Source: Chloroflexota bacterium | GTDB taxonomy: Bacteria > Chloroflexota > Anaerolineae > 4572-78 > J111 | NCBI GenBank assembly: GCA_024277275.1 | Contig: JAJRVO010000336.1 | Coordinates: 1-48,505, forward strand | DNA: 48,505 nucleotides | Reading direction: 5' to 3' | Shown here: one piece after another, positions 1 to 48,505 of the stretch | How positions within the stretch are numbered: the stretch's first letter is position 1 | Layout of the letters: every line of letters begins with the position of its first letter | The notes under the pieces: model-generated | The model's input: the letters and a program-made list of their open reading frames with translations, nothing else | Database searches by the model: none | Told to the model about the DNA's origin: nothing | Translations under genes and position numbers: made by a program

Positions 1-686
1 GGCCAGGAAATGCGAGACTGGCCTTGCGGGTACAATGTGTAGCCGGCAAACACGCCCAATAGAGCAATACCGGACCAGGGCAGCACGGGATAATAATCTA
101 CCATATAGCTGCCAATTTTTTTAACGCCCAACCAGACAAGCGACCAGGACTCGGAGCGAAGGCCATCGACATAAAAGCCGGCCCCAATAATGAAGACACC
201 GGCTGCCAGGCTGGCCCACCTGTTGTAGCCTAAAAAAACGTAAGCCAGAATAATTGAGACGCCCAACAGGTGCAAGATGCCAAAAATTACAAATCCCCGG
301 CCAATAAAAAAGTATGTTGCCAGCGTAATGAGCATCCCCCAACCAAATATTTTGCCGCCCCGGAGTAGATATTTTTTGAACAGCCCGGTTTGTCCGGCCC
401 GTTGACTTTCTCGATGGTAACTAAGCGTCAACGAGATCCCCAGAACAAAAATAAAGAGCGTGGCGATACTTCGGGCAAACCACTGCCAGGGGCCGACCAG
501 CATATTGCCCCGGTACAATCCAAAGTAGTTTAAATCCCAGGTAAAGTGGTAAAAAACCATCAAGACAATGGCAACCCCCCGTAGGGTGTCTACTTCCCAG
601 AGTCTTCTTTGCCTGTTAGTTATTGGCGATGCTTTATCCTCAGTCACAACTTTATCGGGTACTGCCGGGTTATCTTTTTGTATCAT
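1..686 (-). CDS. DUF1624 / heparan-alpha-glucosaminide N-acetyltransferase-like membrane acyltransferase; C-terminus runs off the window
   Basis: My own translation of the minus strand from the ATG at 686-684 stays open to base 1 and is not in the ORF track. It reads MIQKDNPAVPDKV...RRLWEVDTLRGVAIVLMVFYHFTWDLNYFG followed by several hydrophobic helices. The D-x-LRG-x-A-x-x-LM-x-x-x-H N-terminal motif is typical of DUF1624. The start overlaps the upstream kinase stop by 17 nt. Confidence 0.6.
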   Translation of the reverse strand, partial: MIQKDNPAVPDKVVTEDKASPITNRQRRLWEVDTLRGVAIVLMVFYHFTWDLNYFGLYRGNMLVGPWQWFARSIATLFIFVLGISLTLSYHRESQRAGQTGLFKKYLLRGGKIFGWGMLITLATYFFIGRGFVIFGILHLLGVSIILAYVFLGYNRWASLAAGVFIIGAGFYVDGLRSESWSLVWLGVKKIGSYMVDYYPVLPWSGIALLGVFAGYTLYPQGQSRISW

Positions 687-1986
687 TTGGACCTAGCCAC
701 AATTGTCGTTCTTTGTCAAAGCGCCAGCCGGGGGTATCAAGTTTCATTTCTCGACGGGGCCATCCTGCCTCTATGCGGGCCAGGGTCTCTTGCCAGGAGC
801 GAATACCGCCGAGGGCGTCGGGGGCTTCAACATTGCACGCGCCAACGGCGGCGGCAATAGTTACGGCTTCGGTGGGGGATAAGTCGCGCAGCAAAGCGGC
901 CAGAAAACCGGCAATAGCAGAGTCGCCCGCGCCGGTGTTGCCAACTGAGGCGGTTTCAAAAATCGGTACCCAGAATTCTCGGTTGGCCCAGCGAGCTGCA
1001 TCGTCGGGTTTAGCCCGCCCCATACCGGCCAACACAGATTCGCCGGCCGTACCCAGATAAAGCCCTAACTTTCCCGCTTTAAGCAACACCACTTTGGCGC
1101 CCATCGCCAGCAAATCACCGGCAATGTCTGAGAGCAAAGAGTGGGTAATTTGAGTTGCGTCCGCGTTTGTCCGGTCAAAAATATCGGGGTAAAGCATCAA
1201 CAGAATTTCTTCGATGCTGGGCACAAACAGGTCAACATAGGGTAATGTGGCCTTGAGGATGGTTAACCAATTAGCCTGACCAGAGGGAGCGGTTGGGTCA
1301 GGCATAGCCATGTCTAAAGAGGTGGTGACGCCGGTTGCTTTGGCCCGTTTAAACATGTCGACCAGTTCCGCCCCGTCATTCTGGTACAGGCGTTTCATCA
1401 GGGGGGGATAGCCAAAATGGAACAGATCGACATGTTGTAACAAGTTATAATCTACATCGTTGGCGCTAAAGGTGTCGTTGGGGCCGGGACAGTGGAAAAA
1501 GATTCTGTCGGTGTTGGGGAGGCTGAGGATGATGGTGTAAGAACTGGCTTCGCCGGGGACAACGCGCATCCCCTTGGCCAGGTGGTTGGACAGATTTTTG
1601 ACAATATTGAGGATGGCCTGCCCAAAGACATCGTTGCCAATTTTGCCCATCAACCGGGTATTGACGCCCAATTTGTGGAGAGCCTGGCCGGTGTTAGAAA
1701 CCGCTCCCCCGGTAGCCATCACCGCCGGCCCTGCTTCCAACAACCGGCCGGGCTGAAAGGTCGAGGCAAAATCACCCCTTCCCTGTTGGGAAGACCTTCC
1801 CTGTTGGGAAGACCTTCCCTGTTGGGAAGACCTTCCCTGTTGGGAAGACCTTCCCTGTTGGGAAGACCTTCCCTGTTGGGAAGACCTTCCCTGTTGGGAA
1901 GGCGTTCCCAAAAGCGAGGGGATGACATCCAGGCAGATGTGTCCGGCTACTATACATGATTTACTTGGCGGGGTAGACGTAGTCAA
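670..1986 (-). CDS. PfkB-family carbohydrate kinase carrying an internal (SSQQGR)x7 repeat insertion
   Basis: 438 aa ORF. It has the PfkB signature NTGAGDSAIAGFLAAL near the C-terminus and GGAVSNTGQALHKLG near the N-terminus. Confidence 0.8.
   Translation of the reverse strand: MTTSTPPSKSCIVAGHICLDVIPSLLGTPSQQGRSSQQGRSSQQGRSSQQGRSSQQGRSSQQGRSSQQGRGDFASTFQPGRLLEAGPAVMATGGAVSNTGQALHKLGVNTRLMGKIGNDVFGQAILNIVKNLSNHLAKGMRVVPGEASSYTIILSLPNTDRIFFHCPGPNDTFSANDVDYNLLQHVDLFHFGYPPLMKRLYQNDGAELVDMFKRAKATGVTTSLDMAMPDPTAPSGQANWLTILKATLPYVDLFVPSIEEILLMLYPDIFDRTNADATQITHSLLSDIAGDLLAMGAKVVLLKAGKLGLYLGTAGESVLAGMGRAKPDDAARWANREFWVPIFETASVGNTGAGDSAIAGFLAALLRDLSPTEAVTIAAAVGACNVEAPDALGGIRSWQETLARIEAGWPRREMKLDTPGWRFDKERQLWLGPNDTKR
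1777..1902. repeat. Seven tandem copies of the 18-bp unit CCTTCCCTGTTGGGAAGA inside the PfkB kinase CDS
   Basis: Read directly from the sequence. Six copies are perfect and one is slightly divergent. The unit length is a multiple of 3, and the array is translated as the GRSSQQ hexapeptide. Confidence 0.95.
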
Positions 1987-1989
1987 ATT

Positions 1990-3090
1990 TTAAACCTCAA
2001 TCCGATTTGAATACGCAAAAAAGCCGGAGAAACGTTCATCGGCCTGCAATCTTTCCAGGTGCGCTTGAACCAGAGCGCGCACTCTTCTAATATTGTCCGC
2101 ATTTTGGAATACCTCGGTTTTACCCAACAGCGATAGTTTTACTTGTGTAAACGTGGGCGCGTCGCCTTGCATCAGCGCTCTGAAAATCTCGAACGTATTA
2201 AACACCTCTTCTTGCACGGCTGTGGATAGAATATTAGCGGAAACACCGGCTTGCTGTAGAGTTTTGCGCATACATTTTTCGCCGGCGCAGTTCTGGATAT
2301 CTACCTTGTCAAGCTGGTGGTGGATGAAATCAACCGGGTCAAATGGTTCCAAAAATATTTTAATATCCTGGCCGGTTGCCAGGGCGTAGAGCAGCAACAG
2401 ACCTATTTCAGTGGCGGCAGCTTTTGAGGCGGCTTCTGACATGATGGGCAGCAACAACACATCGGCTTCATGCTTAAATTCAGTCTCTATGGATAACAAG
2501 GTGCGCGTACTCATCGCTACGCCCAGGTGGTCAATACTACCGTAAGGGGTTTTCCACGCTTCAGCAAAAGCGCCTTCAGATAAATCCTTTACAGCCTGAC
2601 CGTCTGCCCGGTAGCTTGCGGTTAGCAAATCTTTCTTTTCTTGAAATCTGTCCGTATGCTGCCGGCAATAGGGGCCTCCCGATCCGCCAAGTATTACCCG
2701 CAGCGGATAGTTTTGACCTCGCCTGATTCTTTTTGCCAAAAAATCATCAAAGTTCAAGCCTTTTTGGCCGGCTATCATTTGGTGTTTAGCCGTCTGGCAG
2801 GCTAAAATAGCCAATTCCTGTAAATCATCGCCGCGATGGATTCGCAGGAATCGGTCCAGGTGTGGATTTTTTTCCAGATTTTCCAGGGACATCTCGACCA
2901 TCATATATTGAGCAATGGCCCCCGGTTCATTGAGACTGGTCAGCAAACTGTCTTCTATGGAGACGATGACCACCTGCCCTCTCAAAGCAGCCGAGGTCAA
3001 GGCCATACCGATTTCGGCAATTGAACCCAAACTACCATTCATCAACTCATTGTTTTCCAGACGAATGATGATTACCGAGGCCGTGGCCAT
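1990..3090 (-). CDS. Hypothetical protein (366 aa); weak resemblance to nucleoside 2-deoxyribosyltransferase-like Rossmann modules
   Basis: Long ORF. Segments VIIIRLENNELMNGSLGSIAEIGMA and ADVLLLPIMSEAASKAAATEIGLL resemble the hydrophobic strand plus S/T-x-x-E-x-G pattern of that fold. There is no obvious RBS, and the ATG lies one codon after the stop of the upstream same-frame ORF. Confidence 0.5.
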   Translation of the reverse strand: MATASVIIIRLENNELMNGSLGSIAEIGMALTSAALRGQVVIVSIEDSLLTSLNEPGAIAQYMMVEMSLENLEKNPHLDRFLRIHRGDDLQELAILACQTAKHQMIAGQKGLNFDDFLAKRIRRGQNYPLRVILGGSGGPYCRQHTDRFQEKKDLLTASYRADGQAVKDLSEGAFAEAWKTPYGSIDHLGVAMSTRTLLSIETEFKHEADVLLLPIMSEAASKAAATEIGLLLLYALATGQDIKIFLEPFDPVDFIHHQLDKVDIQNCAGEKCMRKTLQQAGVSANILSTAVQEEVFNTFEIFRALMQGDAPTFTQVKLSLLGKTEVFQNADNIRRVRALVQAHLERLQADERFSGFFAYSNRIEV

Positions 3091-3093
3091 AAT

Positions 3094-3339
3094 TTAGGCT
3101 TCAATGGCCATATATGATATATCCCAACCATCAATTTGAGGATCAAAGCCAATAACTCCCATACCTTGAAAGACATCCAAAAATTTATAGGCTTTTCTCC
3201 ACATTGCTGCGGTATGGGTTGACCCATACCAGCCTACCAGGTTCAAGAGGCCGGCTGGGGTTCTCTCCATGGTGTCTGCTCGTTGATTCCACGTGGCTGG
3301 AGTGATGATTACATCAGTTTTTGTTTTGTAGGGTGCCAT
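3094..3339 (-). CDS. Hypothetical protein (81 aa); possibly the N-terminal part of the downstream 366 aa ORF
   Basis: An AGGAGA RBS lies 9 nt upstream of the ATG at 3339. The ORF ends with TAA at 3096-3094, in the same frame as ORF 1990..3090. Confidence 0.45.
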   Translation of the reverse strand: MAPYKTKTDVIITPATWNQRADTMERTPAGLLNLVGWYGSTHTAAMWRKAYKFLDVFQGMGVIGFDPQIDGWDISYMAIEA

Positions 3340-3361
3340 TGCTGGTTATCTCCTATGAAAC

Positions 3362-3428
3362 CAATGAACAATTAACAATGAGCAATGAACAAAAATCACC
3401 CCTGCACCGCTGCACCCTTGCACCCCTG
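3362..3428. repeat. Short tandem repeats: (CAATNAN)x5 heptamers followed by (CACCNNTG)x4 octamers
   Basis: Direct reading gives caatgaa caattaa caatgag caatgaa caaaaat, then cacccctg caccgctg cacccttg cacccctg. Confidence 0.85.
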
Positions 3429-3430
3429 CT

Positions 3431-3564
3431 GTTGGGTTTCATCAGGTGCGTGTGAAGCTCCGCTTCATAGGCGGCTCCTTTGAAACCCAACTTCGTTCCC
3501 AAATCCAGTTTAGGAACGAAGTTGGGCTTCATCCGGTGTGTGCGAAGCCCCGCTTCATAGGCGG
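3431..3564. repeat. Two copies of a 44-bp direct repeat with nested hairpins
   Basis: GTTGGGTTTCATCAGGTGCGTGTGAAGCTCCGCTTCATAGGCGG (3431-3474) matches GTTGGGCTTCATCCGGTGTGTGCGAAGCCCCGCTTCATAGGCGG (3521-3564). The sequence between them contains TGAAACCCAAC, the reverse complement of the repeat start, and the TTCGTTCC/GGAACGAA stem. Confidence 0.85.
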
Positions 3565-3615
3565 GTATTTAGGGGGTGTTTATATCCTGGAAACCTCTGC
3601 GGCTTTTTGGTGGTT

Positions 3616-4617
3616 TTAGAGCGTAACGGGCTGACCAGACTCAGCGGATTGATAGAGGGCCAAAACGCTTTTCAAAAAATCTCGACTGAGGCTCAGTGGA
3701 ACAACAGGTTCAGCGTCGTCAAAAACACAAGCTTCCATCGCTTCGACTTCGTACAAATAGGGGTCGCTTTGCGGAATCCGGATTGTCTCCTCTGCCCCAT
3801 CTTTAGTAGAGAATATGATTTGGCTGCCTTGACCGGATTGGTGGGGTTTCCAGGGTTCGCTGATTTTGACCAACCCGTCGCTTCCCACAATATGAGCGCC
3901 CTCGCGGAAGGGAGAGCTAAAGCCCGATGAAATTTGAGCCACAACGCCGTTGGCAAACTTCATCTGTCCCTCAAGATAAACCTCAACTCCGGTTTCGCCC
4001 TTAACCTGGCTGGCCCAAACCTCAACCGGCGCCCCGGCTCCGGCCATTACAATAGCCAGGCTGTTGGGGTAAACGCCCACATCCCACAAAGAGCCGCCGG
4101 CCAGATCGGGGGCAAGGCGAATGTTATCTTTGTCTTCCGGGGGTAAATAGTAGGCAAACCAGCTATTAATCATTTGCAACTTGCCCAGTTGGCCGGTCTG
4201 GATCATCTCTTTGACTTTGAGCGTTTGGGGGTGGTGCAGGTACATAAAGGCTTCAAAGACGGTGACGTTGTTGGCTTTGGCTGCCGCTTCAACCCGGTCT
4301 AACTCGGCCATAGTGGGCGTAATGGGCTTCTCGCACAAAACGTGCTTACCGGCTTCGGCAGCCTTAACCGTCCACTCACAGTGGAGGGTGTTGGGCAGGG
4401 GGTTGTAAATTGCGTCTATCTCCGGGTCGGCCAGCAAGTCCTCGTAACTGCCGTGCGCTTTAGGAATACCCTTTTCTTCGGCGTAGGACTTGGCCTTTTC
4501 TATATTTCGACTCGCTACAGCCGCCAACTCGCTCAGCCCGGCCTGGCGGATTGGGTCAAGCAACGCATCATTGATTCCGGCCGTAGACAAAATTCCCCAT
4601 CGGATTTTTTCAGACAT
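3616..4617 (-). CDS. Gfo/Idh/MocA family NAD(P)-dependent oxidoreductase
   Basis: 333 aa. The N-terminus IRWGILSTAGIND is a Rossmann start, and the EKP motif (VLCEKPIT) is present. An AAAGGAGAT RBS precedes the ATG. Confidence 0.85.
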   Translation of the reverse strand: MSEKIRWGILSTAGINDALLDPIRQAGLSELAAVASRNIEKAKSYAEEKGIPKAHGSYEDLLADPEIDAIYNPLPNTLHCEWTVKAAEAGKHVLCEKPITPTMAELDRVEAAAKANNVTVFEAFMYLHHPQTLKVKEMIQTGQLGKLQMINSWFAYYLPPEDKDNIRLAPDLAGGSLWDVGVYPNSLAIVMAGAGAPVEVWASQVKGETGVEVYLEGQMKFANGVVAQISSGFSSPFREGAHIVGSDGLVKISEPWKPHQSGQGSQIIFSTKDGAEETIRIPQSDPYLYEVEAMEACVFDDAEPVVPLSLSRDFLKSVLALYQSAESGQPVTL

Positions 4618-5978
4618 AGTTGATCTCCTTTTAATAATCTGTCAGTAGTTTTGTATAACCCAATTACGTATTCTTCGTGCATTCTTTCTTCAATTTGCGA
4701 GTTGGGTTGCGCGTTTTTTCTGGCCGGCATCATCCGTTTGTCGCGGTCCAACTTACGCACTGCAATATCAACCAGATCGAAACCTGAATTTTTTCCAATT
4801 TCTCCTAGACAGATATGAGTTTCGGTGTTTAAGCCACGCATTGTAGATGTGCCAACCACAACAATAGCCGCCCTGCCGGGTTTTAAAACACGGTACATTT
4901 CGGAGAGGCATCTGGTCATTTCCGAGTAATACCGGTGTAAAACTCTGGCCTTTTTTTTGTCGCGTTTAGCAATTTTAGCCAGCGCTTGGGCCGGGTAATC
5001 CGGCATCTCCAGCAATTGGACATCAACCAACGACTCTCCGCCAATGTATTGCCGTCGCAATTGCGATAGCTCTTTAATTGGATAACCAAACCAAACTAAA
5101 GAGAATTTATGGGCGCGCATGTAATCAATGGCATTGGCCGCATAGGGCGGAGAGGTAATGATCAAGTCTACCGAATTATCTTTTAAGGTGAGAGATTGAG
5201 CGTTTCCCTCAAGTAAAATGACGTTGCCTTTCCCCGCAATCAATTCTACCAGGCTCTGGATGTTCTTTTTTAGTCGATAGCGATATTGCGCAATCGCAGA
5301 ACGTGGCGTTTTGTTGCTGACTCTATGGGGGCGTGTATGGGCCAGGTCGCGGGCCATAGACACCCCGCCTGACTTGGTGATGATAATAGCCGAAAAAGCC
5401 AGTTCCAAGAATTCACGGATAATCACATCCTGAACTTTCTCGATTTCACAAATGAGGGCCATCAGTTCAAGTTGTGTCTCTGGTAGAAACCAATAATCCA
5501 CAAACTCGCGGGTAGCGCCATCAAACCGATTGTCCAATAAAGTTGCCAGTGAAGTTGCGTCATGCTGTAAAGCGATGTTGGCTTGTTCAAGGGTCTGGTA
5601 GCCTGCATCTGTCACTTTTTGTAATGATGCTGGCGTTACTTTTGCTTTACACAACCTTAATGCTAGAGGATCAATATCGAAACCAAGTCCCCGTCTACCA
5701 AGAAGGAATGCTTCCAAAACGGTAGTGCCAGACCCCATCATAGGATCTAGCACTAAATCTTCGGGGTTAGTCAACCATTCAATGAATTTTCGGGGTAACT
5801 GGGGTGGAAACTTAGCCGGGAAAGAGTGGAAATTATGCGAGGCATAGGCGCTATTCTTGCCGTGAAAATTTAGATCACCGGCCAATGCAGACTTAAACCT
5901 GGTTCGATACGGTAAATCAGGTCGTTGTGAGACCGATGGTTTTATACTCAATGGTAATCGGAGTTGTTGGATGGTCAT
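4533..5978 (-). CDS. DNA methyltransferase (N6-adenine/N4-cytosine type); motif I precedes motif IV
   Basis: 481 aa. FPAKFPPQLPRKFI...VLDPMMGSGTTVLEA (AdoMet motif I region) lies near residue 80, and DLIITSPPYA (motif IV, SPPY) near residue 285. RVLKPGRAAIVVVG follows. The 3-prime end overlaps the oxidoreductase gene by 85 nt. Confidence 0.75.
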   Translation of the reverse strand: MTIQQLRLPLSIKPSVSQRPDLPYRTRFKSALAGDLNFHGKNSAYASHNFHSFPAKFPPQLPRKFIEWLTNPEDLVLDPMMGSGTTVLEAFLLGRRGLGFDIDPLALRLCKAKVTPASLQKVTDAGYQTLEQANIALQHDATSLATLLDNRFDGATREFVDYWFLPETQLELMALICEIEKVQDVIIREFLELAFSAIIITKSGGVSMARDLAHTRPHRVSNKTPRSAIAQYRYRLKKNIQSLVELIAGKGNVILLEGNAQSLTLKDNSVDLIITSPPYAANAIDYMRAHKFSLVWFGYPIKELSQLRRQYIGGESLVDVQLLEMPDYPAQALAKIAKRDKKKARVLHRYYSEMTRCLSEMYRVLKPGRAAIVVVGTSTMRGLNTETHICLGEIGKNSGFDLVDIAVRKLDRDKRMMPARKNAQPNSQIEERMHEEYVIGLYKTTDRLLKGDQLCLKKSDGEFCLRPESMMRCLTQSARPG

Positions 5979-6175
5979 TACGTCTCTGTTACTCCACTCT
6001 TTTACTCAACTACTCAGTAAAAATGGGCGAATTAACCAGCTTACCCAAAATCTTAGCATGACTATGGGGGATGAACAATTGCACCAGCGTCAATAAAACC
6101 GAATTCGGCCCGGTACGTAAAAGCTGAAATGCAGTAGGCAGGAGCAGTACTTGCTCCCCCACTCCCTCGTTCAGA

Positions 6176-7099
6176 CTAGCCCTTCAGCGAACCGGCCAGC
6201 AAGCCACGCAAGAAGTAACGTCCCAGGATGATATAAACAAGCAAAGTGGGCAAGGCCGACAGGAAGGCCGCCGCCATTTGAACGTTCCATTGAACCGAAT
6301 AACTACCGGCCACGTTATTGAGGGCCACCGTCATTGGCTGGTTTTCGTTCTGAACAATGGTCACGGCAAAGATAAAGTCGTTCCAGATGTTGGTAAACTG
6401 CCAAATCAATACGACCACAAAAGCCGGTAGGGAGAGGGGGAGCATAACGTAGCGGTAAATGCTAAAGATGTTGCCGCCATCGATACGCGCTGCTTCAAGG
6501 ATTTCGCCGGGGATGGTGGCATAGTAGTTGCGGAAGATAAGTCCTGCAATCGGAATACTATAAATGGTATGGACAAGGATTAAGCCCCAGATATCGCCGT
6601 AAAATCCGATACCCGTCCAAATAGTTAACTTTCTTAAAGTAATGGTCAGGGGGATTAAGACCGATTGATATGGAATAAACATGCCAAAAAGCACAAAGGG
6701 AAAGATAAGGTCGGCGTATTTAAATTTCCACTTAGATAAAATATAGCCGTTTAGCGAGCCGAGTATGGTGGAGATAATTGTGGCCGGAATGGTCATCCTG
6801 ACGCTATTCCAAAAGGCGTCCTTAAAGCCAATAATCATCGATGGGCCGCCATACCAGGCTTCGTAAAAGCTGTCAAAGCAAAAGAAGAAGGGGTTGGTAC
6901 AATCACCCAGGTTCAGAAAGGTCGGAAATTCCCACATGCGGTAGAGATTGATATCAGTATACTGTTTGAAGCTGGTGATGAGAATCATATAAACCGGTAC
7001 AACATAAAAAACAGAAAACAAAATGAGAACAGCGTAGATAAGCGCTCTGGTCCAGCGAAAACGAAAACGAGGTTTTGTAGCTATAGGTGGGGTACTCAT
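6176..7099 (-). CDS. Carbohydrate ABC transporter permease (CUT1, MalG-like)
   Basis: 307 aa polytopic protein. It has an EAA-loop-like segment EAARIDGGNIFSIYRYVMLPL and an ATGA overlap with the upstream permease. Confidence 0.85.
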   Translation of the reverse strand: MSTPPIATKPRFRFRWTRALIYAVLILFSVFYVVPVYMILITSFKQYTDINLYRMWEFPTFLNLGDCTNPFFFCFDSFYEAWYGGPSMIIGFKDAFWNSVRMTIPATIISTILGSLNGYILSKWKFKYADLIFPFVLFGMFIPYQSVLIPLTITLRKLTIWTGIGFYGDIWGLILVHTIYSIPIAGLIFRNYYATIPGEILEAARIDGGNIFSIYRYVMLPLSLPAFVVVLIWQFTNIWNDFIFAVTIVQNENQPMTVALNNVAGSYSVQWNVQMAAAFLSALPTLLVYIILGRYFLRGLLAGSLKG

Positions 7100-8127
7100 T
7101 ATCGTTCCTCCTCTTGTCGCAGGCTTGAAATTAGATAGGGAATGATGAGTAGAGAAATAAGAATCAATAAGACCATACTAATCGCCGCCCCCTGAGCAAA
7201 GCGAGCCGAGGCAAAGGTTGTATCCCACATATTCAGCGCCGGCATATCTTTGACAAAGCCCTGACCTTCGCCCCCCATAGCCACCACCAGGTCGTAGATT
7301 TTCAAAGAGAGGTGGGCCAGGATAATGATTACGCTTAAGGTGATAGGTTTTAGCAAAGGGATAATAATGTGACGATAAATTTGCCATTCATTAGCTCCAT
7401 CCACCCGGGCCGCTTCCCGCAAATCTTCAGGAATACCTCTCATTCCGGCCAGGTAGAGGGCCATAGTATACCCCGATAATTGCCAGGCGGCGGCAATAGT
7501 CAGGGTGATGACCCCCAGGGAAAGGCCAAAGGTGGGCGAAGCAAACCAGCCCAGGCCAATGTTGATCAGCAGTTGGCCCAGACCTGAATCGGCGGGAATA
7601 GAGTAAACCATATCAGTAGACCAGTTGGGATTAAAGAAACTCAGCCCAAAATTTTGAAGGAGCAGGTTAATACCGGTACTGCCGATATTGGAATCGCCGG
7701 GTGTAAAAAGCCACCGCCAGGTCAACCCGGTGACGATGAAAGAGATGGCCATTGGAAATAAAAACACACTTCTAAAGAATCCTTCACCAATAACGTGGCG
7801 GTCCAGAATAGCAGCCAGGGTAAAGCCAATCACAATGCAACTGACGATAAAAAGGATGGTAAAACCAACCACATTTCGCATACCGGTTTTGAAACGTTTG
7901 GCGTCAATGCCGGCCGCATATTTTTCGCCAATGCCAAAGAGTCTAGCATAGCTATCAAAGCCGGAGATGGTATAGTCAGGTTCCGCGCCCCGTTTCCAGT
8001 TTGAAACAGACACCAAACCGCTCCAGCCAATAAAGCCATATACAAAAATAATAATGGCTATTAATGAGGGCAAAAAGAAAGCAAAGCCAACGATCTTTTC
8101 CCAATTTCTGGTCCAATAAACGTTCAT
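7099..8127 (-). CDS. Carbohydrate ABC transporter permease (CUT1, MalF-like)
   Basis: It has the EAA loop EAARVDGANEWQIYRHIIIPL. I place the start at the ATG at 8127 (MNVYWTRNWEK), which is preceded by AGGAGA. The ORF-track extension to 8250 runs through a hairpin repeat. Confidence 0.8.
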   Translation of the reverse strand: MNVYWTRNWEKIVGFAFFLPSLIAIIIFVYGFIGWSGLVSVSNWKRGAEPDYTISGFDSYARLFGIGEKYAAGIDAKRFKTGMRNVVGFTILFIVSCIVIGFTLAAILDRHVIGEGFFRSVFLFPMAISFIVTGLTWRWLFTPGDSNIGSTGINLLLQNFGLSFFNPNWSTDMVYSIPADSGLGQLLINIGLGWFASPTFGLSLGVITLTIAAAWQLSGYTMALYLAGMRGIPEDLREAARVDGANEWQIYRHIIIPLLKPITLSVIIILAHLSLKIYDLVVAMGGEGQGFVKDMPALNMWDTTFASARFAQGAAISMVLLILISLLIIPYLISSLRQEEER

Positions 8128-8186
8128 GGCTCTCCTGTGTTGTATTGAGAGTGAGAGGATTCGGTAATTCAACATAGCCGTAAAAA

Positions 8187-8262
8187 ACGACGAATGACGA
8201 ATGACGATGGACGAACGAAACGCCAGCACAAGATTTTTATCGTTCGTCATTCGTCGTTCGTC
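8187..8262. repeat. Heptamer-periodic palindrome, (GACGAAT)n arm / loop / complementary arm
   Basis: acgacgaatgacgaatgacgatggacgaacga ... tcgttcgtcattcgtcgttcgtc. Confidence 0.9.
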
Positions 8263-8322
8263 CGGTTGACGAAAACGGTCTAAATAATTATCGAGTCATC
8301 TTGTATTTATTTAATCTAGCAT

Positions 8323-8380
8323 AAAACGTAAAACGTGAAACGTGATTGTTTTTGACGTATGGCTCTCACGTTTCACGTTT
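8323..8380. repeat. Heptamer-periodic palindrome, (AAACGTG)n
   Basis: aaaacgtaaaacgtgaaacgtga ... tcacgtttcacgttt. Confidence 0.9.
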
Positions 8381-8403
8381 CATACATTACGCAAAATTAT
8401 AAG

Positions 8404-8431
8404 GCGAGGCGGTTCGCAAGAACCGCCTCGC
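8404..8431 (-). terminator. Stem-loop downstream of the binding-protein gene (possible intra-operon terminator or attenuator)
   Basis: Perfect 12-bp stem GCGAGGCGGTTC / GAACCGCCTCGC with a 4-nt loop. On the minus strand it is followed by CTTATAATTTTG, a weak U tract. Confidence 0.5.
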
Positions 8432-8453
8432 TCAGAAAAGCAACTAAAATTTG

Positions 8454-9992
8454 TTACTGCGGGAAGCCTGCATCCTCAGCGGCCAAAACAAAGGCGGCTT
8501 GAGCGGCGGCTACATCGCGGTCAGAAGAAAACTGATTGACGATCTGGTAGAATTGCTGTTGCCAGGCAGGAATAGCGCCGGAGCCGTGAGCCACCATCGG
8601 GACGATGCGACTGGATGCAAAATCATCCGCAGCGCTCTGGAAGTAAGCGCGGCGATCTTCAGGGAAGACGCCGTAATCGCAGTCGGTGCGAGCGCAGATG
8701 GAGCCTTTATTCATATTAAAGTTTTCCTGGGCGTCTTTGCGGGTCATGATTCTGACAAATTCACGCGCATTTTCCGGGTTGGGGGCATCCTTGGGAATGG
8801 CAAAGCCGTCGGAAACCAGGAAGAACAGGTTCTGATTGCCGGGCGGGGAATTCCAGGTAACGTAATCCAAAGCTCCCTTGGCAATTATCTCACCATAAGC
8901 CCAGTCACCCATGATGTTGAAAGCGGCCTGGTCGTTGATGACCAGGTCGATACCGCCAACCCAGCCGGTGGAGCCGCGGTCTTCATTAGTGCAGTCCAAC
9001 ATCTTGCCGAAGTTTTCTAAGGCTTGGGCTACCACGGGGTCGGTCCAGGAAACGGAGCCGTTCCACAGGCCCTGATTTGTCTCAAAACCGGTGGTGCCGG
9101 CCAGGGCTACTTCAAAGGTGTGACCCAACTCAAAGCCGTCAGTAGTACCCATCCCTAACGGCACCACACCTTGAGCCTGTAGCGTCTCACAGGCAGCAAA
9201 GAACTCGTCAAAGGTTGCGGGCACGGCTACCCCGGCCTTTTCCAAGACCCGGGTGTTGGTCCACATCACGTTGCCGCGGTGGATATTCAGCGGCACGGTG
9301 TAGGTGTTGCCTCTGATTTTCAGCAGCGCTTTCAGGTCCTCGGGCATCACGTCCAACACGCCGGCTTCGGCCAGAATATCGTCGACCGGCCGCAGGTATG
9401 TTTCGGGCGTGTAAAGCTCGGCTTCCAGACCGGCGTGCAGTTGGAAGGTATCATAAGGATCACCCGCGATCAGCTTGGTCAGGTTCGCGCCCTGAAAGTT
9501 CACCCCAGCGCCGCCGGCGATACCGGCGTGGATCAACTCGACATCGGGATTCTCTGCGCGATAAATCTTGTAAACCTCATTCACCCCGGCAAACTCACCA
9601 CCGGAGGTCCACCAGTTACCCACCAGCAACTGGCCTTTGGCCCCACTGGCAAACAGAACACTGACGTCGCCTGCCGTCGGGTCGAAGTCGGCCATAAAGG
9701 CCACTGCCTCGTCATTGGGGGGGATGCTCAGTTTGGCCCCCACCTCGATGGCGTCGGGGTTTTCAATTTTGGCGTATGAGGCGTCCTCGGCGTTGGCCTT
9801 GTTGGTGGCCGCCATGATGGCCCAGTAAGCGTTTGAGTCGCCGTAAAACTTGTCGGCCAGTTTCGACAGCCAGTCATCGGCCTGGACGGTGTAATCCTCG
9901 CCCTGAGCCGCCGGCGCTGCCACAACCATAGATGCCGGCAAAACCATTGCCAGCAGAGCAATTAAAACTGCAATACTTAGAAACCTTTTCAT
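8454..9992 (-). CDS. Extracellular solute-binding protein (family 1, sugar ABC) with an N-terminal LysM domain
   Basis: 512 aa. It has a signal/anchor MKRFLSIAVLIALLAMVL. A LysM-like segment follows: YTVQADDWLSKLADKFYGDSNAYWAIMAATN...IEVGAKLSIP. The remainder is an SBP-like body. An AAGGAGGAG RBS is present. Confidence 0.75.
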   Translation of the reverse strand: MKRFLSIAVLIALLAMVLPASMVVAAPAAQGEDYTVQADDWLSKLADKFYGDSNAYWAIMAATNKANAEDASYAKIENPDAIEVGAKLSIPPNDEAVAFMADFDPTAGDVSVLFASGAKGQLLVGNWWTSGGEFAGVNEVYKIYRAENPDVELIHAGIAGGAGVNFQGANLTKLIAGDPYDTFQLHAGLEAELYTPETYLRPVDDILAEAGVLDVMPEDLKALLKIRGNTYTVPLNIHRGNVMWTNTRVLEKAGVAVPATFDEFFAACETLQAQGVVPLGMGTTDGFELGHTFEVALAGTTGFETNQGLWNGSVSWTDPVVAQALENFGKMLDCTNEDRGSTGWVGGIDLVINDQAAFNIMGDWAYGEIIAKGALDYVTWNSPPGNQNLFFLVSDGFAIPKDAPNPENAREFVRIMTRKDAQENFNMNKGSICARTDCDYGVFPEDRRAYFQSAADDFASSRIVPMVAHGSGAIPAWQQQFYQIVNQFSSDRDVAAAQAAFVLAAEDAGFPQ

Positions 9993-10237
9993 TGTGAAAA
10001 GCTCCTCCTTAGAATTTGTGTGTAATAGATGTGGAAATCACTTTACAAAGATGTTACAATCATTGCTCAATAACTTGAGCGCCTTCTACAATAATTATCA
10101 CCCCGTATAATCTGACCTCCTTTCAAACAAAATGCTTGAAGCCGCGCCATTGCAGCATATTTGCCTAACATAACCGTTGGGATTATGAAAAACTAACAAG
10201 ATTTTATCACGAACAGTAAAAACCGTCAATAAGCCTG

Positions 10238-12943
10238 CTACTCATGCTGTATAGCCTCCACAATCCTGACCCGGCTGGCCTTCCAGGCCGGGTACAGAGC
10301 CGCCCCCTGCGAGACCAGCAGGGCGATAACCACGCTAATTGCCAGCGTTTCCGGCGGAAAGTGGTATTGCAAACTATACCCGGCAATGCCTTCGATGCCC
10401 AGCAAAAAGATACGCGACAGGGCCAGCCCAAAAGCAATTCCAAAGATGCCGCCGATAAACCCCATTGTGCCGCTTTCGGCCAGAATCATACGGGCTATTT
10501 GCAGCCGGGTCATGCCCAAACTGCGCAGGCCGCCTACTTCCCGTTGTCGCTCAAAAACGTTCATCATCAAGGTGTTAATGACTCCCAGGGCGGCAATAAT
10601 CACCCCAATCATACCCAACACGTCAAACAAGGCAAATGCCTGGCCTGTAACTTCGTTAATGCGTTGTCGAAAATCTTGGGTAGTTTCAACTACAATGTGG
10701 TGGGTTTTACCGTGTCGCTCTTCCAGCAATTCTCCCGTGGCCGGAATGTCGACGCCCTCCTCTAATTTTAGAATGTATTGGTCCACCTTGCGGCGGCCAA
10801 AAAAACGCTCTACGTCGGCCCGGCTGCCGTTAATAGTAAAACCCTGGCTAGAGAAGTCGACCACCACCGCCACAATTTCAAACGGCTGATGCCCACGCCG
10901 GGTTTCAAGGGTGATGGTATCGCCTACGCCAAGGTCATAGCGGTCGGCAATGTTGGTGCTTATGATGACCGCGCCGCCCTGGGCTATGCGGGCCAACACT
11001 GCCGCCTCGTCGGTAGCAGAGTCCTCAAAAACATAGCTGCCTACCAGGGGGTGGGCTGCCGGGTCTATGCCGACCCATAAAATTCGGTCAAACTTGTCTG
11101 GGTCGCCATCCGGCGGCACGTAACGGGTGCGGTAGTACGTAACCGGGCTAACGGCGGCAACCGCCTCTTCAGCCAGCAAGCGCGTGCCAAATTCCTCTCT
11201 CATCGGTTGCGGCGAGCGCACGTACAAGTCTCCCCCCAGCGCGGTCACTACCCAGTGGTTAAGGTCGGTTTCAAAGCTGCGGGTCATAGTTTGGATACCA
11301 ATAATCATCGCAATGCCAATCATCAGGGCGGCCACCGTTAGCGATGTGCGCGCTCTGGCCCGACGCACGTTGCCGGCGCCCAGGCGTCCCTCGCCTTTGT
11401 ATAAGTAGGCAATTATGGGCCGGATAATTTTTTCTAGCGGGTTTACGGTAATTGGCACAACCAGGGTGGCCCCCATCAACAAAACAAAAATGCTGACAAA
11501 GCCGACCGGAATTTTGAGTATTTCCGGTAGTGGGACCAGGTAGATGGCTATGTAAGCCAGCAAAATAAGCAGCATCCCCGCCAGCCAGCCCGATGCCCCC
11601 AGCAGCGGTTCGGGCGGCTTGGCCGTGACTCTCAGGGCTTCCAAGGGCGACACCCGGCTGGCCTTCATGGCCGGCAGTATCGCCGAAACCAGGGTTACGC
11701 CCATCCCCACGGCCAGCGCCCAGGCCAACCCATCCGTGGGGATACTGGTCGACACAACCTCGCTGCCGCTGATGGCCCGCATGCTGCGCATTAATCCCCG
11801 AGCCATTATTAGCCCAAAGCCAACCCCCAGCCCCGACCCAATTGAGCCAAGCAGCAGGGCCTCGGTTAGCACCAGCAGCCCAATTTGCCGCCGGTACATA
11901 CCCAGCGCGCGCAGCATCCCAATCTCGCGGGTGCGCTCAACCACGGTCATGGTGAAGGTGTTATAAATGAGAAAAGCCCCAACAAAGAGGGCCAGCGCGC
12001 TAAAAAAGCTGAGACCAAGCTGGTAATTTGCCAACTGCCGGGCCACTATATCGCCCCGCGAGGCGGGATAGAGTACCGAAAAGGCGCTGCCCAATTTAAC
12101 CTGCATCTCGCTTTTGGCTTTGTCCAAAGCGGCGGGATTTTCGGCAATGGAAGGCTCTAAAATAAGGTCAATCTGGTCGATATCGCTGCTCAACTCAAAC
12201 AGGCGTTGGGCGGTGTCAAGGGGAACAAAGGCCACGGCCCCCTCGTTTTGCAGGCCCGGTCCCTGTTTGGCAATCAGCCCCACAATCTCCAGCGACTCTT
12301 TAACGTTGTTGTTGGCAAATATCTCCAAATCGTCGCCAAGCTGGTAGCCTTCTTCTACGGCGTAATCTTTAACCAGCAAAGCTCTATAAGCTCGACGTTC
12401 TTTTACGGGCAGCCATTCTCCGGCGACCAGCTTGTAGTCGCGCACAAGCCGGTCAATATCGGGTTGGATGCCTATCACCAGCAGGTCGTTGGCCCCGGAG
12501 GTCCCGGCCACACTGACCGATATCCCCCACTCGTCAGCTTGTTTGGTAGTCAGCGTGGTTCGGTTTACGGAGGGGGCCGCCGCTATCACGCCCGGCGTTC
12601 GTTCTGCTTGTTTTAGCGTGGAAACCGCAAACGCTTCCGGCACGGCGCTGCTATCGGTGATGACCAAATGCGCCTTGCCGGAGGCCTCGTTAAATACTGT
12701 CCGCACGGAGTCAAGGGTGCTATCGTTGGTGACGTTGATAGCCAGCACTACGGCCACGCCCAACATAACGCCGCCCAACGTGAGCAATGTTCGCAACCTG
12801 CGCGTAGTCATATTGCGTAAGGCTAACTTGAAGATGGCTTGTCGCGCAATGAAGGCGGCTTTAATGGAGAAAGGCGGAGCTTGTTGGCTGTCGTCTATAG
12901 CCTGATGCGGAGAGATGGGGAGTTTTTGGGTTTCTGTGCTCAT
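10238..12943 (-). CDS. ABC transporter permease, FtsX/MacB type with duplicated FtsX domains
   Basis: 901 aa. Two modules each have a TM helix, a large extracytoplasmic domain and a 3-TM FtsX-like bundle (REIGMLRALGM... and REVGGLRSLGM...). Confidence 0.8.
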   Translation of the reverse strand: MSTETQKLPISPHQAIDDSQQAPPFSIKAAFIARQAIFKLALRNMTTRRLRTLLTLGGVMLGVAVVLAINVTNDSTLDSVRTVFNEASGKAHLVITDSSAVPEAFAVSTLKQAERTPGVIAAAPSVNRTTLTTKQADEWGISVSVAGTSGANDLLVIGIQPDIDRLVRDYKLVAGEWLPVKERRAYRALLVKDYAVEEGYQLGDDLEIFANNNVKESLEIVGLIAKQGPGLQNEGAVAFVPLDTAQRLFELSSDIDQIDLILEPSIAENPAALDKAKSEMQVKLGSAFSVLYPASRGDIVARQLANYQLGLSFFSALALFVGAFLIYNTFTMTVVERTREIGMLRALGMYRRQIGLLVLTEALLLGSIGSGLGVGFGLIMARGLMRSMRAISGSEVVSTSIPTDGLAWALAVGMGVTLVSAILPAMKASRVSPLEALRVTAKPPEPLLGASGWLAGMLLILLAYIAIYLVPLPEILKIPVGFVSIFVLLMGATLVVPITVNPLEKIIRPIIAYLYKGEGRLGAGNVRRARARTSLTVAALMIGIAMIIGIQTMTRSFETDLNHWVVTALGGDLYVRSPQPMREEFGTRLLAEEAVAAVSPVTYYRTRYVPPDGDPDKFDRILWVGIDPAAHPLVGSYVFEDSATDEAAVLARIAQGGAVIISTNIADRYDLGVGDTITLETRRGHQPFEIVAVVVDFSSQGFTINGSRADVERFFGRRKVDQYILKLEEGVDIPATGELLEERHGKTHHIVVETTQDFRQRINEVTGQAFALFDVLGMIGVIIAALGVINTLMMNVFERQREVGGLRSLGMTRLQIARMILAESGTMGFIGGIFGIAFGLALSRIFLLGIEGIAGYSLQYHFPPETLAISVVIALLVSQGAALYPAWKASRVRIVEAIQHE

Positions 12944-13089
12944 CTGTTTTGAAGGTTGCTTAACGATTTATTGATGATTGTGAAGTATAGCCCAAAGATA
13001 TGAAGCGGCGATTAAAATTATTGATAATCCAAGTTGCTACCTGGTCCGACAAAAGTCGAAAAAATCAACCTTTCTGAGCCAAAGATATC

Positions 13090-13160
13090 GGAAGTAGGGA
13101 GTAGGCAGTAAGAAGTAAGGGTTTTTCTCCCTACTCCCTACTCCTTACTGCATACTCCCC
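13090..13160. repeat. Heptamer-periodic palindrome, (GGAGTAG-like)n
   Basis: ggaagtagggagtaggcagtaagaagtaaggg tttttct ccctactccctactccttactgcatactcccc. Confidence 0.9.
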
Positions 13161-16100
13161 GATTTGGATATATAGGTGGCAACTTGAGCTAGCTAATACT
13201 TCTCGGTTAAAATCGCAATGCCCTCCCAGTCTGGGGGGACGCCGTACTCAATAAAGTTCTCTACTCGACGTAGATATAGTTGCGACGCTTTATCTTCTGG
13301 ATTAACGGTTAAGGCTTTTTGGAAATACTCTTTTGCCTGGGCAAATTCCTGGCTGTGGTAGTGAAGAAGCCCTCGTTCAAAATCGGTTTGGGTCTGGAGC
13401 TTAAGTTCCCTGATTTCTTCCGGCTCGCCATCCAGAATTTCAAAAACTGACACTGCTTCCTCTTTGCCTTTTACTTTTACTTTGTCAAGAAAGCGGAAAT
13501 TATAACTTATCGGATTATTAAGGCTGAACATCATTTCTCCGCTGACAATAATGGATGACCCGTAAACTTTGGTTAACCCTTCCAGCCGGGCCGCCAGGTT
13601 GACAGCGTCTGATATTACCGTGCCTTCCATCCTTTCCGCTTCGCCAATAGTGCCTAACATAACCCGGCCTGTATGTAACCCTACGCCAATTGTAATGGGC
13701 TGATATCCGGAGTTAATCCGGTCAACATTGTAAATGGCTACGGCTTGCTGCATGGCAATGGCCGTTTTAATTGCGTCGTTGGTTTGACCGGGAAACAGGG
13801 CCATAATGGCATCGCCCATGTACTTGTCGATAAAGCCGTTATTGTCTCGAATAATGGGGCTGACCCGTCTAAGGTATGAGTTGATAAAGTTGAAGTTTTC
13901 TTGCGGGGTCATCTGTTAGGACAAGTTGGTAAAAGAGCGGATGTCGGAAAAAAGAACCGTCATCTCTTGCTGTATTTGGTCGCCTAATTTAACCTGCATA
14001 ATGCTGTCTTTGTTGAGCAGGTTCAGAATTTCGGGGGGCACAAAACGGCTGTAGGCTTTGGTCAACTCTACTTGATGGGCATAGAAACGGGCGTTCTCAA
14101 TAGAAATAGCGGCTTGAGAAGATAACAGGTTCAGCACTTCCAAGCGGTCGGGGGTAAAAGCCCCGGTGGTGAGGTTGTTTTCCAGGTAGAGGATGCCAAT
14201 GAGTTTGCCCTGGTTTAGCAGCGATATACACAATACCGATTTGGGTTGGGCAGCCACAACATACCTGTCGTGAGTAAATTGACCCTCGTGGGTCGCGTCG
14301 TTTAAAACCACGTTTTGCCGGCTGTGAATGACGTAATTAATAACGGCTCCCGGCAATATGGGCCTTCGCCCGTAGGCCGCCACCGTAAGCGGGATGGCTT
14401 GCAGGACAGTGACGTCATCCTTGCTGGCAGCCCCCGAGGCCTCAATTGACCAGGCTTCGCTTTCCTCCAGGAGCAAATACCCTATTTGCGCTCCTGCATT
14501 TTCAATAACAATTTCCATCATCTTTGATAGTAAGGTATTCAACACAATCTCGCTAGAGATAATCTGCGAGGCTTTGATGACGCTGGTTAAATCCAGGGCG
14601 CTTAGAGCGCCCGATGTGCTGTGAATGGTGGGCGTAAGGGGTATTGTGGATTTGGCCTCGAGACGCCGTGGCCGGATTTTGGCAAATAACTCCGGGTAAT
14701 GTGTCTCTAATTGCTTGATTTTACCGGAGGCTCCCCAACGCAAGTAAGCATAGTGAGCCTTATGCAGGTAAACGTGGGCTATCTCTGCTTGCCCTTTAGT
14801 TAGATAAAATCTTCCCGCCAGTTCGTAGGCCAGGGCTTCTTCATTTAAATATTGGTTTTCTTGAGCCAGAGCAATGGCCTGATCATAATATTCTCTGGCC
14901 GCCCCATCGGCGCCCAGAGCGCGGGCGTATTCGGCTTCTACCAGATAGAATTTGTGCAGGTGATTTACAGGGGCATGGTTGGCCCATTCCTTTAGCTTTT
15001 GCTGATTAGCGGTTACTTTGTCCAGTATAGGCTCTTGCTCAATTTGTTTCTCTTCAGGGGACTCTATGAGCAAAGCCAGATGAGCCAACGAGTCGTAAAA
15101 ATGGAAAACAGGCACAGATAGCATCGCGGTTACATCGTCCAAATGCTTTGCCGCTGCGGTTGCGTTTTTAACCGCTTGCGGGTATTCCTGAAACAGGTAA
15201 CAGAGGATAAGCCGGTTGAAATGTATGTCGAAAGCTATGTTGTTAGTTGTCTCATCAACCTGCAACGAATCGGGTTTTTCCTCATCGTGTAGGTTATTGC
15301 CTAAGCGGTACGGATGTTCAGTGTCCTCCATTAAATTTAAGACAACCTGCCGATAGATTTCATTGATTCGCAGGACTCGTTCTTGTTTAAGCTGTTTAAT
15401 CGACTCGCTGTGCAAGGCCATCTCCGGGGCAAGCTCGACCAGTTCCCGACCGGCCAGATAGGAATGAAGGCCATAGACAAAGATAGAACGAGCGGCATAT
15501 TCCAGGTCGCCGGTTTCCAGGGCGCTGCGGTATGCTTCTAACAGCGGGCTTAAGCTTGCTCTTACGGGTTTCTTCCAGTGGCTAACAAAGGTGTTGAGGC
15601 CAAACAGCATCTTGGCTTTAAGTTGTTGGGCATTTAACTGTTTTAGCAGCCTTAAAGCCGTTTGCCCAAATTGATGGCCGGCATCAATGTCGCCAATGCG
15701 CCCGCAGAGAATTAAACCATAAGTGACATACGCCAGGGTAGACTCGGGCGCATTGCCGTATTTTACTGAGAAGGCAACCATTTTAAATACAATTAGCGGT
15801 AACAGTCCGGGAATACCAAAAGAGGCCGCCGAGGAGACAATCGACAGGATTCGCATTGCGGCTAATCTGTAAGGGTCTGTCATTTCCGGCAGGGCTACTA
15901 AATCCTCCGGCTGTCTTCCGGCCAAAGCCAACTCTATTTCTTGTAGAGCCAGAGCAATATTCTCTTGACTCGGCTCCCGTGGAAAGCGTACCGCTAACAT
16001 TCTTAGTACGGGTAAGGCTGTGTCTATCACGTCTTGTAATTGATCCTGGGCAATGTAAGCCAGCATTTTTACTTCATAGACCTTTACTTTGTCCAGCAAG

Positions 16101-17637
16101 GTCTTGGCTTGTTGCAGCACAATTTCTGCAAAGCGCTCCATTTGCTCAAAGTCGGCGCATAGATAGGCTGTTTCCATTGCTTCTATATATAACAGCAACG
16201 ACAGGTTATATTGTCGCTCCCAACTGCCTGCTTCTTCACTGCCCTTGATGAGGGGGGATTGTGAGAGGTTTAAAAGTTCAATGCCGATATTCAGGTAATT
16301 TAATGCGGGTTGGTATGCCGCCGATGCTTTAGCTCTTTGACCCGCCAGCAGATTTAATTCTGCCAGTTCGTCCCATTCTGATTGCTCAACGCATATTACC
16401 CGGCCTAGATTTAGCTGGTTGACCAGATCAAATATTCGGTTTGCCCGCTTGTCTGGTAGCGTATGCCGTAGCAGCAGTTGCCCCACCTGCCAGTGGACAA
16501 TCTGTTTGTCTGTGTCGGAAATAAGCGAGTAAATGGCTTGCTGAACCCGGTCGTGGGCAAACTTGTATTCTGCCATAACCACGCTTTGATCATCTAATTC
16601 CGGGAATGGGTACGTTCTGTTTAAAGGCAGGATTAAGCATTCTGTGGTTGCCTCCCACAAATCAGCGGCTACATTTGCCGGGGGCTTTTGTGAGACAACT
16701 GCCAGAGTCTCTAAATCAAATTGATGGCCGATACAAGCGGCCAGTTTTAATGCTTCTTGGGCGTCTGGCGGTAACTTTTGCACTTTGGCGGCCATCAACT
16801 CAACCACATTATCTGTAATTTCCCGGGTTTGAATTTGCGCCAAATCCCATTGCCAGCTTCCGCGCTGATAGTCAAAGCTAATGAGCTTCTCAACATAGAG
16901 CGATTTCAAAAACTCGCCTATAAAGAAGGGATTGCCCCCCGTTTTGTCCAGCACTAATTCTGCCAGGGGAGCGACCTGTTCCGGCTGGTCATGGAGTGTG
17001 TCGGCCACTAGCCGGCTAACGTGGGATAAGGTCAACGGTGATAATTCGATGTTCTTAATTATTGCGCCGGTCTTTTTGATATCATCCAGTGTTAACAGCA
17101 ACGGATGAAGCCCACTCACTTCGTTATCTCGATAGGCTCCTATTAAAAACAGGCAGATGTTGTCGGAAGCAGTGGTCATTAACCGCTCAATTAACTTCAG
17201 CGATGCTTCGTCTGCCCACTGTAAATCATCAAGAAAAATGACCAGGGGGTGTTTGGGCCGGGCAAAGACCTTGATGAAGTTTTGAAACGCTAAATTAAAA
17301 CGATTTTGGGCCTCTACCGGCCTTAATTCGGGCGCTGGGGGTTGTGGGCCGATGATTAATTCAATTTCGGGAATGACCTCAAGAATTACCTGCCCATTTG
17401 GTCCAAGTGCGGCCAGTAGTTTTTGTTGCCAGGCGGCAATTTGGGTTTCGTTTTCGGTTAACAATTGCTGCGCCAGCGAGTGAAAGGCCTGAATAAGCGA
17501 AACATAAGGAACATTGCGCTGAAACTGGTCAAACTTGCCGGAGATAAAATAGCCGCCTTGACGGGCTACTTGCTTGTGCAATTCGTGAACCAGGGCCGAT
17601 TTGCCAATGCCTACGTATCCGGTTACCAAAGCCATGT

Positions 17638-17711
17638 CGATTTTCGATTTTCGATTTTCGATTTTGGATTGAGAGGAAACTTCCCTCCCTTTGGGGGGGA
17701 TTGAGGGGGGG
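17638..17711. repeat. (CGATTTT)x4 heptamer run plus a G-rich GATTGAG(A/G)GG repeat, inside the kinase/STAND CDS
   Basis: cgattttcgattttcgattttcgattttggattgagagg...gggggggattgaggggggg, translated as PPSIPPKGREVSSQSKIENRKSKID. Confidence 0.85.
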
Positions 17712-18250
17712 CTAATTTGCTCAAAAGCTGTTGACAAGATTTCAAGCTCTTGCTCTCGTCCGTACAACTTTTGCGGAATTTGTAACCTGTCAGAGATATC
17801 TTGTTGACCTAGTGGAAAAAGGTCGACTCGTTCCAGGGTTTGCCATTGCTGTAAACACGCTTCTAAATCTGCTTTTAGTCCATACGCCGATTGGTAACGC
17901 TCTTCTGCATTTTTGGACATCAGCTTCATTACTATGTCCGAGAGGGCGGGGGGCAGGGCGGGTTTGACCTTATGTGGCGATGTGGGCTGTTTGGCGATGT
18001 GGCTGTGTACCAGTTCCAGCGGGTCGTTGCTTTCAAACGGCAGTTGTCCGGTTAGTAGTTCATAAAAGGTCACGCCCAGCGAATAAAAATCTGCCCGATA
18101 ATCCACCGCCCGGTTCATTCGTCCGGTTTGCTCCGGTGAAATGTAGGCCAGCGTGCCTTTCAATACGCTTGGAGTATGCAGGGTTGGATTCTCGTGCGAG
18201 AATACCGTGGAAATGCCGAAGTCAATGATTTTGACCGGCCACTGCTGATT

Positions 18251-18329
18251 TACGATTTTAGATTTATGATTTGCGATTTCTGATGGTTGGTCCAAACCGG
18301 AAATCGTAAATCCAAAATCTGAAATCGTG
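18251..18329. repeat. Heptamer-periodic palindrome (NNGATTT)x4 / loop / (AAATCNN)x4, inside the kinase catalytic domain CDS
   Basis: tacgattttagatttatgatttgcgatttc ... ggaaatcgtaaatccaaaatctgaaatcgtg, translated in frame as DTISDFGFTISGLDQPSEIANHKSKIV. Confidence 0.9.
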
Positions 18330-19211
18330 TCTGGGGGAATAATTACAATATTTGACGGGTTAAGGTCTTGGTGGATAACGTATCGCTGATGAATTTGCCC
18401 CACAATTTCTGTGACTCTGATGGTCAGGGATAAAAAATCAGCCAGGTTCAATTTGCCGGCTAATCCTAACTGCGCCAGAGATTTTCCGCCAAAATCCTCC
18501 AGCACTATCACCCACCGCTGCTGGTTTTTTTCTAAAGCTAAAGCTTTAACCACGCCTTCCAGGTCTAAGCTGCGGATGATTTCGTACTCGGTTTTAAGCC
18601 GGGCAATCTGCTCTGGCGAGGGGTAGGTCGCTTTTAAGGTTTTTAAAATAACCGGCTGGTTATCCGCCCGCTGGCGCCCGCGATAGATCAACGAGTTAGC
18701 GCTTTCGTGGATTAGATCGCCAAACTGATAACCTGAGGTTGTGATCATTGTTGCTCTGCTCATTGCTCACTCTAAAAAGACAAACCTTGCTCCTGGTGTA
18801 TAACAATTCCAAACAAAACCCAGACCTGATAGATTTTTGACATAATCTTAGCAAGTTGCTGTATTGCTATTGTAAATTGTGTTGAAATGGCCGGTTTTTT
18901 GGAAACCTGTCAGGTCTCATAGCCATGTTTGGAATTGTTGCCTATTGTATCACAAAAATCGACCAAAGACATTTTGGATAGCGCTAAACAAGCAGTGAGG
19001 GGTTCGGTGTCAGAAAATGAGTCTTTAACCAAAATAAAAACCCCGCCAATGCGGAGCTTTTGAATGAGAATAATGTAGCGTTTTAGGCTTTTACATCGAT
19101 AAAAAATTATCGAGCAAAGGTGCAGGGTGGTAAAGCTGCAAATTACAGAACCTGCTACCCTGCAACCTTGCCACCTTGTTTTCCAAGCGAAGTCTTGGAA
19201 AAATTGGATTC

Positions 19212-19970
19212 TTAAAAATGTTTTTTTGGGGAAAACTCGCTCTCCATAATGGGCCATAAAAAGCCAACTACGCCAAAGCCAAAGAAGATGCCGGTGATAA
19301 TGCGCAGCACGGAGTTGAGAGAGCCAAACAGGTCGTCAGCGTAGAATTCAGCGGGAAAGGCGTTGGCCGTAATAAAAACGGCCCACTCGTTGGTTTGCCT
19401 AAAGTCGAGGCGAAGGGCATCGTTAATCAGGTGCGTAGTGCCGTCAAGGGCCAGAGGGGCAATAAAGAGAAGAAATACGACCCAATGCATAACTTTGACT
19501 CGTATTCCCCGTTCTCGCAAAATGGCGTAAAGCAGGCCAAACAGAAAAATGCTGCCGTACATAGCCACCATTCTATCAGACCAGGCCACTTTCCAGCCCA
19601 GTTCTGCCGTGCCAATAAATTGGCGACGCACCAACTCGTTGCTTATTTCTGGCACTGTGCGACCCCAGGCGGAGGCAATCTCGGTTTGGTTGTGGCTGAA
19701 TCCGGAGCCAAATAGAAACCACGAGCGTTCCGGTAATTGGTGGCAGAAAAAATTGTAAATGAAATAGACAATTCTGCCGGGCCAATACCAGCCCAGAGCC
19801 ATAAAGATAGGTCCCAGCCAGGGAAGGATAGTAAAAACTCCCCAGGCCGTATTAAATCCTAACAGCCAGTGGTTTTCAAACCAGCGGTTAATAGCAGAAC
19901 TAACAGATTTTTGGGTAGAAACTGACGATATTGTTGATGCTGCTTTTGGGTTTTGGGCGCCAAGACTCAT
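19212..19970 (-). CDS. DUF2085 family membrane protein
   Basis: 252 aa polytopic protein containing FCHQLPERSWF, the CHQ-x-PERS signature of DUF2085. Confidence 0.6.
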   Translation of the reverse strand: MSLGAQNPKAASTISSVSTQKSVSSAINRWFENHWLLGFNTAWGVFTILPWLGPIFMALGWYWPGRIVYFIYNFFCHQLPERSWFLFGSGFSHNQTEIASAWGRTVPEISNELVRRQFIGTAELGWKVAWSDRMVAMYGSIFLFGLLYAILRERGIRVKVMHWVVFLLFIAPLALDGTTHLINDALRLDFRQTNEWAVFITANAFPAEFYADDLFGSLNSVLRIITGIFFGFGVVGFLWPIMESEFSPKKHF

Positions 19971-20008
19971 ACTTTATCATCCCCAATACTTGAGTAGATT
20001 TTACAGGA

Positions 20009-20116
20009 GGGTGTGTTTCAAACGAGTTGAGTAGTGCAGAATTTATTCTGCTAATAACCCAAAAAGCGGAATGAATTCCGCACTCCTATACCGCTCTACT
20101 GAAATGAAACACATCC
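20009..20116. mobile_element. MITE-like element with GGGTGTGTTTCA terminal inverted repeats
   Basis: The left end is GGGTGTGTTTCAAACGAGTTGAGTAG. The right end CTCTACTGAAATGAAACACATCC has reverse complement GGATGTGTTTCATTTCAGTAGAG. Internal small hairpins are GCAGAA/TTCTGC and GCGGAAT/ATTCCGC. Confidence 0.45.
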
Positions 20117-20250
20117 TTGCAGGGTAATACTATAGCGCGGCAAGCCGCAAATTAACAATGAGCAATTAACAATGAACAAATGATTCTCGCGGATAACGCA
20201 AATGTTGCGAGGTAATACTATACCGGGAATGGGCGACGGTGTCAACCAAA

Positions 20251-21234
20251 TCAGCGATGTCCCTCGGCGTGAAGGGCCTCCAAATCGGCGTCAACCATGA
20301 TTTTGATCAGTTGCTCAAAGCTCACGGCAGGTTCCCAGCCTAATTTAGCCTGCCCTTTACCGGCATCGCCAATGAGCAAATCTACTTCGGCGGGGCGATA
20401 AAACTTCTCATCAACAACAACGTAATCTTCGTGATTTAAGTCAAGGTAGCTAAAGGCTACCTCGCACAACTCGCGCACCGAGTGGGTTTCGCCGGTAGCG
20501 ATGACGTAATCATCCGGCTCGTTTTGTTGAAGCATCAGCCACATAGCCTTTACGTAATCGCCGGCGTAGCCCCAGTCCCGGCGGGATTCCAGGTTGCCCA
20601 GACGTAACTCATTGGCCAGACCCAGCTTGATACGGGCGGCGGCATAAGTAACTTTGTGGGTAACAAACTCTAATCCTCGGCGGGGAGATTCGTGGTTAAA
20701 AAGGATGCCTGAACAGGCGAACAGGTTGTAGCTTTCTCTATAGTTGATCGTAATCCAGTGACCGTAAACTTTAGCTACCCCGTAGGGGCTGCGCGGATAA
20801 AAAGGGGTGTCTTCGTTTTGTGGAACCTCTCGCACTTTGCCAAACATTTCGCTGGAGGAGGCTTGGTAAAAGCGGGTTTCGGGATTGACAATGCGGATGG
20901 CGTCTAACAGCCGGGTCACGCCCAGCGCGGTAAACTCGCCGGTCAACACCGGCTGTCGCCATGAGGTGGGTACAAAAGATTGGGCGGCCAAATTATAAAC
21001 TTCGTCCGGGTGGTGGTCGCGCAAAATATCAACCAGCGACATCTGGTCAAGCAAATCGCCTTGCACTATCTCCAGCGCCTCCACTTCTTGCAAGTGGGCA
21101 ATGCGGTCAAAATTTACAGTGCTGCTGCGACGTACCATCCCAATGACATTATATCCCTGTTCCAATAAAAATTCGGCCAAATAAGAGCCATCTTGACCTG
21201 TAATGCCTGTAATTAAGGCCGTTTTTTTACTCAT
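20251..21234 (-). CDS. gmd: GDP-mannose 4,6-dehydratase
   Basis: 327 aa. The N-terminus [26 protein letters not shown] and the segments [19 protein letters not shown] and [10 protein letters not shown] are classic Gmd motifs. Confidence 0.9.
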
Positions 21235-21246
21235 AAAATTCTCCCG

Positions 21247-21412
21247 TGATCAGTAATCGGTGATCAGTAATCGGTAGTCAGTAATCAGTAATCGGTAGTC
21301 AGTAATCAGTAATCGGTAGTCAGTAATCAGTAATCGGTAGTCAGTAATCAGTAATCGGTAGTCAGTAATCAGTAATTGTAGTCAACTGATCACTGGTCAC
21401 TGGTTACTGATT
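21247..21412. repeat. Tandem 14/21-bp units built from AGTAATC-type heptamers, with a complementary right arm
   Basis: (tgatcagtaatcgg)x2 and (tagtcagtaatcagtaatcgg)x4-5 are followed by caactgatcactggtcactggttactgattgcc. The stop codon and last codons of the upstream reductase gene lie within the right arm. Confidence 0.95.
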
Positions 21413-22378
21413 GCCGGTGTTTTGTGATTTTGTTTTTACATCTTCGCGCCAATAATCAAGGACGCGCCGCAGGCTGTCTTCAAACTTATAGATGGGTTTC
21501 CAGCCTGTTTGTTCGCGTAATTTGCTGTTGTTTGCGTAGATAATCGGTACATCAGAAGGGCGCATACGTTCCGGGTCCGGCTTAATACTAATCTTGATAT
21601 CGGTATAGCTGAGCAATACCTCCAACAAATATTCAATGGAGTAGGCTTTGCCTGTGCCTACGTTGTAAGCTTCGCCCGGCGCGCCATGCTCAACCAGTAA
21701 CGCATAGGCTCGCATAACGTCGATGACATCGGTGAAGTCTCGCTGCGCTTCCAGATTGCCCACCCAAATTACAGGCTCGCTCAACCCGGCTTCAATCTCG
21801 GCGATTTGTTTGGCAAAAGAGGCCGCGACAAAAAATGGGCTTTGGCGCGGCCCAATATGGTTAAAAGCCCGGATGCGTAATACATCAAGGCCATGGCTTA
21901 AATGATATTGCAAGGCCAAAACGTCTTGGGTGGCCTTGCTCACCCCATAGGGGTTATGGGGGCGGAGCGGAGTGTCTTCTTTTACCGGAAGGCGGTCTTT
22001 TTGCACAAGGCCGTAAACCTCGTTAGAGGCCACAATTAACAGGCGCGTCTTAGATTTTTGCCTGACCATAGTCTGCAAAATATTAAGTTGCGGCCGAATA
22101 TTGTTTTCCATTGTTGCCCACGGATCAACCCAGGCCGTAGGCACAAACGCCTGTCCGGCCAGGTGATAAATGGCATCGGGTTGACACTGGTTTAACACTT
22201 GATCAACTACGTCTGCGTCACACAGATTAGCAATAACCGGCGTTATCATTTGGCTTAAGTGGTCTAAACCATATCCCTTATCATGGGCCACTCCAAATAC
22301 TTCATCATCGCGATCTAATAAAATTTGAGCCAGGTGTCCTCCCGCAAAACCAGTGATGCCTGTAATTAATGCCCGCAC
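21404..22378 (-). CDS. rmd: NAD-dependent epimerase/dehydratase, probable GDP-4-keto-6-deoxy-D-mannose reductase
   Basis: 324 aa with a GTG start. It has [21 protein letters not shown] (Rossmann) and a YGVSK catalytic YxxxK, and it lies immediately upstream of gmd in the same orientation. Confidence 0.65.
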   Translation of the reverse strand: MRALITGITGFAGGHLAQILLDRDDEVFGVAHDKGYGLDHLSQMITPVIANLCDADVVDQVLNQCQPDAIYHLAGQAFVPTAWVDPWATMENNIRPQLNILQTMVRQKSKTRLLIVASNEVYGLVQKDRLPVKEDTPLRPHNPYGVSKATQDVLALQYHLSHGLDVLRIRAFNHIGPRQSPFFVAASFAKQIAEIEAGLSEPVIWVGNLEAQRDFTDVIDVMRAYALLVEHGAPGEAYNVGTGKAYSIEYLLEVLLSYTDIKISIKPDPERMRPSDVPIIYANNSKLREQTGWKPIYKFEDSLRRVLDYWREDVKTKSQNTGNQ

Positions 22379-22397
22379 TCAATATCTCCTTCCATCT

Positions 22398-22478
22398 AAA
22401 AAGGGGGCTATCTGTTTGGCATTAGCCCCGATTACCCCCAAAGTGCTCCATTATAAACCACTTCAATTTCAGCCGCAA
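22398..22478 (-). promoter_or_regulatory. Candidate promoter and leader hairpin for rmd-gmd
   Basis: On the minus strand, TTGCGG (22478-22473), a 17-nt spacer and TATAAT (22455-22450) form the candidate promoter. The leader stem GGGGCTA/TAGCCCC (22429-22404) follows, then a T5 run and GGAAGGAGAT before the GTG start. Confidence 0.35.
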
Positions 22479-22578
22479 AGTTTCAGCATATAAACGTTTG
22501 TATGTGGATCAACACCCCCAAATTTTTTAGAAGACACGCAACTTCAAACAAATCCACCTTAAAAATTTATTTGCCGAC

Positions 22579-22643
22579 TAGACAGGTGGGGTAAAGTGGG
22601 TTATAATGGGGTACATTGTGGGGTAAAGTGGGGTAAAGTGGGA
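22579..22643 (+). promoter_or_regulatory. dcw promoter with an MraZ-box-like array of GTGGG repeats at about 10-bp phasing
   Basis: TAGACA (22579-84), a 17-nt spacer and TATAAT (22602-07) form the candidate promoter. GTGGG(G) repeats start at 22586, 22596, 22618, 22628 and 22638, and ATGGGG starts at 22606. Confidence 0.6.
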
Positions 22644-22711
22644 ATAGAACGCTTGTTCTAAACCTTTTAGTGGGAGAAAACCCCCCACTCTATCCAAAGG
22701 TCCCTTAGCTT

Positions 22712-23149
22712 ATGTTTTTAGGCGAATTTGCGCATACAGTTGATGATAAAGGGCGATTGACAATTCCGGCCAAATTTCGGGATGAGCTTGAGAGCGGAAT
22801 TGTCATTACTCGCGGCTTGGATGGCTGCCTGTGGGCCTATCCTCGCTACGAGTGGGAACAACTGGCGCAGAAGATTGGCGCTATGCCCACCACCAACCAG
22901 GCTGCTCGCAATTTTGCTCGCTTTATGTTCTCCAGCGCTTTCGACTCCATTCCCGACCGTCAAGGGCGGGTTCTTCTCCCTCAAAATTTGCGTTAACACG
23001 CCGGTATTCAAAGTGAAACCACGGTTATCGGGGTCATGAATCGAGTAGAGATTTGGAACCCAACCAAGTGGAACGATGTCTTCTCTAAAGTTAAGGAAGA
23101 CCCTGAGGCCGTTGTGGCCCAGTTGCACGAGTTGGGGATTGACATTTAG
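22712..23149 (+). pseudogene. mraZ: Transcriptional regulator MraZ, interrupted by an in-frame TAA at 22994-22996
   Basis: MFLGEFAHTVDDKGRLTIPAKFR...RVLLPQNLR is followed by TAA and then, in the same frame, HAGIQSETTVIGVMNRVEIWNPTKW...LGIDI and a TAG stop at 23147-49. The total is 145 codons, the normal MraZ length with two SpoVT/AbrB-like halves. Confidence 0.85.
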
Positions 23150-23237
23150 GTATCAACCATTGGTGTCACGTGTCAGGTAATAGGTGTTAGGTGACACATT
23201 TTCTTGATATGTGATCCGTAGCGCATGTCAAGAGCAA

Positions 23238-24182
23238 ATGCATACACCGGTCCTTTTACAAGAAGTTATAAAGGCCTTGCAACCACAATCCGGCGGTATT
23301 TATATTGATGGAACGGTTGGGGCCGGCGGCCATGCCGCCGCTATTCTGGGCGATTCAGCGCCGGATGGACGCCTGTTTGGTTTTGACCAGGATGAAAGCG
23401 CGCTGGAAATTGCTCGCAATCGTTTAGCTGAGTTTGGCGATAGAGTTCACCTCCTTCATACAAACTTTGAAAAGCTGGATCAAACGGTCAGGCAATATCA
23501 AATCCCGCGGGCTGATGGCATTTTGCTTGATATAGGCGTCTCGTCTATGCAGCTTGAGCGGCCGGAGCGAGGTTTCTCGTTTCAGTACGATGGCCCGCTG
23601 GATATGCGGATGGACCCGCTTACCGGCCAAACGGCTGCCGACCTGGTTAACCACCTGCCGCAGGATGAATTGGCTAACCTGATTTATCGATATGGCGAAG
23701 AGCCTCGCAGCCGTCGAATTGCCAGGGCCATTGTCAAGGCCCGCCCTATTTGGCAGACGGCAGAGTTAGCTCAGATTGTTGCCGGGGCCATCCCTGCCAA
23801 ACGCGGCAAGCGGGGCAAGGGCGGCGGTAAACGCAAAATTCATCCGGCAACGCGTACTTTTCAAGCGCTTCGAGTAGCCGTGAATGATGAGTTGGGCGCC
23901 TTAGAGCGGGTTTTGCCCCAGGCCATTAATCAACTCAAACCCGGCGGACGGCTGGCCGTTATCAGCTTTAATTCGCTGGAAGATAGAATTGTAAAACAAT
24001 ACTTTAGGCGAGAGGCTCAGGATTGCATTTGCCCGCCGGAACAACTTATCTGCGCTTGTAAACATAAAGCGCTTGTAAACATTATAACCAAAAAACCAAT
24101 AACTCCCAGTTTTGTGGAGATAGATGCAAATCCCAGGGCCCGTAGCGCAAAGCTGCGGGTTGTTGAGTTAAAAAGAGTGTAA
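23238..24182 (+). CDS. rsmH: 16S rRNA (cytosine1402-N4)-methyltransferase RsmH
   Basis: It reads MHTPVLLQEVIKAL...YIDGTVGAGGHAAAIL...HPATRTFQALRVAVNDEL...ISFNSLEDRIVK. The ORF track allows an earlier alternative start at 23211. Confidence 0.9.
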   Translation: MHTPVLLQEVIKALQPQSGGIYIDGTVGAGGHAAAILGDSAPDGRLFGFDQDESALEIARNRLAEFGDRVHLLHTNFEKLDQTVRQYQIPRADGILLDIGVSSMQLERPERGFSFQYDGPLDMRMDPLTGQTAADLVNHLPQDELANLIYRYGEEPRSRRIARAIVKARPIWQTAELAQIVAGAIPAKRGKRGKGGGKRKIHPATRTFQALRVAVNDELGALERVLPQAINQLKPGGRLAVISFNSLEDRIVKQYFRREAQDCICPPEQLICACKHKALVNIITKKPITPSFVEIDANPRARSAKLRVVELKRV

Positions 24183-24186
24183 CATT

Positions 24187-24663
24187 ATGTCAAGTAATAC
24201 CATGATTAGCCTTAGACCAGAAAACGTCATTCGTCAACTGCCGTGGCGATTAGATAGTAAGGCTGCCCTGGGATTTTTATTGCTTTTGGCGACTTTTAGC
24301 CTGGTTGGCTGGTTGTATCTTAGCCAGGCCAGCGCTGTCACAACTACCAGTTATCGTATTGACGAACTACGGGTGGAACTTGATCAGCTTAAAAATCAAA
24401 ACGCTTCCCTGTCCCTGGAAATTGCCGAACTGGAAGCTCTCTCTCGAGTTGAAGCCCGCGCTCGCGACATTGGGTTTGAACCCACAACAGGTTTTGAGTA
24501 TCTACCCGTTACCCATTACCCAATGCCATTAGAGTCAGAAGCCACTTTGTACGGCGCTACACACATAGAAAGCAGCATAGACGCCTATGCCGTTGAGGTT
24601 GAAAGCCCGGGGTGGTGGGTCGAAAAACTGGACGCCTTTGCCGCCTGGCTTGAGAGTGAGTAG
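24187..24663 (+). CDS. ftsL: Cell division protein FtsL-like (single TM helix plus coiled coil)
   Basis: 158 aa in the position between rsmH and ftsI. It has the TM helix ALGFLLLLATFSLVGWLYL, then a heptad-rich region ending LSRVEARARDIGF. Confidence 0.65.
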   Translation: MSSNTMISLRPENVIRQLPWRLDSKAALGFLLLLATFSLVGWLYLSQASAVTTTSYRIDELRVELDQLKNQNASLSLEIAELEALSRVEARARDIGFEPTTGFEYLPVTHYPMPLESEATLYGATHIESSIDAYAVEVESPGWWVEKLDAFAAWLESE

Positions 24664-24668
24664 CAAAA

Positions 24669-24816
24669 AGTAATCAGTAATCAGTAATCAGTAATCAGTA
24701 ATCAGTAATCAGTAATCAGTAATCAGTAATCAGTGACCAGTTTTTACTCGTTACTAATTACCAATTACCAATTACCAATTACCAATTACCAATTACTGAT
24801 TACTAATAACCGATAA
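24669..24816. repeat. Heptamer-periodic palindrome: (AGTAATC)x9 / loop / (ATTACCA)x5 and variants
   Basis: Direct reading. It fills the whole ftsL-ftsI spacer. Confidence 0.95.
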
Positions 24817-24825
24817 CCGAGACCG

Positions 24826-26523
24826 ATGGAACACTCAAAGTACAGAATATACACTGTAATGGCCGTTATGTGCGCGGCCGGCCTGGTGTTAATTGGTCAG
24901 CTTGTGCGCTGGCAAGTTGTAGAGCATTACCGCTTTGTGGCCTGGGCTGAAGCCGAGCACCAGGATGAATTGGTCATTCCCTCTCGTCGGGGTGAAGTGA
25001 GAGACCGCTCCGGATACTTGTTAGCAACCGATTTAATTGAGTACGATATTTCGGTCAGTCCAAAAATTGTTAGCGACCCACCTGTTACAGCCGACCGTTT
25101 AGATGCGCTTCTTGATATGTCGCGCGAGGAAATTTTGCAACGGTTGACCAGCAAAAAACCCTGGGTGCCGATTGCCGGCGGTGTTTCTCAATCTGTGGGT
25201 GAAACCATCTTTGAATGGGACTTGACAGGTCTGCAAGTAGAGCCAAGACCCAAACGGGTTTATCCCGAAGGGCATCTGGGCGCGCATGTGCTGGGCTTTG
25301 TAAATAATAACGGCAACGGCTTTTACGGCGTAGAGGGTTATTACGACACCCTGTTGAGAGGCAAGCCGGGCCTTCAAGCCGGCGAGCGCAGCCCCTTTGG
25401 CGAGATGATTCCGTTAGCGGTCAGCCATTTTGTGCCGCCGGTGAGTGGGGCCACGCTGTACTTGACCATCGATAGAACTGTTCAAAGTCTTGTTCAACAA
25501 GAGCTTGAAAACGCGGTTAGGCAGTATCAGGCTCAGGGCGGGTCAGTGGTTGTTTTAGACCCCAAAACCGGGGCTATTTTGGCGATGGCCGGCTATCCCG
25601 ATTACGACCCCAACACCTTTAGCGTTAGCGACAACAGCCTTTTTGCCGACCCAAACGTTAGCGAGCAGTATGAACCCGGCTCGGTTTTTAAGATTATCAC
25701 TATGGCGGCCGGTCTGGACGCCGGGGTTATTGGTCCCGAAGGAATTATTTACGATGGCGGATTGATTGAAATTGGCGGGCGGGTTATTTACAATTGGGAC
25801 CGCCAGGGACACGGCAACGTAGATATGACAGACGTGCTGGCAAAAAGCCTGAATGTTGGCGCGGCTCAAGTCGCGATGGCATTGGGCAAAGACCGATTTT
25901 ATACCTACGTGAAGCGTTTTGGTTTTGGCCGCTTAACTGAGATAGACCTGGAAAATGAGGGTCCCGGCACTTTAAAAACACCTAAAGACGCAACATGGCA
26001 TGAAAGCGACCTGGGCACAAACTCGTTTGGGCAGGGGATTGCCGTAACGCCGGTGCAGGCTGCCGCCGCCATAGCCGCCGTTGCCAATAATGGCCTGTTA
26101 ATGAAGCCGTATGCCGTACAACGCATTACAAATGGCGAACGGAGCGTTGAGGTAAAGCCAATTGTTGTTCGGCGGGTGGTATCGGCAGACACGGCCCATA
26201 CTTTAACCAACATGCTGGTTAATGCGCTAAAACGGGCAAACTCTCAAGCCTTGCTGCCGGGCTATCAGGTAGCGGGTAAAACCGGCACGGCCCAAATCCC
26301 TGTGCCGGGCGGGTATCACCCCACGCTCACGTTAACCTCCTTTGGAGGATATCTGCCCGCCGATGACCCGCAGGTGATGATACTGGTGATTATTGATCGC
26401 CCAAGCACGTCCAAGTGGGGTAGCCAAACAGCCGCGCCTACCTTTAACCGTATTGCCGAGCAAATGGTTGTTCTGCTCGACATCCCCCCAGACGATGTGC
26501 GTTTAGCCCAGGCAGGGCAGTAG
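24826..26523 (+). CDS. ftsI: Penicillin-binding protein 2/3 family transpeptidase (FtsI)
   Basis: 565 aa with an N-terminal TM anchor. It has the SxxK motif (GSVFK), the SxN motif (KSLN) and the KTG motif (GKTGTA). Confidence 0.9.
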   Translation: MEHSKYRIYTVMAVMCAAGLVLIGQLVRWQVVEHYRFVAWAEAEHQDELVIPSRRGEVRDRSGYLLATDLIEYDISVSPKIVSDPPVTADRLDALLDMSREEILQRLTSKKPWVPIAGGVSQSVGETIFEWDLTGLQVEPRPKRVYPEGHLGAHVLGFVNNNGNGFYGVEGYYDTLLRGKPGLQAGERSPFGEMIPLAVSHFVPPVSGATLYLTIDRTVQSLVQQELENAVRQYQAQGGSVVVLDPKTGAILAMAGYPDYDPNTFSVSDNSLFADPNVSEQYEPGSVFKIITMAAGLDAGVIGPEGIIYDGGLIEIGGRVIYNWDRQGHGNVDMTDVLAKSLNVGAAQVAMALGKDRFYTYVKRFGFGRLTEIDLENEGPGTLKTPKDATWHESDLGTNSFGQGIAVTPVQAAAAIAAVANNGLLMKPYAVQRITNGERSVEVKPIVVRRVVSADTAHTLTNMLVNALKRANSQALLPGYQVAGKTGTAQIPVPGGYHPTLTLTSFGGYLPADDPQVMILVIIDRPSTSKWGSQTAAPTFNRIAEQMVVLLDIPPDDVRLAQAGQ

Positions 26524-26579
26524 ATAAGTTTATCTGAGAATTTGTTTTCAAATATCCGGTTTGAAACACAAACCATTTG

Positions 26580-26676
26580 GGTGTGTTTCATTTAAGTCGG
26601 AGAGGGGAGAAATTGGGGGAACTACCCCCCAAGCCCCCCGGCCTGCGGCGCTTTTTGACTCATTTGAAACACACCC
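26580..26676. mobile_element. MITE-like element with GGGTGTGTTTCA termini, flanked by the 10-bp direct repeat AAACCATTTG
   Basis: The left end is GGTGTGTTTCATTTAAGTC. The right end GACTCATTTGAAACACACCC has reverse complement GGGTGTGTTTCAAATGAGTC. AAACCATTTG occurs at 26570-79 and at 26677-86. Confidence 0.5.
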
Positions 26677-26735
26677 AAACCATTTGTTAATTACTAATTG
26701 TTCATTGTTAATTGAAAAATCTGGTGATTTGATAC

Positions 26736-28226
26736 TTGAGTAGCTTAACTCTGGCCGACGTCATCGAAGGCTTAACCGGAAATCGAATACAAGCCGCGTC
26801 AATTATTAGTGATGTTGTTATTGACTCGCGCCAGGCCCAGGCAGGTTCGCTCTTTGTGGCCTTACCCGGCGAGCAAACGGATGGTCACCAATTTGTTGAG
26901 CAAGCGTTTAAGCAAGGAGCCATAGCGGCCATTACACATCAACCTGTGGCCTCTCTGTACGACCAGGGGCAAACCATCGAGGTTGGTCGAACTGACCCGG
27001 AACAGTGGGCGTCAATTGTCGACAACTTGCCAATTTGCATTCAGGTTGAAGATAGCTTAAAGGGGTTGCAGCAGTTGGCCGCGTTTTGGCGCAACAAATT
27101 TAATCCACGCATAGTAGGGATTACCGGCAGCGTGGGTAAGAGTACAACCAAGGAACTGGTTTGGGCGATATTGTCTACCCGATTTAAGACGCTCAAAAGC
27201 GAGGGCAATTACAACAATGAAATCGGGTTGCCCTTAACCTTGCTCAACCTAAATGCTAACCATGAGTATGTTGTTCTGGAAATGGGTATGTACGCCATCG
27301 GAGAAATAGAGCTTTTGTGCAAAATAGCCCGCCCGCAAATGGGTGTAGTAACTAATGTAGGGCCGGTTCACCTGGAGCGGGTAGGGACAATGGAAAGAAT
27401 TGTTCAAGCCAAGTCAGAATTGGTACAGGCTCTTCCGGCCTCTTCTACCTCTGAACCGGACACAGGCGGCGTGGCTATTCTTAATTATGATGACCCGCTG
27501 GTTTTGCCAATGGCGGCTAAAACTCAAGCTCGCGTTTTAACTTATGGGTTATCGCCCAAAGCAGATTTGTGGGCCGGCGATGTGGTTAGCGCCGGACTGG
27601 AAGGCATTCGGTTTGTGTTTCATCACGGGGATGAAACTATTCACGCTCGTATCCCTTTGCTGGGGCGACACAGCGTTCACAACGCTTTACGCTCTGCGCT
27701 GGTTGGCCTGGAAGAGGGTTTGGCCTGGGAAGAGATTATTGCCGGGTTGCAAGCGTTGCCCAGTTCTTCTCAGCTACGTTTGGTGGCGACGCCCGGCCCC
27801 AATGGGTCTACGGTGTTGGACGACACCTATAATGCCAGCCCGGCTTCAACAATTGCGGCCCTTAACTTGCTTGACGACCTGGTCGCAACCAAAAAAATTG
27901 CGGTGTTACGCGATATGATGGAGTTGGGCAGTTATGAGGAAGAAGGCCACCGCAAAGTTGGCTGTCGAGCCGCCGGCATCGTTGATTTGTTAGTGGTTAT
28001 TGGCCCCAGGTCAAAAATTGCCGCCGAAGAGGCCCGGGCTTGCGGCTTGAACCCATCCTCTATTCTGGAACTTGAAAACAATGAGGCGGCAGCCGATTAT
28101 CTTACAGGAATATTGGAACCGGAGAATATTGTTTTAATTAAAGGGTCTCTATCCCGGAAAATGAGTGAAATTGTGTCGGCTTTGACTGTAACAAGTAGCG
28201 GGCCAAAGAAACAAAAAGCAATCTGA
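26736..28226 (+). CDS. murF: UDP-N-acetylmuramoyl-tripeptide--D-alanyl-D-alanine ligase
   Basis: 496 aa with a TTG start. It has DSRQAQAGSLFVALPGEQTDGHQF, GITGSVGKSTTKE and NYNNEIGLPLTLL (MurF-type). Confidence 0.85.
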   Translation: MSSLTLADVIEGLTGNRIQAASIISDVVIDSRQAQAGSLFVALPGEQTDGHQFVEQAFKQGAIAAITHQPVASLYDQGQTIEVGRTDPEQWASIVDNLPICIQVEDSLKGLQQLAAFWRNKFNPRIVGITGSVGKSTTKELVWAILSTRFKTLKSEGNYNNEIGLPLTLLNLNANHEYVVLEMGMYAIGEIELLCKIARPQMGVVTNVGPVHLERVGTMERIVQAKSELVQALPASSTSEPDTGGVAILNYDDPLVLPMAAKTQARVLTYGLSPKADLWAGDVVSAGLEGIRFVFHHGDETIHARIPLLGRHSVHNALRSALVGLEEGLAWEEIIAGLQALPSSSQLRLVATPGPNGSTVLDDTYNASPASTIAALNLLDDLVATKKIAVLRDMMELGSYEEEGHRKVGCRAAGIVDLLVVIGPRSKIAAEEARACGLNPSSILELENNEAAADYLTGILEPENIVLIKGSLSRKMSEIVSALTVTSSGPKKQKAI

Positions 28227-28287
28227 AGCCGGACAGCAAACTACTTAGGATTGAGAATTGATTAACTTTCCCATTTTCCTTTTGCCC

Positions 28288-28351
28288 GATGATGAATGAT
28301 GCGTGATGCGTGATAAAACTGCTTTTCACGCATCACGCATCACTCATCACG
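28288..28351. repeat. Heptamer-periodic palindrome, (GATGCGT)n
   Basis: gatgatgaatgatgcgtgatgcgtga ... tcacgcatcacgcatcactcatcacg. Confidence 0.9.
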
Positions 28352-28419
28352 CCAATTGGGTAAGTTATTTAATCACCATTCCTTAGAAACGAGTTAACCA
28401 CCAAAAAGGCAGTCAGTAA

Positions 28420-29397
28420 ATGGCGTACTCACTAACATTAGGCACAATCTCGTTTTTGCTGGCTGTTATTTGGGGACGCCCGCTTATTAACTTGTTAAAG
28501 CGGCTGCGTATTGGCAAGGGCATCAGAATTGAGGGGCCAAGTACGCATCAGGTAAAAACGGGCACGCCAACTATGGGCGGCCTGATGATCTTAATCCCGG
28601 TGCTGGTTATTACCGGGGTGTTGAACATTGCCAATTTACTGGGTTTTAATCTAATCGGTCAATCCATTTTGGTACCTATCGGCGTGATGATTACGTTTGG
28701 CTCTCTGGGCGCTGTTGACGATTTGATGGGCGTAAAAGTGATTTCAACCGGCCTTTTAGGGCGATACAAGTTGTTGTGGCAAATTATTTTTTCATTAGCA
28801 ACTGCGCTTTTTCTACATTATGCCCTGGGTTTACGGAGTATCGCCATTCCGGGAATTCAAGAGAAGGTTGAAATTGGTTTGCTTTATATCCCGGTGGCTA
28901 TGTTCATCATTGTCGGCACATCTAACGCAGTCAATTTAACGGATGGTTTAGACGGCCTGGCGGGTAGCATTGCCGCTGTCGCTTTTACGGCTTATGGCGT
29001 TATTGCCTTTTTGCAGGGACAAATTTGGCTGGTGGCCTTTGTTTTTACCGTTGTAGGAGCCTTGTTTGCCTTTTTGTGGTACAACGCTCACCCAGCCGAA
29101 CTTTTTATGGGCGACATCGGTTCTTTGGCTGTTGGAGCTACCTTAGCCGTAGTAGCCTTAATGACCGGGCAATGGTTACTTTTGCCGGTAGTAGGTTTTG
29201 TTTTTATGGCCGAGGCAATCTCGGTGATATTGCAGGTGAGTTATTTTAAGATGACTGGCGGCAAACGTCTCTTTAAGATGAGCCCTTTGCACCATCATTT
29301 TGAATTACTGGGCTGGTCTGAAACGCATGTAACCCAACGCTTCTGGCTCATTGGTATTTTGTCGGCAATGTTGGGGATTGCCCTGGCCCTGATTTGA
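28420..29397 (+). CDS. mraY: Phospho-N-acetylmuramoyl-pentapeptide transferase
   Basis: 325 aa polytopic protein with HQVKTGTPTMGG, NAVNLTDGLDGLA and SPLHHHFEL. Confidence 0.92.
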   Translation: MAYSLTLGTISFLLAVIWGRPLINLLKRLRIGKGIRIEGPSTHQVKTGTPTMGGLMILIPVLVITGVLNIANLLGFNLIGQSILVPIGVMITFGSLGAVDDLMGVKVISTGLLGRYKLLWQIIFSLATALFLHYALGLRSIAIPGIQEKVEIGLLYIPVAMFIIVGTSNAVNLTDGLDGLAGSIAAVAFTAYGVIAFLQGQIWLVAFVFTVVGALFAFLWYNAHPAELFMGDIGSLAVGATLAVVALMTGQWLLLPVVGFVFMAEAISVILQVSYFKMTGGKRLFKMSPLHHHFELLGWSETHVTQRFWLIGILSAMLGIALALI

Positions 29398-29480
29398 TAA
29401 GGCAGGTTTTTATCCGAAACCTGAAACTTGAAGTTATGTATCAAAAGTATCAACTTTGTAAATGAGGAGGATTTATTAAA

Positions 29481-29771
29481 GTGCAAAGCTTAAATCACAA
29501 TCAACGGCATAGAACATCTCGCGTGTATCCGGAGCTGGTTAAGCCTTCCAGAGTTAGCGAGAAAGAAGCAACGTATTACGCAGCTTTAGACCTGGTGGCT
29601 CGCATTGACGAGGATTTGACGCGAGGCATTCGGCACTATCGCAACAAAGCCGGCTTGCTCCTGACCACTCTGGATGAGGTTGTTCAGGCTATTCTTGACG
29701 ATAATTTGCTGATGCCCGAACAACAAGAATCCCAGATGCTTTGGGTCGCGCCTCAAGAATTGGCAGCTTAA
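29481..29771 (+). CDS. Hypothetical protein (96 aa) inserted between mraY and murD
   Basis: A GTG start is preceded by GAGGAGG at a 9-nt spacing. I recognise no family. Confidence 0.4.
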   Translation: MQSLNHNQRHRTSRVYPELVKPSRVSEKEATYYAALDLVARIDEDLTRGIRHYRNKAGLLLTTLDEVVQAILDDNLLMPEQQESQMLWVAPQELAA

Positions 29772-29804
29772 TAAAGTTTAATGAGTTTAATGAGTTTGGT
29801 GAGT

Positions 29805-29881
29805 AACTTCTCGATAATCCGGGGCGGAGTGCAGATTGCAATCTGCATTTCCCTATTACCCCCAAGTTATTGAGAAGATAC
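29805..29881. mobile_element. Possible 77-bp miniature element flanked by the 10-bp direct repeat TTTGGTGAGT
   Basis: TTTGGTGAGT occurs at 29795-29804 and at 29882-29891. The termini AACTTCTCGATAA and TTATTGAGAAGAT are inverted (11/13). The perfect 18-bp palindrome TGCAGATTGCAATCTGCA lies at 29830-29847. Confidence 0.35.
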
Positions 29882-30082
29882 TTTGGTGAGTTAAAAAAGT
29901 ATAACCGTAATTACGGGTATCGCTCACTCGCTTAACTCAAAACTCGTGCTGTTCGTCTTTTGGCCGTTACTTGCTCTGGCCGGGTCCACGCCCCGGTGCC
30001 TATGGGCCTGAGACGTGGGTTGCGGACCCCGTTGCGAGCACAAGGCGAACCGTTACAGTTGATTCTTGTGAAGATCGTGACC

Positions 30083-31546
30083 ATGGCAGACATAAGCATG
30101 CTGTCGGGTTTGCAGGTTTTGGTTATGGGTTTGGGCCGGGAGGGTACGGCTCTGGCAACTTATTTAGCCGGGTACAGCCTGCCGGTTACAGCCACCGATT
30201 TGCGATCTGCAGCACAATTAGGAGATACAACGGCTGCTTTGCAAGAAGCCGGTATTTCACTGGTTCTTGGCGAGCATCCTTTATCTTTGTTGGATGAGGC
30301 TGATATTCTCTTTGTCAGTCCCGGCGTGCCTTTGGAAGTTCCATTTTTGCGGCAAGCCGTATCGCAAAAAATCCCGTTGAGTACGGAGAGCAGGCTCTTT
30401 TGTCATCTCTGTCCGGCTCCTATCCTGGCTGTTACCGGGTCTAGTGGAAAAACCACCACTGCCACCCTCCTGAGTAAAATTATGGAGGTTAGCGGCAGAA
30501 AAACCTGGGTTGGCGGTAATATTGGTCGCCCCCTGATTGAGGCGGTTGAGCAGATAAAACCGGACGACATCGTCGTCATAGAGTTAAGCAGCTTTCAGTT
30601 GGAATATTTCCATGCTCGACTCAATAAAGCGGTTGACGTAGCAGGCATACCTTCTGACAACCCACAACAGTTGGCTGTATTGCTTGATAATTGGAGTCCG
30701 CCTATAGGCGCTATTCTCAATATTACGCCCAACCACTTAGATCGCCATCCCTCTATGAAGCATTACGTGCTGGCCAAACGAGCCATCATCGACTATCAAG
30801 ATGTGAACGGCGTCATCATTATGGGGTTGGACAATGATATGACCCGGACCATTGGCAACCAGTTTGGCCCCAAAGTGCGGTGGTTTAGCCAGGAAGCGCG
30901 AATAGCAAATGGGGCCGGTATTTTAAATGATGCGCTTGTTTTTTTTGACCGGGAGGACAAGCCGCAAACGCTGGTAAATATAAATGAAATAAAGTTACGC
31001 GGCCGTCACAATATCTATAATATTTTGGCTGCTTGTTTAATAGCCAAAGAGGCCGGAGCCTCAATTGAGACAATGCAGCAGGTTGTCACTACGTTTACAG
31101 GCGTGGACCATCGCTTGCAGTTGGTCAGAGAATATAATCAGGTTGCCTACTACAACGACAGCATCGCCACTTCTCCGGAGCGATTGATTGCCGCCCTGTA
31201 CTCTTTTAGCGAACCCATTGTTTTATTGGCCGGAGGCTATGATAAAAATTTACCCTGGGAAGAGGCTGCCCGGTTAATGCTGCACAGAACCCGTCAAATT
31301 ATTCTTTTTGGCGAGGCGGCTGAACTTATTGCCGGAGAAATCGACTCTGTTTGTGCTGAAGCAACTACTACGGCAACCCCGGTTGTTCATCGCTGCCCGG
31401 ATTTGGAAGAGGCGGTTAAAGTGGCCGCTCAAGTGGCTCAACCCGGTAATGTGGTTTTGCTCTCGCCCGGCTGCGCCAGCTTCGACGCCTTTAGCGATTT
31501 TGTTGAACGCGGCGAATGCTTTGCAGAGTTGGTGATGGCGTTGTGA
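30083..31546 (+). CDS. murD: UDP-N-acetylmuramoylalanine--D-glutamate ligase
   Basis: It has MADISMLSGLQVLVMGLGREGTA (Rossmann start), AVTGSSGKTTT and DHRLQLV. The ORF-track 5-prime extension to 29960 is unlikely to be coding. Confidence 0.85.
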   Translation: MADISMLSGLQVLVMGLGREGTALATYLAGYSLPVTATDLRSAAQLGDTTAALQEAGISLVLGEHPLSLLDEADILFVSPGVPLEVPFLRQAVSQKIPLSTESRLFCHLCPAPILAVTGSSGKTTTATLLSKIMEVSGRKTWVGGNIGRPLIEAVEQIKPDDIVVIELSSFQLEYFHARLNKAVDVAGIPSDNPQQLAVLLDNWSPPIGAILNITPNHLDRHPSMKHYVLAKRAIIDYQDVNGVIIMGLDNDMTRTIGNQFGPKVRWFSQEARIANGAGILNDALVFFDREDKPQTLVNINEIKLRGRHNIYNILAACLIAKEAGASIETMQQVVTTFTGVDHRLQLVREYNQVAYYNDSIATSPERLIAALYSFSEPIVLLAGGYDKNLPWEEAARLMLHRTRQIILFGEAAELIAGEIDSVCAEATTTATPVVHRCPDLEEAVKVAAQVAQPGNVVLLSPGCASFDAFSDFVERGECFAELVMAL

Positions 31547-31554
31547 GTATGTAA

Positions 31555-32772
31555 ATGACTCAATCAAAATCGGAAGACCCACATAAATACGATTATTTGT
31601 TGGTGATTACCGTAGCCGCCCTACTTATTGTTGGGCTAATGATGATTTACAGCGCTACCTTTGCCCTGGGCTACCAACTGCATCAGCAACCCACCTACTA
31701 CTTCATTCGGCAACTGTTGTGGATGGGGCTGGGCACGCTGGCCCTGGTTGTTTTGGCCCGCGTTGAGTATCATACCTGGCGGCGCTTTTCAATTCCGATG
31801 ATGGCCGTTACTATGCTGCTGCTGGGCTTGGTGCTGTTAATAGGCGAGGCACGCTTTGGCGGGCAGCGCTGGCTTTTTAACGGCTCCATTCAACCGTCGG
31901 AGCTTAGCAAGCTGGTAATTGTTATTTACATTGCCGACTGGCTGTCGTCAAAGGGCGACAAAATTCGTAAAGTGAGTTATGGCCTGATTCCATTTGCCAT
32001 TTTATTGGGGTTAATTACCGGGTTAATTGTGCTTCAGCAAGACTTGAGTACGGCTATTTTAATTGGAATTACATCTCTGGCTATGTTTTTTATTGCCGGC
32101 GGAAATTTATGGCAAATTATGGTGAGCGGTCTTTTGGGCGGCGGCACCTTATTTATTTTGATTACCCGCTCAGCCTATCGACTGTCCCGGATTACCTCTT
32201 TTCTTGATCCGCTTAACGGCGACCCGATGGGCGACGGTTACCAGATACGCCAAATTTTAATTGCGTTGGGGTCGGGCGGGCTAACCGGGTTGGGCCTGGG
32301 GGCCAGTCGCCAAAAATTTGGCTACATTCCCGCCTCTCACACCGATGGTATTTTTGCCATTTTAGGCGAAGAGTTAGGGTTAATTGGCGGCCTGGTTGTG
32401 ATTGGCCTGTTTACTTTTTTAGCATATCGCGGTTTTAAAATTGCCCTGGCCGCCAAAGATTCTTTTGGGACTGTGCTGGCTTCCGGCATTACCTGTAGCC
32501 TTATATTTCAGGCCCTTGTTAATGTGGGCGTGGTTACGGCCAGTTTGCCCTTTACCGGCGTGCCGCTGCCGTTAATTAGCTTTGGCGGTTCGTCGCTGGT
32601 GGTTAGCATGGCCAGTATTGGTTTGCTGCTGGCTATCTCTCGCCGCACAATGCCGGCCAAACAGGCCAAGAAAGAGGGACGCCGTGAGGTTAATGGTTTC
32701 CGGAGGCGGAACCGGGGGACACGTTTATCCGGCGTTAGCCGCCCTGCAAAGCCTAAACCGGCAATGCGCTGA
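31555..32772 (+). CDS. ftsW: Peptidoglycan glycosyltransferase FtsW (SEDS family)
   Basis: 405 aa polytopic protein with QPSELSKL, PASHTDGIFAILGEELG and a LPFTGVPLPLISFGGSS C-terminal motif. The basic tail overlaps the murG start. Confidence 0.85.
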   Translation: MTQSKSEDPHKYDYLLVITVAALLIVGLMMIYSATFALGYQLHQQPTYYFIRQLLWMGLGTLALVVLARVEYHTWRRFSIPMMAVTMLLLGLVLLIGEARFGGQRWLFNGSIQPSELSKLVIVIYIADWLSSKGDKIRKVSYGLIPFAILLGLITGLIVLQQDLSTAILIGITSLAMFFIAGGNLWQIMVSGLLGGGTLFILITRSAYRLSRITSFLDPLNGDPMGDGYQIRQILIALGSGGLTGLGLGASRQKFGYIPASHTDGIFAILGEELGLIGGLVVIGLFTFLAYRGFKIALAAKDSFGTVLASGITCSLIFQALVNVGVVTASLPFTGVPLPLISFGGSSLVVSMASIGLLLAISRRTMPAKQAKKEGRREVNGFRRRNRGTRLSGVSRPAKPKPAMR

Positions 32773-33811
32773 AGCGGGCGTTAAGCCGGAACTTTTATGG
32801 ATTGGCAGCATTGGCGGCATGGAACAGGCCCTGGTAGAACGGGCCGGTTTAAAAATTGAATTAATATCGGCGGCGGGCCTGCGGGGTAGAAACCCGGTAG
32901 CCGCCCTGGGTAGTTTGTGGACGTTAAGCCGGGGATACCGTCAGAGCCGGCGCCTTATCCGGCGCTTTCAACCGGATGCCCTTTTTGTTACGGGGGGCTA
33001 CGTGTGCGTTCCCATCACCCTGGCAGCCTGGCGGTCCGGCGTGCCGATTATCATTTACCTGCCGGATATTGAGCCGGGTTTGGCTATAAAATTTTTGGCT
33101 CGATTTGCCGGCCGTGTGGCCGTCACTACCGAGGAGACCCGTAAATTCTTTCGACCCGGTTTGGCGGTAGTCACGGGGTATCCGGTCAGGCCGGAGTTGC
33201 GTGTCGACCCGGCAGATAAAACCGGAAAGGCCGCAGCCCGGCAACAACTGGGATTGAACAGCTCTTTGCCGGTCCTGTTGGTTTTTGGCGGTAGTCGCGG
33301 GGCGCGCAGCATCAACCGGGCGCTGGCCGGTCAGATAGAAGCCTATCTTGAGGTTTGTCAGGTGGTCCACGTTAGCGGCAAATTGGATGCGGAGTGGGCG
33401 CTGGCGCGTCGAGAAGAATTGCCGCCGGATTTACGGGCGCGTTATCACGTCTCGGCCTACTTGCACGCAGAAATGACCGCGGCTCTATTGGCTGCCGACC
33501 TGGTTATTTCAAGGGCCGGGGCCAGCGTAATGGGCGAGTTTCCGGCGGTGGGGTTGCCCGCAATTTTAGCGCCTTATCCCTACGCCGGCACGCATCAGGC
33601 TTTAAACGCAAATTATTTGGCTCAACATCAAGCCGCCGTAGTTATTGACGACGCTGATTTAGAGCGAGACTTAAAGGATGTAACCATCAATCTGATAACG
33701 GACAAAGAGAAATTACAGGCAATGGGGCGCGCCGGCCAAACGCTGGCTAAACCCGATGCCGCAGCGCGTTTGGCTCAAGAGATTTTGGAGGTAAAGACTC
33801 ATGGAACTTAA
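32684..33811 (+). CDS. murG: UDP-N-acetylglucosamine--N-acetylmuramyl-(pentapeptide) pyrophosphoryl-undecaprenol N-acetylglucosamine transferase
   Basis: A GTG at 32684 (or the ATG at 32693) is preceded by GAGGGA. It reads VRLMVSGGGTGGHVYPALA ... LVFGGSRGARSIN. The ORF-track start at 32582 lies inside ftsW. Confidence 0.85.
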   Translation: MRLMVSGGGTGGHVYPALAALQSLNRQCAEAGVKPELLWIGSIGGMEQALVERAGLKIELISAAGLRGRNPVAALGSLWTLSRGYRQSRRLIRRFQPDALFVTGGYVCVPITLAAWRSGVPIIIYLPDIEPGLAIKFLARFAGRVAVTTEETRKFFRPGLAVVTGYPVRPELRVDPADKTGKAAARQQLGLNSSLPVLLVFGGSRGARSINRALAGQIEAYLEVCQVVHVSGKLDAEWALARREELPPDLRARYHVSAYLHAEMTAALLAADLVISRAGASVMGEFPAVGLPAILAPYPYAGTHQALNANYLAQHQAAVVIDDADLERDLKDVTINLITDKEKLQAMGRAGQTLAKPDAAARLAQEILEVKTHGT

Positions 33812-34583
33812 CTGGACGGTGTTAACTTATTTTATCATCGGTCTTTTTGCCCTCTCTGGTTTTTTTAAGGGCTGGTGGAAAGAGGCAGTTGTGACGGTAT
33901 TCTTGGCTGTACTTATATTTTTCTTGCAGAACCCCGACCTGGCCCAGGTGGCTATTGATATTTTTAATAACATTTTAGCCTCCGTTTGGGACTTTATCCC
34001 CAACTCTCTACTGCCTACAGTCGATTCGACCATGCGAACCGTCTTTGCAGTTGATACAGGAGGCGGCGCGTTGCAATTTGATGCCGGTGATCCCAGCACC
34101 TGGTTGATGGTTTTAATTGTGGTTATTGCGGTTGCCATCTTGCTGGGGCGCTCTACGCTGCCTGGCGGAATTATACAACACGGCTTTCGTTATGCGCCTA
34201 CAGCTACAGGCAGTGTGCTAGGCGGGTTGATTGGAGGGCTAAATGGGTTTCTCATCCTTAGCCTGGTCAGAGAATATCTGGATGGTCGTAACTTGCCCAT
34301 TGGCGATAGCCCCGCAACGGAGATTGCCTTTGCAGGGGGGGGACAAGTGGTTGGCATGGCTTCGTCAGGCGTTGCTATAAGGACAACACAAATGCCCGAT
34401 TTTACAATTCTGGATAGTTTTTTGCCCTGGGTAATTGTTGGCGTCGGCATTTTGATCTTTTTTGCTGTTTTAAGAAACCGGGTTGGCTTGCATAGCAACA
34501 AAGGTTTCAGAAGGATAAATTACAAAGTACCTTATGGATACAGGGGAGTTGTTGTCATGCCTCCTCCCCCACCCAAGAAATAA
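33801..34583 (+). CDS. CvpA-family-like integral membrane protein, paralog 1
   Basis: 260 aa. It has NWTVLTYFIIGLFALSGFFKGWWKEAV (CvpA-like N-terminal GF-x-G-x-x-x-E) and VLGGLIGGLNGFLILSLV. The start overlaps the murG stop by 11 nt. Confidence 0.55.
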   Translation: MELNWTVLTYFIIGLFALSGFFKGWWKEAVVTVFLAVLIFFLQNPDLAQVAIDIFNNILASVWDFIPNSLLPTVDSTMRTVFAVDTGGGALQFDAGDPSTWLMVLIVVIAVAILLGRSTLPGGIIQHGFRYAPTATGSVLGGLIGGLNGFLILSLVREYLDGRNLPIGDSPATEIAFAGGGQVVGMASSGVAIRTTQMPDFTILDSFLPWVIVGVGILIFFAVLRNRVGLHSNKGFRRINYKVPYGYRGVVVMPPPPPKK

Positions 34584-34639
34584 AAACGGCTTTTTTGATT
34601 TTTTAATTAAAAATCGGGTGGTACGAAAGGTGAGCTATT

Positions 34640-35422
34640 ATGGCAATTAATTGGACAATCATCGCTTACTTTGTTGTTGGTTATTTTGTCATCTCAGGGT
34701 TTTCCAGGGGATGGTGGAAAGAAGCCGTCACCACAGTTGTGCTGGCCGCCCTTATCTTTTTTCTGCAAAATCCCACGTGGGCCGAGAGCTTTATAGATTT
34801 TTCTAATGGCCTGATTGCTACAATCTGGCGCTATATTCCGGGCAACATTGCGCAGGTTATCAATAATATTTTGGGAGGCATTTTTGCAACCGGCGCCAAC
34901 AGTAGTGGCGTCTTTCAGATTGACGCCACCAATCCGGAAACGTGGATGACAATCTTGCTTTTGGTTGTTGGAGCAGCCATCTTATTTGGTCAAGTTAATT
35001 TTGGACATCAACCAACAAGTATTGGAAAAGTATTGGGCGGGCTGGTAGGAGGGTTCAATGGGTTTCTTATTCTTGGTCTGGTTAGAGAATACCTGGATGG
35101 ACGCGCTTTGCCGGGGCAAGAAGTGCATAATTCAACCATAACTTTAGCTGGAGGTAGCGCCTTTGGCCCCGCTTCAACAGATGTTTCTATTCAGGCCACC
35201 GGTTTACCCAATTATACCATACTGGATAGCGTGATACCCTGGGTGGTGATAGGCATTGGCCTTGTAATGCTAATTTCAGTTCTTAAAACCAGGGTTGGTA
35301 TAGCCAGTAATAAAGATGGCAGCAAAATAGCGGTTAAGATTCCGCCTTTCTACCAAAGCCCCGTACCACGAGGTAGGGTCCAGCCAAATCCGCCTGTAAC
35401 GCCGGTGAGAATAGTGGAGTAG
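34640..35422 (+). CDS. CvpA-family-like integral membrane protein, paralog 2
   Basis: 260 aa, collinear with paralog 1: NWTIIAYFVVGYFVISGFSRGWWKEAV, VLGGLVGGFNGFLILGLVREYLDGRALP. Confidence 0.55.
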   Translation: MAINWTIIAYFVVGYFVISGFSRGWWKEAVTTVVLAALIFFLQNPTWAESFIDFSNGLIATIWRYIPGNIAQVINNILGGIFATGANSSGVFQIDATNPETWMTILLLVVGAAILFGQVNFGHQPTSIGKVLGGLVGGFNGFLILGLVREYLDGRALPGQEVHNSTITLAGGSAFGPASTDVSIQATGLPNYTILDSVIPWVVIGIGLVMLISVLKTRVGIASNKDGSKIAVKIPPFYQSPVPRGRVQPNPPVTPVRIVE

Positions 35423-35475
35423 GTATACAAATATGGTGGCTTTTCAGCTTGACCAAATAAAGGTCACATCTTGCG

Positions 35476-35569
35476 GGTAATTAGTAAATGGTAAATAGTA
35501 ATTAGCCCAAATTACTTAAGTGAAGCGGCTTACTAATTACCAATTACTATTTACTAATTACCAATTACC
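35476..35569. repeat. Heptamer-periodic palindrome (TAGTAAT/ATTACTA type)
   Basis: ggtaattagtaaatggtaaatagtaattag ... ttactaattaccaattactatttactaattaccaattacc. Confidence 0.9.
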
Positions 35570-35640
35570 GACATACAGAACCTTTGTTAGAAAATAGCTG
35601 AACAGTTACCAAATATGCTTGATGATTTACCGGGAAAGTT

Positions 35641-37011
35641 ATGCCAAACATTCACCTGATTGGCATTGGCGGAGCGGGATTATCCGCCATTGCCACCGTT
35701 CTTTTACAACAGGGATATCGCGTCTCCGGCTCCGATATGCAAGCCTCGGCTGCCACGGCGCGGTTGATTGAAATGGGAGCCGATGTCTTCATCGGCCACC
35801 GGGCCGAAAACCTGAGCGATAACCTGGATGCCGTGGTCGTTTCATCGGCTATTGGGCCGGATAACCCGGAACTGCTGGAAGCGCGGCGGCGCGGATTAAC
35901 CGTCGCCAAACGGGCTGAATGGTTGGGGCAAATGATGCAGGGCCAAAGCGGCATTGCCATTGCCGGAACGCACGGCAAAACCACCACCACCGCTATGACG
36001 GCCTTTGTGCTGCAAGAGTCGGGCCGACGCCCAAGCTATATTGTGGGGGGCTTTGTGCCGCAAATGGAGACCAATGCAGCCGCCGGTCAGGGTCGGGCCT
36101 TTGTTATTGAGGCCGACGAGTATGACCACATGTTCCTGGGCCTGCGCCCGGAAGTGGCTGTTGTAACTATTGTGGAGTGGGACCATCCCGATATCTTTCC
36201 CACATTCACCGATCTCAGAGATGCTTTTGTAGATTTTGTGCGACTTGTTTCCGCCAACGGCCTGATCATTGGCTGCGGCGATGCGCCCGGCGTGCGGGAA
36301 GTTGTCCAACACAGCGCGGCCAAAGTAGTTACCTATGGCCTGCAAGCGGAAAATGATTGGCAGGCAGTTAATCTTGAACCTAACCGGCGCGGCGGATACG
36401 ATTTTAAGGCGCTGTGTCCCCAGGTTGCCGGCCGTCCGGTTGCCGCAATATCTTTGGCCGTGCCGGGATTACACAATGTTTGTAACGCTTTGGCGGCGTT
36501 AATTGTAGCTCATCATCAAGGCGTTGATTTACCACAAGCCGCTGAAATTCTGGGTCGATTCAAAGGGGTGGGTCGCCGTTTTGAGCTGAAAGGCGAGGTC
36601 AACGGGATAACCGTTATTGATGATTACGCCCATCACCCCACCGAGATTAAAGCGACGCTGGCCGCCGCCCGCACCCGTTTTGGCAAGCGCCCCATTTGGG
36701 CGGTGTTGCAGCCTCACACCTTTAGTCGCACCATGTCGCTGCTGGATGATTTTGTGGGCGCTTTTGGCAACGCCGACCACGTAATTGTGGTTGATATTTA
36801 CGCCTCGCGTGAACGTGACGAGGGGCTGGTCAACAGCCGGGATATTGTTGACCGTATGACGCATCCTGACACACGTTACATTGGCCCGCTGGTCGAGACC
36901 GCCGATTACTTGTCAACCCACTTGACTGCCCCGGCTGTGCTGCTCACGCTAGGCGCGGGCGATGGTTATCAGGTTGGGGAGTGGGTTTTGGAAAGGCTGC
37001 GTGGGGCGTAG
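35641..37011 (+). CDS. murC: UDP-N-acetylmuramate--L-alanine ligase
   Basis: 456 aa with IHLIGIGGAGLSAIA, AGTHGKTTTTAM and DDYAHHPTEI. Confidence 0.9.
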   Translation: MPNIHLIGIGGAGLSAIATVLLQQGYRVSGSDMQASAATARLIEMGADVFIGHRAENLSDNLDAVVVSSAIGPDNPELLEARRRGLTVAKRAEWLGQMMQGQSGIAIAGTHGKTTTTAMTAFVLQESGRRPSYIVGGFVPQMETNAAAGQGRAFVIEADEYDHMFLGLRPEVAVVTIVEWDHPDIFPTFTDLRDAFVDFVRLVSANGLIIGCGDAPGVREVVQHSAAKVVTYGLQAENDWQAVNLEPNRRGGYDFKALCPQVAGRPVAAISLAVPGLHNVCNALAALIVAHHQGVDLPQAAEILGRFKGVGRRFELKGEVNGITVIDDYAHHPTEIKATLAAARTRFGKRPIWAVLQPHTFSRTMSLLDDFVGAFGNADHVIVVDIYASRERDEGLVNSRDIVDRMTHPDTRYIGPLVETADYLSTHLTAPAVLLTLGAGDGYQVGEWVLERLRGA

Positions 37012-37040
37012 CATTTCAGCGCTTCAGCTTTTAGAAAATA

Positions 37041-37102
37041 GTAGGTTGGGTCGAAGTATGAGACCCAACAGTTGGGTTTCTCTATCGCTCAACCCAACCT
37101 AC
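37041..37102. repeat. Nested hairpins built on the GTTGGGT / ACCCAAC motif
   Basis: gtaggttgggtc gaagtatga gacccaac agttgggtttc...aacccaacctac. The GTTGGGTTTC 10-mer is shared with 3431-3440. Confidence 0.8.
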
Positions 37103-37137
37103 ACCGGCTGGCTGTGTTTACAGGCATAAACGATGCC

Positions 37138-37191
37138 GGTAATTAGTAAATAGTAATTGGTTAAATTACTATTTACTAATTACCTAATTAC
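37138..37191. repeat. Heptamer-periodic palindrome (TAGTAAT type)
   Basis: ggtaattagtaaatagtaattgg ttaa attactatttactaattacctaattac. Confidence 0.9.
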
Positions 37192-37211
37192 AAAGAGTTT
37201 AGGAGCAACCA

Positions 37212-37451
37212 GTGACTAAACAAAAACTTAAGTTGGTCAAAAGCGGAAAGAAACGCGTAATACCCTCCCCAGAAGCGGTAAAAGAGCAATTGTCCATTTC
37301 CAATCTCCGATCTCCAACCTTAACCCCCGCCGAACAGGTCGAGGCCGAACGCTTTAAAGCATTGACCAAAGAACGCGCCGCTCGGCAAGCGCTGGTGCGC
37401 CGGATTATACGCAAACTCCAAGAGTGGGATGTCCCCTCCAGGGTTGCCTGA
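37212..37451 (+). CDS. Hypothetical small basic protein (79 aa) upstream of murB
   Basis: A GTG start is preceded by AGGAG. It overlaps the murB start by 23 nt and I recognise no family. Coding status is uncertain. Confidence 0.3.
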   Translation: MTKQKLKLVKSGKKRVIPSPEAVKEQLSISNLRSPTLTPAEQVEAERFKALTKERAARQALVRRIIRKLQEWDVPSRVA

Positions 37452-38421
37452 CAACAGGGCGGACTGGGCGCTGAAGCCATTTATTGAGGCGCTGATTGTC
37501 GCCTTTGGCAACAAACCGCGCCGAGACGAACCGCTCTCCGGGCACACCGCCTCTCGCTTAGGTGGACCGGCAGACGTGTGGTTGCCGGTAAATAGTCTGG
37601 CTGAGTTGATTGAAGCGGTTAAGTTGGCCCAACACCATAATACGCCGGTTTTTATGCTTGGCGCAGGGGCCAATCTGCTTATTGGCGACGCGGGTATTCG
37701 GGGGCTGGTGATTGAAAATCGGGCTAATCAGGTCCATTTTCCATCGCCGGCAGAGGTAGGCGAGTCGACAACTTTAATTGTGGAAAGCGGCGCGGTTTTG
37801 CCCAGTTTGGCCCGCCGCTGCGCTAAAGCGGGGTTGAGCGGGTTAGAATGGGCGGCGGGTATCCCCGGCACAATGGGGGGGGCGATTGTTAACAATGCCG
37901 GCGCTTACGGCAGCGACATAGCCGCTGCGCTAATTCGCGCCGAACTGCTCTCGCCGGACGGAGAGCGGGTTTGGCAGCCGGTGAACTGGTTTGAGTATGG
38001 CTACCGCGTATCGCACCTGAAACAAAAAAAGGGCAAAGGCGGCGCGGGTTGGGTTGTTTTGCAGGCTGAGTTGCAAATGACCCAGGCTCCCGTGGAAGAG
38101 ATTCAAGCCCAAATGGATGTATTTAATGAGCGGCGAAAAAGCAGCCAGCCGTCCGGCGCAACAATGGGCAGCATGTTTAAAAATCCGCCCGGAGATTACG
38201 CCGGTCGCTTGATAGAAGCGGCAGGCTTAAAAGGTCATCAAATTGGACAAGCCCAAATTTCGCCTGTTCATGCCAATTTTTTTCAAAATCTGGGCGGGGC
38301 TACAGCCGTCGATATGCTGGCGTTAATAGAAATTGCTCAAGCAACCGTCGAAACCAAGTTTGGGATAAAGCTAGAGCTAGAGATAGAGGTGATTGATGAG
38401 TTCGGCCAAAAAATACGGTAA
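37429..38421 (+). CDS. murB: UDP-N-acetylenolpyruvoylglucosamine reductase
   Basis: 330 aa with [25 protein letters not shown] and [13 protein letters not shown]. Confidence 0.85.
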
Positions 38422-39526
38422 AAAAGTGCGAGTTGGCATTCTCTTTGGCGGGCGCAGCGGCGAGCATGAGGTCAGTTTGGCTTCTGCCCAAGGCATCATG
38501 AATGCGATTGATAAGGACAAATATGAGGTTGTACCCATCGGCATTACCAAAGCCGGTCAGTGGCTGGCCGGGGGAAATATTCACCGGCAGCTTTTAGATG
38601 CGGCAGCCGGGCATCCCGTTGTTGAAGATTTTTTGAAACGGGTTGAGCAATCGGCTGAAAATGCGTTAACTTTACCCATTTCTGAAACCGGCCCGCTCGA
38701 CGTGGTTTTTCCCATATTGCATGGCCCTTTTGGCGAAGACGGCACGGTGCAGGGATTTTTGGAGTTGGTTGGCCTCCCTTACGTGGGGGCCGGTGTAGCA
38801 GCCAGCGCGGTGGGGATGGATAAGGCCATTTGCAAAAATATTTTTGAGGCTCACGGGCTGCCTATTGTGCCTCATCTTACTTTTCTGCGACATCGATGGC
38901 AAACCGACCCGGAAGACGTGATGGCTGAATGCGAAGCAGATTTGAACTACCCGTTGTTTGTAAAACCGGCTAATTTGGGCAGCAGCGTTGGTATCCACAA
39001 GGCCAAAAACCAGGCCGAATTGCGAGTTGGGCTGGACGATGCGGCCCGGTATGACCGCAAATTGATTGTTGAGCAGGGCGTAGACCGGGCCAGAGAGATA
39101 GAGGTTAGCGTATTGGGCAATGATGACCCCATTGCCTCCGTGCCGGGTGAAGTTATTCCCTCGCGCGAGTTTTACAGTTACGCGGCCAAATATCTCGACG
39201 ATAGTTCTGAACTGTTGCTTCCGGCCCCCCTTAGCCGGGAACAAGTTGATTCTATTCAACAAACAGCTATTGCCGCTTTTAAGGCAATGGATTGTGCCGG
39301 TATGGCGCGCTGTGATTTTTTGGTTGACAGAACCACCGGCGAGGTTTTTTTGAACGAGCTTAATACCTTGCCGGGCTTTACGCCCATCAGCATGTATCCT
39401 AAATTGTGGGAAGCCAGCGGCCTATCATACGCTGATTTGATTGATCGCTTAATTCAGTTGGCCATTGAGCGATATGAAGATAAGCAGCAGTCTCAAACTT
39501 CTTTTGATGTAGGTACTGCGGAATAG
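38393..39526 (+). CDS. ddl: D-alanine--D-alanine ligase
   Basis: 377 aa with RVGILFGGRSGEHEVSLASA, HGPFGEDGTVQG, FVKPANLGSSVGI and NELNTLPGFT. Confidence 0.9.
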   Translation: MMSSAKKYGKKVRVGILFGGRSGEHEVSLASAQGIMNAIDKDKYEVVPIGITKAGQWLAGGNIHRQLLDAAAGHPVVEDFLKRVEQSAENALTLPISETGPLDVVFPILHGPFGEDGTVQGFLELVGLPYVGAGVAASAVGMDKAICKNIFEAHGLPIVPHLTFLRHRWQTDPEDVMAECEADLNYPLFVKPANLGSSVGIHKAKNQAELRVGLDDAARYDRKLIVEQGVDRAREIEVSVLGNDDPIASVPGEVIPSREFYSYAAKYLDDSSELLLPAPLSREQVDSIQQTAIAAFKAMDCAGMARCDFLVDRTTGEVFLNELNTLPGFTPISMYPKLWEASGLSYADLIDRLIQLAIERYEDKQQSQTSFDVGTAE

Positions 39527-39700
39527 TCAGTAATTAGTAATTAGTAAATAGTAAATAGTAGTCGGTAGCTGGTGGTTAGTAGCTGGTGGCTGGCGGTTAG
39601 TAGCTGGTAGCTGGTAGCTGGTGGTTAGTAGCAGGTGGTTGGTAGTGGCGAGTAGCGTCTGCTAACGACCAACAGCTATCAGCTACCAGCTGCCAGCTAA
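39527..39700. repeat. About 25 consecutive heptamer units (TAGTAAT drifting to TGGTAGC) with a complementary right arm
   Basis: cagtaat tagtaat tagtaaa tagtaaa tagtagt cggtagc tggtggt tagtagc ... accaaca gctatca gctacca gctgcca gcta. It begins directly after the ddl stop. Confidence 0.95.
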
Positions 39701-39713
39701 TAGGAAGTTAACT

Positions 39714-40610
39714 ATGTTTGGCGCAAAAAAGCGTCGTCGCAAGCGACGTTCGGAACTGCGACTGGGGGCGCAGGCAATCAATTATGAAACAACCGCGGCC
39801 GGGCCGCCTATATCGCTGATCCCGATGCTGAAATTTTGGCAGCGATGGGGGGCCAGGATAAGCGGTATATTGGCGCTGGCTTTTTTAGGCTGGGTTTTTT
39901 ACACGCTCTTTGCCACCCCTTCATTTTATGTGTATGGAGCCAGCATCAAGGGTAATGTGGCTGTATCGACCCGTGAAATCTATATCGTCAGCGGCATCGA
40001 TAGCCAGAACATTTTTTGGGTCAATCCGGCAGAAGTCAGCGAAAGAATAGCCGCTCTGCCCAATATAAAATCAGCCGAAGTGTCGATTGCTTTGCCGTCG
40101 CGGGTTGAAATTGAGGTTGTTGAGCGTCGCCCCCAACTGTTGTGGCAAATTGGTGAAACAGTCTGGTGGGTCGACCAGGAGGGAATAATTGTTCCCCCCA
40201 GAGCCAATGTGGATGGCATGTTGCGCATCATTGACGACGACCGGCAGCCGGTAGAGGTTGGCTATCAAATTGACCCTACTATTATTGAGGGGGCGCAGGC
40301 GTTGCGTATTTTGGTCCCCGATGTATCAATTATTCGCCATACCCGCGCCCAGGGCTTAATTGTAGCCACACCCGACGGCTGGCCGGTATACCTGGGAAAC
40401 GGCAGCGAAATGCGGGCCAAATTGATTGTGCTAAGTTCGCTGCTGGCTAACTTGCGGACAAATGATATAACGCCGTCTTACATTGACTTGCGTAATCCAC
40501 TGAGGCCCGTTTACAAAGAAATGCCCGTTATCAGGATAGCGCCGCCAAAACAAACACCCGGTCAAACCTTTCCATCACAACCGGCAGCGCCATCGTATAG
40601 AAGGCCCTAA
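39714..40610 (+). CDS. ftsQ: Cell division protein FtsQ/DivIB-like (TM helix plus POTRA)
   Basis: 298 aa with a basic N-terminus and the TM helix ILALAFLGWVFYTLF. A POTRA-like segment FYVYGASIKGNVAVSTREIYIVSGI...IEVVERRPQLLW follows. It lies in the position between ddl and ftsA. Confidence 0.7.
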   Translation: MFGAKKRRRKRRSELRLGAQAINYETTAAGPPISLIPMLKFWQRWGARISGILALAFLGWVFYTLFATPSFYVYGASIKGNVAVSTREIYIVSGIDSQNIFWVNPAEVSERIAALPNIKSAEVSIALPSRVEIEVVERRPQLLWQIGETVWWVDQEGIIVPPRANVDGMLRIIDDDRQPVEVGYQIDPTIIEGAQALRILVPDVSIIRHTRAQGLIVATPDGWPVYLGNGSEMRAKLIVLSSLLANLRTNDITPSYIDLRNPLRPVYKEMPVIRIAPPKQTPGQTFPSQPAAPSYRRP

Positions 40611-40618
40611 CCTGAACC

Positions 40619-40866
40619 AGGGAGTGAGTAGTAGAGTATAGGAAGTAGTAGGGAGTAACTATTTTTCCTTACTCCTTACTACTATACTCAGCACGGTCAC
40701 AAAGTAACATTCTGAAAGCCAGAGAATAGGACACAGATTTTCGCAGATAAACACAGATTATGGTAAAAAACTAAACAAAAATCTGTAAAATCTGTGTTCA
40801 TCTGTGTCCCATAAAAATGTTACTTTATGGCCGTTGGCAGTATACTTCCTATTACTTACTTCCTAA
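40619..40866. repeat. Compound nested palindrome of about 250 bp between ftsQ and ftsA
   Basis: Layer 1 is the hairpin 40619-40692 (GGAGTAG-type heptamers). Layer 2 arms are ACGGTCACAAAGTAACATT (40693-711) and AATGTTACTTTATGGCCGT (40816-834). Layer 3 arms are GGACACAGATTTTCGCAGATAAACACAGATT (40729-759) and AATCTGTAAAATCTGTGTTCATCTGTGTCC (40780-809). An outer GGAAGTA-type arm lies at 40838-866. Confidence 0.85.
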
Positions 40867-41128
40867 GCGCCTAATTTTAAGGAAAAACACAAGATGTTGT
40901 GGTATAAACTATTGCAAAATACTATATCTTGTGGTACACTACAATTTACATCTTACCGGCTTTATGAAAATGCAAGTTGGTGCGGCTTTAAAAATTGTGG
41001 GCAAGATGCTGGAGGCAAAAGGCAAAAAAGAAAAAGTTTGGACCTTTGCTCCCTCCATTCTCTTACTGCCGCCGGAGTATCCATTTTGAATAACTTGCAG
41101 CAGGCACACAAAAGGGGAGGAGGCTAGT

Positions 41129-42352
41129 GTGGATCGCACTGTTGTTGCCTTAGACATAGGCACTACAAAAATCTGCACGCTAGTTGCCGAAGTCGGCCCT
41201 CCCCCGGAAGAGAGCTTGCGTGTTGTAGGTGTGGGTACTGTGCCTTCAAGGGGAATCCGTAAAGGGGTGGTGGTAAATGTCAACGAAGTTGCAGCCGCCA
41301 TTGTCGACTCGGTTCGCCTGGCGGAGCGTACCTCTGGATATGAAATTGCCAGCGCCTATGTTGGGTTAGCCGGAGCGCACATTAACGCCGTAAATAGCCG
41401 GGGCGTGGTAGCCATTAGCCGAGGCGAACGGGGTATCCGAACTGTAGATGTTGAAAGGGCTTTGGAATCTGCACGGGCCATCGATATTCCCCACAATCGG
41501 GAGATTCTGCATATTATCCCGCGCGGCTTTACCGTAGATGGCGACGACGGGGTACGCGACCCGGTTGGGATGCAAGGCTACCGGCTGGAGGTTGAAGCCC
41601 ATATTGTTACCGGAGCTACTTCGTCCATTAAAAACCTTATCAGGTGCGTGCAGAGTTGTGGGGTTCAAATTGACGCTTTGGTTTTGGAACCGTTGGCCTC
41701 TGGCGAAGCGGTTTTAACCGACATTTAGCGCGAGATGGGGGTAGTACTGGTTGATATCGGCGGCGGCACTACAGACATCGCCATATTTATAGAAGGCGCC
41801 ATTTGGCACGCCGTTGTTTTACCCACCGGCGGCGAACAATTGACCAACGATGTGGCCGTAGGCTTACGCACCCCCTACAACACGGCAGAAGATATTAAGA
41901 TTAAATACGGGCACGCCCTGCCCCAGGCCGTAATGCTTGAAGAGATTGTTAAGGCCGAAGTGTTTGGCGAAGAAGGTCAACAGCAAATCCCTCGCCAGTT
42001 TTTGGCAGAAATTGTGGGAGCGCGCGCCGAAGAGATTTTTGAGCTGGTCTTAAAAGAGATTAAGCGGAGCGGGTACGATGGACTTTTGCCGGCAGGCATT
42101 GTTTTGTGCGGAGGCACCGCCGAATTACCCGGTATCCGCGATTTGGCCCGCGATGTTATGGGGCTACCGGCCCGTATCGGCGAGCCGCAAAATTTGCGCG
42201 GGTTGGTCGACACGCTACACAGCCCGGCTTTTGCTACCACCGTGGGGTTATTAGAATGGGGCGTAATGCACGACTTGCCCAAACCGGTTCAGCAATCCGC
42301 AAACCACAGTTTGAAGGTGCCGACTTGGTTAAAAGCGTTTTTGCCGGGGTAA
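41129..42352 (+). pseudogene. ftsA: Cell division protein FtsA, interrupted by an in-frame TAG at 41726-41728
   Basis: A GTG start is preceded by GGGGAGGAGG. It reads VALDIGTTKICTLVAE...LEPLASGEAVLTDI, then TAG, then in the same frame REMGVVLVDIGGGTTDIAIF...VLCGGTAELPGI. Together these make one actin-fold FtsA of about 407 codons. Confidence 0.9.
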
Positions 42353-42446
42353 TTGCCGGTAATCAGTAACCGGTAATTAGTAATCAGTAATTAGTGAATA
42401 GTTGACTACAATTACCAATTACTAATTACTAATTACTGGTTACTAG
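42348..42446. repeat. Heptamer-periodic palindrome (CAGTAAT/ATTACTA type) starting at the ftsA stop codon
   Basis: ggtaattgccggtaatcagtaaccggtaattagtaatcagtaattagtgaatag ... attaccaattactaattactaattactggttactag. Confidence 0.9.
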
Positions 42447-42565
42447 TACACGGCGGCGTAAATCCTTCGGTAGTTTATGGAGTGAAAAAGTGCACTTTTT
42501 CACTCCATAAACTAAGCAACGCGCTGCTTGTAACTACCGAAAGACTTCCGCCAAGTTGTACTAGT
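42442..42565. repeat. 124-bp imperfect palindrome upstream of ftsZ with a perfect 38-bp core
   Basis: The core TTTATGGAGTGAAAAAGTGCACTTTTTCACTCCATAAA (42474-42511) is self-complementary. The outer arms are ACTAGTACA...CCTTCGGTAG and CTACCGAAAG...TGTACTAGT. Confidence 0.9.
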
Positions 42566-42607
42566 TATTGATAATATAAGGTTTATCCTATCTAATGGGA
42601 GAGTGAC

Positions 42608-43783
42608 ATGTCCAAAAATAGTAGAAATGATAATTACGCAATGCAGCCCGAAAACTTTGCCCAAATTAAAGTTGTCGGTGTGGGTGGCGGCGGAAGCAAC
42701 GCCGTTAACCGCATGATAGCCGAAGGTTTGCGCGGGGTTGATTTTATTGCCGTTAATACCGATGCCCAGGCGCTATTAATGAGCGACGCGCCTCAGCGGA
42801 TTCGTATTGGCGACAAATTGACCCGTGGTTTGGGCGCCGGCGGTAATCCTGAAGTCGGTCATAAAGCCGCCGAAGAATCTTCTGATGATTTAGAAGAAAC
42901 CATTCGCGGGGCTGATATGGTTTTTGTAACCTGCGGTATGGGCGGCGGAACCGGCACCGGGGCTGCGCCCATCATTGCCGAAACTGCTAAAAACACGGGC
43001 GCTCTAACCATTGGCGTTGTGACTCGCCCCTTTAGCTTTGAGGGAAGCCGTCGCCAAAATCTGGCAATGGAGGGGATTGAAACGCTTAAAGAAAAAGTTG
43101 ACACGTTAATTGTCATCCCCAATGACCGCTTGCTGGAAATTGTCGACAAAAAAGCCAGTATGACCGAGGCCTTCCGTACCGCCGACGACGTACTGCGTCA
43201 GGGTATTCAGGGGATTTCTGAGCTTATCACTGTCCCCGGCTTAATTAACCTGGACTTTGCCGATGTTCGCTCTATTATGAGCGGCGGCGGCTCGTCGCTA
43301 ATGTCTGTTGGCATTGCCACCGGCGAGAACCGGGCTGTTGACGCGGCTGAAATCGCCATCTCTTCCTCGTTGCTGGATGTAACCATTGACGGCGCTCAGG
43401 GTCTTTTGTTTAACATTACCAGCGGCCCCAGCCTGAGTTTGTTTGAAGTCAATGAAGCGGCTGAAATTATCAGAAGAAAAGCGCACCCCGATGCCAATAT
43501 CATCTTTGGCGCGGTTATTGACGAGAGCCTGGATGAAGAATTGCGAATCACCTTAATTGCTACCGGCTTTGATGCTGCTGCGGTTAAGCGCAAGCCCTAT
43601 GTTGCCGGGAAAAGATTAAAAGACACCGATTCCAAAACCATCGCTTTCCCCCAACAAAAAGTCAGAGAAACTTACGCCCGCGAAGAGCAAAAACTTCCTC
43701 ACCGGGAACCGGCTTACGACCCGGAGGATTTGGAAGTGCCCACCTTCCTGCGCAAACGCATCCAAAAGCGTCGAGTTTCTTAA
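42608..43783 (+). CDS. ftsZ: Cell division GTPase FtsZ
   Basis: 391 aa with [33 protein letters not shown] (tubulin signature) and a C-terminal [10 protein letters not shown] peptide. Confidence 0.95.
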
Positions 43784-43853
43784 CCTATTATTGAGAATTC
43801 CTTCCTACGGCCTGAGTGTGGCAGGTAGAAAACCCACACACCGCATCCCCACT

Positions 43854-43889
43854 GCGCCCCTGGCATTCCCCAGCCAGGGGCGCTTTTTT
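43854..43889 (+). terminator. Rho-independent terminator after ftsZ
   Basis: A perfect 10-bp stem GCGCCCCTGG / CCAGGGGCGC with a 10-nt loop is followed by TTTTTT. Confidence 0.7.
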
Positions 43890-43947
43890 GTGGGTATTAA
43901 TTGGATAGTCTCTCGCTTGAATGTTGAAAGCTGTTGATTGTTATTTT

Positions 43948-44015
43948 GAACCGCCAAGACGCCAAGTGCGCCAAGAAAAAAAGAAAATTTGGCGTTCTTG
44001 GTGTTCTTGGCGGTT
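43948..44015. repeat. Periodic palindrome (CGCCAAG)n
   Basis: gaaccgccaagacgccaagtgcgccaag ... ttggcgttcttggtgttcttggcggtt. Confidence 0.9.
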
Positions 44016-44061
44016 AATTTTTCTAGTTTGCAGTCACCAACACTTAACAGGGGGATTATCA

Positions 44062-45941
44062 TTAATTGGAAGGAGCAATAACATCTGAAGCGGTGACTGA
44101 AGTTGGCACCGATTCTACGGCGGGCGTGGCAACCCCAGCCGGTTCAAACTCAACTTCGCGGATGGTCAGGGTATCGTAGTTAACGTGGGCCATAGATTCG
44201 TCAAACGTTTCGGTAAAAAAGCCAACCTCGCCGCCGGCGTAATCAGCATCGCTTACCTGGATGACCGGCTGCCCATTGATGTGGAAGATAAAATCAGAGC
44301 CGTTGGTATCCACGCGGAGGGTGTCTGCGTTGTTCTCGCTAAGAGCGTGTTTCTTAAAGACCGCAGAGGTTTTCTGCGAGACATTTTTAAGCGAATTTGC
44401 CCCGGTTATGAACCTGACTTACAGTTAAAATCGGCTTCGGAAACCTCTGCGGTCTGGTCTACACGATTTAAGAAACACGCTCTAAGACCCTGGATAGAGT
44501 CGTCAGCGCCCTCTGCCAGAACTTCTAACCCGGCGGCGGAACTTTTAAGCGCGTACCAGTTTTTGCTTCGGGGCGAGACGGTGAAGGCGTAAAATTGCTC
44601 GCCTGTGCGGCGAACAACCAGGCCATAGCGGAAGTCGCCGATATCGGTGCCGGTTTTGGCTACAAAAATATTGCTTTCAACGGTAACGTTGTCAAAACCC
44701 GGACCTCGGGAAATTAACCCTCTCTCGCCGGGGGCGTGAACTTCAACGTGGTAAAAATCGGGAGGATGGTAGCCAAAAAGGCCGCTTTCTGCTTCCAGCT
44801 CCGGCCAACCGCTGGTGGGGTTGGTGAAGTTGTCCTCAAACAACACCGTTTCAGTCTCGACAACCGTAACCTCATCTGCCGCGCAGCGAACGCCGGATGT
44901 AGCAGACATTGTAGGCACGCTTGGATCGCCCTGAAGGCGGTAGGCCATATCCTGGACAAAACCGTGCGTGCCGCCGCGCAAAACCCGATTGCCCTCTTCA
45001 ACCGGAGCATAGGGGTCTCCCACCCACTCCCAAACGTTGCCGGCCATATCAAAAACGCCAAAGGGGCTGCGGTTGGCAACGATGCTGCCCACGGCATATG
45101 TGCCGGCCCGGGGGAGTTCAACATCGCGCTCGGTATCTCCCCAGGGGTATGCCAGGCCATGACGACCTCGGGCCGCAGCCTCCCATTCGGCTTCGGTGGG
45201 CAGGCGTTTTCCAGCCCATTGGCAATAAGCGGTAGCTATGTCCCAGGTAATGCCCTCAACCGGGTGGTTTTCTTTTTCGGCCGGAATTGTTCCTGTGGAC
45301 CAGCTTACAGGCGGCTCACGGTCGCCTTCAGCCAAAAATTCCGCATATTGAGCGTTGGTCGCCTCGTATTGATCAATCCAAAACTCGGTCAGTTCAATTT
45401 GCTGTGTTGGGGCGTACTCTGTGCCGGTTACATCCGAGCCGATAATATACGAGTCGGCATGGATTTTAACCATCTGTTTAGACAAGGGCAGGTTAACTGA
45501 GGCCAGGGCTTGCTCTCCCGGCAACGATGGAGATTGCACAAACCGAGAAACCGCATACACGGCCCCCAGGCCAATTAAAAATATAAAAATGGCAACCCCA
45601 ATTCCAACCGACCACAGGAGCGTGTTATTTTTCTTGACAGGTTGGACCGCTTGCATCACGGCAGAGGTGGGTTCAGGCGTTGACGCAATTGGCGTTGACC
45701 TTATCCCTGATGGGCCGGTATCTTGCCGGCTATTTACTCGCGTTTTCTTTTTAGGCGACGGAATAGTCATTTCTTGGAGACTTCGCTTGGCGTCTCTCAA
45801 CCCCGTGGCCATATAGGCAGCAGTTTGGTAACGGTCGGCTGGAGATTTTGCCAGCGCTTTTTGAATGACTTCAACTAATTTATCGGGGGCGTCGCTTTCC
45901 AGGTTTTTTATAGCGACACAGTTTGCAAAGCCCCATAAATG
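44062..45941 (-). pseudogene. Decayed Ser/Thr kinase / FGE-sulfatase (SUMF1-like) gene: 5-prime truncated and disrupted near the 3-prime end by a 138-bp MITE
   Basis: The frame upstream of the ATG at 45812 encodes AIKNLESDAPDKLVEVIQKALAKSPADRYQTAAYMATGL, the C-terminal lobe of a protein kinase domain only, bounded by TGA at 45944-42. A TM helix follows, then the FGE domain (FWIDQYEATNAQY, HPVEGITWD, RLPTEAEWE, NVWEWV, RVLRGG). The C-terminal beta-rich domain is split between ORFs 44406..45812 and 44062..44313, which lie in different frames. Confidence 0.75.
44344..44481. mobile_element. 138-bp MITE with roughly 35-bp imperfect terminal inverted repeats and a 5-bp target-site duplication (CTAAG)
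   Basis: CTAAG occurs at 44339-43 and at 44482-86. The left end AGCGTGTTTCTTAAAGACCGCAGAGGTTT pairs with the right end AAACCTCTGCGGTCT(ggtctacacga)TTTAAGAAACACGCT. Removing the element plus one CTAAG joins ...DDSIQGL to SENNADTLRVDTNGSDFIFHINGQ... in frame. Confidence 0.75.
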
Positions 45942-46109
45942 TCAAGCGTCTTTGTCCAAAAAAGTGTCCTTAAAGACCCGGCAGGTCTTTCAATCCCAAA
46001 AATTATTAGCTTCTGATAGAATCAATATAAATTTTTTATAAAAACCCCTATAAAAATTATAACAAAAATACAAAAAACAACAAATCCTTAACAATAGAAT
46101 TTATGGGGC
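45930..46109. repeat. AT-rich segment bounded by an 11-bp inverted repeat (GCCCCATAAAT / ATTTATGGGGC), at the kinase truncation point
   Basis: The inverted repeat lies at 45930-40 and 46099-109. The interior is strongly AT-rich and contains GTGTCCTTAAAGACCCGGCAGGTCTTT (45964-90), which resembles the MITE terminus GTGTTTCTTAAAGACCGCAGAGG. Confidence 0.6.
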
Positions 46110-46285
46110 GTTGTTTTTTAGCATAGTGAGGTGGTTTGTGGGGCGGTGCAAGTATTGACGCAGGGAGCTACCACTTTGGTCGAGGCGTTTGCCGGCGGGG
46201 TTGGAGCCAGCTTGGCGGGGGGCGGATAGCTTTAGATTTTAGGCGTTTATTATGCACACATCGACAGTTTTTTATCGATAATTTT

Positions 46286-46378
46286 GAATAGTGAATTGGG
46301 AATAATGAATTGTGAACGGCTTGGTAGCAGTAAATTTTCATTAACAATTCACAATTGGCAATTCACAATTGGCAATTG
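46286..46378. repeat. Periodic palindrome (GAATTGTGA/TCACAATT type)
   Basis: gaatagtgaattgggaataatgaattgtgaa ... ttcattaacaattcacaattggcaattcacaattggcaattg. Confidence 0.9.
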
Positions 46379-46439
46379 ATCCAGCCATTGTCCACCGATA
46401 ATTGTGAATCCCCATTGATCATGATAAAATTCACCTCTT

Positions 46440-48080
46440 ATGCTGGGAGCTTACTTTTCTCCATTGGCGCCGGCGGCTGTTTTGCTGTTGAGCGTCTTCA
46501 TTTTGCCTGTTGTTATTTTGCCTGCCCATCGGGGGATACGTAATTTTGGCGCTTCGGGGTTGGTGGGAGTAGCTTTTTTGAGCCTGCTGGGTATTCGCCT
46601 CACCCCCGGCAGCGACGCTATGGGCGCGGGACTGGAACTACTCTCCGGCTGGAACTTTTCCACGGCCGAGTCCGCCGCGGCGCTAACAGTCAGGGCCGAC
46701 ACGTTGAGCCTGCCCTTTCTCATTGTAACCTTGCTGGTTCTCCTGGCCGTGACGCTACTTCGCTCCGATGCTGCCGCAGCCGAGAACGGTCATTGGACTC
46801 AAGTATCCGGCTGGCTGTTGATGGGGGCGGGCGCTTGCCTGCTGTTTGTCTCGGCTAATGGCTTGACCCAACTTTATGCGGTTATGGTTTTTGATACCTT
46901 TGCCGCGTTTTATTGGCTGGGACGAGGCCACCGTAATTTGGGCGTCGCTCGGTTGTTTTTGGGGATATTCACTGCCGCCGGGTTGATATTGGCTACGTTA
47001 ACCCCAACAATTGGAGCTGTACCCGGCCTGCTGTTGTTGGGCCTGGCTCTGTGGTTGCGATTGGGACTGTACCCCTTTATGGAAGCCACAGCCCACGCCC
47101 CCTGGCGCAGCGACGAGCGTTTGGCCTATCTAAGCCTGTCTCTGACCGTGGGAATGTATCTGGTTATCAGAGTGGTCAGCGAGCCTCTGCCGGAGATTAT
47201 CCGCTGGCTGACCGTCGTCGCCATGCTGTTGGGCGGTTTATTGACCTGGTTGACCGGGTCGTCTCTTCCCCTTGCCGGAGATGCAGGCAAGCCGGTGGGA
47301 GAAAGACGCGCTTCATTGCTGGCCTGGTTGGTTTTTACCGAAGCCCTGCTCATCTTGGCGGCACGGCCATTGGCTACCGGTACGGCCATCGCTTTTGCTG
47401 TTGGCCTCATCTTGAGTCTGGTTGCTCTGTGGGTTACGCCAGCCCTGGGACGGCCTCGTCTTAGCGAGGGGGCCTGGTCATGGCCCTATCTGCCCGCCGT
47501 TGTCGCCACCCTAACCTTGATTGGCGCGCCCCTTTTGCTGGGCTTGCCGGCCCGAGTCGCCATTTACCAATCGCTGTTTCGTATAGACAAATTAACTATT
47601 GTTTTGATTGTCATCCTGGCTGAAGGGTTAGCTTTGAGCGGGTTGATTCGCTACTGGCTAATTTTGGGACAAGGCAATGAAGCCGGCGGTCGTCGCTCTG
47701 TGGTAGGGATTGTGGCGATGGTTCCATTTTTGACGCCCGGCTTGGCTCCCTTTATTTTATCGGCCATAACTGAAATTGAGTTGTCTTTGGGCGGAGTGGA
47801 GTGGTCATTTGGCTTATTGGGTATTAACATTGCCATTGTGTTAGGGGCTGTTGGCTTAGGTTATTTTAGGGGCCAAATCATCGACCGGCTAGAAATTCCG
47901 GCTGAAACTATGGTTAGACTCATCCGCTTGAATTGGCTGCTCCGCTGGGGGGAGTCGCGCCTTAACCAAATTAGTAAGGTAGCGCTCCGGGTTCGGGTGA
48001 CTCTGGAAGGACAGCATTATTTGGGTTGGGCAGTTTTTACAGCGTTAGTAGGAGCCTTAATTATTCTTTTAAGAACGTAG
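46440..48080 (+). CDS. Polytopic membrane protein of unknown function (546 aa)
   Basis: A long ORF with at least 12 hydrophobic helices. The N-terminal region (RADTLSLPFLIVTLLVLLAV) shows only a vague resemblance to NuoL/N/MrpD-type antiporter-like subunits. Confidence 0.5.
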   Translation: MLGAYFSPLAPAAVLLLSVFILPVVILPAHRGIRNFGASGLVGVAFLSLLGIRLTPGSDAMGAGLELLSGWNFSTAESAAALTVRADTLSLPFLIVTLLVLLAVTLLRSDAAAAENGHWTQVSGWLLMGAGACLLFVSANGLTQLYAVMVFDTFAAFYWLGRGHRNLGVARLFLGIFTAAGLILATLTPTIGAVPGLLLLGLALWLRLGLYPFMEATAHAPWRSDERLAYLSLSLTVGMYLVIRVVSEPLPEIIRWLTVVAMLLGGLLTWLTGSSLPLAGDAGKPVGERRASLLAWLVFTEALLILAARPLATGTAIAFAVGLILSLVALWVTPALGRPRLSEGAWSWPYLPAVVATLTLIGAPLLLGLPARVAIYQSLFRIDKLTIVLIVILAEGLALSGLIRYWLILGQGNEAGGRRSVVGIVAMVPFLTPGLAPFILSAITEIELSLGGVEWSFGLLGINIAIVLGAVGLGYFRGQIIDRLEIPAETMVRLIRLNWLLRWGESRLNQISKVALRVRVTLEGQHYLGWAVFTALVGALIILLRT

Positions 48081-48133
48081 AGTATAAAGTGGCAAAGCCA
48101 CAACCAAATTAACTACAGCGTCGTCGCTTGGCG

Positions 48134-48193
48134 TGTCATTGGTCATTTGTCCTTCGTCATTTGCAAATGACAAGTGACCAATGACCAATGACA
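48134..48193. repeat. Heptamer-periodic palindrome (GTCATTG / TGACCAA type)
   Basis: gtgtcattggtcatttgtccttcgtcatttg caaatgacaagtgaccaatgaccaatgac, with almost no loop. Confidence 0.9.
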
Positions 48194-48209
48194 AAAGATT
48201 TGATTTTCT

Positions 48210-48505
48210 ATGCCAACGTTACCAGAGATTTTAGATCAGTTACAATTTATTGGGTATGAAACCACTTTGCTGGGATTATTTATCACCGCCAGCATCATTT
48301 TGATTGTTCGTGATTGGCGGTTTTTGATTTTGGCGCTGCTGGCCCAATATATTTTGGTTGGGTTGACCCTTTCTCGGTTGGTGCGGCCTGATATTGCCGT
48401 ATTAGGAGTGCTGATTGGCGCTTTTATTTGCCCCATCCTCTTTTTATCGGCGCGACAAGTGGCTATTGACCCTCTTTCTATCTCTGCCTTAACCCCGCCG
48501 AAAAA
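48210..48505 (+). CDS. Membrane protein, N-terminal fragment (runs off the window)
   Basis: My own translation from the ATG at 48210 reads MPTLPEILDQLQFIGYETTLLGLFITASIILIVRDWRFLILALLAQYILVGLTLSRLV... and stays open to the window end. Confidence 0.4.
   Translation, partial: MPTLPEILDQLQFIGYETTLLGLFITASIILIVRDWRFLILALLAQYILVGLTLSRLVRPDIAVLGVLIGAFICPILFLSARQVAIDPLSISALTPPK

Follow-up and report, generated by a model that had tools for sequence, protein, structure and literature searches.

Heptanucleotide STRR repeats were reportedly described from cyanobacteria by Mazel and colleagues in 1990. Heptanucleotide long simple-sequence repeats in cyanobacteria were reported by Mrazek et al. 2007, as far as that work is presented in a later paper (PMC4679880), and heptamer repeats have been described in Nostoc (bioRxiv 10.1101/2022.06.06.494920). 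TAACTGA direct repeats, heptamer arrays of filamentous bacteria, have a phylogenetically patchy occurrence in Beggiatoaceae, Cyanobacteria and Bacteroidetes, with 169 direct sets and one inverted set located just upstream of start codons (MacGregor 2015, PMC4679880). REP/REPIN sequences, some of them in Chloroflexi, are extragenic palindromes found downstream of genes that belong to co-directional operons, and they form dispersed, species-variable families with frequent G:T pairs and presumed effects at the mRNA level (PMC3733652; PMC3116915). Their stems measure 5-13 bp, and each family has one conserved sequence and an unpaired terminal GTAG/CGTC tag. In Chloroflexus aurantiacus the heptamer-derived satellite Fam_1_14_23 (consensus GATAGaAgATAGGA), with a 2x7-nt unit, is scattered across the genome and was read by its authors as transposed; it was described as direct tandem arrays, with palindromic architecture unreported (PMC6749651 and supplement). 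In Lentinula edodes mtDNA, Type I symmetric VNTRs run from (unit)n into (reverse-complement unit)n, and it has been proposed that they grow as a small hairpin unit inserts again and again at the midpoint of its complement (PMC6679062).

The stretch of DNA analysed here (the window, 48,505 nt; unit-family counts cover these 48.5 kb of the host genome) belongs to a filamentous, Caldilineaceae/Anaerolineae-like member of the Chloroflexota. Its closest relatives are Caldilineaceae/Anaerolineae MAGs, which bears out the first-pass annotation of a non-cyanobacterial genome with an ftsA/mraZ-containing dcw cluster; the dcw gene assignments were likewise confirmed. TRF returned period-7 (or 14/21/28) arrays at essentially all places where repeats had been annotated. 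The 7-nt periodicity was recovered by base autocorrelation in non-coding DNA, with peaks at lags 7 (0.335), 14 (0.319), 21 (0.319) and 28 (0.283), and not in coding DNA, which carried the 3-nt codon signal alone (0.244 at lag 7). In agreement with the proposed intergenic placement, 24 of the 31 period-7 arrays of at least 18 nt were located in non-coding DNA, which makes up 14.5% of the window (binomial p = 6.7e-15). An inverted partner, defined as a reverse-complement 14-mer with at most two mismatches no more than 150 nt away, accompanied 19 of the 31 arrays (61%) versus one in the reversed sequence and none in the complement-only control, so that the hairpin organisation stands; an inverted-repeat search also finds the arms directly, e.g., 72-nt arms at 24670-24817 (H5).

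About 15 hairpins were obtained (Table 1). The earlier list of at least 16 loci with one hairpin architecture needs correcting: the three CAATGAA/CAATTAA loci proved to be direct arrays without a partner arm, next to palindromes that are not heptameric, and hairpin character is weak at 46284-46380 (z = -3.0). Units measure 7 and occasionally 8-10 nt; those at 43948-44015 measure 8-9 nt. Arms are 88-100% complementary in most short elements and often very unequal in length (136 versus 27 nt in H4, 124 versus 42 nt in H9), and the 12 hairpins folded as RNA gave z = -3.0 to -9.9 against dinucleotide shuffles.

Table 1. Repeat elements of the window, with their positions (nt), surroundings, units and RNA folding z-scores against dinucleotide shuffles.
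Element	Position	Location	Units and structure	z
H1	8187-8262	between solute-binding-protein and permease genes (both -)	GACGAAT/ATTCGTC hairpin	-3.55
H2	8323-8382	downstream of terminator-like GC hairpin 8403-8433	AAACGTG/CACGTTT hairpin	-6.32
H3	13090-13160	between two - strand genes	GGAGTAG-like units (AGTAGGG/CCCTACT)	-5.92
H4	21247-21412	right arm includes stop codon of gene 21404-22378 (-)	left arm 6.5 x 21-nt super-unit AATCGGT-AGTCAGT-AATCAGT; right arm ~4 units	
H5	24669-24820	ftsL-ftsI junction, from 5 nt past ftsL stop codon to 5 nt before ftsI ATG	(AGTAATC)x9.4 at 100% identity, 16-nt loop, (AATTACC)x5 + variants	
H6	28288-28352	murF-mraY junction	GATGCGT/ACGCATC hairpin (93% complementary), nested inside larger imperfect inverted repeat	-9.86
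H7	35476-35569	between unknown gene (34640-35422) and murC	GTAAT-family hairpin; unit order GGTAAT-TAGTAAA-TGGTAAA-TAGTAAT	-5.79
H8	37138-37191	downstream of murC	perfect 21-bp GTAAT-family hairpin; H7 unit order less one unit	-8.19
H9	39527-39700	ddl-ftsQ junction, first base directly after ddl stop codon; ftsQ SD and ATG 13 nt past hairpin	units drift TAGTAAT -> TGGTAGC; arms ~124 (left) and ~42 nt (right)	
H10	40619-40692	8 nt past ftsQ stop codon	GGAGTAG-like units, 7-10 nt	-3.31
H11	40729-40809	between ftsQ and conserved small ORF upstream of ftsA	CACAGAT/ATCTGTG, short spacers between units	-7.27
H12	42356-42446	ftsA-ftsZ junction, 3 nt past ftsA stop	GTAAT-family hairpin	-7.85
H13	43948-44015	~60 nt downstream of canonical ftsZ terminator	8-9-nt units CGCCAAGA/TTGGCGTTC	-9.43
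H14	46280-46378	upstream of gene at 46440	AATTGTGA/TCACAATT-type arrays, weakly hairpin	-3.01
H15	48134-48195	after gene 46440-48080	GTCATTG/TGACCAA near-perfect palindrome (88% complementary)	-8.05
Direct array	3362-3392 (+)	adjoins octamer array (3397-3429) and two 44-nt hairpin-forming direct repeats	CAATGAA/CAATTAA, no partner arm	
Direct array	20150-20179 (+)	beside MITE-like palindrome 20008-20125	AATTAAC/AATGAAC	
Direct array	26684-26714 (-)	ftsI-murF junction; adjoins MITE-like palindrome 26568-26687	CAATTAA/CAATGAA-type, inverted orientation	

Like cyanobacterial STRR repeats, the arrays of the window consist of tandem 7-nt units, are intergenic and comprise many unit variants per genome, and their density (6.4 per 10 kb) equals or exceeds that of the richest cyanobacterial locus sampled. 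Their unit repertoire overlaps the cyanobacterial one beyond chance (AATGACC = TTGGTCA, ACTCCCT, AATTACC, AACAATT, AATTGCC): the AATGACC class of H15 recurs in a cyanobacterial array of locus L051, and H3 shares its unit class with CTACTCC arrays in L061, likewise a cyanobacterial locus. The idea of STRR-like heptamers in a non-cyanobacterial genome is borne out. The host and the placement directly after stops within an essential operon nevertheless differ from STRR repeats, as does the inverted arrangement, for only 7 of the 80 arrays in our cyanobacterial sample (22 loci) had a reverse-complement partner; this is no more than the control level, and the suggestion that the hairpin organisation is unlike STRR therefore holds. 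The commonest unit of the window, TTACTGA (reverse strand of AGTAATC), is one base from TAACTGA, which is also the commonest class in the cyanobacterial sample; unlike the TAACTGA repeats, the window arrays form inverted pairs that start just past stop codons. The extragenic placement downstream of genes, the dispersed families and the frequent G:U pairs recall REP/REPIN sequences, but the stems here are 21 to about 70 bp long, internally periodic and variable in length, and there is no RAYT gene in the window. Fam_1_14_23 resembles the arrays in its heptamer-based unit and its scatter across a Chloroflexi genome, and differs in unit sequence and in belonging to the class Chloroflexia as opposed to an Anaerolineae/Caldilineae-like host. 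The Lentinula VNTRs share the symmetric architecture, whereas they are found in a eukaryotic organelle, have 9-11-nt GC-rich units and are unrelated to operon junctions (PMC6679062).

Comparison of the dcw junctions revealed lengths of 160-520 nt in the window versus -4 to about 40 nt in relatives, whose stop and start codons overlap or are coupled. The ftsL-ftsI, ftsI-murF, murF-mraY, ddl-ftsQ and ftsA-ftsZ junctions measure 162, 212, 193, 187 and 255 nt in the window and 34-36 (measured from tblastn anchors, and less should ftsI in fact start at an upstream ATG), -4 to -1, -1 to 19, -1 and 33-43 nt, respectively, in L002-L004. Across relatives the ftsA-ftsZ junction measures 32-69 nt and that between the unknown gene and murC, the site of H7, -1 to 9 nt; the junction bearing H11 spans 518 nt in the window versus 226-275 nt in relatives. 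The inserts follow the upstream stop codon and precede the native ribosome-binding site; at ftsA-ftsZ the window junction still has the native ftsZ SD (TGATGGGAGAGTGAC-ATG) at its 3' end. As the first-pass annotation had stated, repeats begin at stop codons, namely those of ddl (0 nt), ftsA (3 nt), ftsL (5 nt) and ftsQ (8 nt), and the stop of the epimerase gene at 21404 lies inside an arm of H4. Hairpins at dcw junctions were found as proposed at, e.g., ftsL-ftsI, murF-mraY, ddl-ftsQ and ftsA-ftsZ; the ftsI-murF junction has to be taken off the list, because its CAATTAA-type array is direct and without a partner arm. Since the orthologous junctions of relatives are short or overlapping, the hairpins are lineage-specific and dispensable.

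Five independent assemblies have a heptamer hairpin at the ddl-ftsQ junction, each built from different units: TAGTAAT drifting to TGGTAGC in the window, CAGTAGT in L090, CAGTAGC in L088, GCGTATT in L086 and AGTAGTC in L001. The hairpin is absent in at least six others (L087, L089, L091 and L002-L004), and the junction of L006 measures 22 nt. The interval from ddl stop to ftsQ ATG, 187 nt in the window and 127 nt in L090, reads 'gaataa-TCT-atg' in L087 and 'taaatg' in L002-L004. Presence of the hairpin is patchy on the FtsQ tree, and its recurrence in three or more lineages could reflect selection for structure at this site.

Several short sequences are common to separate elements. An identical 16-nt segment (AGTTGACTACAATTAC) spans the loops of H4 and H12, which have the non-periodic 8-nt loop core AGTTGACT in common, and H7, H8 and the start of H9 follow one unit order, CGGTAAT-TAGTAAA-(TGGTAAA)-TAGTAAT. 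Over 17 nt an arm of H1 exactly matches a hairpin that L088 has between ftsQ and orf71, and over 19 nt a cyanobacterial array in L051; H6 is identical over 17 nt to a similar hairpin at a different junction in L074. The shared loop, the unit order and the 17-nt segments at non-orthologous junctions support the spreading component that had been suspected. The window revealed neither target-site duplications nor a conserved terminal inverted repeat, and no transposase gene, which leaves the shared short sequences as the evidence for a copying step; convergent unit preference could be a partial cause of them, as the same unit classes occur in cyanobacteria. Arms extend in 7-, 14- or 21-nt steps, often unequally, and signatures of slippage include the 9.4 identical units of one H5 arm and the 21-nt super-unit of H4, repeated 6.5 times at 94-100% identity versus 4 units in the other arm. 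The arms of H5 are nearly equal (9.4 and about 9 units), each homogenised to a different unit variant, which is poorly explained by independent slippage and hints at coupled arm growth or selection for pairing. Hairpin insertion at the centre, as proposed for the Lentinula VNTRs, would lengthen the two arms together, unit by unit, and could explain this equality, although purely symmetric growth is at odds with the unequal arms of H4 and H9.

A possible, if unlikely, account is that the stem-loops are selected RNA elements that set segmental mRNA stability or processing (RNase III, 3' protection) or attenuate read-through, with structure kept while sequence drifts. It agrees with the stable stems (z = -3 to -10) and the arm complementarity kept by most short elements, with hairpins directly past stop codons that leave the downstream SD free, with the ddl-ftsQ hairpin of five genomes in spite of its different units, and with the position of H1 and H2 after the solute-binding-protein gene of an ABC operon, a REP after such a gene being the classic malE-malF situation. 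The first-pass annotation had read the conserved architecture as pointing to an RNA-level role in punctuating an essential operon or to a spreading mechanism; the orthologous junctions of -4 to about 40 nt contradict the former view, for the hairpins are missing in at least six relatives whose genes overlap or abut. The grossly unequal arms of H4 and H9 also argue against it, and the runs of identical units indicate recent expansion and not a conserved length. G:U pairs show no sense-strand bias (41 sense, 45 antisense), and H5, the longest element, folds much better as - strand, i.e., antisense, RNA (-83.8 kcal/mol versus -48.8 as + strand). The hairpins matched no Rfam family, and none has a U-tract; the sole canonical terminator of the dcw cluster, a strong stem plus T-run, follows ftsZ (43854-43883 + T6), and the hairpins are therefore not terminators.

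We consider it unlikely that the elements are REP/REPIN-like miniature substrates of a Y1 transposase (RAYT or IS200/IS605 type) encoded elsewhere, in which case the heptamer period would arise incidentally as the enzyme cleaves and ligates time after time at a motif found in each unit, for example GTAG/GTAA (reverse complement TTAC) or CGTC. Dispersed copies sharing loop and unit order, and the same families at non-orthologous sites of other genomes, would fit, as would the extragenic position downstream of genes and the GTAG-tagged REPs known in Chloroflexi (PMC3733652). GTAG or GTAA is present in every unit of 8 of the 15 hairpins and CGTC in H1 and H15 (in H15 once, near the centre), but 7 hairpins have none of the three in their repeating unit, the tag does not stand unpaired at the terminus, stems far exceed those of REPs, and neither a RAYT or IS200/IS605-type gene nor a target-site signature was found in the window. 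Quite improbable is a purely local origin by chance heptamer slips followed by inverted duplication (fold-back or template switch) without movement between loci, in which likeness would stem from mutational preference for certain heptamers. Unit classes are indeed shared with unrelated cyanobacteria (6 exact versus a null mean of 1.9; 82 near-pairs versus 35 +/- 7.6 by chance), so that preference alone can produce similarity; most unit families are single in the window, and the ddl stop context GAGTAG-TC resembles the AGTAGTC unit. Preference, however, does not predict the non-periodic core common to H4 and H12, the multi-unit order of H7, H8 and H9 or the 17-nt identities that run across unit variants into other genomes. 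An artefact of chimeric fold-back reads or mis-assembled low-complexity sequence is extremely improbable. Some library preparations are known to create palindromes, and conserved genes of the window contain two in-frame stop codons, which means that its sequence contains some error; yet four further assemblies, made in separate projects with different assemblers, have comparable hairpins at the ddl-ftsQ junction, the hairpins lie exactly between intact ORFs with ribosome-binding sites preserved, and their strict intergenic restriction is unlike an artefact pattern. Because elements of the same kind are present in independent NCBI, JGI and Logan assemblies, they are not assembly artefacts.

With moderate confidence, we regard the elements as dispersed, slippage-prone palindromic microsatellites that are non-coding, dispensable and fast-evolving, any mRNA role being secondary. 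Judging from the shared sequences, short palindromic seeds of 3-5 units per arm (families xxGTAAT/xxGTAGY, GACGAAT, GATGCGT, GGAGTAG and others, which recur across related genomes) would be copied to new intergenic sites. Comparison with empty sites shows that the elements land, or survive, between a stop codon, which they directly follow, and the ribosome-binding site of the next gene, where they break stop-start overlaps and destroy nothing. Each arm then behaves as a heptanucleotide microsatellite which, as the array structure shows, gains and loses units by replication slippage in steps of 7, 14 or 21 nt, often independently of the opposite arm; slippage of this kind leads to fast turnover of the unit sequence while tandem units and inverted partner persist. 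On the polycistronic dcw mRNA the predicted stems of 21 to about 70 bp, without a U-tract and probably non-terminating, would uncouple translation and could be RNase III targets or REP-like barriers to 3'-exonucleases, such effects being a side effect or later co-option. On the best reading, the elements have units like those of STRR repeats, are placed like REPs, and are tolerated where they follow stop codons. An effect on mRNA through processing, a 3' barrier or translational uncoupling is possible, and any such effect looks like a consequence of the elements and not the reason that they exist.

The repeat census of the window, in which TRF arrays of period 7, 14, 21 or 28 were merged and retained at a length of at least 18 nt, returned 31 arrays, and such arrays were present at essentially all the repeat loci listed by the first-pass annotation. 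Coding and non-coding DNA were separated with a gene model based on ORFs and on NCBIfam and Pfam matches. Base autocorrelation of the non-coding DNA peaked at lags 7 (0.335), 14 (0.319), 21 (0.319) and 28 (0.283), whereas coding DNA displayed codon periodicity only (0.244 at lag 7); the proposed 7-nt periodicity is thus a property of the non-coding fraction. Although this fraction represents 14.5% of the window, it harbors 24 of the 31 arrays (p = 6.7e-15). A reverse-complement partner (a 14-mer with at most 2 mismatches, at most 150 nt away) accompanied 19 of the 31 arrays, compared with 1 in the reversed sequence and 0 in the complement-only control. Hairpin arms were also recovered directly by a repeat search of the window, and the 12 elements folded as RNA gave z-scores of -3.0 to -9.9, in line with the inverted arrangement described before. 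In total, about 15 hairpins (H1-H15) are found in the window, frequently with unequal arms (136 versus 27 nt in H4, at 21247-21412; about 124 versus 42 nt in H9, between ddl and ftsQ). The three CAATGAA/CAATTAA loci, previously described as hairpins, are direct arrays adjoining other, non-heptamer palindromes; hence, the ftsI-murF junction does not carry the heptamer hairpin assigned to it. Two further entries stand in part, H13 (3' of ftsZ) being built of 8-9-nt units and H14 (46280-46378) being only weakly a hairpin. The window contained 6.4 arrays per 10 kb, versus 0.26 in close relatives (153 kb) and 2.1 in cyanobacterial loci (385 kb).

ORFs and NCBIfam/Pfam matches confirmed the dcw gene calls, in the order mraZ-rsmH-ftsL-ftsI-murF-mraY-murD-ftsW-murG-...-murC-murB-ddl-ftsQ-ftsA-ftsZ. 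The best relatives by FtsW and FtsQ were MAGs labelled Caldilineaceae, Anaerolineae or Chloroflexota with identical gene order, which, along with the presence of mraZ and ftsA in the cluster, agrees with the earlier view that the host is not a cyanobacterium. A metagenome scan with FtsQ yielded five loci, none above 64%, and closer relatives (71-77%) were obtained by protein search and contig look-ups; the search for other strains of the host species gave no same-species assembly, and neither FtsQ nor FtsZ has an identical protein on record. Two otherwise intact conserved genes carry in-frame stop codons: a TAG in ftsA (41726-41728), at a position where Glu is invariant in 10 relatives, and a TAA in mraZ (22994-22996), at a D/E/A position, the frame beyond the stop being still conserved in both. 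Sequencing errors (G>T), nonsense mutations of very recent date or read-through could account for them. About 70 nt 5' of mraZ, at 22586-22642, five to six GTGGG(G)TAAA-type decamers occur at 10-nt spacing, and we note their resemblance to the operator of TGGGN direct repeats to which MraZ binds in other bacteria. Directly 5' of ftsA lies a small ORF (40894-41127, 77 aa) with no Pfam match, which recurs at this position with a conserved sequence (71-77 aa) in the relatives L086, L088, L089 and L001; the hairpins H10 and H11 are located between ftsQ and this ORF. Tandem paralogues of 260 aa each without a Pfam family (33801-34583 and 34640-35422) separate murG from murC, and the pair is conserved in relatives, in some apparently as a single copy.

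Comparison of orthologous junctions revealed sites with and without a hairpin, and at ddl-ftsQ presence, absence and unit turnover were all observed. In filled sites, the extra DNA extends from the stop codon, or a few bases off it, to just 5' of the ribosome-binding site; at ftsA-ftsZ the native SD (TGATGGGAGAGTGAC-ATG) is retained at the 3' edge of the insert. The ddl-ftsQ junction is empty in L087, L089, L091 and L002-L004, reading gaataa-TCT-atg in L087 and taaatg in L002-L004; in five independent assemblies it is occupied by a heptamer hairpin, whose units differ.

Junction lengths in the window and in the related genomes L002-L004, and units of the ddl-ftsQ hairpin
Feature	Source	Length or unit	Length in L002-L004
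ftsL-ftsI junction	window	162 nt	34-36 nt
ftsI-murF junction	window	212 nt	-4 to -1 nt
murF-mraY junction	window	193 nt	-1 to 19 nt
ddl-ftsQ junction	window	187 nt	-1 nt
ftsA-ftsZ junction	window	255 nt	33-43 nt
ddl-ftsQ hairpin unit	window	TAGTAAT drifting to TGGTAGC	
ddl-ftsQ hairpin unit	L090	CAGTAGT / CGGTAGT	
ddl-ftsQ hairpin unit	L088	CAGTAGC	
ddl-ftsQ hairpin unit	L001	AGTAGTC	
ddl-ftsQ hairpin unit	L086	GCGTATT / GCGTAGT	

Since the hairpins recur in independent assemblies, the elements are real. On an FtsQ neighbour-joining tree, which is only indicative, the ddl-ftsQ pattern requires several gains or losses. From the aligned junctions the conclusion follows that the hairpins are probably lineage-specific and dispensable, and that they appear to turn over fast. 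The very short ftsQ contigs of relatives were suspected to end in repeats, which was not obviously so in the three inspected. The ftsA-ftsZ junction also contains a second, non-heptamer structure (42442-42565), a 34-nt inverted repeat around a perfect 23-bp palindrome (42471-42514), which the junctions of relatives (32-69 nt) do not have. In L005, murD and ftsW are separated by an insertion of 1.1 kb (3078-4219) that comprises an apparent ORF and, behind it, two long hairpins of near-identical sequence (GGAGTCCAAATCTTTAGATTTG...).

The internal anatomy of the elements points to two processes. Microsatellite dynamics would act within arms: in H5, at ftsL-ftsI, one arm contains 9.4 identical copies of AGTAATC and the opposite arm five identical copies of AATTACC. 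The 21-nt super-unit of H4 is confined to one arm, where it is present in 6.5 copies of 94-100% identity. In addition, elements may descend from shared seeds. The hairpins flanking murC, H7 and H8, have the same unit order (CGGTAAT-TAGTAAA-[TGGTAAA]-TAGTAAT) with which H9 also starts, and an exact 16-mer spans the non-periodic loop in both H4 and H12 (ftsA-ftsZ). At non-orthologous junctions, 17 nt are common to H1 (8187-8262) and a hairpin of L088, and likewise 17 nt to H6 (murF-mraY) and a hairpin of the more distant L074. The spreading suspected before is borne out by these segments. A TAA or TGA stop triplet is present in the AGTAATC, GACGAAT, AAACGTG and GATGCGT units and missing from CGCCAAG; the idea that a tandem 7-mer with a stop triplet closes every frame was dropped, as the loci are too few.

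The first-pass annotation had also considered an RNA-level role in the dcw operon; a reading of the hairpins as conserved RNA signals is not supported, given that orthologous junctions are empty in relatives. Within 24150-44100 only one strong intrinsic terminator was predicted, a GC stem (43854-43883) followed by T6 after ftsZ, conserved in sequence in L086 and L088; the scan called no heptamer hairpin as a terminator and found none with a T-run, which would place the hairpins inside the polycistronic transcript. Neither Rfam (0 matches at gathering thresholds) nor a tRNA scan identified anything in the window. The strand-asymmetry test compared G:U with A:C mismatches and sense with antisense MFE. 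Selection on the sense RNA predicts an excess of G:U on the sense strand, which was not seen (41 sense versus 45 antisense); H5 folds better as antisense RNA (-83.8 versus -48.8 kcal/mol), and H9 is biased the opposite way. Strand asymmetry without a consistent direction cannot separate the hypotheses and argues against strong sense-strand selection. REP elements and intercistronic sites of phage T7 are precedents for RNase III substrates and 3'-exonuclease barriers. We infer that such long stems without a U-tract would uncouple translation and could serve in either capacity, and the comparative data indicate that mRNA effects are probably not the reason the elements exist.

Mobile-element readings were weighed on the same material. 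The elements are dispersed and extragenic like REPs, mostly 3' of genes and between co-directional or convergent ORFs. REP sequences are 20-40-nt palindromes with stems of 5-13 bp and a conserved sequence specific to each family (PMC3733652), whereas stems in the window range from 21 to about 69 bp, vary in length and are built of units differing by locus. REP/REPIN elements carry an unpaired GTAG or CGTC tag at the end; in the window, GTAG/GTAA or CGTC lies within the repeated units of 9-10 of the 15 hairpins, and not as a single unpaired terminal motif. No transposase gene is found in the window and no RAYT among its ORFs. MITEs are defined by terminal inverted repeats plus a target-site duplication, and comparison of filled with empty sites revealed neither duplicated flanks nor conserved termini. 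Symmetric VNTRs of Lentinula mitochondria, for which a mini-hairpin repeatedly inserted into its own centre has been invoked (PMC6679062), are formally similar in architecture; growth of this kind could account for the equal arms of H5, whereas H4 and H9 do not fit it. An undescribed mechanism by which the palindromes propagate themselves, gaining 7-nt units in both arms, and which also underlies cyanobacterial STRRs, Beggiatoaceae TAACTGA repeats and Chloroflexus satellites, appears improbable to us; growth might then proceed by nested insertion of a 14-nt mini-hairpin at its own midpoint or, alternatively, by hairpin-primed templated synthesis by a dedicated enzyme. With somewhat more confidence than doubt, we regard the hairpins as dispersed, slippage-prone palindromic heptamer microsatellites that are tolerated directly after stop codons and whose mRNA effects are secondary. 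Thus, the initial interpretation stands as to STRR-like, hairpin-organized repeats spreading in a non-cyanobacterial host, and not as to conserved dcw RNA signals.

In several bacteria, long simple-sequence repeats are most commonly heptanucleotide arrays, according to the summary of Mrazek 2007 in PMC4679880; examples are the STRRs of cyanobacteria and the Nostoc heptamer repeats (bioRxiv 10.1101/2022.06.06.494920). The window shares with this class head-to-tail 7-nt arrays of predominantly intergenic location. STRRs in the original sense belong to (heterocystous) cyanobacteria and are direct arrays without an obligatory inverted partner, whereas the present host is a member of Chloroflexota and its arrays are largely partnered. 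Among 22 cyanobacterial loci, a reverse-complement partner was found for 7 of 80 arrays (controls 4-8); palindromic organization is not general among cyanobacteria in this sample. Against composition-matched random heptamers, the unit classes common to the window and these loci were in excess, both as exact canonical matches (6 versus 1.9 expected) and as one-mismatch pairs (82 versus 35 +/- 7.6). Cyanobacterial arrays were matched by H1, H3 (13090-13160), H5 and H15 (48134-48195) in blastn-short, and AATGACC, equivalent to the cyanobacterial STRR TTGGTCA named earlier, is among the common classes. TAACTGA repeats of Beggiatoaceae, Cyanobacteria and Bacteroidetes (PMC4679880) are direct and end a few nt 5' of start codons, with 1 inverted versus 169 direct sets (MacGregor 2015, PMC4679880); the window unit TTACTGA differs by 1 nt and occurs in inverted pairs starting 0-8 nt after stop codons. 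In Chloroflexus aurantiacus, a dispersed 2x7-nt satellite, GATAGaAgATAGGA, has been reported (PMC6749651 and supplement). Our literature search found no description of heptamer-periodic palindromes or palindromic heptamer arrays in Chloroflexota/Chloroflexi.

Several other repeats were recorded alongside. L088 contains palindromes of the same architecture with 9-nt units (2212-2330 and 8467-8507; AGAGTTTGT / AAACCCTAC), so in this clade palindromes of tandem units do not strictly require a unit length of 7 nt. Two MITE-like palindromes of about 120 nt (20008-20125 and 26568-26687; termini GGGTGTGTTTCA...TGAAACACACCC) are each flanked by a CAATGAA/CAATTAA heptamer array, and a related element lies 3' of ftsQ in L090 (about 1300-1470). 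At 3397-3564, an octamer array (CACCCCTG x4) precedes two direct repeats of 44 nt, located at 3431-3474 and 3521-3564 and 89% identical to one another; a hairpin can form in either of them. A related theme of tandem palindromes is seen at 1777-1909, beyond the range covered by the first-pass annotation, where 7.4 copies of an 18-nt unit (CCTTCCCTGTTGGGAAGA; 98% identity) stand in tandem, each of them a 6-bp mini-hairpin (CTTCCC-TGTT-GGGAAG); since this array lies in the N-terminal extension of a PfkB-kinase ORF, 5' of the Pfam domain start, it is probably non-coding. The array TCGATTT x4.9 (17637-17670, 96% identity) leaves the frame unbroken inside the CDS of a 1615-aa kinase/AAA_16/GAF protein, in the linker between kinase and ATPase domains.

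Heptanucleotide repeats have been known in cyanobacteria since 1990 and later in a few other bacteria, and to our knowledge their origin and function are still unexplained. They are now also seen in Anaerolineae/Caldilineae-like Chloroflexota, as densely as in the richest cyanobacterial loci sampled, and the unit repertoire spanning phyla points to a common sequence preference or exchange. Should the both-arm mechanism be true, it would explain why unrelated filamentous bacteria have this repertoire in common, and the long-standing puzzle of the 7-nt unit would become experimentally approachable. Palindromic arrays tie microsatellite-type dynamics to REP-type placement, and their layout gives every element a "clock" of its own, to be read by comparing the two arms, or the outer with the inner units. 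Filled and empty orthologous sites reveal clean insertion between stop and start codons in one of the most conserved operons of bacteria, turning translationally coupled genes into genes parted by 160-250-nt structured spacers; an essential operon that is normally compact has thus been invaded repeatedly. Within the clade, a single junction exists in filled, empty and different-unit forms, a natural series for comparative tests of the origin of the repeats and of their possible effect on operon expression.

Follow-up and report, generated by a model that had tools for sequence, protein, structure and literature searches.

A palindrome built of tandem heptamers was found inside the catalytic core of a protein kinase domain, where it is translated in frame as residues 145-174 of a large signalling protein (DTISDFGFTISGLDQPSEIANHKSKIVNQQ). 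The palindrome is probably, though by no means surely, a heptamer hairpin which arose or grew locally and in frame, and which is translated as a disordered passenger in a kinase loop that was already variable. It was identified in a window of 48.5 kb, by which we mean the whole stretch of DNA that was analysed.

Repeat search, pattern count and folding delimited the palindrome to positions 18247-18328, on the minus strand. Read along the coding strand, it starts with arm 1 (18294-18328), made of five NNGATTT heptamers (ACGATTT CAGATTT TGGATTT ACGATTT CCGGTTT), goes on with a centre of 14 nt (18280-18293) and ends with arm 2 (18247-18279), in which five AAATCNN units follow one another; each arm comprises four clean heptamers and an imperfect one. 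An earlier note on this DNA had recognized the NNGATTT heptamers, the loop and the complementary units, but had placed them at 18251-18329 and had counted four units per arm, where five are present if the imperfect one is included. With 6-nt seeds, the inverted arms (18247-18279 and 18294-18326) were 33 nt long each, 82% complementary and 14 nt apart, and another register paired 18252-18280 with 18300-18328 (29 nt, 86% complementary). The palindrome was found with such short seeds only and was missed by an 8-nt-seed scan of the whole window, as seeds of that length are interrupted by the variable NN positions; five of the six mismatches between the arms fall at these positions. TRF reported a period of 7 with 5.6 copies and 71% matches at that period, the units being heterogeneous. 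A search of the 48.5-kb window with the pattern GATTTNNGATTTNNGATTT, allowing at most one mismatch, returned nine matches where 0.02 were expected, all nine in the kinase gene.

Folding was assessed against dinucleotide shuffles, which gave z-scores of -5.5 for the sense RNA and -7.4 for the + strand DNA, none of 200 shuffles folding as well; the sense-strand hairpin has an energy of -27.7 kcal/mol. These z-scores were used in place of a ranking of 100-nt windows by raw folding energy, which was dropped as a measure of uniqueness since the palindrome came only about 30th in it, GC-rich coding windows being equally strong. No promoter-like or terminator-like sites were detected between 17500 and 18900. 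Neither terminal inverted repeats apart from the arms nor a target-site duplication were seen at the palindrome, the flanks of which share just a trivial CAG.

Translation of the palindrome yields (TISDFGF)(TISGLDQ)PS(EIANHKS)(KIVNQQ..), that is, two pairs of seven-residue repeats, which arise because three heptamers make up 21 nt. The reading frame stays open through the whole element, as previously claimed, and the frame in use is the only open one of the six. Twelve intergenic hairpins of the window have 4 open frames out of 72, with none open in eight of the 12. That just the frame in use is open would be expected if a gene under constraint could retain only versions that are free of stops and add a net length divisible by three. 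From a reading of the sequence, an arm 2 that was the perfect complement of arm 1 would bring in an in-frame TGA.

The peptide is flanked by HQDLNPSNIVI (residues 131-141) and KIIDFGIS (residues 178-185), in agreement with the position between the catalytic loop and the DFG motif given in the earlier note. The corresponding features, all on the minus strand, are the catalytic loop HQDLNPSN (residues 131-138, 18350-18373; family consensus HKDINPSN, with K132Q in the window), the whole beta7-beta8 linker (residues 142-177, IPPD...QQWPV, 36 amino acids, 18233-18340) and the DFG motif (18215-18223), of which D181 and F182 are invariant and G183 is nearly so. In an alignment with PknB of M. tuberculosis, residue 142 of the query stands opposite residue 150 and residue 176 opposite residue 154, so that about 30 residues take the place of the three-residue beta7-beta8 turn of PknB; the assertion that the repeat is translated as about 30 extra residues (145-174) is thereby borne out. 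N138 and D181 are separated by 42 residues, whereas PknB and the norm of the family have 13 there, and the short turn of Hanks-type kinases is missing.

The domain matched Pkinase (PF00069) with an E-value of 2.1e-30 over residues 22-291, corresponding to positions 11-253 of the 263 of the profile and to both lobes, and the match of PknB had an E-value of 1.7e-25. The catalytic residues K41 (beta3), D133, N138 and D181 are present and are invariant or nearly so in the family, the invariants of the kinase domain being H131, N135, N138 and D181. Throughout the kinase-AAA_16-GAF family, the catalytic loop reads H-K-D-I-N-P-x-N, with an Asn replacing the Lys of HRDxKxxN, and no obvious GxGxxG loop is seen. 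With this Asn and no evident GxGxxG, kinase activity of the domain cannot be taken as assured from its sequence. AlphaFold modelling of residues 1-310 with 55 homologues predicted a normal kinase fold with a mean pLDDT of 78.8. The insert region was modelled as a short helix (144-150) followed by a segment with pLDDT below 50 (151-168). The insert is thus probably a mostly disordered surface loop; modelling had been proposed as a check on this point, and most of the insert came out as a low-confidence loop.

The length of the linker was counted between HxDxNxxNxxx and xxxDFG in those homologues that match this motif pattern. Seven residues were found in 90 of 99 database proteins, in all 78 loci from representative genomes and in 75 of 79 metagenome loci (about 240 of 256 in all), as compared with 36 in the window, which agrees with the suggestion of an insertion relative to the family. 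The six closest orthologues, found by the search at 54-63% identity (full-length alignment gave 64-66% for the nearest four), have loops of 18, 18, 18, 18, 34 and 20 residues at the same site. These six loops start with xPx (P at position 2) and end with W-x-V, as in the window, and are otherwise of unrelated sequence; loops of 16-18 residues with the same W-x-V end were also observed in the more distant homologues P0043, P0045 and P0070. The earlier note had held that a homologous loop of similar length and without palindromy in orthologues from distant taxa would speak against its claim, and the six orthologues, with shared anchors and 18-34 residues, go part of the way towards such a loop. 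Neither heptamer periodicity nor a significant hairpin was detected in the loop DNA of these six orthologues (z-scores of -1.9 to +0.35, against -4.0 for the equivalent span of the window), and the idea that their long loops are decayed palindromes was rejected on both counts.

Compared with the four sister orthologues, the window protein has no deletions over 1856 codons, and the internal segments longer than one residue that it has gained are limited to residues 150-152 and 159-173 (18 amino acids) and to residues 352-371 (20 amino acids). Both of these window-specific gains carry GATTT/AAATC heptamers, which fits the proposal that repeat proliferation creates peptide segments here. At the beta7-beta8 loop the net gain amounts to 18 residues relative to the sisters and to 29 relative to the family norm. 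On the basis of these alignments, the palindrome lengthened a loop which in this subclade was long and variable already. The ends of the loop remain sister-like in the window (PxD...D and EIxN...QWPV), a likeness which rests on few residues. When the DNA was aligned, the extra 54 nt fell mostly in arm 1, and arm 2 aligned with the loop of the sisters; this hints, and no more, that arm 2 may have grown from native sequence and that arm 1 may be an inverted copy of it. A peptide recurring elsewhere was also looked for, and none of 5.8 billion proteins shared three 5-residue words with the 41-residue insert query.

A second in-frame array, AAATCGA repeated 4.9 times on the coding strand with 96% matches, was found at 17637-17670 on the minus strand, about 580 nt downstream of the palindrome and with the same AAATC/GATTT heptamer core. 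It encodes QSKIENRKSKID, just before the P-loop of the AAA_16 domain, and sits inside the 20-residue segment (352-371) that the sister orthologues lack. Were one unit gained or lost, the reading frame would shift. In 163 homologous CDSs (545 kb), 13 intragenic heptamer arrays were counted, six of them lying 20-63 residues before the P-loop and none in the beta7-beta8 turn. At least six homologues have arrays in the kinase/AAA_16 linker, including L012, L020, L072 (twice), L104 and L131, and also L001, with an AAATC-type array of 14-nt period. In the distant homologues L001 and L012, the AAATC-type arrays occupy the same spot of the linker and abut the native codons for ...IEMMLV. As judged from these sequences, the linker between kinase and AAA_16 is a hot spot for heptamer arrays in the homologues, and the data suggest that such arrays may have been seeded repeatedly from a native proto-repeat.

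Heptamer arrays are by no means restricted to the kinase gene. Under stringent settings, 20 arrays of period 7 were detected in the window, as opposed to 0-2 for periods 5, 6 and 8-11. At no fewer than 12 intergenic sites, and in nearly every intergenic gap, an array has its inverted counterpart about 10-60 nt further on, which results in a long hairpin; such hairpins were located at 8185-8262, 8317-8382, 13090-13161, 21249-21420, 24669-24825, 28290-28349, 35476-35569, 39529-39705, 42356-42445, 46280-46378 and 48134-48204. The only intragenic arrays of the window are the two of the kinase gene and a trace of 2.9 copies near the end of the DivIC gene. The description of the palindrome as a repeat of intergenic type lying within a CDS was therefore apt, since the other hairpins and arrays, the DivIC trace apart, are intergenic and of the same build: the palindrome shares the tandem 7-nt arms and the layout of array and inverted array with the intergenic hairpins, and departs from them in its location. 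Each hairpin site has its own heptamer and its own centre (for example AGTAATC, GACGAAT, AAACGTG, TGATGCG, CAGCTAC and AATGACC). No second palindrome with a GATTT core was found in the 48.5-kb window, where the other GATTT-core repeat is the direct array of the same gene. By these comparisons the palindrome belongs to a class defined by structure, that of the heptamer hairpins, and is no copy from a sequence family.

A complete mraZ-to-ftsZ cluster for division and cell wall is present in the window, the GC content of which is about 0.50. Its RsmH protein is 71-76% identical to proteins of Anaerolineae, Anaerolineales and Chloroflexota, with best matches of 79-80%, and the host looks like a member of the Chloroflexota (class Anaerolineae) from its sequence. 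A cyanobacterial host, which STRR-like heptamers and cyanobacterial homologues could have indicated, was rejected in view of the absence of HIP1 (0 copies) and of the RsmH matches to Anaerolineae and Chloroflexota. Three relatives (L167-L169) share the mraZ-ftsZ cluster as well as the DUF2085 and GDP-mannose dehydratase genes. In these syntenic relatives 0-3 heptamer arrays, some with the units of the window, were present per ~20 kb, that is, 0-0.14 per kb versus about 0.4 per kb in the window; the heptamer repeats thus belong to the lineage and have an unusually high density in the window. The relatives have an ABC ATPase and a MacB/FtsX permease after DUF2085, at the place which the kinase gene occupies in the window: between 13193 and 19257 the window contains a DUF2085 gene (76% identical), a 115-residue ORF that belongs to no family, the kinase gene and an FtsX permease gene (28-31% identical), and the ABC ATPase present at this break in L167-L169 is absent. 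This break in synteny suggests an acquisition or a rearrangement.

The host gene spans 13193-18763 on the minus strand and comprises 1856 codons including one in-frame TAA, the ORF down to this first stop being of 1615 codons (13916-18763, minus strand). The Pfam domains of the protein are Pkinase (22-291), AAA_16 (376-536), a helical/TPR region, GAF (1408-1555) and Guanylate_cyc; after the TAA, an ORF in the same frame encodes the rest of Guanylate_cyc and TPR. The host protein shares this full architecture with the kinase-AAA_16-GAF-output proteins (Pkinase, AAA_16, GAF and Guanylate_cyc, HisKA or SpoIIE), which are described in cyanobacteria as HstK-like, and also has the PEQTGRMN motif of the family. 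It differs from the family in the 36-residue beta7-beta8 linker, the 20-residue linker segment, K132Q and the in-frame stop. Close homologues of this mostly cyanobacterial protein were also seen in Chloroflexaceae, in Beggiatoaceae (Parabeggiatoa, Beggiatoa and Thiomargarita) and in the myxobacterium Pyxidicoccus (loci L002, L003, L009, L017, L023, L033, L039, L050, L067 and L073), a spread which would fit an exchange of genes between filamentous bacteria.

The in-frame TAA (13916-13918, minus strand) stands where the cyclase motif LSEQMTPQE has its conserved Glu (GAA), giving LS*QMTPQE, and corresponds to a single G-to-T change. A like-for-like change from Glu to TAG, again G to T on the coding strand, was found in ftsA at 41726-41728, where it splits the gene into two ORFs (LTDI*REMGV). 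Recoding of stop codons was rejected as an explanation of the in-frame TAA and TAG, since all three stops serve as ordinary terminators in the window (TAA 15, TAG 9 and TGA 6 of 30 ORFs). For the TAA at 13916-13918 there are three candidate causes: a genuine nonsense mutation, a variant within the population or an error in the sequence. Apart from this single stop, no frameshift was detected in the 1856 codons and both repeat segments keep the frame. Only three deviations were counted at 323 near-invariant columns (K132Q, L188F and T400A), fewer than in any sister. The gene was treated as intact or only just broken. With an in-frame TAA the gene may be newly dead, and to say that the insert is tolerated by selection is then less meaningful.

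The short tandemly repeated repetitive sequences (STRRs) of heterocystous or filamentous cyanobacteria have the units CCCCAGT, TTGGTCA or CAACAGT, and Vioque in 1997 reportedly located STRRs inside the RNase P RNA gene. Heptamer repeats are known from Beggiatoaceae (TAACTGA; MacGregor 2015, PMC4679880) and from Nostoc (GGGGA(C/T)T; Rehm 2015, PMC4692102), and TAACTGA repeats occur within ORFs too, where they are translated as seven-residue repeats (PMC4679880). The heptamers of the window resemble the STRR and TAACTGA ones in their 7-nt tandem units, in the excess of period 7 and in being overwhelmingly intergenic, with copies occasionally in genes. Unlike STRRs, they occur in a Chloroflexota/Anaerolineae-like host without HIP1 and have other units, which vary by site. 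The repeats of the TAACTGA sets are arranged directly, apart from one indirect case (PMC4679880), whereas in the window an array is mostly combined with an inverted array into a long hairpin; moreover, in contrast to heptamers found in hypothetical proteins or at gene ends, the palindrome lies within the catalytic domain of a conserved enzyme. Our search of the literature retrieved no description of heptamer hairpins in Anaerolineae or Chloroflexota. Among translated repeats of other kinds, Borg repeats are of local and recent origin and common between genes, and in ORFs selection keeps them in frame, where they yield disordered peptide repeats (Schoelmerich 2023, PMC9879509). They are direct only and are reported to make perfect amino-acid repeats, as opposed to the 7-nt palindromic units of a bacterial chromosome described here, in which it takes three heptamers to make one seven-residue repeat.

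In the explanation that we prefer, the arrays would have grown by replication slippage from short proto-repeats, and the inverted arm would have been produced by intramolecular template switching or by hairpin-templated copying. Selection would have kept only a version with a net length that is a multiple of three and with NN positions free of stops. The insert peptide itself may be without a dedicated function, and the sense-strand hairpin may slow translation but would not act as a terminator. Close relatives for an empty-site comparison were searched for, and none exceeded 57% identity over the N-terminal 400 residues among genome and metagenome contigs or 63% in the protein database; the timing and mechanism of the palindrome's origin are therefore inferred. 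The arrival of a mobile palindromic element, RPE- or MITE-like, in frame in a permissive loop appears unlikely by comparison. The hallmark of Rickettsia palindromic elements (RPEs) is an in-frame palindromic insert which becomes part of the translated host protein, at a site that the fold can accommodate (PMC10969869), and the likeness to these elements drawn in the earlier note holds for this outcome: a palindrome of ~82 nt, in frame and in a surface loop, is what is reported for RPEs, and in-frame translated palindromes at permissive sites are likewise shared with RPEs and intragenic MITEs (ERIC, BOX and Correia). It does not extend to membership. RPEs, about 150 bp long, form families in which sequence and encoded peptide are conserved and copies are numerous, whereas the palindrome has arms of tandem heptamers, no second copy in the window and no peptide that recurs among the 5.8 billion proteins searched. 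Similarly built hairpins are scattered over the window, and its 20 arrays in 48.5 kb, set against the few of the relatives, would point to something that spreads, but these hairpins share their build and not their sequence, each having its own heptamer and centre, and elsewhere in the window the GATTT core occurs only as the direct array of the kinase gene. Apart from its arms the palindrome has no terminal inverted repeats, nor has it a target-site duplication, and none of the genes identified in the window resembled a transposase. Local slippage with inverted duplication fits these data better than membership among the RPEs.

That the repeat is kept for a role of the nucleic acid, either as an mRNA hairpin (a ribosome pause or a processing mark) or as a slippage-prone on/off tract, seems quite improbable. 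The hairpin is significantly stable on both strands, and the second array, with 96% matches over 4.9 units, has the look of a contingency tract; a survey of the simple repeats behind phase variation in Haemophilus influenzae covers heptanucleotide ones too (PMC2651432). The palindrome, however, has heterogeneous units, which lower slippage, none of the homologues examined has a hairpin at the beta7-beta8 site, so that nothing is conserved, and no terminator-like or promoter-like signal accompanies it. We give as little credit to the view that the long loop has been adapted for regulation or docking in this kinase subclade and that the palindromy of its DNA is incidental. Loops of 16-34 residues with the conserved W-x-V end do occur in the six closest orthologues and in a few more distant homologues, but apart from these anchors they are unrelated, the 18 residues which the window has in addition coincide exactly with the periodic part, disorder is predicted for the loop, and the periodicity and complementarity of the DNA are highly non-random and absent from the orthologues. 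A decaying pseudogene in which repeats are a sign of erosion, or a palindrome created by misassembly, is very unlikely. The in-frame TAA in the cyclase domain, K132Q at an otherwise near-invariant residue of the catalytic loop and the position of the gene at a synteny break relative to three relatives would all suit decay; a single stop in 1856 codons, the lack of frameshifts, the preserved frame of both repeat segments and three deviations at 323 near-invariant columns do not, and the matching Glu-to-stop change in ftsA hints instead at a sequence error or a minor variant. As for an artefact, heptamer-periodic arms do not resemble those of chimeric reads, and the same build recurs at 12 or more other sites. 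The locally grown hairpin may also be part of something larger, namely a process actively spreading heptamer hairpins in an Anaerolineae lineage, which may be an unrecognised supplier of new protein segments at permissive loops and linkers. The near-perfect AAATCGA array and the palindrome would then make the kinase gene a phase-variable (frame-switching) or rapidly length-variable locus of a free-living environmental bacterium, but we regard this extension as unlikely.

The capture of repeats in frame is already known as a route to new protein segments, from Rickettsia palindromic elements and from Borg tandem repeats, and the present case is a tidy, not an unprecedented, one of repeat DNA adding a piece of protein. 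What it adds is a 7-nt unit, indivisible by three, which is palindromic and yet open in one frame, and which lies in the catalytic domain of a conserved enzyme. Two places where this signalling family tolerates such repeats emerge, the beta7-beta8 turn and the kinase/AAA_16 linker. For annotation, a Pkinase match that is split by a low-complexity stretch can reflect a repeat insertion and not a frameshift or a domain boundary. The abundance in an Anaerolineae-like genome of heptamer hairpins, a type of repeat tied to filamentous cyanobacteria and Beggiatoaceae, is arguably a more notable by-product of the analysis.

Some repeats of the window are of higher order and combine different heptamers. 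At 21249-21384, a unit of 21 nt (ATCGGTA GTCAGTA ATCAGTA) is repeated 6.5 times with 94% matches, and at 39556-39650, GTAGCTG and GTGGTTA units form a mixture of 14-, 21- and 28-nt periods. A repeat of another kind was observed at 1777-1909, where the 18-nt unit CCTTCCCTGTTGGGAAGA is present in 7.4 copies with 98% identity, each unit being self-complementary, and where the folding energy of a 100-nt segment is about -60 kcal/mol. This repeat is located in the 5' part of a PfkB-family ORF (670-1986), upstream of the Pfam match, and may be outside the real coding region.

Follow-up and report, generated by a model that had tools for sequence, protein, structure and literature searches.

Four same-frame stop codons at glutamate positions, one of them in mraZ, within 48.5 kb of a Chloroflexota contig

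The mraZ gene on this contig of a Chloroflexota bacterium, uncultured and Anaerolineae/Caldilineaceae-like, is read in a single frame that is broken by an internal TAA, and it is one of four conserved genes interrupted in the same way within the window (by which we mean the whole stretch of DNA analysed, 48,505 nucleotides). This cluster of four same-frame stops is real and unusual. All four are GAA>TAA or GAG>TAG changes, sense-strand G>T in each case, giving three TAA, one TAG and no TGA. The TAA in mraZ is most likely an ordinary nonsense codon, arising under the standard bacterial code from one G>T change in GAA. For the four together we tentatively favour, from the pattern in the sequence, real and recent G>T nonsense substitutions over assembly errors, and we hold this view with limited confidence.

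The reading frame, the internal stop and the leader of mraZ are as follows.

22712..23149, plus strand: mraZ, 145 codons of which codon 95 is a stop; defined by translation, homologs and PF02381
22994..22996, plus strand: internal TAA of mraZ, GAA>TAA by G>T at a Glu codon, inside the second MraZ repeat
22579..22660, plus strand: mraZ promoter and leader, with a -35-like TAGACA, TATAAT, five TGGGR boxes spaced 10-12 bp apart and the palindrome TAGAAC-N4-GTTCTA

A first-pass annotation of this DNA had proposed that mraZ is one frame divided at 22994-22996, that both halves belong to the two-repeat MraZ fold and that 145 codons is a canonical length, and each of these points was borne out. Translation confirmed the single frame; the 120 homologs are 143-145 aa long, the best of them being 85% identical to the joined 145-aa product; and PF02381 matches both fragments, in two stretches on the N-terminal one and over profile positions 25-60 on the C-terminal one. 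The joined halves thus contain the two tandem MraZ/UPF0040 repeats in a total of about 145 aa, and the full-length frame is interrupted at one codon, the TAA at codon 95. The same annotation had expected Gln or Glu at the stop and a single base change from CAA or GAA. The single change stands, with GAA as its origin, and Glu occupies the column in the closest homologs; the others have D or T there, and neither Gln nor a CAA origin was upheld.

The protein made before the stop would have 94 residues, comprising the first repeat, the start of the second and both D-x-x-x-R motifs, with the last 50 residues absent. The nearest in-frame start after the stop is an ATG 14 codons downstream, and around the stop the sequence contains no nearby restart codon, downstream structure or special context by which it might be bypassed. 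All elements of the promoter and leader are intact and are arranged in the same way in 10 relatives. The TGGGR repeats upstream of mraZ are presumably the MraZ-box, and we take the TAGAAC-N4-GTTCTA palindrome to be a LexA-box. Decay of the C-terminal part of mraZ was considered on account of a drop in identity (p ~0.05) and the change E128K, and was rejected when the profile likelihood of that part proved ordinary.

As expected of this gene, mraZ is the first of the dcw cluster and lies directly upstream of rsmH/mraW. The cluster runs mraZ, rsmH, ftsL, pbp, murE, mraY, murD, ftsW, murG, two unknown ORFs, murC, murB, ddl, ftsQ, ftsA and ftsZ, and it is flanked by sugar-nucleotide enzymes, an ABC transporter, a MacB-type permease and a 1,856-codon kinase-AAA-GAF-cyclase gene; coding density in the window is about 86%. 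All four stops are present in the deposited NCBI contig, which the window spans in full and where the gene fragments are recorded as separate products. The closest public proteins are 85-91% identical to those of the window, and the closest species-representative genome is 81% identical in MraZ. No second copy of the window's proteins was found by exact-protein look-ups, a scan of species-representative genomes or cluster look-ups, and a metagenome scan with Ddl, a poor choice of query, returned distant D-Ala ligase loci only (65% identity or less).

The three other interrupted genes, and the in-frame ATG codons that follow their stops, are these.

41129..42352, plus strand: ftsA, 407 codons with a stop at codon 200; the fragments match the two PF14450 halves
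41726..41728, plus strand: internal TAG of ftsA; Glu in 120/120 homologs, with GAG as the relatives' codon
41735..41737, plus strand: in-frame ATG of ftsA, a candidate reinitiation codon 3 codons past the stop; Met in 120/120 homologs
13193..18763, minus strand: Ser/Thr kinase-AAA_16-GAF-class III cyclase-TPR gene, 1,856 codons, with a stop about 27 positions into the cyclase domain
13916..13918, minus strand: internal TAA of the cyclase gene; Glu in 150/150 homologs, with an in-frame ATG 2 codons downstream at 13910-13912
1990..3339, minus strand: conserved 449-codon gene of unknown function, with a stop at codon 82; some homologs match PF15891
3094..3096, minus strand: internal TAA of the 449-codon gene; Glu in 61/69 homologs, with an in-frame ATG 2 codons downstream at 3088-3090

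The joined ftsA product of 407 aa has the same length as its 120 homologs, and the 205-aa ORF that starts at ATG 41735 is a called gene in the public record. The ftsA stop falls between the two PF14450 halves; this split was placed by Pfam domain limits, the AlphaFold model (pLDDT 35) being unusable. The first-pass annotation was right about the interruption of ftsA, which it had likened to the TAA in mraZ; the codon is TAG. It had also identified the break in the cyclase domain, where homologs about 1,750-1,850 aa long run through the TAA in a single alignment. What it had offered as a possible further case, an 81-aa and a 366-aa ORF side by side, is now certain to be one gene: homologs of 441-457 aa cover 98-100% of the joined 449 aa. 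The 366-aa ORF from the ATG at 3088-3090 corresponds to public entry P0241, and in the AlphaFold model of the homolog P0242 the stop site lies inside a helix. A fold search with the 449-aa protein gave weak TIR-like matches only.

An interruption scan, in which every stop was scored for same-frame coding potential on both sides and start codons were not used, placed the four internal stops 1st, 2nd, 3rd and 6th; the remaining stops with high scores were gene junctions or lay in non-coding frames, and the scan found no further internal stop in the window. Across the window's 34 genes, four of which are interrupted (about 12%), there was no frameshift. Among relatives, none of 383 orthologue matches (at least 55% identity) contained an internal stop, as against two in the same ~19 genes of the window, and the number of stops is therefore far above background, as had been judged on first inspection. 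The sole interrupted gene in the relatives' loci was an ftsZ on a 5x long-read contig, where the pieces lie in different frames and the lesion is thus a frameshift; by comparison, the lack of indels here argues against long-read error as the source of the stops.

The origin of the stops at Glu codons points to a specific process. Glu codons are used in the window in a ratio of GAA:GAG = 451:334, and 4 of the 785 (0.5%) are affected. With the window's codon usage, Glu codons make up 16% of nonsense targets under a uniform model, and four stops out of four at Glu would have p = 7e-4; under a transition-biased model the share is 10% and p = 9e-5, and under a G:C>T:A-only model it is 55% and p = 0.09. 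Because four of four is improbable under unbiased mutation, either the process, be it mutation or error, was confined to G:C>T:A or the identity of the amino acid matters. The stops showed no significant preference for invariant Glu residues, since conservation is just as strong at 44% of the remaining Glu codons of these genes. Read on the plus strand, the four changes divide into two G>T and two C>A. Two potential causes of such a pattern were considered. First, a long-term G>T mutational bias of the lineage is not seen in its amino-acid substitutions, of which G:C>T:A accounts for 20% compared with 6-31% in relatives. Second, a motif-specific systematic error (at a methylation site, for example) was rejected, since no k-mer is common to the four sites and the window has plenty of GAA-N3-ATG and YGAAC sequences that are intact.

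An unselected process limited to G:C>T:A, be it error or fresh mutation, should produce 10.6 missense changes for each nonsense change, or about 42 on the contig, and a uniform process about 76. Among 1,845 columns that are otherwise invariant, the window has 18 private missense changes, a number within the range seen in relatives; most of them are conservative transitions. In deep alignments of the four interrupted genes, 383 of 386 near-invariant columns are kept, and the deviations are the ftsA stop, the cyclase stop and MraZ E128K. At ~2,100 conserved columns, missense changes of the G:C>T:A type numbered two plus one ambiguous case, approximately the relatives' background, where about six extra were expected; this test takes its rate from four events only, with p about 0.05-0.15. 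In view of the absence of frameshifts, the few private missense changes and the retention of near-invariant residues, the sequence shows no sign of being generally rich in errors, and the earlier description of the affected genes as otherwise intact and well conserved holds. As a separate observation, the two G:C>T:A-type missense changes adjoin in one motif of MurE, where the new residues presumably recreate the usual Mur-ligase consensus.

In three of the four genes an in-frame ATG follows the stop within 2-3 codons (*-R-E-M in ftsA, *-Q-M in the cyclase gene and *-I-M in the 449-codon gene). An ATG that close follows 51 of the 785 Glu codons in the window, and the probability of three or more in four is 1e-3, a post hoc and optimistic figure. 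The restart Met is present in all 120 FtsA homologs, in the closest cyclase homologs shown and in 28 of 69 members of the 449-aa family; compensatory evolution of these codons was rejected, as the Met is ancestral. Reading of the sequence revealed no Shine-Dalgarno-like motif before the restart ATGs. Short stop-to-start junctions do occur naturally in the window, for example TAA-CATT-ATG between rsmH and ftsL, and bacterial ribosomes are documented to restart at an internal Met codon that follows an artificial stop within a gene (Huber et al., 2019; PMC6728339).

Assuming that the stops are real and recent, they could have arisen, for example, in a burst of G:C>T:A mutation of the 8-oxoguanine type in a bottlenecked population. 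MraZ would then be truncated after residue 94, would lose most of its second repeat and would probably be inactive. MraZ is a dispensable regulator in model bacteria, and its loss could therefore be tolerated. In ftsA, the cyclase gene and the 449-codon gene, the ribosome may terminate and restart at the ancestral AUG 2-3 codons downstream, so that each protein would be made in two pieces, perhaps as working split products. Restart at a nearby AUG could explain why these particular nonsense changes survived. Furthermore, errors should take no account of ATGs downstream, and the proximity of the ATGs therefore favours real mutations that have been filtered by selection over errors. Public data offer a precedent, in that only ~8% of internal-stop pseudogenes are incongruent between RefSeq pairs near 100% identity, which indicates that most internal stops in RefSeq are reproducible (PMC11017572).

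Several observations go against real and recent mutation. Four stops in 34 genes, including ftsA, imply hundreds genome-wide, a load that a free-living cell could hardly carry and stay viable. The expected excess of about six G:C>T:A missense changes was not seen, two or three being found, which counts weakly against it, and the substitution spectrum of the lineage is not rich in G>T. It is also doubtful that the pieces of the cyclase and the 449-aa protein function, because the splits lie inside domains or a helix and an invariant Glu is lost.

The principal alternative, which is possible but on balance unlikely, is that the organism has GAA or GAG at all four sites and that the T entered the consensus as a G>T (C>A) error of sequencing or assembly. 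Such an error might stem from oxidised template, from channel cross-talk or phasing, or from amplification of very few template molecules. In public genomes, internal-stop 'pseudogenes' can often be traced to technical causes (low coverage, read quality or the assembler), and poor read quality inflates internal stops more strongly than frameshifts (Cooley and Wright, 2024; PMC11017572), a record that lends weight to the same explanation here. One chemical or technical process would account for the single substitution class, the sequences after the stops are perfectly conserved, as expected of intact genes, and the protein clusters are single-member, with no second public assembly to contradict an error. 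However, an artefact of this kind should also have left missense errors (about 42 if limited to G:C>T:A, about 76 if uniform), and at 2,105 columns two or three of the type were seen, which is weak evidence against it (p about 0.05-0.15). Nor should errors fall beside downstream ATGs in three cases of four (p = 1e-3, post hoc), and the sites have no motif in common that might have provoked them, intact GAA-N3-ATG being common. An error rate of 0.1-0.2% would moreover need very low short-read coverage, which is probably not compatible with a contig of 48.5 kb. Error of a generic, random kind, which the first-pass annotation had listed among its candidate causes, is accordingly weakened by the lack of frameshifts and of a clear missense excess.

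Suppression is a less ordinary explanation, and one that we consider improbable. Here a Glu-charged tRNA whose anticodon is UUA, encoded by the organism or by a prophage, would read UAA and, through wobble, UAG at some efficiency. By this account, to which we give the same low weight, G>T changes at Glu codons would be nearly silent and would accumulate, with UAA and UAG still serving as terminators. The specific claim that the organism decodes UAA and UAG partly as Glu through such a tRNA while both still terminate, an incipient dual-meaning state, is if anything a little more doubtful. UAA is read by both release factors, and GluRS uses the anticodon as an identity element. Suppression would account for stops at Glu only, two of them at invariant residues (p = 7e-4 to 9e-5 under unbiased mutation), and three UAA and one UAG with no UGA are what an ochre-type anticodon and the GAA:GAG usage would give. 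Nonsense without missense and full conservation downstream would need no further explanation. Against this, the window contains no tRNA gene and no suppressor tRNA is among the tRNAs found in 37 related loci, a result that is silent on the rest of the genome. TAA or TAG ends 27 of the 34 genes, with no shift to TGA and no evident tandem stops as back-up; the changes touch just 4 of 785 Glu codons; the 383 orthologue matches of the relatives are free of internal stops; and the proximity of the ATGs is left to coincidence. A search of the literature on stop recoding and suppressor tRNAs in Chloroflexi found nothing relevant.

Old decay, in which mraZ, ftsA and the others would be long-dead pseudogenes of a decaying genome, is very improbable. 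Disabling lesions in about 12% of genes (4/34) are what recommends it, and such a density resembles that of host-restricted bacteria under genome reduction. However, comparison of ftsA with its closest relative gives dN/dS of 0.039 upstream and 0.029 downstream of the stop (dS above 1), in three genes homologs are matched with no lower identity after the stop than before it, and downstream profile likelihoods are ordinary in the three tested (mraZ, ftsA and the 449-codon gene). Each gene has a single lesion, none has a frameshift, coding density is about 86%, and the mraZ promoter with its TGGGR repeats is intact, as in relatives. Because ftsA has low dN/dS on both sides of its stop, the near-invariant residues (383) are retained and the downstream likelihoods are ordinary, long-standing pseudogenisation can be set aside.

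Least probable of all is that UAA and UAG have been reassigned to an amino acid or are subject to programmed, context-dependent readthrough: in-frame stops at the positions of one amino acid in conserved genes are the classical signature of reassignment (PMC8629427), and the four stops here, only four events, do all align with Glu in conserved proteins, but TAA is the commonest terminator of the 34 genes and TAG the second (TAA 16, TAG 11 and TGA 7, or 47/32/21%, against 48/24/27% in the relatives' orthologues), which excludes reassignment. Distances to the next in-frame stop after these terminators are unremarkable. For programmed readthrough, which had also been put forward initially, we found no supporting signal: the +4 bases of the internal stops (C, C, C and A) match those of normal terminators, the 100 nt from each stop have fold z-scores of 0.37, 0.11, -0.72 and -1.90 relative to shuffled sequences and thus no stimulatory structure, and the sites share no motif.

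In summary, the highest probability goes to the two ordinary readings, nonsense mutation and artefact, and neither a new code nor programmed readthrough is supported; on rough weights, the remaining probability is divided among old decay, recoding and something unthought-of. Simple noise does not explain why the stops lie only at Glu codons and usually have an AUG nearby. If the stops are artefacts, a G>T error process lies hidden in the contig, and probably in the whole assembly, where it breaks the gene calls of core division genes, and the record merits a flag. If they are real, then about 12% of genes in a free-living Chloroflexota lineage, ftsA among them, have premature stops with no other damage, and what remains to account for this is very recent hypermutation, tolerance of genes split by stop and restart, or low-level decoding of UAA and UAG as Glu. 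Tolerance of split genes and Glu decoding, if true, would bear on the beginnings of gene fission and of stop-codon reassignment, for which few natural intermediates are known. Should dual-meaning decoding be true, the four stops at Glu positions would be its first visible footprints, in a state not known in bacteria. The restriction to Glu, together with an AUG usually just downstream, provides a concrete genome-wide test that would separate these possibilities.

Four known systems invite comparison. The interrupted genes resemble internal-stop pseudogenes in having a single same-frame stop in an intact, conserved gene, several to an assembly, with a cause that may be biological or technical, but at four in 48.5 kb (~82 per Mb) they are far denser than the roughly 1 per Mb discussed for such pseudogenes (PMC11017572). 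They differ from them also in their single codon origin (Glu, by G>T), in the absence of frameshifts and in that no excess of other substitutions could be detected. Like the changes of G:C>T:A mutators and oxidative artefacts, all four are G:C>T:A transversions; in mutator lineages of this kind MutY or MutM has been lost, whereas here the spectrum is not enriched and no missense excess was seen. To our knowledge no bacterium decodes UAA or UAG as Glu; some eukaryotes do so, among them Blastocrithidia and peritrich ciliates. With these and with ochre suppressors the window shares in-frame UAA and UAG at conserved Glu positions and the continued use of UAA as a terminator, and it differs from them in that 0.5% of Glu codons are affected, the terminators are unadapted and the window has no tRNA gene. 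Finally, restarts after nonsense codons are classically known from lacI and T4 rIIB. Whereas the present case lacks a clear Shine-Dalgarno motif, has two of its splits inside domains and includes mraZ, which has no nearby restart, it is like documented termination-reinitiation (PMC6728339) in that three of the four genes have an in-frame AUG 3-8 nt past the stop, conservation extends over both halves and ftsA is split between the halves of its fold.

Among the relatives, we saw only one interrupted orthologue, the ftsZ of L138, a related ENA contig labelled '5x', in which the gene (11264-12440) lies in two pieces of 162 and 209 aa. Because the two pieces are in different frames, this break is a frameshift, and it shows the form that error-driven breaks take in the group.

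Across the four interrupted genes of the window, the only missense deviation at near-invariant columns is in mraZ, downstream of the internal stop, where codon 128 (23093-23095) is Lys (AAG) and 119 of 120 homologs have Glu. The only clean missense changes of the G:C>T:A type found at conserved columns are two private changes in murE (approximately 27681-27695), four codons apart, which turn the motif HSVHTALRAA, invariant in 23 relatives, into HSVHNALRSA (T>N via C>A and A>S via G>T). These changes may be natural, because N..NALAA is the usual Mur-ligase motif.

The interrupted 449-aa gene (1990-3339, minus strand) belongs to a conserved Anaerolineae family without clear annotation, whose members are 441-457 aa long and of which a few are matched by PF15891. 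The AlphaFold model of one homolog is confident (pLDDT 87), and a fold search with this model returned only weak, TIR-domain-like matches. A PfkB-family kinase gene follows directly downstream, in the same frame. The contig also carries a gene for a DNA methyltransferase:

4533-5978, minus strand: DNA methyltransferase gene (PF01555)

PF01555 matches the protein in two separate segments, and motif I lies close to the N terminus. Over 85 nt the gene overlaps the beginning of the next gene downstream, which encodes a GFO/IDH/MocA oxidoreductase.

Two features stand close to ftsA and ftsZ:

40817-41089, plus strand: 90-aa ORF just upstream of ftsA, in the same frame as ftsA
43805-45812, minus strand: three genes between ftsZ and a 546-aa ORF, one encoding an FGE-sulfatase-domain protein

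The 90-aa ORF is a small gene of its own and does not represent a fifth interruption. Most relatives examined have an ORF of 54-88 aa at the corresponding place, and the coding-potential scan scored the 90-aa ORF as coding. In several relatives, a Pfam-less ORF of similar size to the 546-aa ORF (522-556 aa) directly follows ftsZ, and the three-gene stretch looks like a lineage-specific insertion.

Finally, the region upstream of mraZ could be read from the sequence:

22579-22660, plus strand: mraZ promoter and leader

It contains a -35-like TAGACA, a TATAAT and five TGGGR boxes spaced 10-12 bp apart, which we take to be MraZ-operator-like, followed by a perfect palindrome, TAGAAC-GCTT-GTTCTA. 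The entire arrangement is kept in 10 related Anaerolineae loci. The palindrome has the form GAAC-N4-GTTC and in this resembles the LexA 'Cheo box' found in Gram-positives and in Chloroflexi. Together, this conserved layout and the palindrome hint that the dcw operon may be under SOS control.

Follow-up and report, generated by a model that had tools for sequence, protein, structure and literature searches.

A private in-frame TAG at a conserved glutamate codon of ftsA on a Chloroflexota contig that carries two further glutamate-to-stop changes

Codon 200 of ftsA on this Chloroflexota contig was read from the sequence as an in-frame TAG (41726..41728, forward strand). The contig stretch of 48,505 nucleotides analysed here (48.5 kb) is called the window throughout. 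The TAG is very probably a private, non-programmed single-base lesion. Two more stops, both at glutamate codons, interrupt unrelated genes of the same contig. We tentatively read the three as a set of real, recent variants whose stops are tolerated through termination-reinitiation, and we give this reading slightly less than an even chance.

The ftsA reading frame across the stop

The gene sits between ftsQ and ftsZ in the dcw cluster, as ftsA should, and the cluster runs mraW-ftsL-like-ftsI-murE-mraY-murD-ftsW-murG-(2 ORFs)-murC-murB-ddl-ftsQ-ftsA-ftsZ. The features around the stop are as follows.

39714..40610, forward strand: ftsQ, intact, upstream of ftsA (Pfam POTRA_1 and FtsQ_DivIB_C)
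41114..41123, forward strand: Shine-Dalgarno-like GGGGAGGAGG, 5' of the GTG start of ftsA (read from the sequence)
41129..41725, forward strand: N-terminal half of ftsA, codons 1-199, subdomain 1A and the SHS2/1C insert (Pfam)
41729..41734, forward strand: CGC GAG, coding for Arg201 and Glu202, between the TAG and the next ATG (sequence)
41735..42352, forward strand: C-terminal half of ftsA, codons 203-407, starting at Met203; candidate reinitiation product (Pfam)
42608..43783, forward strand: ftsZ, intact, downstream of ftsA (Pfam Tubulin and FtsZ_C, full length)

The frame was continuous across the TAG, and the joined product of 407 residues contained no indels and had the modal length of its relatives, as expected from the first-pass annotation, which had described one continuous FtsA in a single frame. 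The upstream ORF, including the stop, covered 41129-41728 and encoded 199 aa from a GTG start behind the strong ribosome-binding site that had been described there. The FtsA of the relatives likewise begins with V-D/G-R-T-V-V-A-L-D-I-G-T. In this half, Pfam matched SHS2_FTSA at residues 82-161 (E 8.5e-29) and FtsA at residues 6-188. The C-terminal half of 205 aa contained subdomains 2A/2B, the DIGGGTTD phosphate-2 motif and the C-terminal WLKAFLPG tail, and it matched FtsA at residues 4-171 (E 2e-36) as well as MreB_Mbl. The motif D-I-G-G-G-T-T-D was found in VLVDIGGGTTDIAIF, directly 3' of Met203, and a conserved C-terminal tail, ...KVPTWLKAFLPG, was present. The 20 nt 5' of the ATG at 41735 held no Shine-Dalgarno-like sequence, the best match to GGAGG being 2/5, in agreement with the earlier statement that the second half has no ribosome-binding site of its own and only an ATG two codons past the stop.

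The joined product aligned end to end with the solved FtsA proteins of E. coli, Vibrio and Xenorhabdus (7q6d, 7q6f, 7q6g), S. aureus (3wqt) and T. maritima (1e4f, 4a2a), with E values of 1e-77 to 1e-15. These proteins are all single chains and, unlike the protein here, none is split at or near codon 200. The actin-fold domains and the SHS2 (1C) insert that mark an FtsA were thus both present, and what was lacking was a single uninterrupted frame of about 400-420 codons. Nowhere else in the dcw cluster did a single stop separate two long coding-like segments of the same frame, indicating that the arrangement is not a chance ORF artefact. For placing codon 200 in the fold, the closest intact relative was modelled with AlphaFold2, but at a mean pLDDT of 44.8 the model was unusable.

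Codon 200 in relatives

With Glu restored, the surroundings of codon 200 read ...AVLTDI-E-REMGVVLVDIGGGTTD..., that is, LTDI-E-REMGVV. Glu was found at this position in 120/120 of the closest proteins; the best 120 relatives were all uninterrupted, and nearly all of them were 407 aa long. The neighbouring residues among the 120 were R201 (119/120), E202 (117/120) and Met203 (120/120). In the FtsA proteins of the PDB, the stop aligned with the Glu of L-T-E-D-E-R-E-L-G-V, which lies 8-9 residues before the D-I-G-G-G-T phosphate-2 motif, and Glu was also present in the solved gammaproteobacterial chains 7q6d, 7q6g and 7q6f.

At the DNA level, codon 200 was GAG in 17 and GAA in 2 of the 19 motif-bearing loci that were fetched, 13 of which are metagenome contigs that were matched with codon 200 left as NNN. 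TAG is one step from GAG, a G-to-T change at codon position 1, and the claim that the stop replaces an acidic residue one change away from GAG was therefore borne out. Among 98 fetched DNA loci, 97 carried Glu and one carried a stop at codon 200; in the unselected loci, a stop was found there in 0 of 97. The ftsA fragments were singletons from one NCBI contig only. With GAG in the relatives and split halves that are not conserved in the clade, the lesion is private, as the first-pass annotation had implied. A protein that clustered with the N-terminal half (P0292) belongs to another relative; its 1.25-kb contig has already diverged ahead of codon 200, and it is uninformative.

An adaptive division of FtsA between two genes that is conserved in the clade, or a clade-wide reassignment of TAG, would fit with both halves being called as genes and with the TAA found at the same codon in one unrelated MAG contig, L103 (GCA_024276255.1). 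Because L103 came from a very large database that was searched for products with Met203 as their start, we gave it no weight as a sign of a hotspot. Against such a split stand the uninterrupted relatives, the Glu in 97 of 98 loci, the use of TAG as the normal stop of 10 of the 32 genes here, and the downstream half that has no ribosome-binding site of its own. We consider its probability close to nil. Database products starting at Met203 were also considered as recurrent splits and rejected, as five of the six checked came from contigs that start at, or within 20 nt of, the ATG.

Selection on both halves of ftsA

The N-terminal half showed no departures from its relatives at 96 conserved columns and the C-terminal half none at 93, that is, 0/189 for both halves together. 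The dN/dS values against relatives were 0.02-0.07 for the N-terminal half and 0.03-0.10 for the C-terminal half, the same as among the relatives themselves. No signs of a decaying pseudogene (indels, further lesions or relaxed selection) were found in ftsA. These comparisons point to a young stop in an ftsA that is under strong constraint and shows no other damage. The adjoining ftsZ, previously described as intact, indeed matched its Pfam families over the full length and showed no departures at 89 conserved columns. In ftsQ, two departures were found at 96 conserved columns, neither of the G-to-T type. At the four-fold sites, no long-term G:C-to-T:A mutator bias was detected; such changes made up 3 of 12 private changes, as in the relatives.

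Two further in-frame stops on the contig

The first-pass annotation had treated the event as notable for ftsA specifically. This did not hold, as two more Glu-to-UAR stops were found in unrelated genes of the contig.

13916..13918, reverse strand: TAA in a class III adenylate/guanylate cyclase domain, second stop (junction and Pfam)
3094..3096, reverse strand: TAA between an 81-codon ORF and a 366-aa ORF, third stop (junction and relatives)

The product of the cyclase gene is a Ser/Thr-kinase/AAA/GAF/cyclase/TPR protein, which the TAA at 13916-13918 separates into a 1615-aa ORF at 13919-18763 and a 239-aa ORF at 13193-13912. The junction reads ...TVLFSDIRSFTNLS-stop-QMTPQENF, with an ATG one codon past the stop. 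When the stop was set to X, the Guanylate_cyc match spanned it (model positions 6-177 of 183) and scored 73.5 bits, whereas the 239-aa ORF by itself reached 46.6 bits. The stop position was Glu in 119/119 aligned relatives.

The third stop is flanked by the 81-codon ORF (3097-3339), which has an AGGAG ribosome-binding site, and by the 366-aa ORF (1990-3090). The junction reads ...DISYMAIEA-stop-IMATASVIIIRLEN, again with an ATG one codon past the stop. The best relative (P0241) has 449 aa, equal to 81+1+1+366, and from its residue 83 onward it aligned with the 366-aa ORF. The closest relatives read TEAEVMA, IEAEVMA, TEAEIMA and IEAEVLA here, which places Glu at the stop position. Nuc_deoxyri_tr2 weakly matched across this junction (E 0.006). 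The TAA at 1990-1992, between the 366-aa ORF and a PfkB kinase gene, was also considered; it is an ordinary gene boundary, as relatives of the upstream protein end there. The kinase starts at a TTG with GAGG 8 nt before it, and its PfkB motif begins at residue 12. Fragments of all three split genes were seen on one contig only.

Pattern of the three stops

All three in-frame stops (3 in 13,390 codons) are Glu-to-UAR changes, one UAG and two UAA, and all are G to T on the coding strand, in the contexts T-G-A, C-G-A and C-G-A. Two of the three, in ftsA and in the cyclase gene, fall on an invariant Glu. Uniform mutation would hit Glu in all three cases with a probability of 0.004, and pure G:C-to-T:A mutation with a probability of 0.16. 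Nonsense codons are about 7-fold denser here than among about 123,500 aligned residues from about 100 comparable public loci (Poisson p ~0.01). The remaining genes contained no frameshifts, and all were intact with full Pfam coverage. Two additional stops of this kind in unrelated genes imply a cause that acts on the contig or the genome as a whole and is not specific to ftsA.

A conserved in-frame ATG lies 1-2 codons past each stop, at +6 nt in ftsA, +3 nt in the cyclase gene and +3 nt in the gene of the 449-aa protein; none of the three restart ATGs is preceded by a Shine-Dalgarno sequence. Among Glu codons adjacent to an ATG, 3 of 49 were hit, compared with 0 of 709 others (Fisher p = 2.5e-4), a post hoc statistic in that the pattern was noticed before it was tested. 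Three stops that each lie just 5' of a conserved ATG are not predicted by random pseudogenisation.

Taken alone, such a private nonsense codon would be routine in an ftsA from a metagenome. Like an ordinary nonsense allele or incipient pseudogene, the ftsA stop is a one-base sense-to-stop change, confined to one assembly, in a gene that otherwise resembles its orthologues. It differs from such an allele in the complete lack of further decay, in the two lesions of the same class on the contig and in the ATG adjacency of all three.

Base-calling error or real variants

If the organism had GAG in ftsA and GAA at the other two sites, the T calls would come from sequencing, assembly or polishing, and ftsA would be intact. 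Such a consensus error would account for the Glu that the relatives carry in proteins and DNA alike, for the pristine state of both ftsA halves and for fragments that are all singletons from a single NCBI contig. Three lesions of one class would also suggest a single technical or chemical cause; G-to-T is the classic oxidative-damage class (PMC3616734). In addition, internal stops occur sporadically in public metagenome contigs, for example a Tyr77 changed to TAG (L089) and a stop in murB (L041). However, a stop is created by only 6.7% of random G:C-to-T:A changes, and three stops would therefore require about 45 errors over 40 kb of coding sequence, far more than short-read consensus error normally leaves. 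No G-to-T-type departures were found at the 374 conserved columns of FtsA, FtsZ and FtsQ, where about 0.8 were expected, which makes this a weak test. No gene is frameshifted, arguing against a raw long-read assembly. Library artefacts of 8-oxoG share the G-to-T / C-to-A class with the three sites here, but their allele fractions stay below 10-20%, they show a read-orientation bias and most of them lie at CCG/CGG (CCG to CAG), whereas the sites here are T-G-A or C-G-A (PMC3616734); at such low fractions, they should not reach the consensus. Random errors would also leave the ATG adjacency of all three stops unexplained. We consider a consensus error less likely than not.

We infer that the three changes are somewhat more likely to be real in the sequenced population than to be consensus errors, because the contig bears no other error signature and because the ATG adjacency resembles a survivorship filter. 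The first-pass annotation had assumed that only a truncated N-terminal half is made; the conserved ATG lies 6 nt on, within the range of termination-reinitiation (PMC10666635), and a second product is therefore conceivable. In E. coli reporters, bacterial termination-reinitiation had an efficiency of 30-95% at +2 nt and was gone by about +38 nt (PMC10666635), and all three stop-to-ATG distances here are short enough for such coupling. Under termination-reinitiation, ribosomes would stop at the UAG at 41726, and a fraction of them would reinitiate at the AUG at 41735, 6 nt downstream, with no Shine-Dalgarno sequence. The expected products are fragments of 199 aa, comprising 1A+1C, and of 205 aa, comprising 2A+2B and the C-terminal tail. 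Such a restart would keep the mRNA translated and would spare ftsZ a polar effect, and full-length FtsA would arise only by rare readthrough.

The junctions resemble the known restart polypeptides of termination-reinitiation (TeRe) in that stop and ATG lie +6, +3 and +3 nt apart on one mRNA and that no Shine-Dalgarno sequence is needed (PMC10666635). Natural TeRe pairs are conserved gene pairs that usually overlap by 4 or 1 nt, whereas the junctions here, with their putative products, are unconserved and cut single-domain folds. It is doubtful that the two FtsA pieces would work together, as restart would drop the invariant E200-R201-E202 from both products. The placing of two of the three stops on an invariant Glu and the split of the cyclase within its catalytic domain also count against real variants rescued by restart. 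Furthermore, three majority-frequency nonsense alleles in 32 genes are many for a free-living lineage with dN/dS < 0.1, which counts against this reading as well. The unbiased four-fold sites, the restart ATGs that lack a Shine-Dalgarno sequence and the single-contig fragments were also counted against it.

Real variants need not be rescued. The ftsA stop may be a null allele with no useful restart, in which case FtsZ would be tethered by SepF or by a second FtsA-like protein encoded elsewhere in the genome and the other two stops would lie in dispensable genes. Bacillus subtilis survives the loss of ftsA if SepF is present, and ftsZ itself is intact here. From the first product, the stop removes the ATP-binding half in full, together with the C-terminal tail, and the restart product would be made without the invariant E-R-E; both points are consistent with a null allele. 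However, purifying selection on FtsA has been strong to the present (dN/dS 0.02-0.10, with none of the conserved columns changed), and Pfam scans found neither sepF nor a second ftsA within the 48.5-kb window. The Glu-only, ATG-adjacent pattern would remain unexplained, and we regard a null allele as unlikely.

Readthrough by a suppressor tRNA

All three stops are UAR and could be read by an anticodon that starts with U. We considered whether a natural ochre-type suppressor tRNA(Glu) with the anticodon UUA reads UAA and UAG in part as Glu, which would leave Glu-to-UAR changes almost silent and allow full-length FtsA to be made. The replacement of Glu in all three cases, two of them at an invariant Glu where only Glu should be tolerated, would be consistent with such a tRNA, as would the finding of no in-frame TGA and no decay. 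Codes in which UAR means Glu exist in eukaryotes, such as the peritrich ciliates and Blastocrithidia nonstop (PMC12153298), whose UAA serves both as a Glu codon and as a terminator, and there, as here, in-frame UAR occurs at conserved Glu positions. Those codes are eukaryotic and nuclear, with in-frame UAR genome-wide and dedicated tRNAs, whereas here UAR is the usual terminator: the 32 gene ends in the window are 16 TAA, 10 TAG and 6 TGA, so that TAA or TAG ends 26/32 ordinary genes (81%) and TGA is rarest.

General reassignment of TAG or UAR was rejected on these counts and because the TAA that closes ftsA lies at the position where its relatives also stop. TGA back-up stops are few behind the UAR-terminated genes, and no tRNA gene was found in the window, where tRNA and Rfam scans were both empty. 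The stops are not common to relatives and UAR is not depleted as a terminator, the opposite of what readthrough or reassignment would show, and suppression leaves the ATG adjacency unexplained. No bacterial code in which a stop means Glu was reported by a screen of >250,000 genomes (PMC8629427), and our literature search on readthrough in ftsA and on UAR = Glu in bacteria found no precedent. Decoding by such a tRNA is very unlikely. It is similarly improbable that the conserved genes of this Anaerolineae-like bacterium tolerate Glu-to-UAA/UAG changes, either through a Glu-inserting suppressor tRNA or through systematic reinitiation rescue of stops just 5' of an AUG, which would give working two-piece versions even of a central protein such as FtsA.

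Implications

Only the raw reads can separate real mutation from consensus error. The contig is mainly a warning against reading biology from a single base of a MAG, and it deserves a flag on assembly quality. If the bases are wrong, the contig documents an unusual, context-specific consensus error through which annotation pipelines would gain six spurious gene calls; public protein collections already contain all six. If they are real, they may, less likely, hint at Glu-inserting suppression in bacteria; a true suppressor would mean an ambiguous UAR = stop/Glu code, the first in bacteria. Real bases would above all offer a natural test case for nonsense tolerance via restart, with a possible two-piece FtsA divided at the 1A/2A hinge.

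An in-frame stop codon interrupts a conserved ftsA

On the plus strand, an in-frame TAG separates two ORFs at the end of a complete dcw cluster (mraW, ftsL/DivIC-like, ftsI, murE, mraY, murD, ftsW, murG, two membrane ORFs, murC, murB, ddl, ftsQ, ftsA, ftsZ), in which domain coverage was full-length in every member other than ftsA.

41129-41728, plus strand: upstream ftsA ORF, 199 aa, GTG start
41726-41728, plus strand: in-frame TAG, codon 200
41735-42352, plus strand: downstream ftsA ORF, 205 aa, ATG start (Met203)

Pfam assigned FtsA with the SHS2 (1C) insert to the N-half and FtsA/MreB with the DIGGGTTD motif to the C-half; these matches and the two ORFs bear out the first-pass annotation, which had described a single gene split by TAG. 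The sequence GGGGAGGAGG lies at 41114-41123, 5' of the GTG, and the 20 nt 5' of ATG 41735 hold nothing resembling a Shine-Dalgarno (SD) sequence, in agreement with the claim that the C-half lacks its own ribosome-binding site (RBS). Read through, the gene encodes 407 aa, matching the modal length of the 120 best database relatives (identity up to 90%), which are annotated as FtsA of Anaerolineae or Chloroflexota metagenome-assembled genomes and are all uninterrupted. The ftsA terminator, TAA, falls exactly at the end point of these relatives.

Codon 200 and flanking residues in relatives
Closest proteins: Glu 120/120; R201 119/120, E202 117/120, M203 120/120
Motif-bearing DNA loci: GAG 17, GAA 2
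Metagenome contigs (matched with the codon as NNN): Glu 13/13
All fetched loci spanning the position: 97 Glu, 1 stop
Solved FtsA chains of E. coli, Xenorhabdus and Vibrio: Glu (L-T-E-D-E-R-E-L-G-V)

Because relatives carry Glu/GAG at codon 200, the TAG is one G-to-T step from GAG, as had been supposed of a usually acidic position. A stop occurred there in 0 of 97 unselected loci. Conservation of the two halves as a gene pair was ruled out since the relatives are uninterrupted and 97 of 98 loci encode Glu. General reassignment of TAG was also ruled out: among 32 ordinary window genes, TAG ends 10, TAA 16 and TGA only 6.

At 189 columns conserved in ≥97% of the family (96 in the N-half, 93 in the C-half), the window FtsA showed no departures, compared with means of 0.9 and 0.5 in other members. 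dN/dS against eight relatives was 0.02-0.07 for the N-half and 0.03-0.10 for the C-half, within the range among the relatives themselves, and no indels were found relative to them. Judged from these substitutions, neither half has spent measurable time free of selection, although saturated dS (>1) would hide a short recent relaxation.

Two further Glu-to-stop changes lie on the same contig

We scanned the contig for long coding-like segments that keep the same frame on both sides of a single stop, with no ATG required, and found two further cases.

13916-13918, minus strand: TAA within the class III adenylate/guanylate cyclase domain of a 1855-codon Ser/Thr-kinase/AAA_16/GAF/cyclase/TPR gene
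13919-18763, minus strand: 1615-aa Ser/Thr-kinase/AAA_16/GAF protein
13193-13912, minus strand: 239-aa ORF
3094-3096, minus strand: TAA splitting a 449-codon gene with a weak nucleoside 2-deoxyribosyltransferase-like N-terminus
3097-3339, minus strand: 81-codon ORF with an AGGAG RBS
1990-3090, minus strand: 366-aa ORF

The cyclase junction reads ...TVLFSDIRSFTNLS*QMTPQENF. The domain match of the 239-aa ORF begins at model position 28, and with X inserted at the stop the Guanylate_cyc match crosses it (model 6-177, 73.5 bits versus 46.6 bits); the position is Glu in 119/119 aligned relatives, in an F-T-x-L-S-E motif. For the stop at 3094-3096, the best relative is 449 aa (81+1+1+366) and aligns with the 366-aa ORF from its residue 83, as several more relatives do; the closest read T-E-A-E-V-M-A, I-E-A-E-V-M-A, T-E-A-E-I-M-A and I-E-A-E-V-L-A, against I-E-A-*-I-M-A in the window. 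A fourth same-frame junction, the TAA at 1990-1992, was rejected as an ordinary gene boundary.

The window's 13,390 codons thus include three in-frame stops, all UAA or UAG (UAR), and each could arise from a Glu codon by a single coding-strand G-to-T change. All three belong to the deposited sequence, because the six fragments are recorded as called genes of a single NCBI contig of 48,505 nt, which the window covers in full. The feature in ftsA had been described correctly; its apparent restriction to ftsA did not stand.

A Glu-inserting ochre-type suppressor in this organism would account for Glu codons alone being hit, invariant ones included, and for both UAA and UAG occurring. We nevertheless consider it very improbable: UAR is the normal terminator of 81% of window genes, TGA back-ups are not enriched behind UAR-terminated genes, relatives do not share the stops, and the adjacency to ATG is left unexplained. 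No bacterial code with UAR as Glu is known (PMC8629427), and the known cases are eukaryotic (PMC12153298). Window scans found neither a tRNA gene nor an Rfam family, which rules out a suppressor or RNA element encoded within the window.

Statistics of the three stops

From the window's own codon content, Glu codons supply 16% of nonsense paths under uniform single-base mutation (three of three, 0.004) and 54% under G:C-to-T:A changes only (three of three, 0.16). Stops make up 6.7% of G:C-to-T:A changes; three of them would therefore correspond to about 45 changes of this kind over the contig's coding sequence. A conserved in-frame ATG comes shortly after each stop (TAG CGC GAG ATG; TAA CAG ATG; TAA ATT ATG), whereas an ATG lies no more than three codons downstream of just 6.1% of window Glu codons. 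ATG-adjacent Glu codons were hit in 3 of 49 cases and others in 0 of 709 (Fisher p = 2.5e-4). The scan did not depend on an ATG, which excludes detection bias; the pattern was, however, recognised only post hoc.

In a background screen of about 123,500 aligned residues of murC, murB, ddl, ftsQ, ftsA and ftsZ from about 100 public loci, we found three to four convincing internal stops (Tyr77 to TAG in L089, murC in L080, murB in L041, and the selected ftsA locus L103); none of the unselected ones was Glu-derived or adjoined an ATG. The window nonsense density is about 7 times this background (Poisson p about 0.01). L089 (JGI Ga0073934_10039320), an 84%-identical relative whose in-frame TAG at the conserved FtsA Tyr77 has no ATG after it, exemplifies the sporadic nonsense background in metagenome contigs.

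Apparent recurrence at Met203

A search with the C-half alone gave at least 16 database products, from diverse lineages, whose first residue is exactly the equivalent Met. In five of six inspected, the contig begins at the ATG or ≤20 nt from it (loci L098-L102 and L104; ATG at position 1-3 in L098, L099, L100, L101 and L104, and 21 in L102). Assemblies seem to break where the ultra-conserved DIGGGTTD stretch begins, and gene callers then emit 'MGVV...DIGGGTTD' half-proteins that mimic split FtsA genes in protein databases. L103 (GCA_024276255.1, JAJRXO010000271.1; about 51% identical, 60% GC), an unrelated metagenome-assembled contig, has a true TAA at the homologous codon (positions 184-195), reading ...EAILTRE*RDMGVVVADIGGG. 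It counts for little as evidence of a hotspot, because the search picks out this architecture from a very large database and G-to-T is the sole one-step stop route there. L041, with an internal TAG in murB, has an accession (JAJRZR...) close to that of L103.

Other features of the window

Heptamer tandem repeats (TAATTAC, TGATTAC, CAATTAC and complements; 40 matches versus 0.4 expected), which resemble cyanobacterial STRR heptamer repeats, occur at 21365, 24670-24810, 26688, 35477-35568, 37139-37183, 39530-39557 and 42373-42443. Their inverted arrays form long hairpins in dcw intergenic spacers; the ftsA-ftsZ spacer 42350-42610 has a folding energy of -98 kcal/mol (z = -10). In the ftsQ-ftsA spacer, where a 75-88-aa ORF is called in relatives, a non-coding block (40873-40952) matches the relative L097 at about 90-95% identity, against only about 77% for the ftsA coding sequence; a simple sigma-70 promoter scan did not flag this block. 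Between murG and murC, 33801-34583 and 34640-35422 encode tandem paralogous 260-aa predicted membrane proteins (46% identical), neither with a Pfam family. The PfkB carbohydrate kinase ORF (670-1986, minus strand) contains an 18-nt tandem repeat (1777-1909, 7.4 copies, 98% identity) encoding (SSQQGR)x7, inserted directly after the N-terminal CIVAGHICLDVIP motif. Pfam gave no match for a 546-aa ORF (46440-48080) located downstream of an FGE-sulfatase-domain protein (44406-45812, minus strand).

Possible expression of the interrupted genes

Should the base be real, translation from GTG 41129 would end at UAG 41726 and produce a 199-aa fragment with most of 1A plus 1C. Restart at AUG 41735, 6 nt downstream, would add a 205-aa product containing the phosphate-2 loop, 2A/2B and the C-terminal W-L-K-A-F-L-P-G tail. 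Termination-reinitiation in E. coli reporters retains 30-95% of its efficiency at +2 nt and has largely gone by +38 nt (PMC10666635). SD-less restart is plausible by analogy, because efficiency is kept at short distances and the AUG is only 6 nt away. Ongoing translation would shield the 3' half of the mRNA and spare ftsZ from polarity, as expected from Rho-dependent polarity in general. A working two-piece FtsA is doubtful because the pieces lack the invariant E200, R201 and E202. The argument holds equally for the cyclase, where the AUG lies at +3 nt and the split falls within the catalytic domain, and for the 449-aa protein, likewise with an AUG at +3 nt. Stops followed by C (TAG-C, TAA-C) are among the weaker E. 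coli termination contexts; slight readthrough at such stops may therefore be possible.

Nature of the stops

We lean slightly towards real variants. Random consensus error is less favoured: no gene shows a frameshift, the ATG adjacency is not explained by random error, and 374 conserved columns of FtsA, FtsZ and FtsQ hold no G-to-T-type departure (about 0.8 expected, a weak test). The 8-oxoG artefact has low allele fraction and CCG/CGG context (PMC3616734), whereas the window sites are T-G-A or C-G-A and present in the consensus. Against real variants, three majority nonsense alleles in 32 genes sit oddly with a lineage dN/dS <0.1, two stops fall on invariant residues, 4-fold sites show no long-term G:C-to-T:A bias (3/12 private changes, as in relatives), and nothing was seen more than once.

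The TAG is most likely an ordinary private lesion at an invariant Glu codon, whether a recent nonsense allele or a consensus error, and it is not ftsA-specific. What merits pursuit is the set of three Glu-to-UAR changes across the contig, every one of them lying just ahead of a conserved AUG.

Follow-up and report, generated by a model that had tools for sequence, protein, structure and literature searches.

On a 48.5-kb contig from an uncultured Anaerolineae (Chloroflexota) genome, analysed here at its full length of 48,505 bp and called the window, two minus-strand ORFs with different reading frames, 44406..45812 (468 aa) and 44062..44313 (83 aa), abut a short non-coding element. Are these two genes, or one gene that has been split, and if so, what split it and by which route? 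A preliminary description of this DNA had proposed a 138-bp MITE, recently transposed, within a gene. Elsewhere the window contains a dcw cell-division cluster (mraW to ftsZ) together with transport, sugar-nucleotide and signalling genes.

Results

Structure of the element

The non-coding element extends over 44343..44482 on the plus strand (140 bp) if its ends are taken as G...C with a 3-bp duplication, or over 44344-44481 (138 bp) if the duplication is 5 bp. On the same strand, its left terminal inverted repeat (TIR, 44343..44372) is composed of an outer block, GAGCGTGTTTCTTAAA, followed directly by an inner block, GACCGCAGAGGTTT. The right TIR (44441..44482) is composed of the inner block AAACCTCTGCGGTC, an 11-nt bulge, GGTCTACACGA, at 44456-44466, and the outer block TTTAAGAAACACGCTC; the bulge is confined to this arm, and each arm comprises two perfect 15-nt inverted-repeat blocks. 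Employing a repeat search of the window, we found that the outer arms 44339-44358 and 44467-44486 (20 nt, flanks counted in) are 95% complementary and the inner arms 44358-44372 and 44441-44455 (15 nt) are 100% complementary. The same search returned CTAAG direct repeats spaced 143 bp. The left copy is located at 44339..44343 (core TAA at 44340-44342) and the right copy at 44482..44486 (core TAA at 44483-44485); the plus strand reads gttctcg CTAAG AGCGTGTTTCTTAAAGACCGCAGAGGTTT ... AAACCTCTGCGGTCT ggtctacacga TTTAAGAAACACGCT CTAAG accctgg.

As single-stranded DNA, the element formed a hairpin of -38.1 kcal/mol (z = -8.5). The mean of 200 shuffled sequences was -14.6 +/- 2.8 kcal/mol, and 0/200 were as stable as the element. 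Repeat search and folding agreed with the previously described 138-bp element with long imperfect TIRs, an 11-nt bulge and flanking CTAAG copies.

The 29-nt left arm occurred once in the window at <=3 mismatches, with 0 occurrences expected by chance, and the matches that a word-7 BLAST with the element produced elsewhere in the window were all at chance level, leaving one copy in 48.5 kb. Two candidates for related TIRs were rejected: a 14-nt match at 3589-3602, which was within the window background, and a CTTAAAGACC-containing hairpin at ~45963-45992, close to the host-gene 5' breakpoint, considered as a related solo TIR (local alignment score 22; background segments of the window reach 30).

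The frame of the host gene meets a stop inside the element, and one stop-free frame of 46 aa crosses it. Among 5.8 billion and 1.84 billion proteins searched, none was a real homologue of the 46-aa peptide, and a word-indexed search produced zero candidates. A full HMMER scan brought up three repetitive proteins, which were dismissed as chance-like; the two that were inspected were unlike the element. Rfam models gave no match anywhere in the window at the gathering score, nor did 44250-44580 match any of them when E was relaxed to <= 1.

One gene interrupted by the element

Element plus one repeat amounts to 143 bp, and 143 mod 3 = 2, which accounts for the frame change between the two ORFs. 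In silico removal of 44344-44486 (143 bp) generated a continuous ORF, ...AEGADDSIQGLSENNADTLRVDTNGSDFIFHINGQPV..., in which the joined frame reads ...LAEGADDSIQGLSENNADTLRVDTNGSDFIFHINGQPVIQVSDADYAGGEVGFF...; both the frame change and the restoration of the ORF, as put forward in the preliminary description, were reproduced in this way. In the codon alignment the restored site is GGT CTT AGC and includes the CTTAG target, and the predicted empty-site sequence is ...GTTCTCGCTAAGACCCTGG.... Neither half of the ORF carries an additional stop or frameshift.

The upstream part of the host gene (44487..45911, minus strand), delimited by a PF03781 match and by homologue alignment, holds a remnant of a kinase C-lobe, a TM segment, an FGE-sulfatase domain and the first ~2/3 of a concanavalin-A (ConA)-like beta-sandwich. 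ORF 44406..45812 then enters the element, where 44406..44481 (minus strand) encodes a 25-aa tail, RACFLNRVDQTAEVSEADFNCKSGS, and a premature stop codon (44406-44408). The 3' part (44062..44338, minus strand) is stranded in another frame and holds the C-terminal tail together with the final five beta-strands of the ConA-like domain.

The restored protein has an FGE-sulfatase domain (PF03781, 1.1e-38) and 4,658 relatives in the database. The best of these are 57-58% identical, ~990 aa long and from Anaerolineae/Chloroflexota metagenomes; these best relatives consist of a Ser/Thr kinase, a TM segment, an FGE-sulfatase domain and one or two C-terminal domains of ~185 aa. Homology extends across the junction. 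Seven full-length homologues align there without a gap, with invariant G468 and G475 before and D482, L484, R485 and V486 after it, and codon alignments with two homologues are also uninterrupted. The best database homologue is 57-71% identical, and the databases contained no relative near enough to show an empty site of the window copy at the DNA level. Compared to P0093, the 185-aa domain aligned over 185/185 columns with no gaps (65% identity, E = 3e-94).

Searches of Pfam, NCBIfam and PDB sequences left the C-terminal domain unnamed; fold comparison alone supplied a name. An AlphaFold model of P0093, based on a 16-sequence alignment, showed a mean pLDDT of 84, with block means of 84-94 across the complete domain. 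The modelled domain is all-beta, in keeping with the beta-rich C-terminal domain noted earlier, and among PDB folds it comes closest to CBM66 and galectin-like sandwiches (TM-score, measured on the target, up to 0.78; E about 4e-9). According to this model of a homologue, the split domain is an all-beta ConA-like sandwich. The insertion point maps to a loop between strands E226-234 and E246-254 of the P0093 model, so the truncated product would lose five strands and gain 25 element-encoded residues. With its last five strands removed, the ConA-like domain is predicted to be unable to fold.

The preliminary description had the element disrupting a gene. The frame is indeed broken, but the gene was not intact beforehand. 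Homology to full-length relatives starts at their residue 244, corresponding to window position 45911, and the host gene is without the ~243-aa N-terminal kinase domain of its closest full-length homologues. What is left of the kinase C-lobe is 33 aa (45813-45911) upstream of the first ATG (45812), with a stop codon just before the remnant. No other piece of the kinase domain of the host gene was found anywhere in the contig, and none of the closest full-length homologues (L014, L015 and L028) adjoins ftsZ. The host gene had already lost its N-terminal kinase domain before the insertion. ORFs 44406..45812 and 44062..44313 are one interrupted, 5'-truncated gene and should be annotated as a pseudogene, not as two genes.

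Other copies in Anaerolineae

Scanning metagenomes with a 24-base two-block pattern, we identified two further copies, L007 and L008. A three-copy nhmmer profile, which matched the element with E = 1e-46, was then run on 226 kb of Anaerolineae loci and detected a fourth, diverged copy. A pattern applied to a genome collection, GTGTTTCTTAAAN{0,12}GACCGCAG, was too loose: its matches, at least six, were due to chance and came from unrelated taxa. Plasmid and phage records and viral contigs contained no match to the element.

The L007 copy (PJEL010000738.1, 9210-9349, minus strand) is 84% identical to the window copy, flanked by CTTAG/CTTAA and located ~100 bp beyond the 3' end of a threonine synthase gene. 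The best matches of this threonine synthase are Anaerolineae/Anaerolineales MAGs, so the host of L007 belongs to the same class as the window organism, whose class was judged by the source names of the homologues of the window gene. The L008 copy (Ga0224496_10120701, 148-285, minus strand; 78% identity; CTTAG/CTTAG) lies a few bases past the stop of a 198-aa ORF. The fourth locus was recovered from two JGI samples of one species (L017, 4387-4524; L018, 1696-1833) and is 57% identical to the window copy; it lies between a 23S_rRNA_IVP gene and argF and is flanked by TTAG on the right, with no clean copy on the left. The three loci outside the window are all intergenic.

All of these copies align end to end with the window element. 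The left arm is identical at 27/27 positions across the window, L007 and L008, the bulge is found in every member of the family, and all four loci have conserved ends, kept as GAGCGTGTGTCTTAAAG ... CTAAGTAGCACATTC in L017/L018. At the right end, the outermost 3 nt are CTA in L007 and ATT in L008 versus GCT in the window, and a perfect outer TIR is seen in the window copy alone.

The L017 copy sits in the loop of a repeat palindrome. Another species (L019, L020) has the palindrome in its syntenic spacer but lacks the element there, which provides an empty site in a relative for this copy. The element is one of a family represented at four or more Anaerolineae loci. This family, which was not seen in the libraries searched, does not seem to have been described previously. 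The four loci are in four different Anaerolineae genomes, with one copy in the available 48.5 kb of this genome; a total of four loci, one per genome, may mean a low-copy family. The MITE reading of the preliminary description gains from the additional copies, from homology across the junction and from one spacer with and without the element.

Target site and length of the duplication

The flanks are CTAAG/CTAAG in the window, CTTAG/CTTAG in L008 and CTTAG/CTTAA in L007. Because the central base varies between loci and agrees within each locus, the duplicated target DNA comprises TWA as a minimum. Being constant, the outer C and G could be either target (5-bp duplication, 138-bp element) or ends of the element (3-bp duplication, 140-bp element). 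The duplication flanking the element is therefore real, as had been claimed, but its length may be 3 bp rather than 5 bp.

Read as 3-bp TWA, the duplications are TAA/TAA, TTA/TTA and TTA/TTA in the window, L007 and L008, with zero mismatches; this reading also lengthens the TIR by one G:C pair and gives the ends GAG...CTC. Read as 5 bp, they are perfect in two of the three loci and need one mutation in L007, so the discrimination hangs on one discordant base. A duplication of TA only, of the Correia/NEMIS type, does not match the flanks: the ends would be asymmetric, and the variable W is duplicated too. On these flanks, a 3-bp TWA duplication probably fits at least as well as a 5-bp CTWAG duplication.

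Divergence of the hairpin among copies

In a comparison of the four copies, the hairpin was most stable in the window (-36.2 kcal/mol, z -7.9), followed by L007 (-29.3 kcal/mol, z -6.4), L008 (-21.9 kcal/mol, z -3.9) and L017 (-8.5 kcal/mol, z +1.4). Among the three close copies (window, L007 and L008), the arms are near-invariant and the centre is variable, and three inner-stem pairs show double changes. A conserved functional hairpin was considered because of these three double changes and rejected, since the structure is gone in L017. The drop of hairpin stability with divergence fits decaying transposase-binding ends, not a structure that the host maintains.

That the window insertion is relatively recent is suggested by its perfect duplication, by TIRs that are the best preserved in the family and by the freedom of both ORF halves from other lesions. 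The recency of the transposition claimed earlier is to be taken as relative.

Discussion

A real, ordinary bacterial MITE insertion, an instance of a well-known phenomenon, is well supported at this locus. We consider it very likely that a MITE, that is, a non-coding insertion mobilised by a transposase, entered a C-TWA-G site and split the minus-strand gene, with an IS5/IS1031-like element as its candidate partner. Sequence comparisons are the basis on which we infer how the element transposed, which family its partner belongs to and how recent the insertion is. The element would be an internally deleted derivative of a DDE-type insertion sequence, and a transposase supplied in trans would recognise its TIRs. 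It would have inserted into the palindromic C-TWA-G, here ggtCTTAGcgag, at codons for Gly-Leu-Ser, and staggered cleavage followed by repair would have duplicated the target, most likely the 3-bp TAA or, alternatively, the 5-bp CTAAG. The gain of 143 bp would then shift the frame, add the 25-aa tail and the stop codon, and deprive the product of the last five strands of the beta-sandwich.

Insertion sequences of the IS1031 group insert at TNA, generate exclusively a 3-bp repeat and have inverted repeats such as GAACCTGTCTAGTATCT of ISLrh (PMC12016507). The inverted repeats of the IS5 family typically start with GAG, as in GAGACCTTTGCAAAA of ISNme1, and MITEs share only TIRs with their parent IS (PMC4596501). 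Under the 3-bp reading the end of our element is GAGCGTGTTTC, which may be compared with GAACCTGTCTAG (PMC12016507) and GAGACCTTTGCA (PMC4596501). GAG ends and a TNA-type 3-bp duplication favour a partner of the IS5 family resembling the IS1031 group, and an IS5/IS1031-like origin of the ends is a lead to that candidate partner. An autonomous element with the same ends was not found, nor was any transposase, in the 48.5-kb window or the 226 kb of related loci; the ends GAGCGTGTTTCTTAAA in combination with the TWA target provide a specific probe for the autonomous IS.

The likeness to the IS1031 group bears directly on the choice of duplication length. If the element is instead 138 bp long with AG...CT ends and a true 5-bp CTWAG duplication, it would be mobilised by an IS making 4-5-bp duplications, with IS1380, ISH3 or IS3-like elements as candidate movers rather than IS5/IS1031-type ones. 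The repeats of the window (CTAAG) and L008 (CTTAG) are perfect under this alternative, and the outer C and G occur at 5/6 flank positions in the three loci. Nevertheless we regard it as rather unlikely: L007 has CTTAG/CTTAA, whereas the 3-bp model is perfect in all three loci and adds the terminal G:C pair, and GAG ends with a TNA duplication agree with the IS1031 group. By ISfinder conventions, AG...CT ends are not known to be typical of families with 5-bp duplications.

Two other explanations were weighed. The window is a 48.5-kb contig of an uncultured lineage, and ftsA on the same contig has an in-frame TAG, so the consensus may contain errors or minority alleles; the insertion might then be a population variant or a metagenome mis-join, with the gene intact in most cells. 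This is improbable: a complete element lies here between perfect repeats and a conserved ORF returns on its removal, which a chimera would not produce, and independent contigs have this element with flanks of the same type; moreover, even a polymorphic insertion would be a real transposition event. Less plausible still, and in our judgement hardly tenable, is a palindromic repeat kept for a host function (an RNA hairpin, a terminator or a REP/ERIC-type protein-binding site), which would spread by recombination, not transposition, and lie in the ORF incidentally. The very stable hairpin, the double changes at three inner-stem base pairs in three copies, and the position of the L007 and L008 copies just downstream of genes speak for such a function, but L017, the most diverged copy, no longer forms the hairpin (z = +1.4) and Rfam gives no match even at E = 1. 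Orientation to neighbouring genes is also inconstant, being opposite in the window, the flanking duplications differ by locus, and insertion within a coding frame is destructive.

With transposition as the preferred reading, the locus documents an apparently recent event in an uncultured Anaerolineae genome and defines the ends and the target of a MITE family. The copies are 78-84% identical in genomes that are 3-5 points of G+C apart. Somewhat doubtful at present, but worth stating, is a broader proposal: that this is an undescribed, Anaerolineae-specific MITE family that is still active here, has spread between genera and targets CTWAG. The proposed targets may include CTWAG sites inside the heptamer-repeat palindromes that fill Anaerolineae intergenic spacers. 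If this proposal held, the family would be usable as a marker of recent genome change and possibly as a handle for genetics in a phylum almost without genetic tools.

Comparison with known systems

Correia elements (NEMIS, in Neisseria) and the similar hairpin MITEs of enterobacteria and streptococci, ERIC and RUP, are 100-160 bp long, have long TIRs that fold into a hairpin, and can lie in or beside genes and affect expression. Correia elements duplicate TA, whereas the duplicated core here is TWA; ERIC elements have no defined duplication; and none of the three has sequence similarity to our element.

Tourist-like MITEs prefer an extended palindromic target around TTA/TAA. Those of PIF/Harbinger, such as mPing, have a 3-bp TWA duplication, as does our element in its 3-bp reading, but they are eukaryotic, need two proteins and have no sequence in common with it. 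The resemblance is one of mechanism and does not make the element a member of this group. PIF/Harbinger elements generate 3-bp duplications, and their transposase superfamily is related to the bacterial IS5 family (PMC12730594); precise excision of mPing restoring a gene is documented (PMC4561436).

MITEs derived from IS5-family elements, such as ATR of Neisseria (from ISNme1) and BrickBuilt and MITE239 of Porphyromonas, are likewise small, non-coding and mostly intergenic. Our element differs from them in that no parent IS or transposase was found, in its Anaerolineae (Chloroflexota) host and in the unusual length of its arms (~30 and 42 nt), whose 11-nt bulge is fixed. Under the 3-bp reading, it would resemble the IS1031 group in the TNA target and the exclusive 3-bp duplication, and also in the inverted repeats, which start with GA(G/A)C.TGT in that group, as in GAACCTGTCTAGTATCT of ISLrh (PMC12016507), and read GAGCGTGTTTCTTAAAG here.

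The C-terminal domain of the host-gene protein family

Proteins of the kinase/FGE-sulfatase family to which the gene split by the MITE belongs end in a C-terminal domain of about 185 amino acids, which is present in one or two copies per protein among the homologues examined. This domain corresponds to window positions 44062-44840 in the restored gene and to residues 121-305 of the homologue P0093. Sequence searches of Pfam, NCBIfam and PDB returned no match to it. Based on the AlphaFold model of P0093, the domain is predicted to form a ConA-like/CBM66-like beta-sandwich, which makes this still unnamed domain a probable carbohydrate-binding one.

At its 5' end, the host gene lacks the N-terminal kinase domain (window 45812-46440 region). 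The match to full-length relatives begins at 45911, past which lie about 530 bp of non-coding, AT-rich DNA with a hairpin, AAAGACCCGGCAGGTCTTT, at about 45971-45990 and with heptamer-like repeats.

Setting of the MITE copy in L007

In the Anaerolineae contig L007, about 5.1 kb (4290-9453) separates the threonine synthase gene from the next PALP gene; within it are the MITE copy, an ORF of 79 aa and three others that are larger. Six related loci were compared: in five (L009, L016, L017, L019 and L020) the corresponding gap is 5-66 bp, and in the sixth (L013) another gene lies between the two. The insert here is variable, and the MITE copy lies at its edge.

Interruption of ftsA

An in-frame TAG at 41726-41728 divides the window's ftsA into two ORFs, 41129..41728 and 41735..42352, which share one frame and each match FtsA Pfam models. 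The TAG may reflect an error in sequencing or consensus, a minority allele, or a genuine nonsense codon, here in a gene that is essential.

Repeats in the window and in other Anaerolineae

About eight tandem copies of an 18-nt unit, CCTTCCCTGTTGGGAAGA, are found at 1759-1927, in the 5' part of ORF 670..1986 (PfkB-family kinase); four are identical among the 61-nt copies listed for this array. A 44-nt repeat, GTTGGGTTTCATCAGGTGCGTGTGAAGCTCCGCTTCATAGGCGG, occurs twice (3431-3474 and 3521-3564; 89% identity, spacing 90 bp) within the 525-bp stretch 3091-3615, flanked by ORFs 1990..3090 and 3616..4617.

In the dcw cluster, tandem heptamer repeats fill many of the spacers between genes; (GTAATCA)n, for example, stands opposite (TTACCAA)n, and such arrays form long palindromes. 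Heptamer-repeat spacers are located at 21253-21421, 24663-24820, 35477-35575, 37136-37193, 39527-39691, 42345-42457, 46338-46375, 3362-3399, 20150-20185, 26678-26713 and 8312-8399. Other Anaerolineae have comparable short tandem-repeat palindromes, GGCTAAG.../...CTTAGCC, in their spacers (L017, 4325-4560; L019, 7800-7860). The heptamers in the window resemble the STRR heptamer repeats of cyanobacteria.
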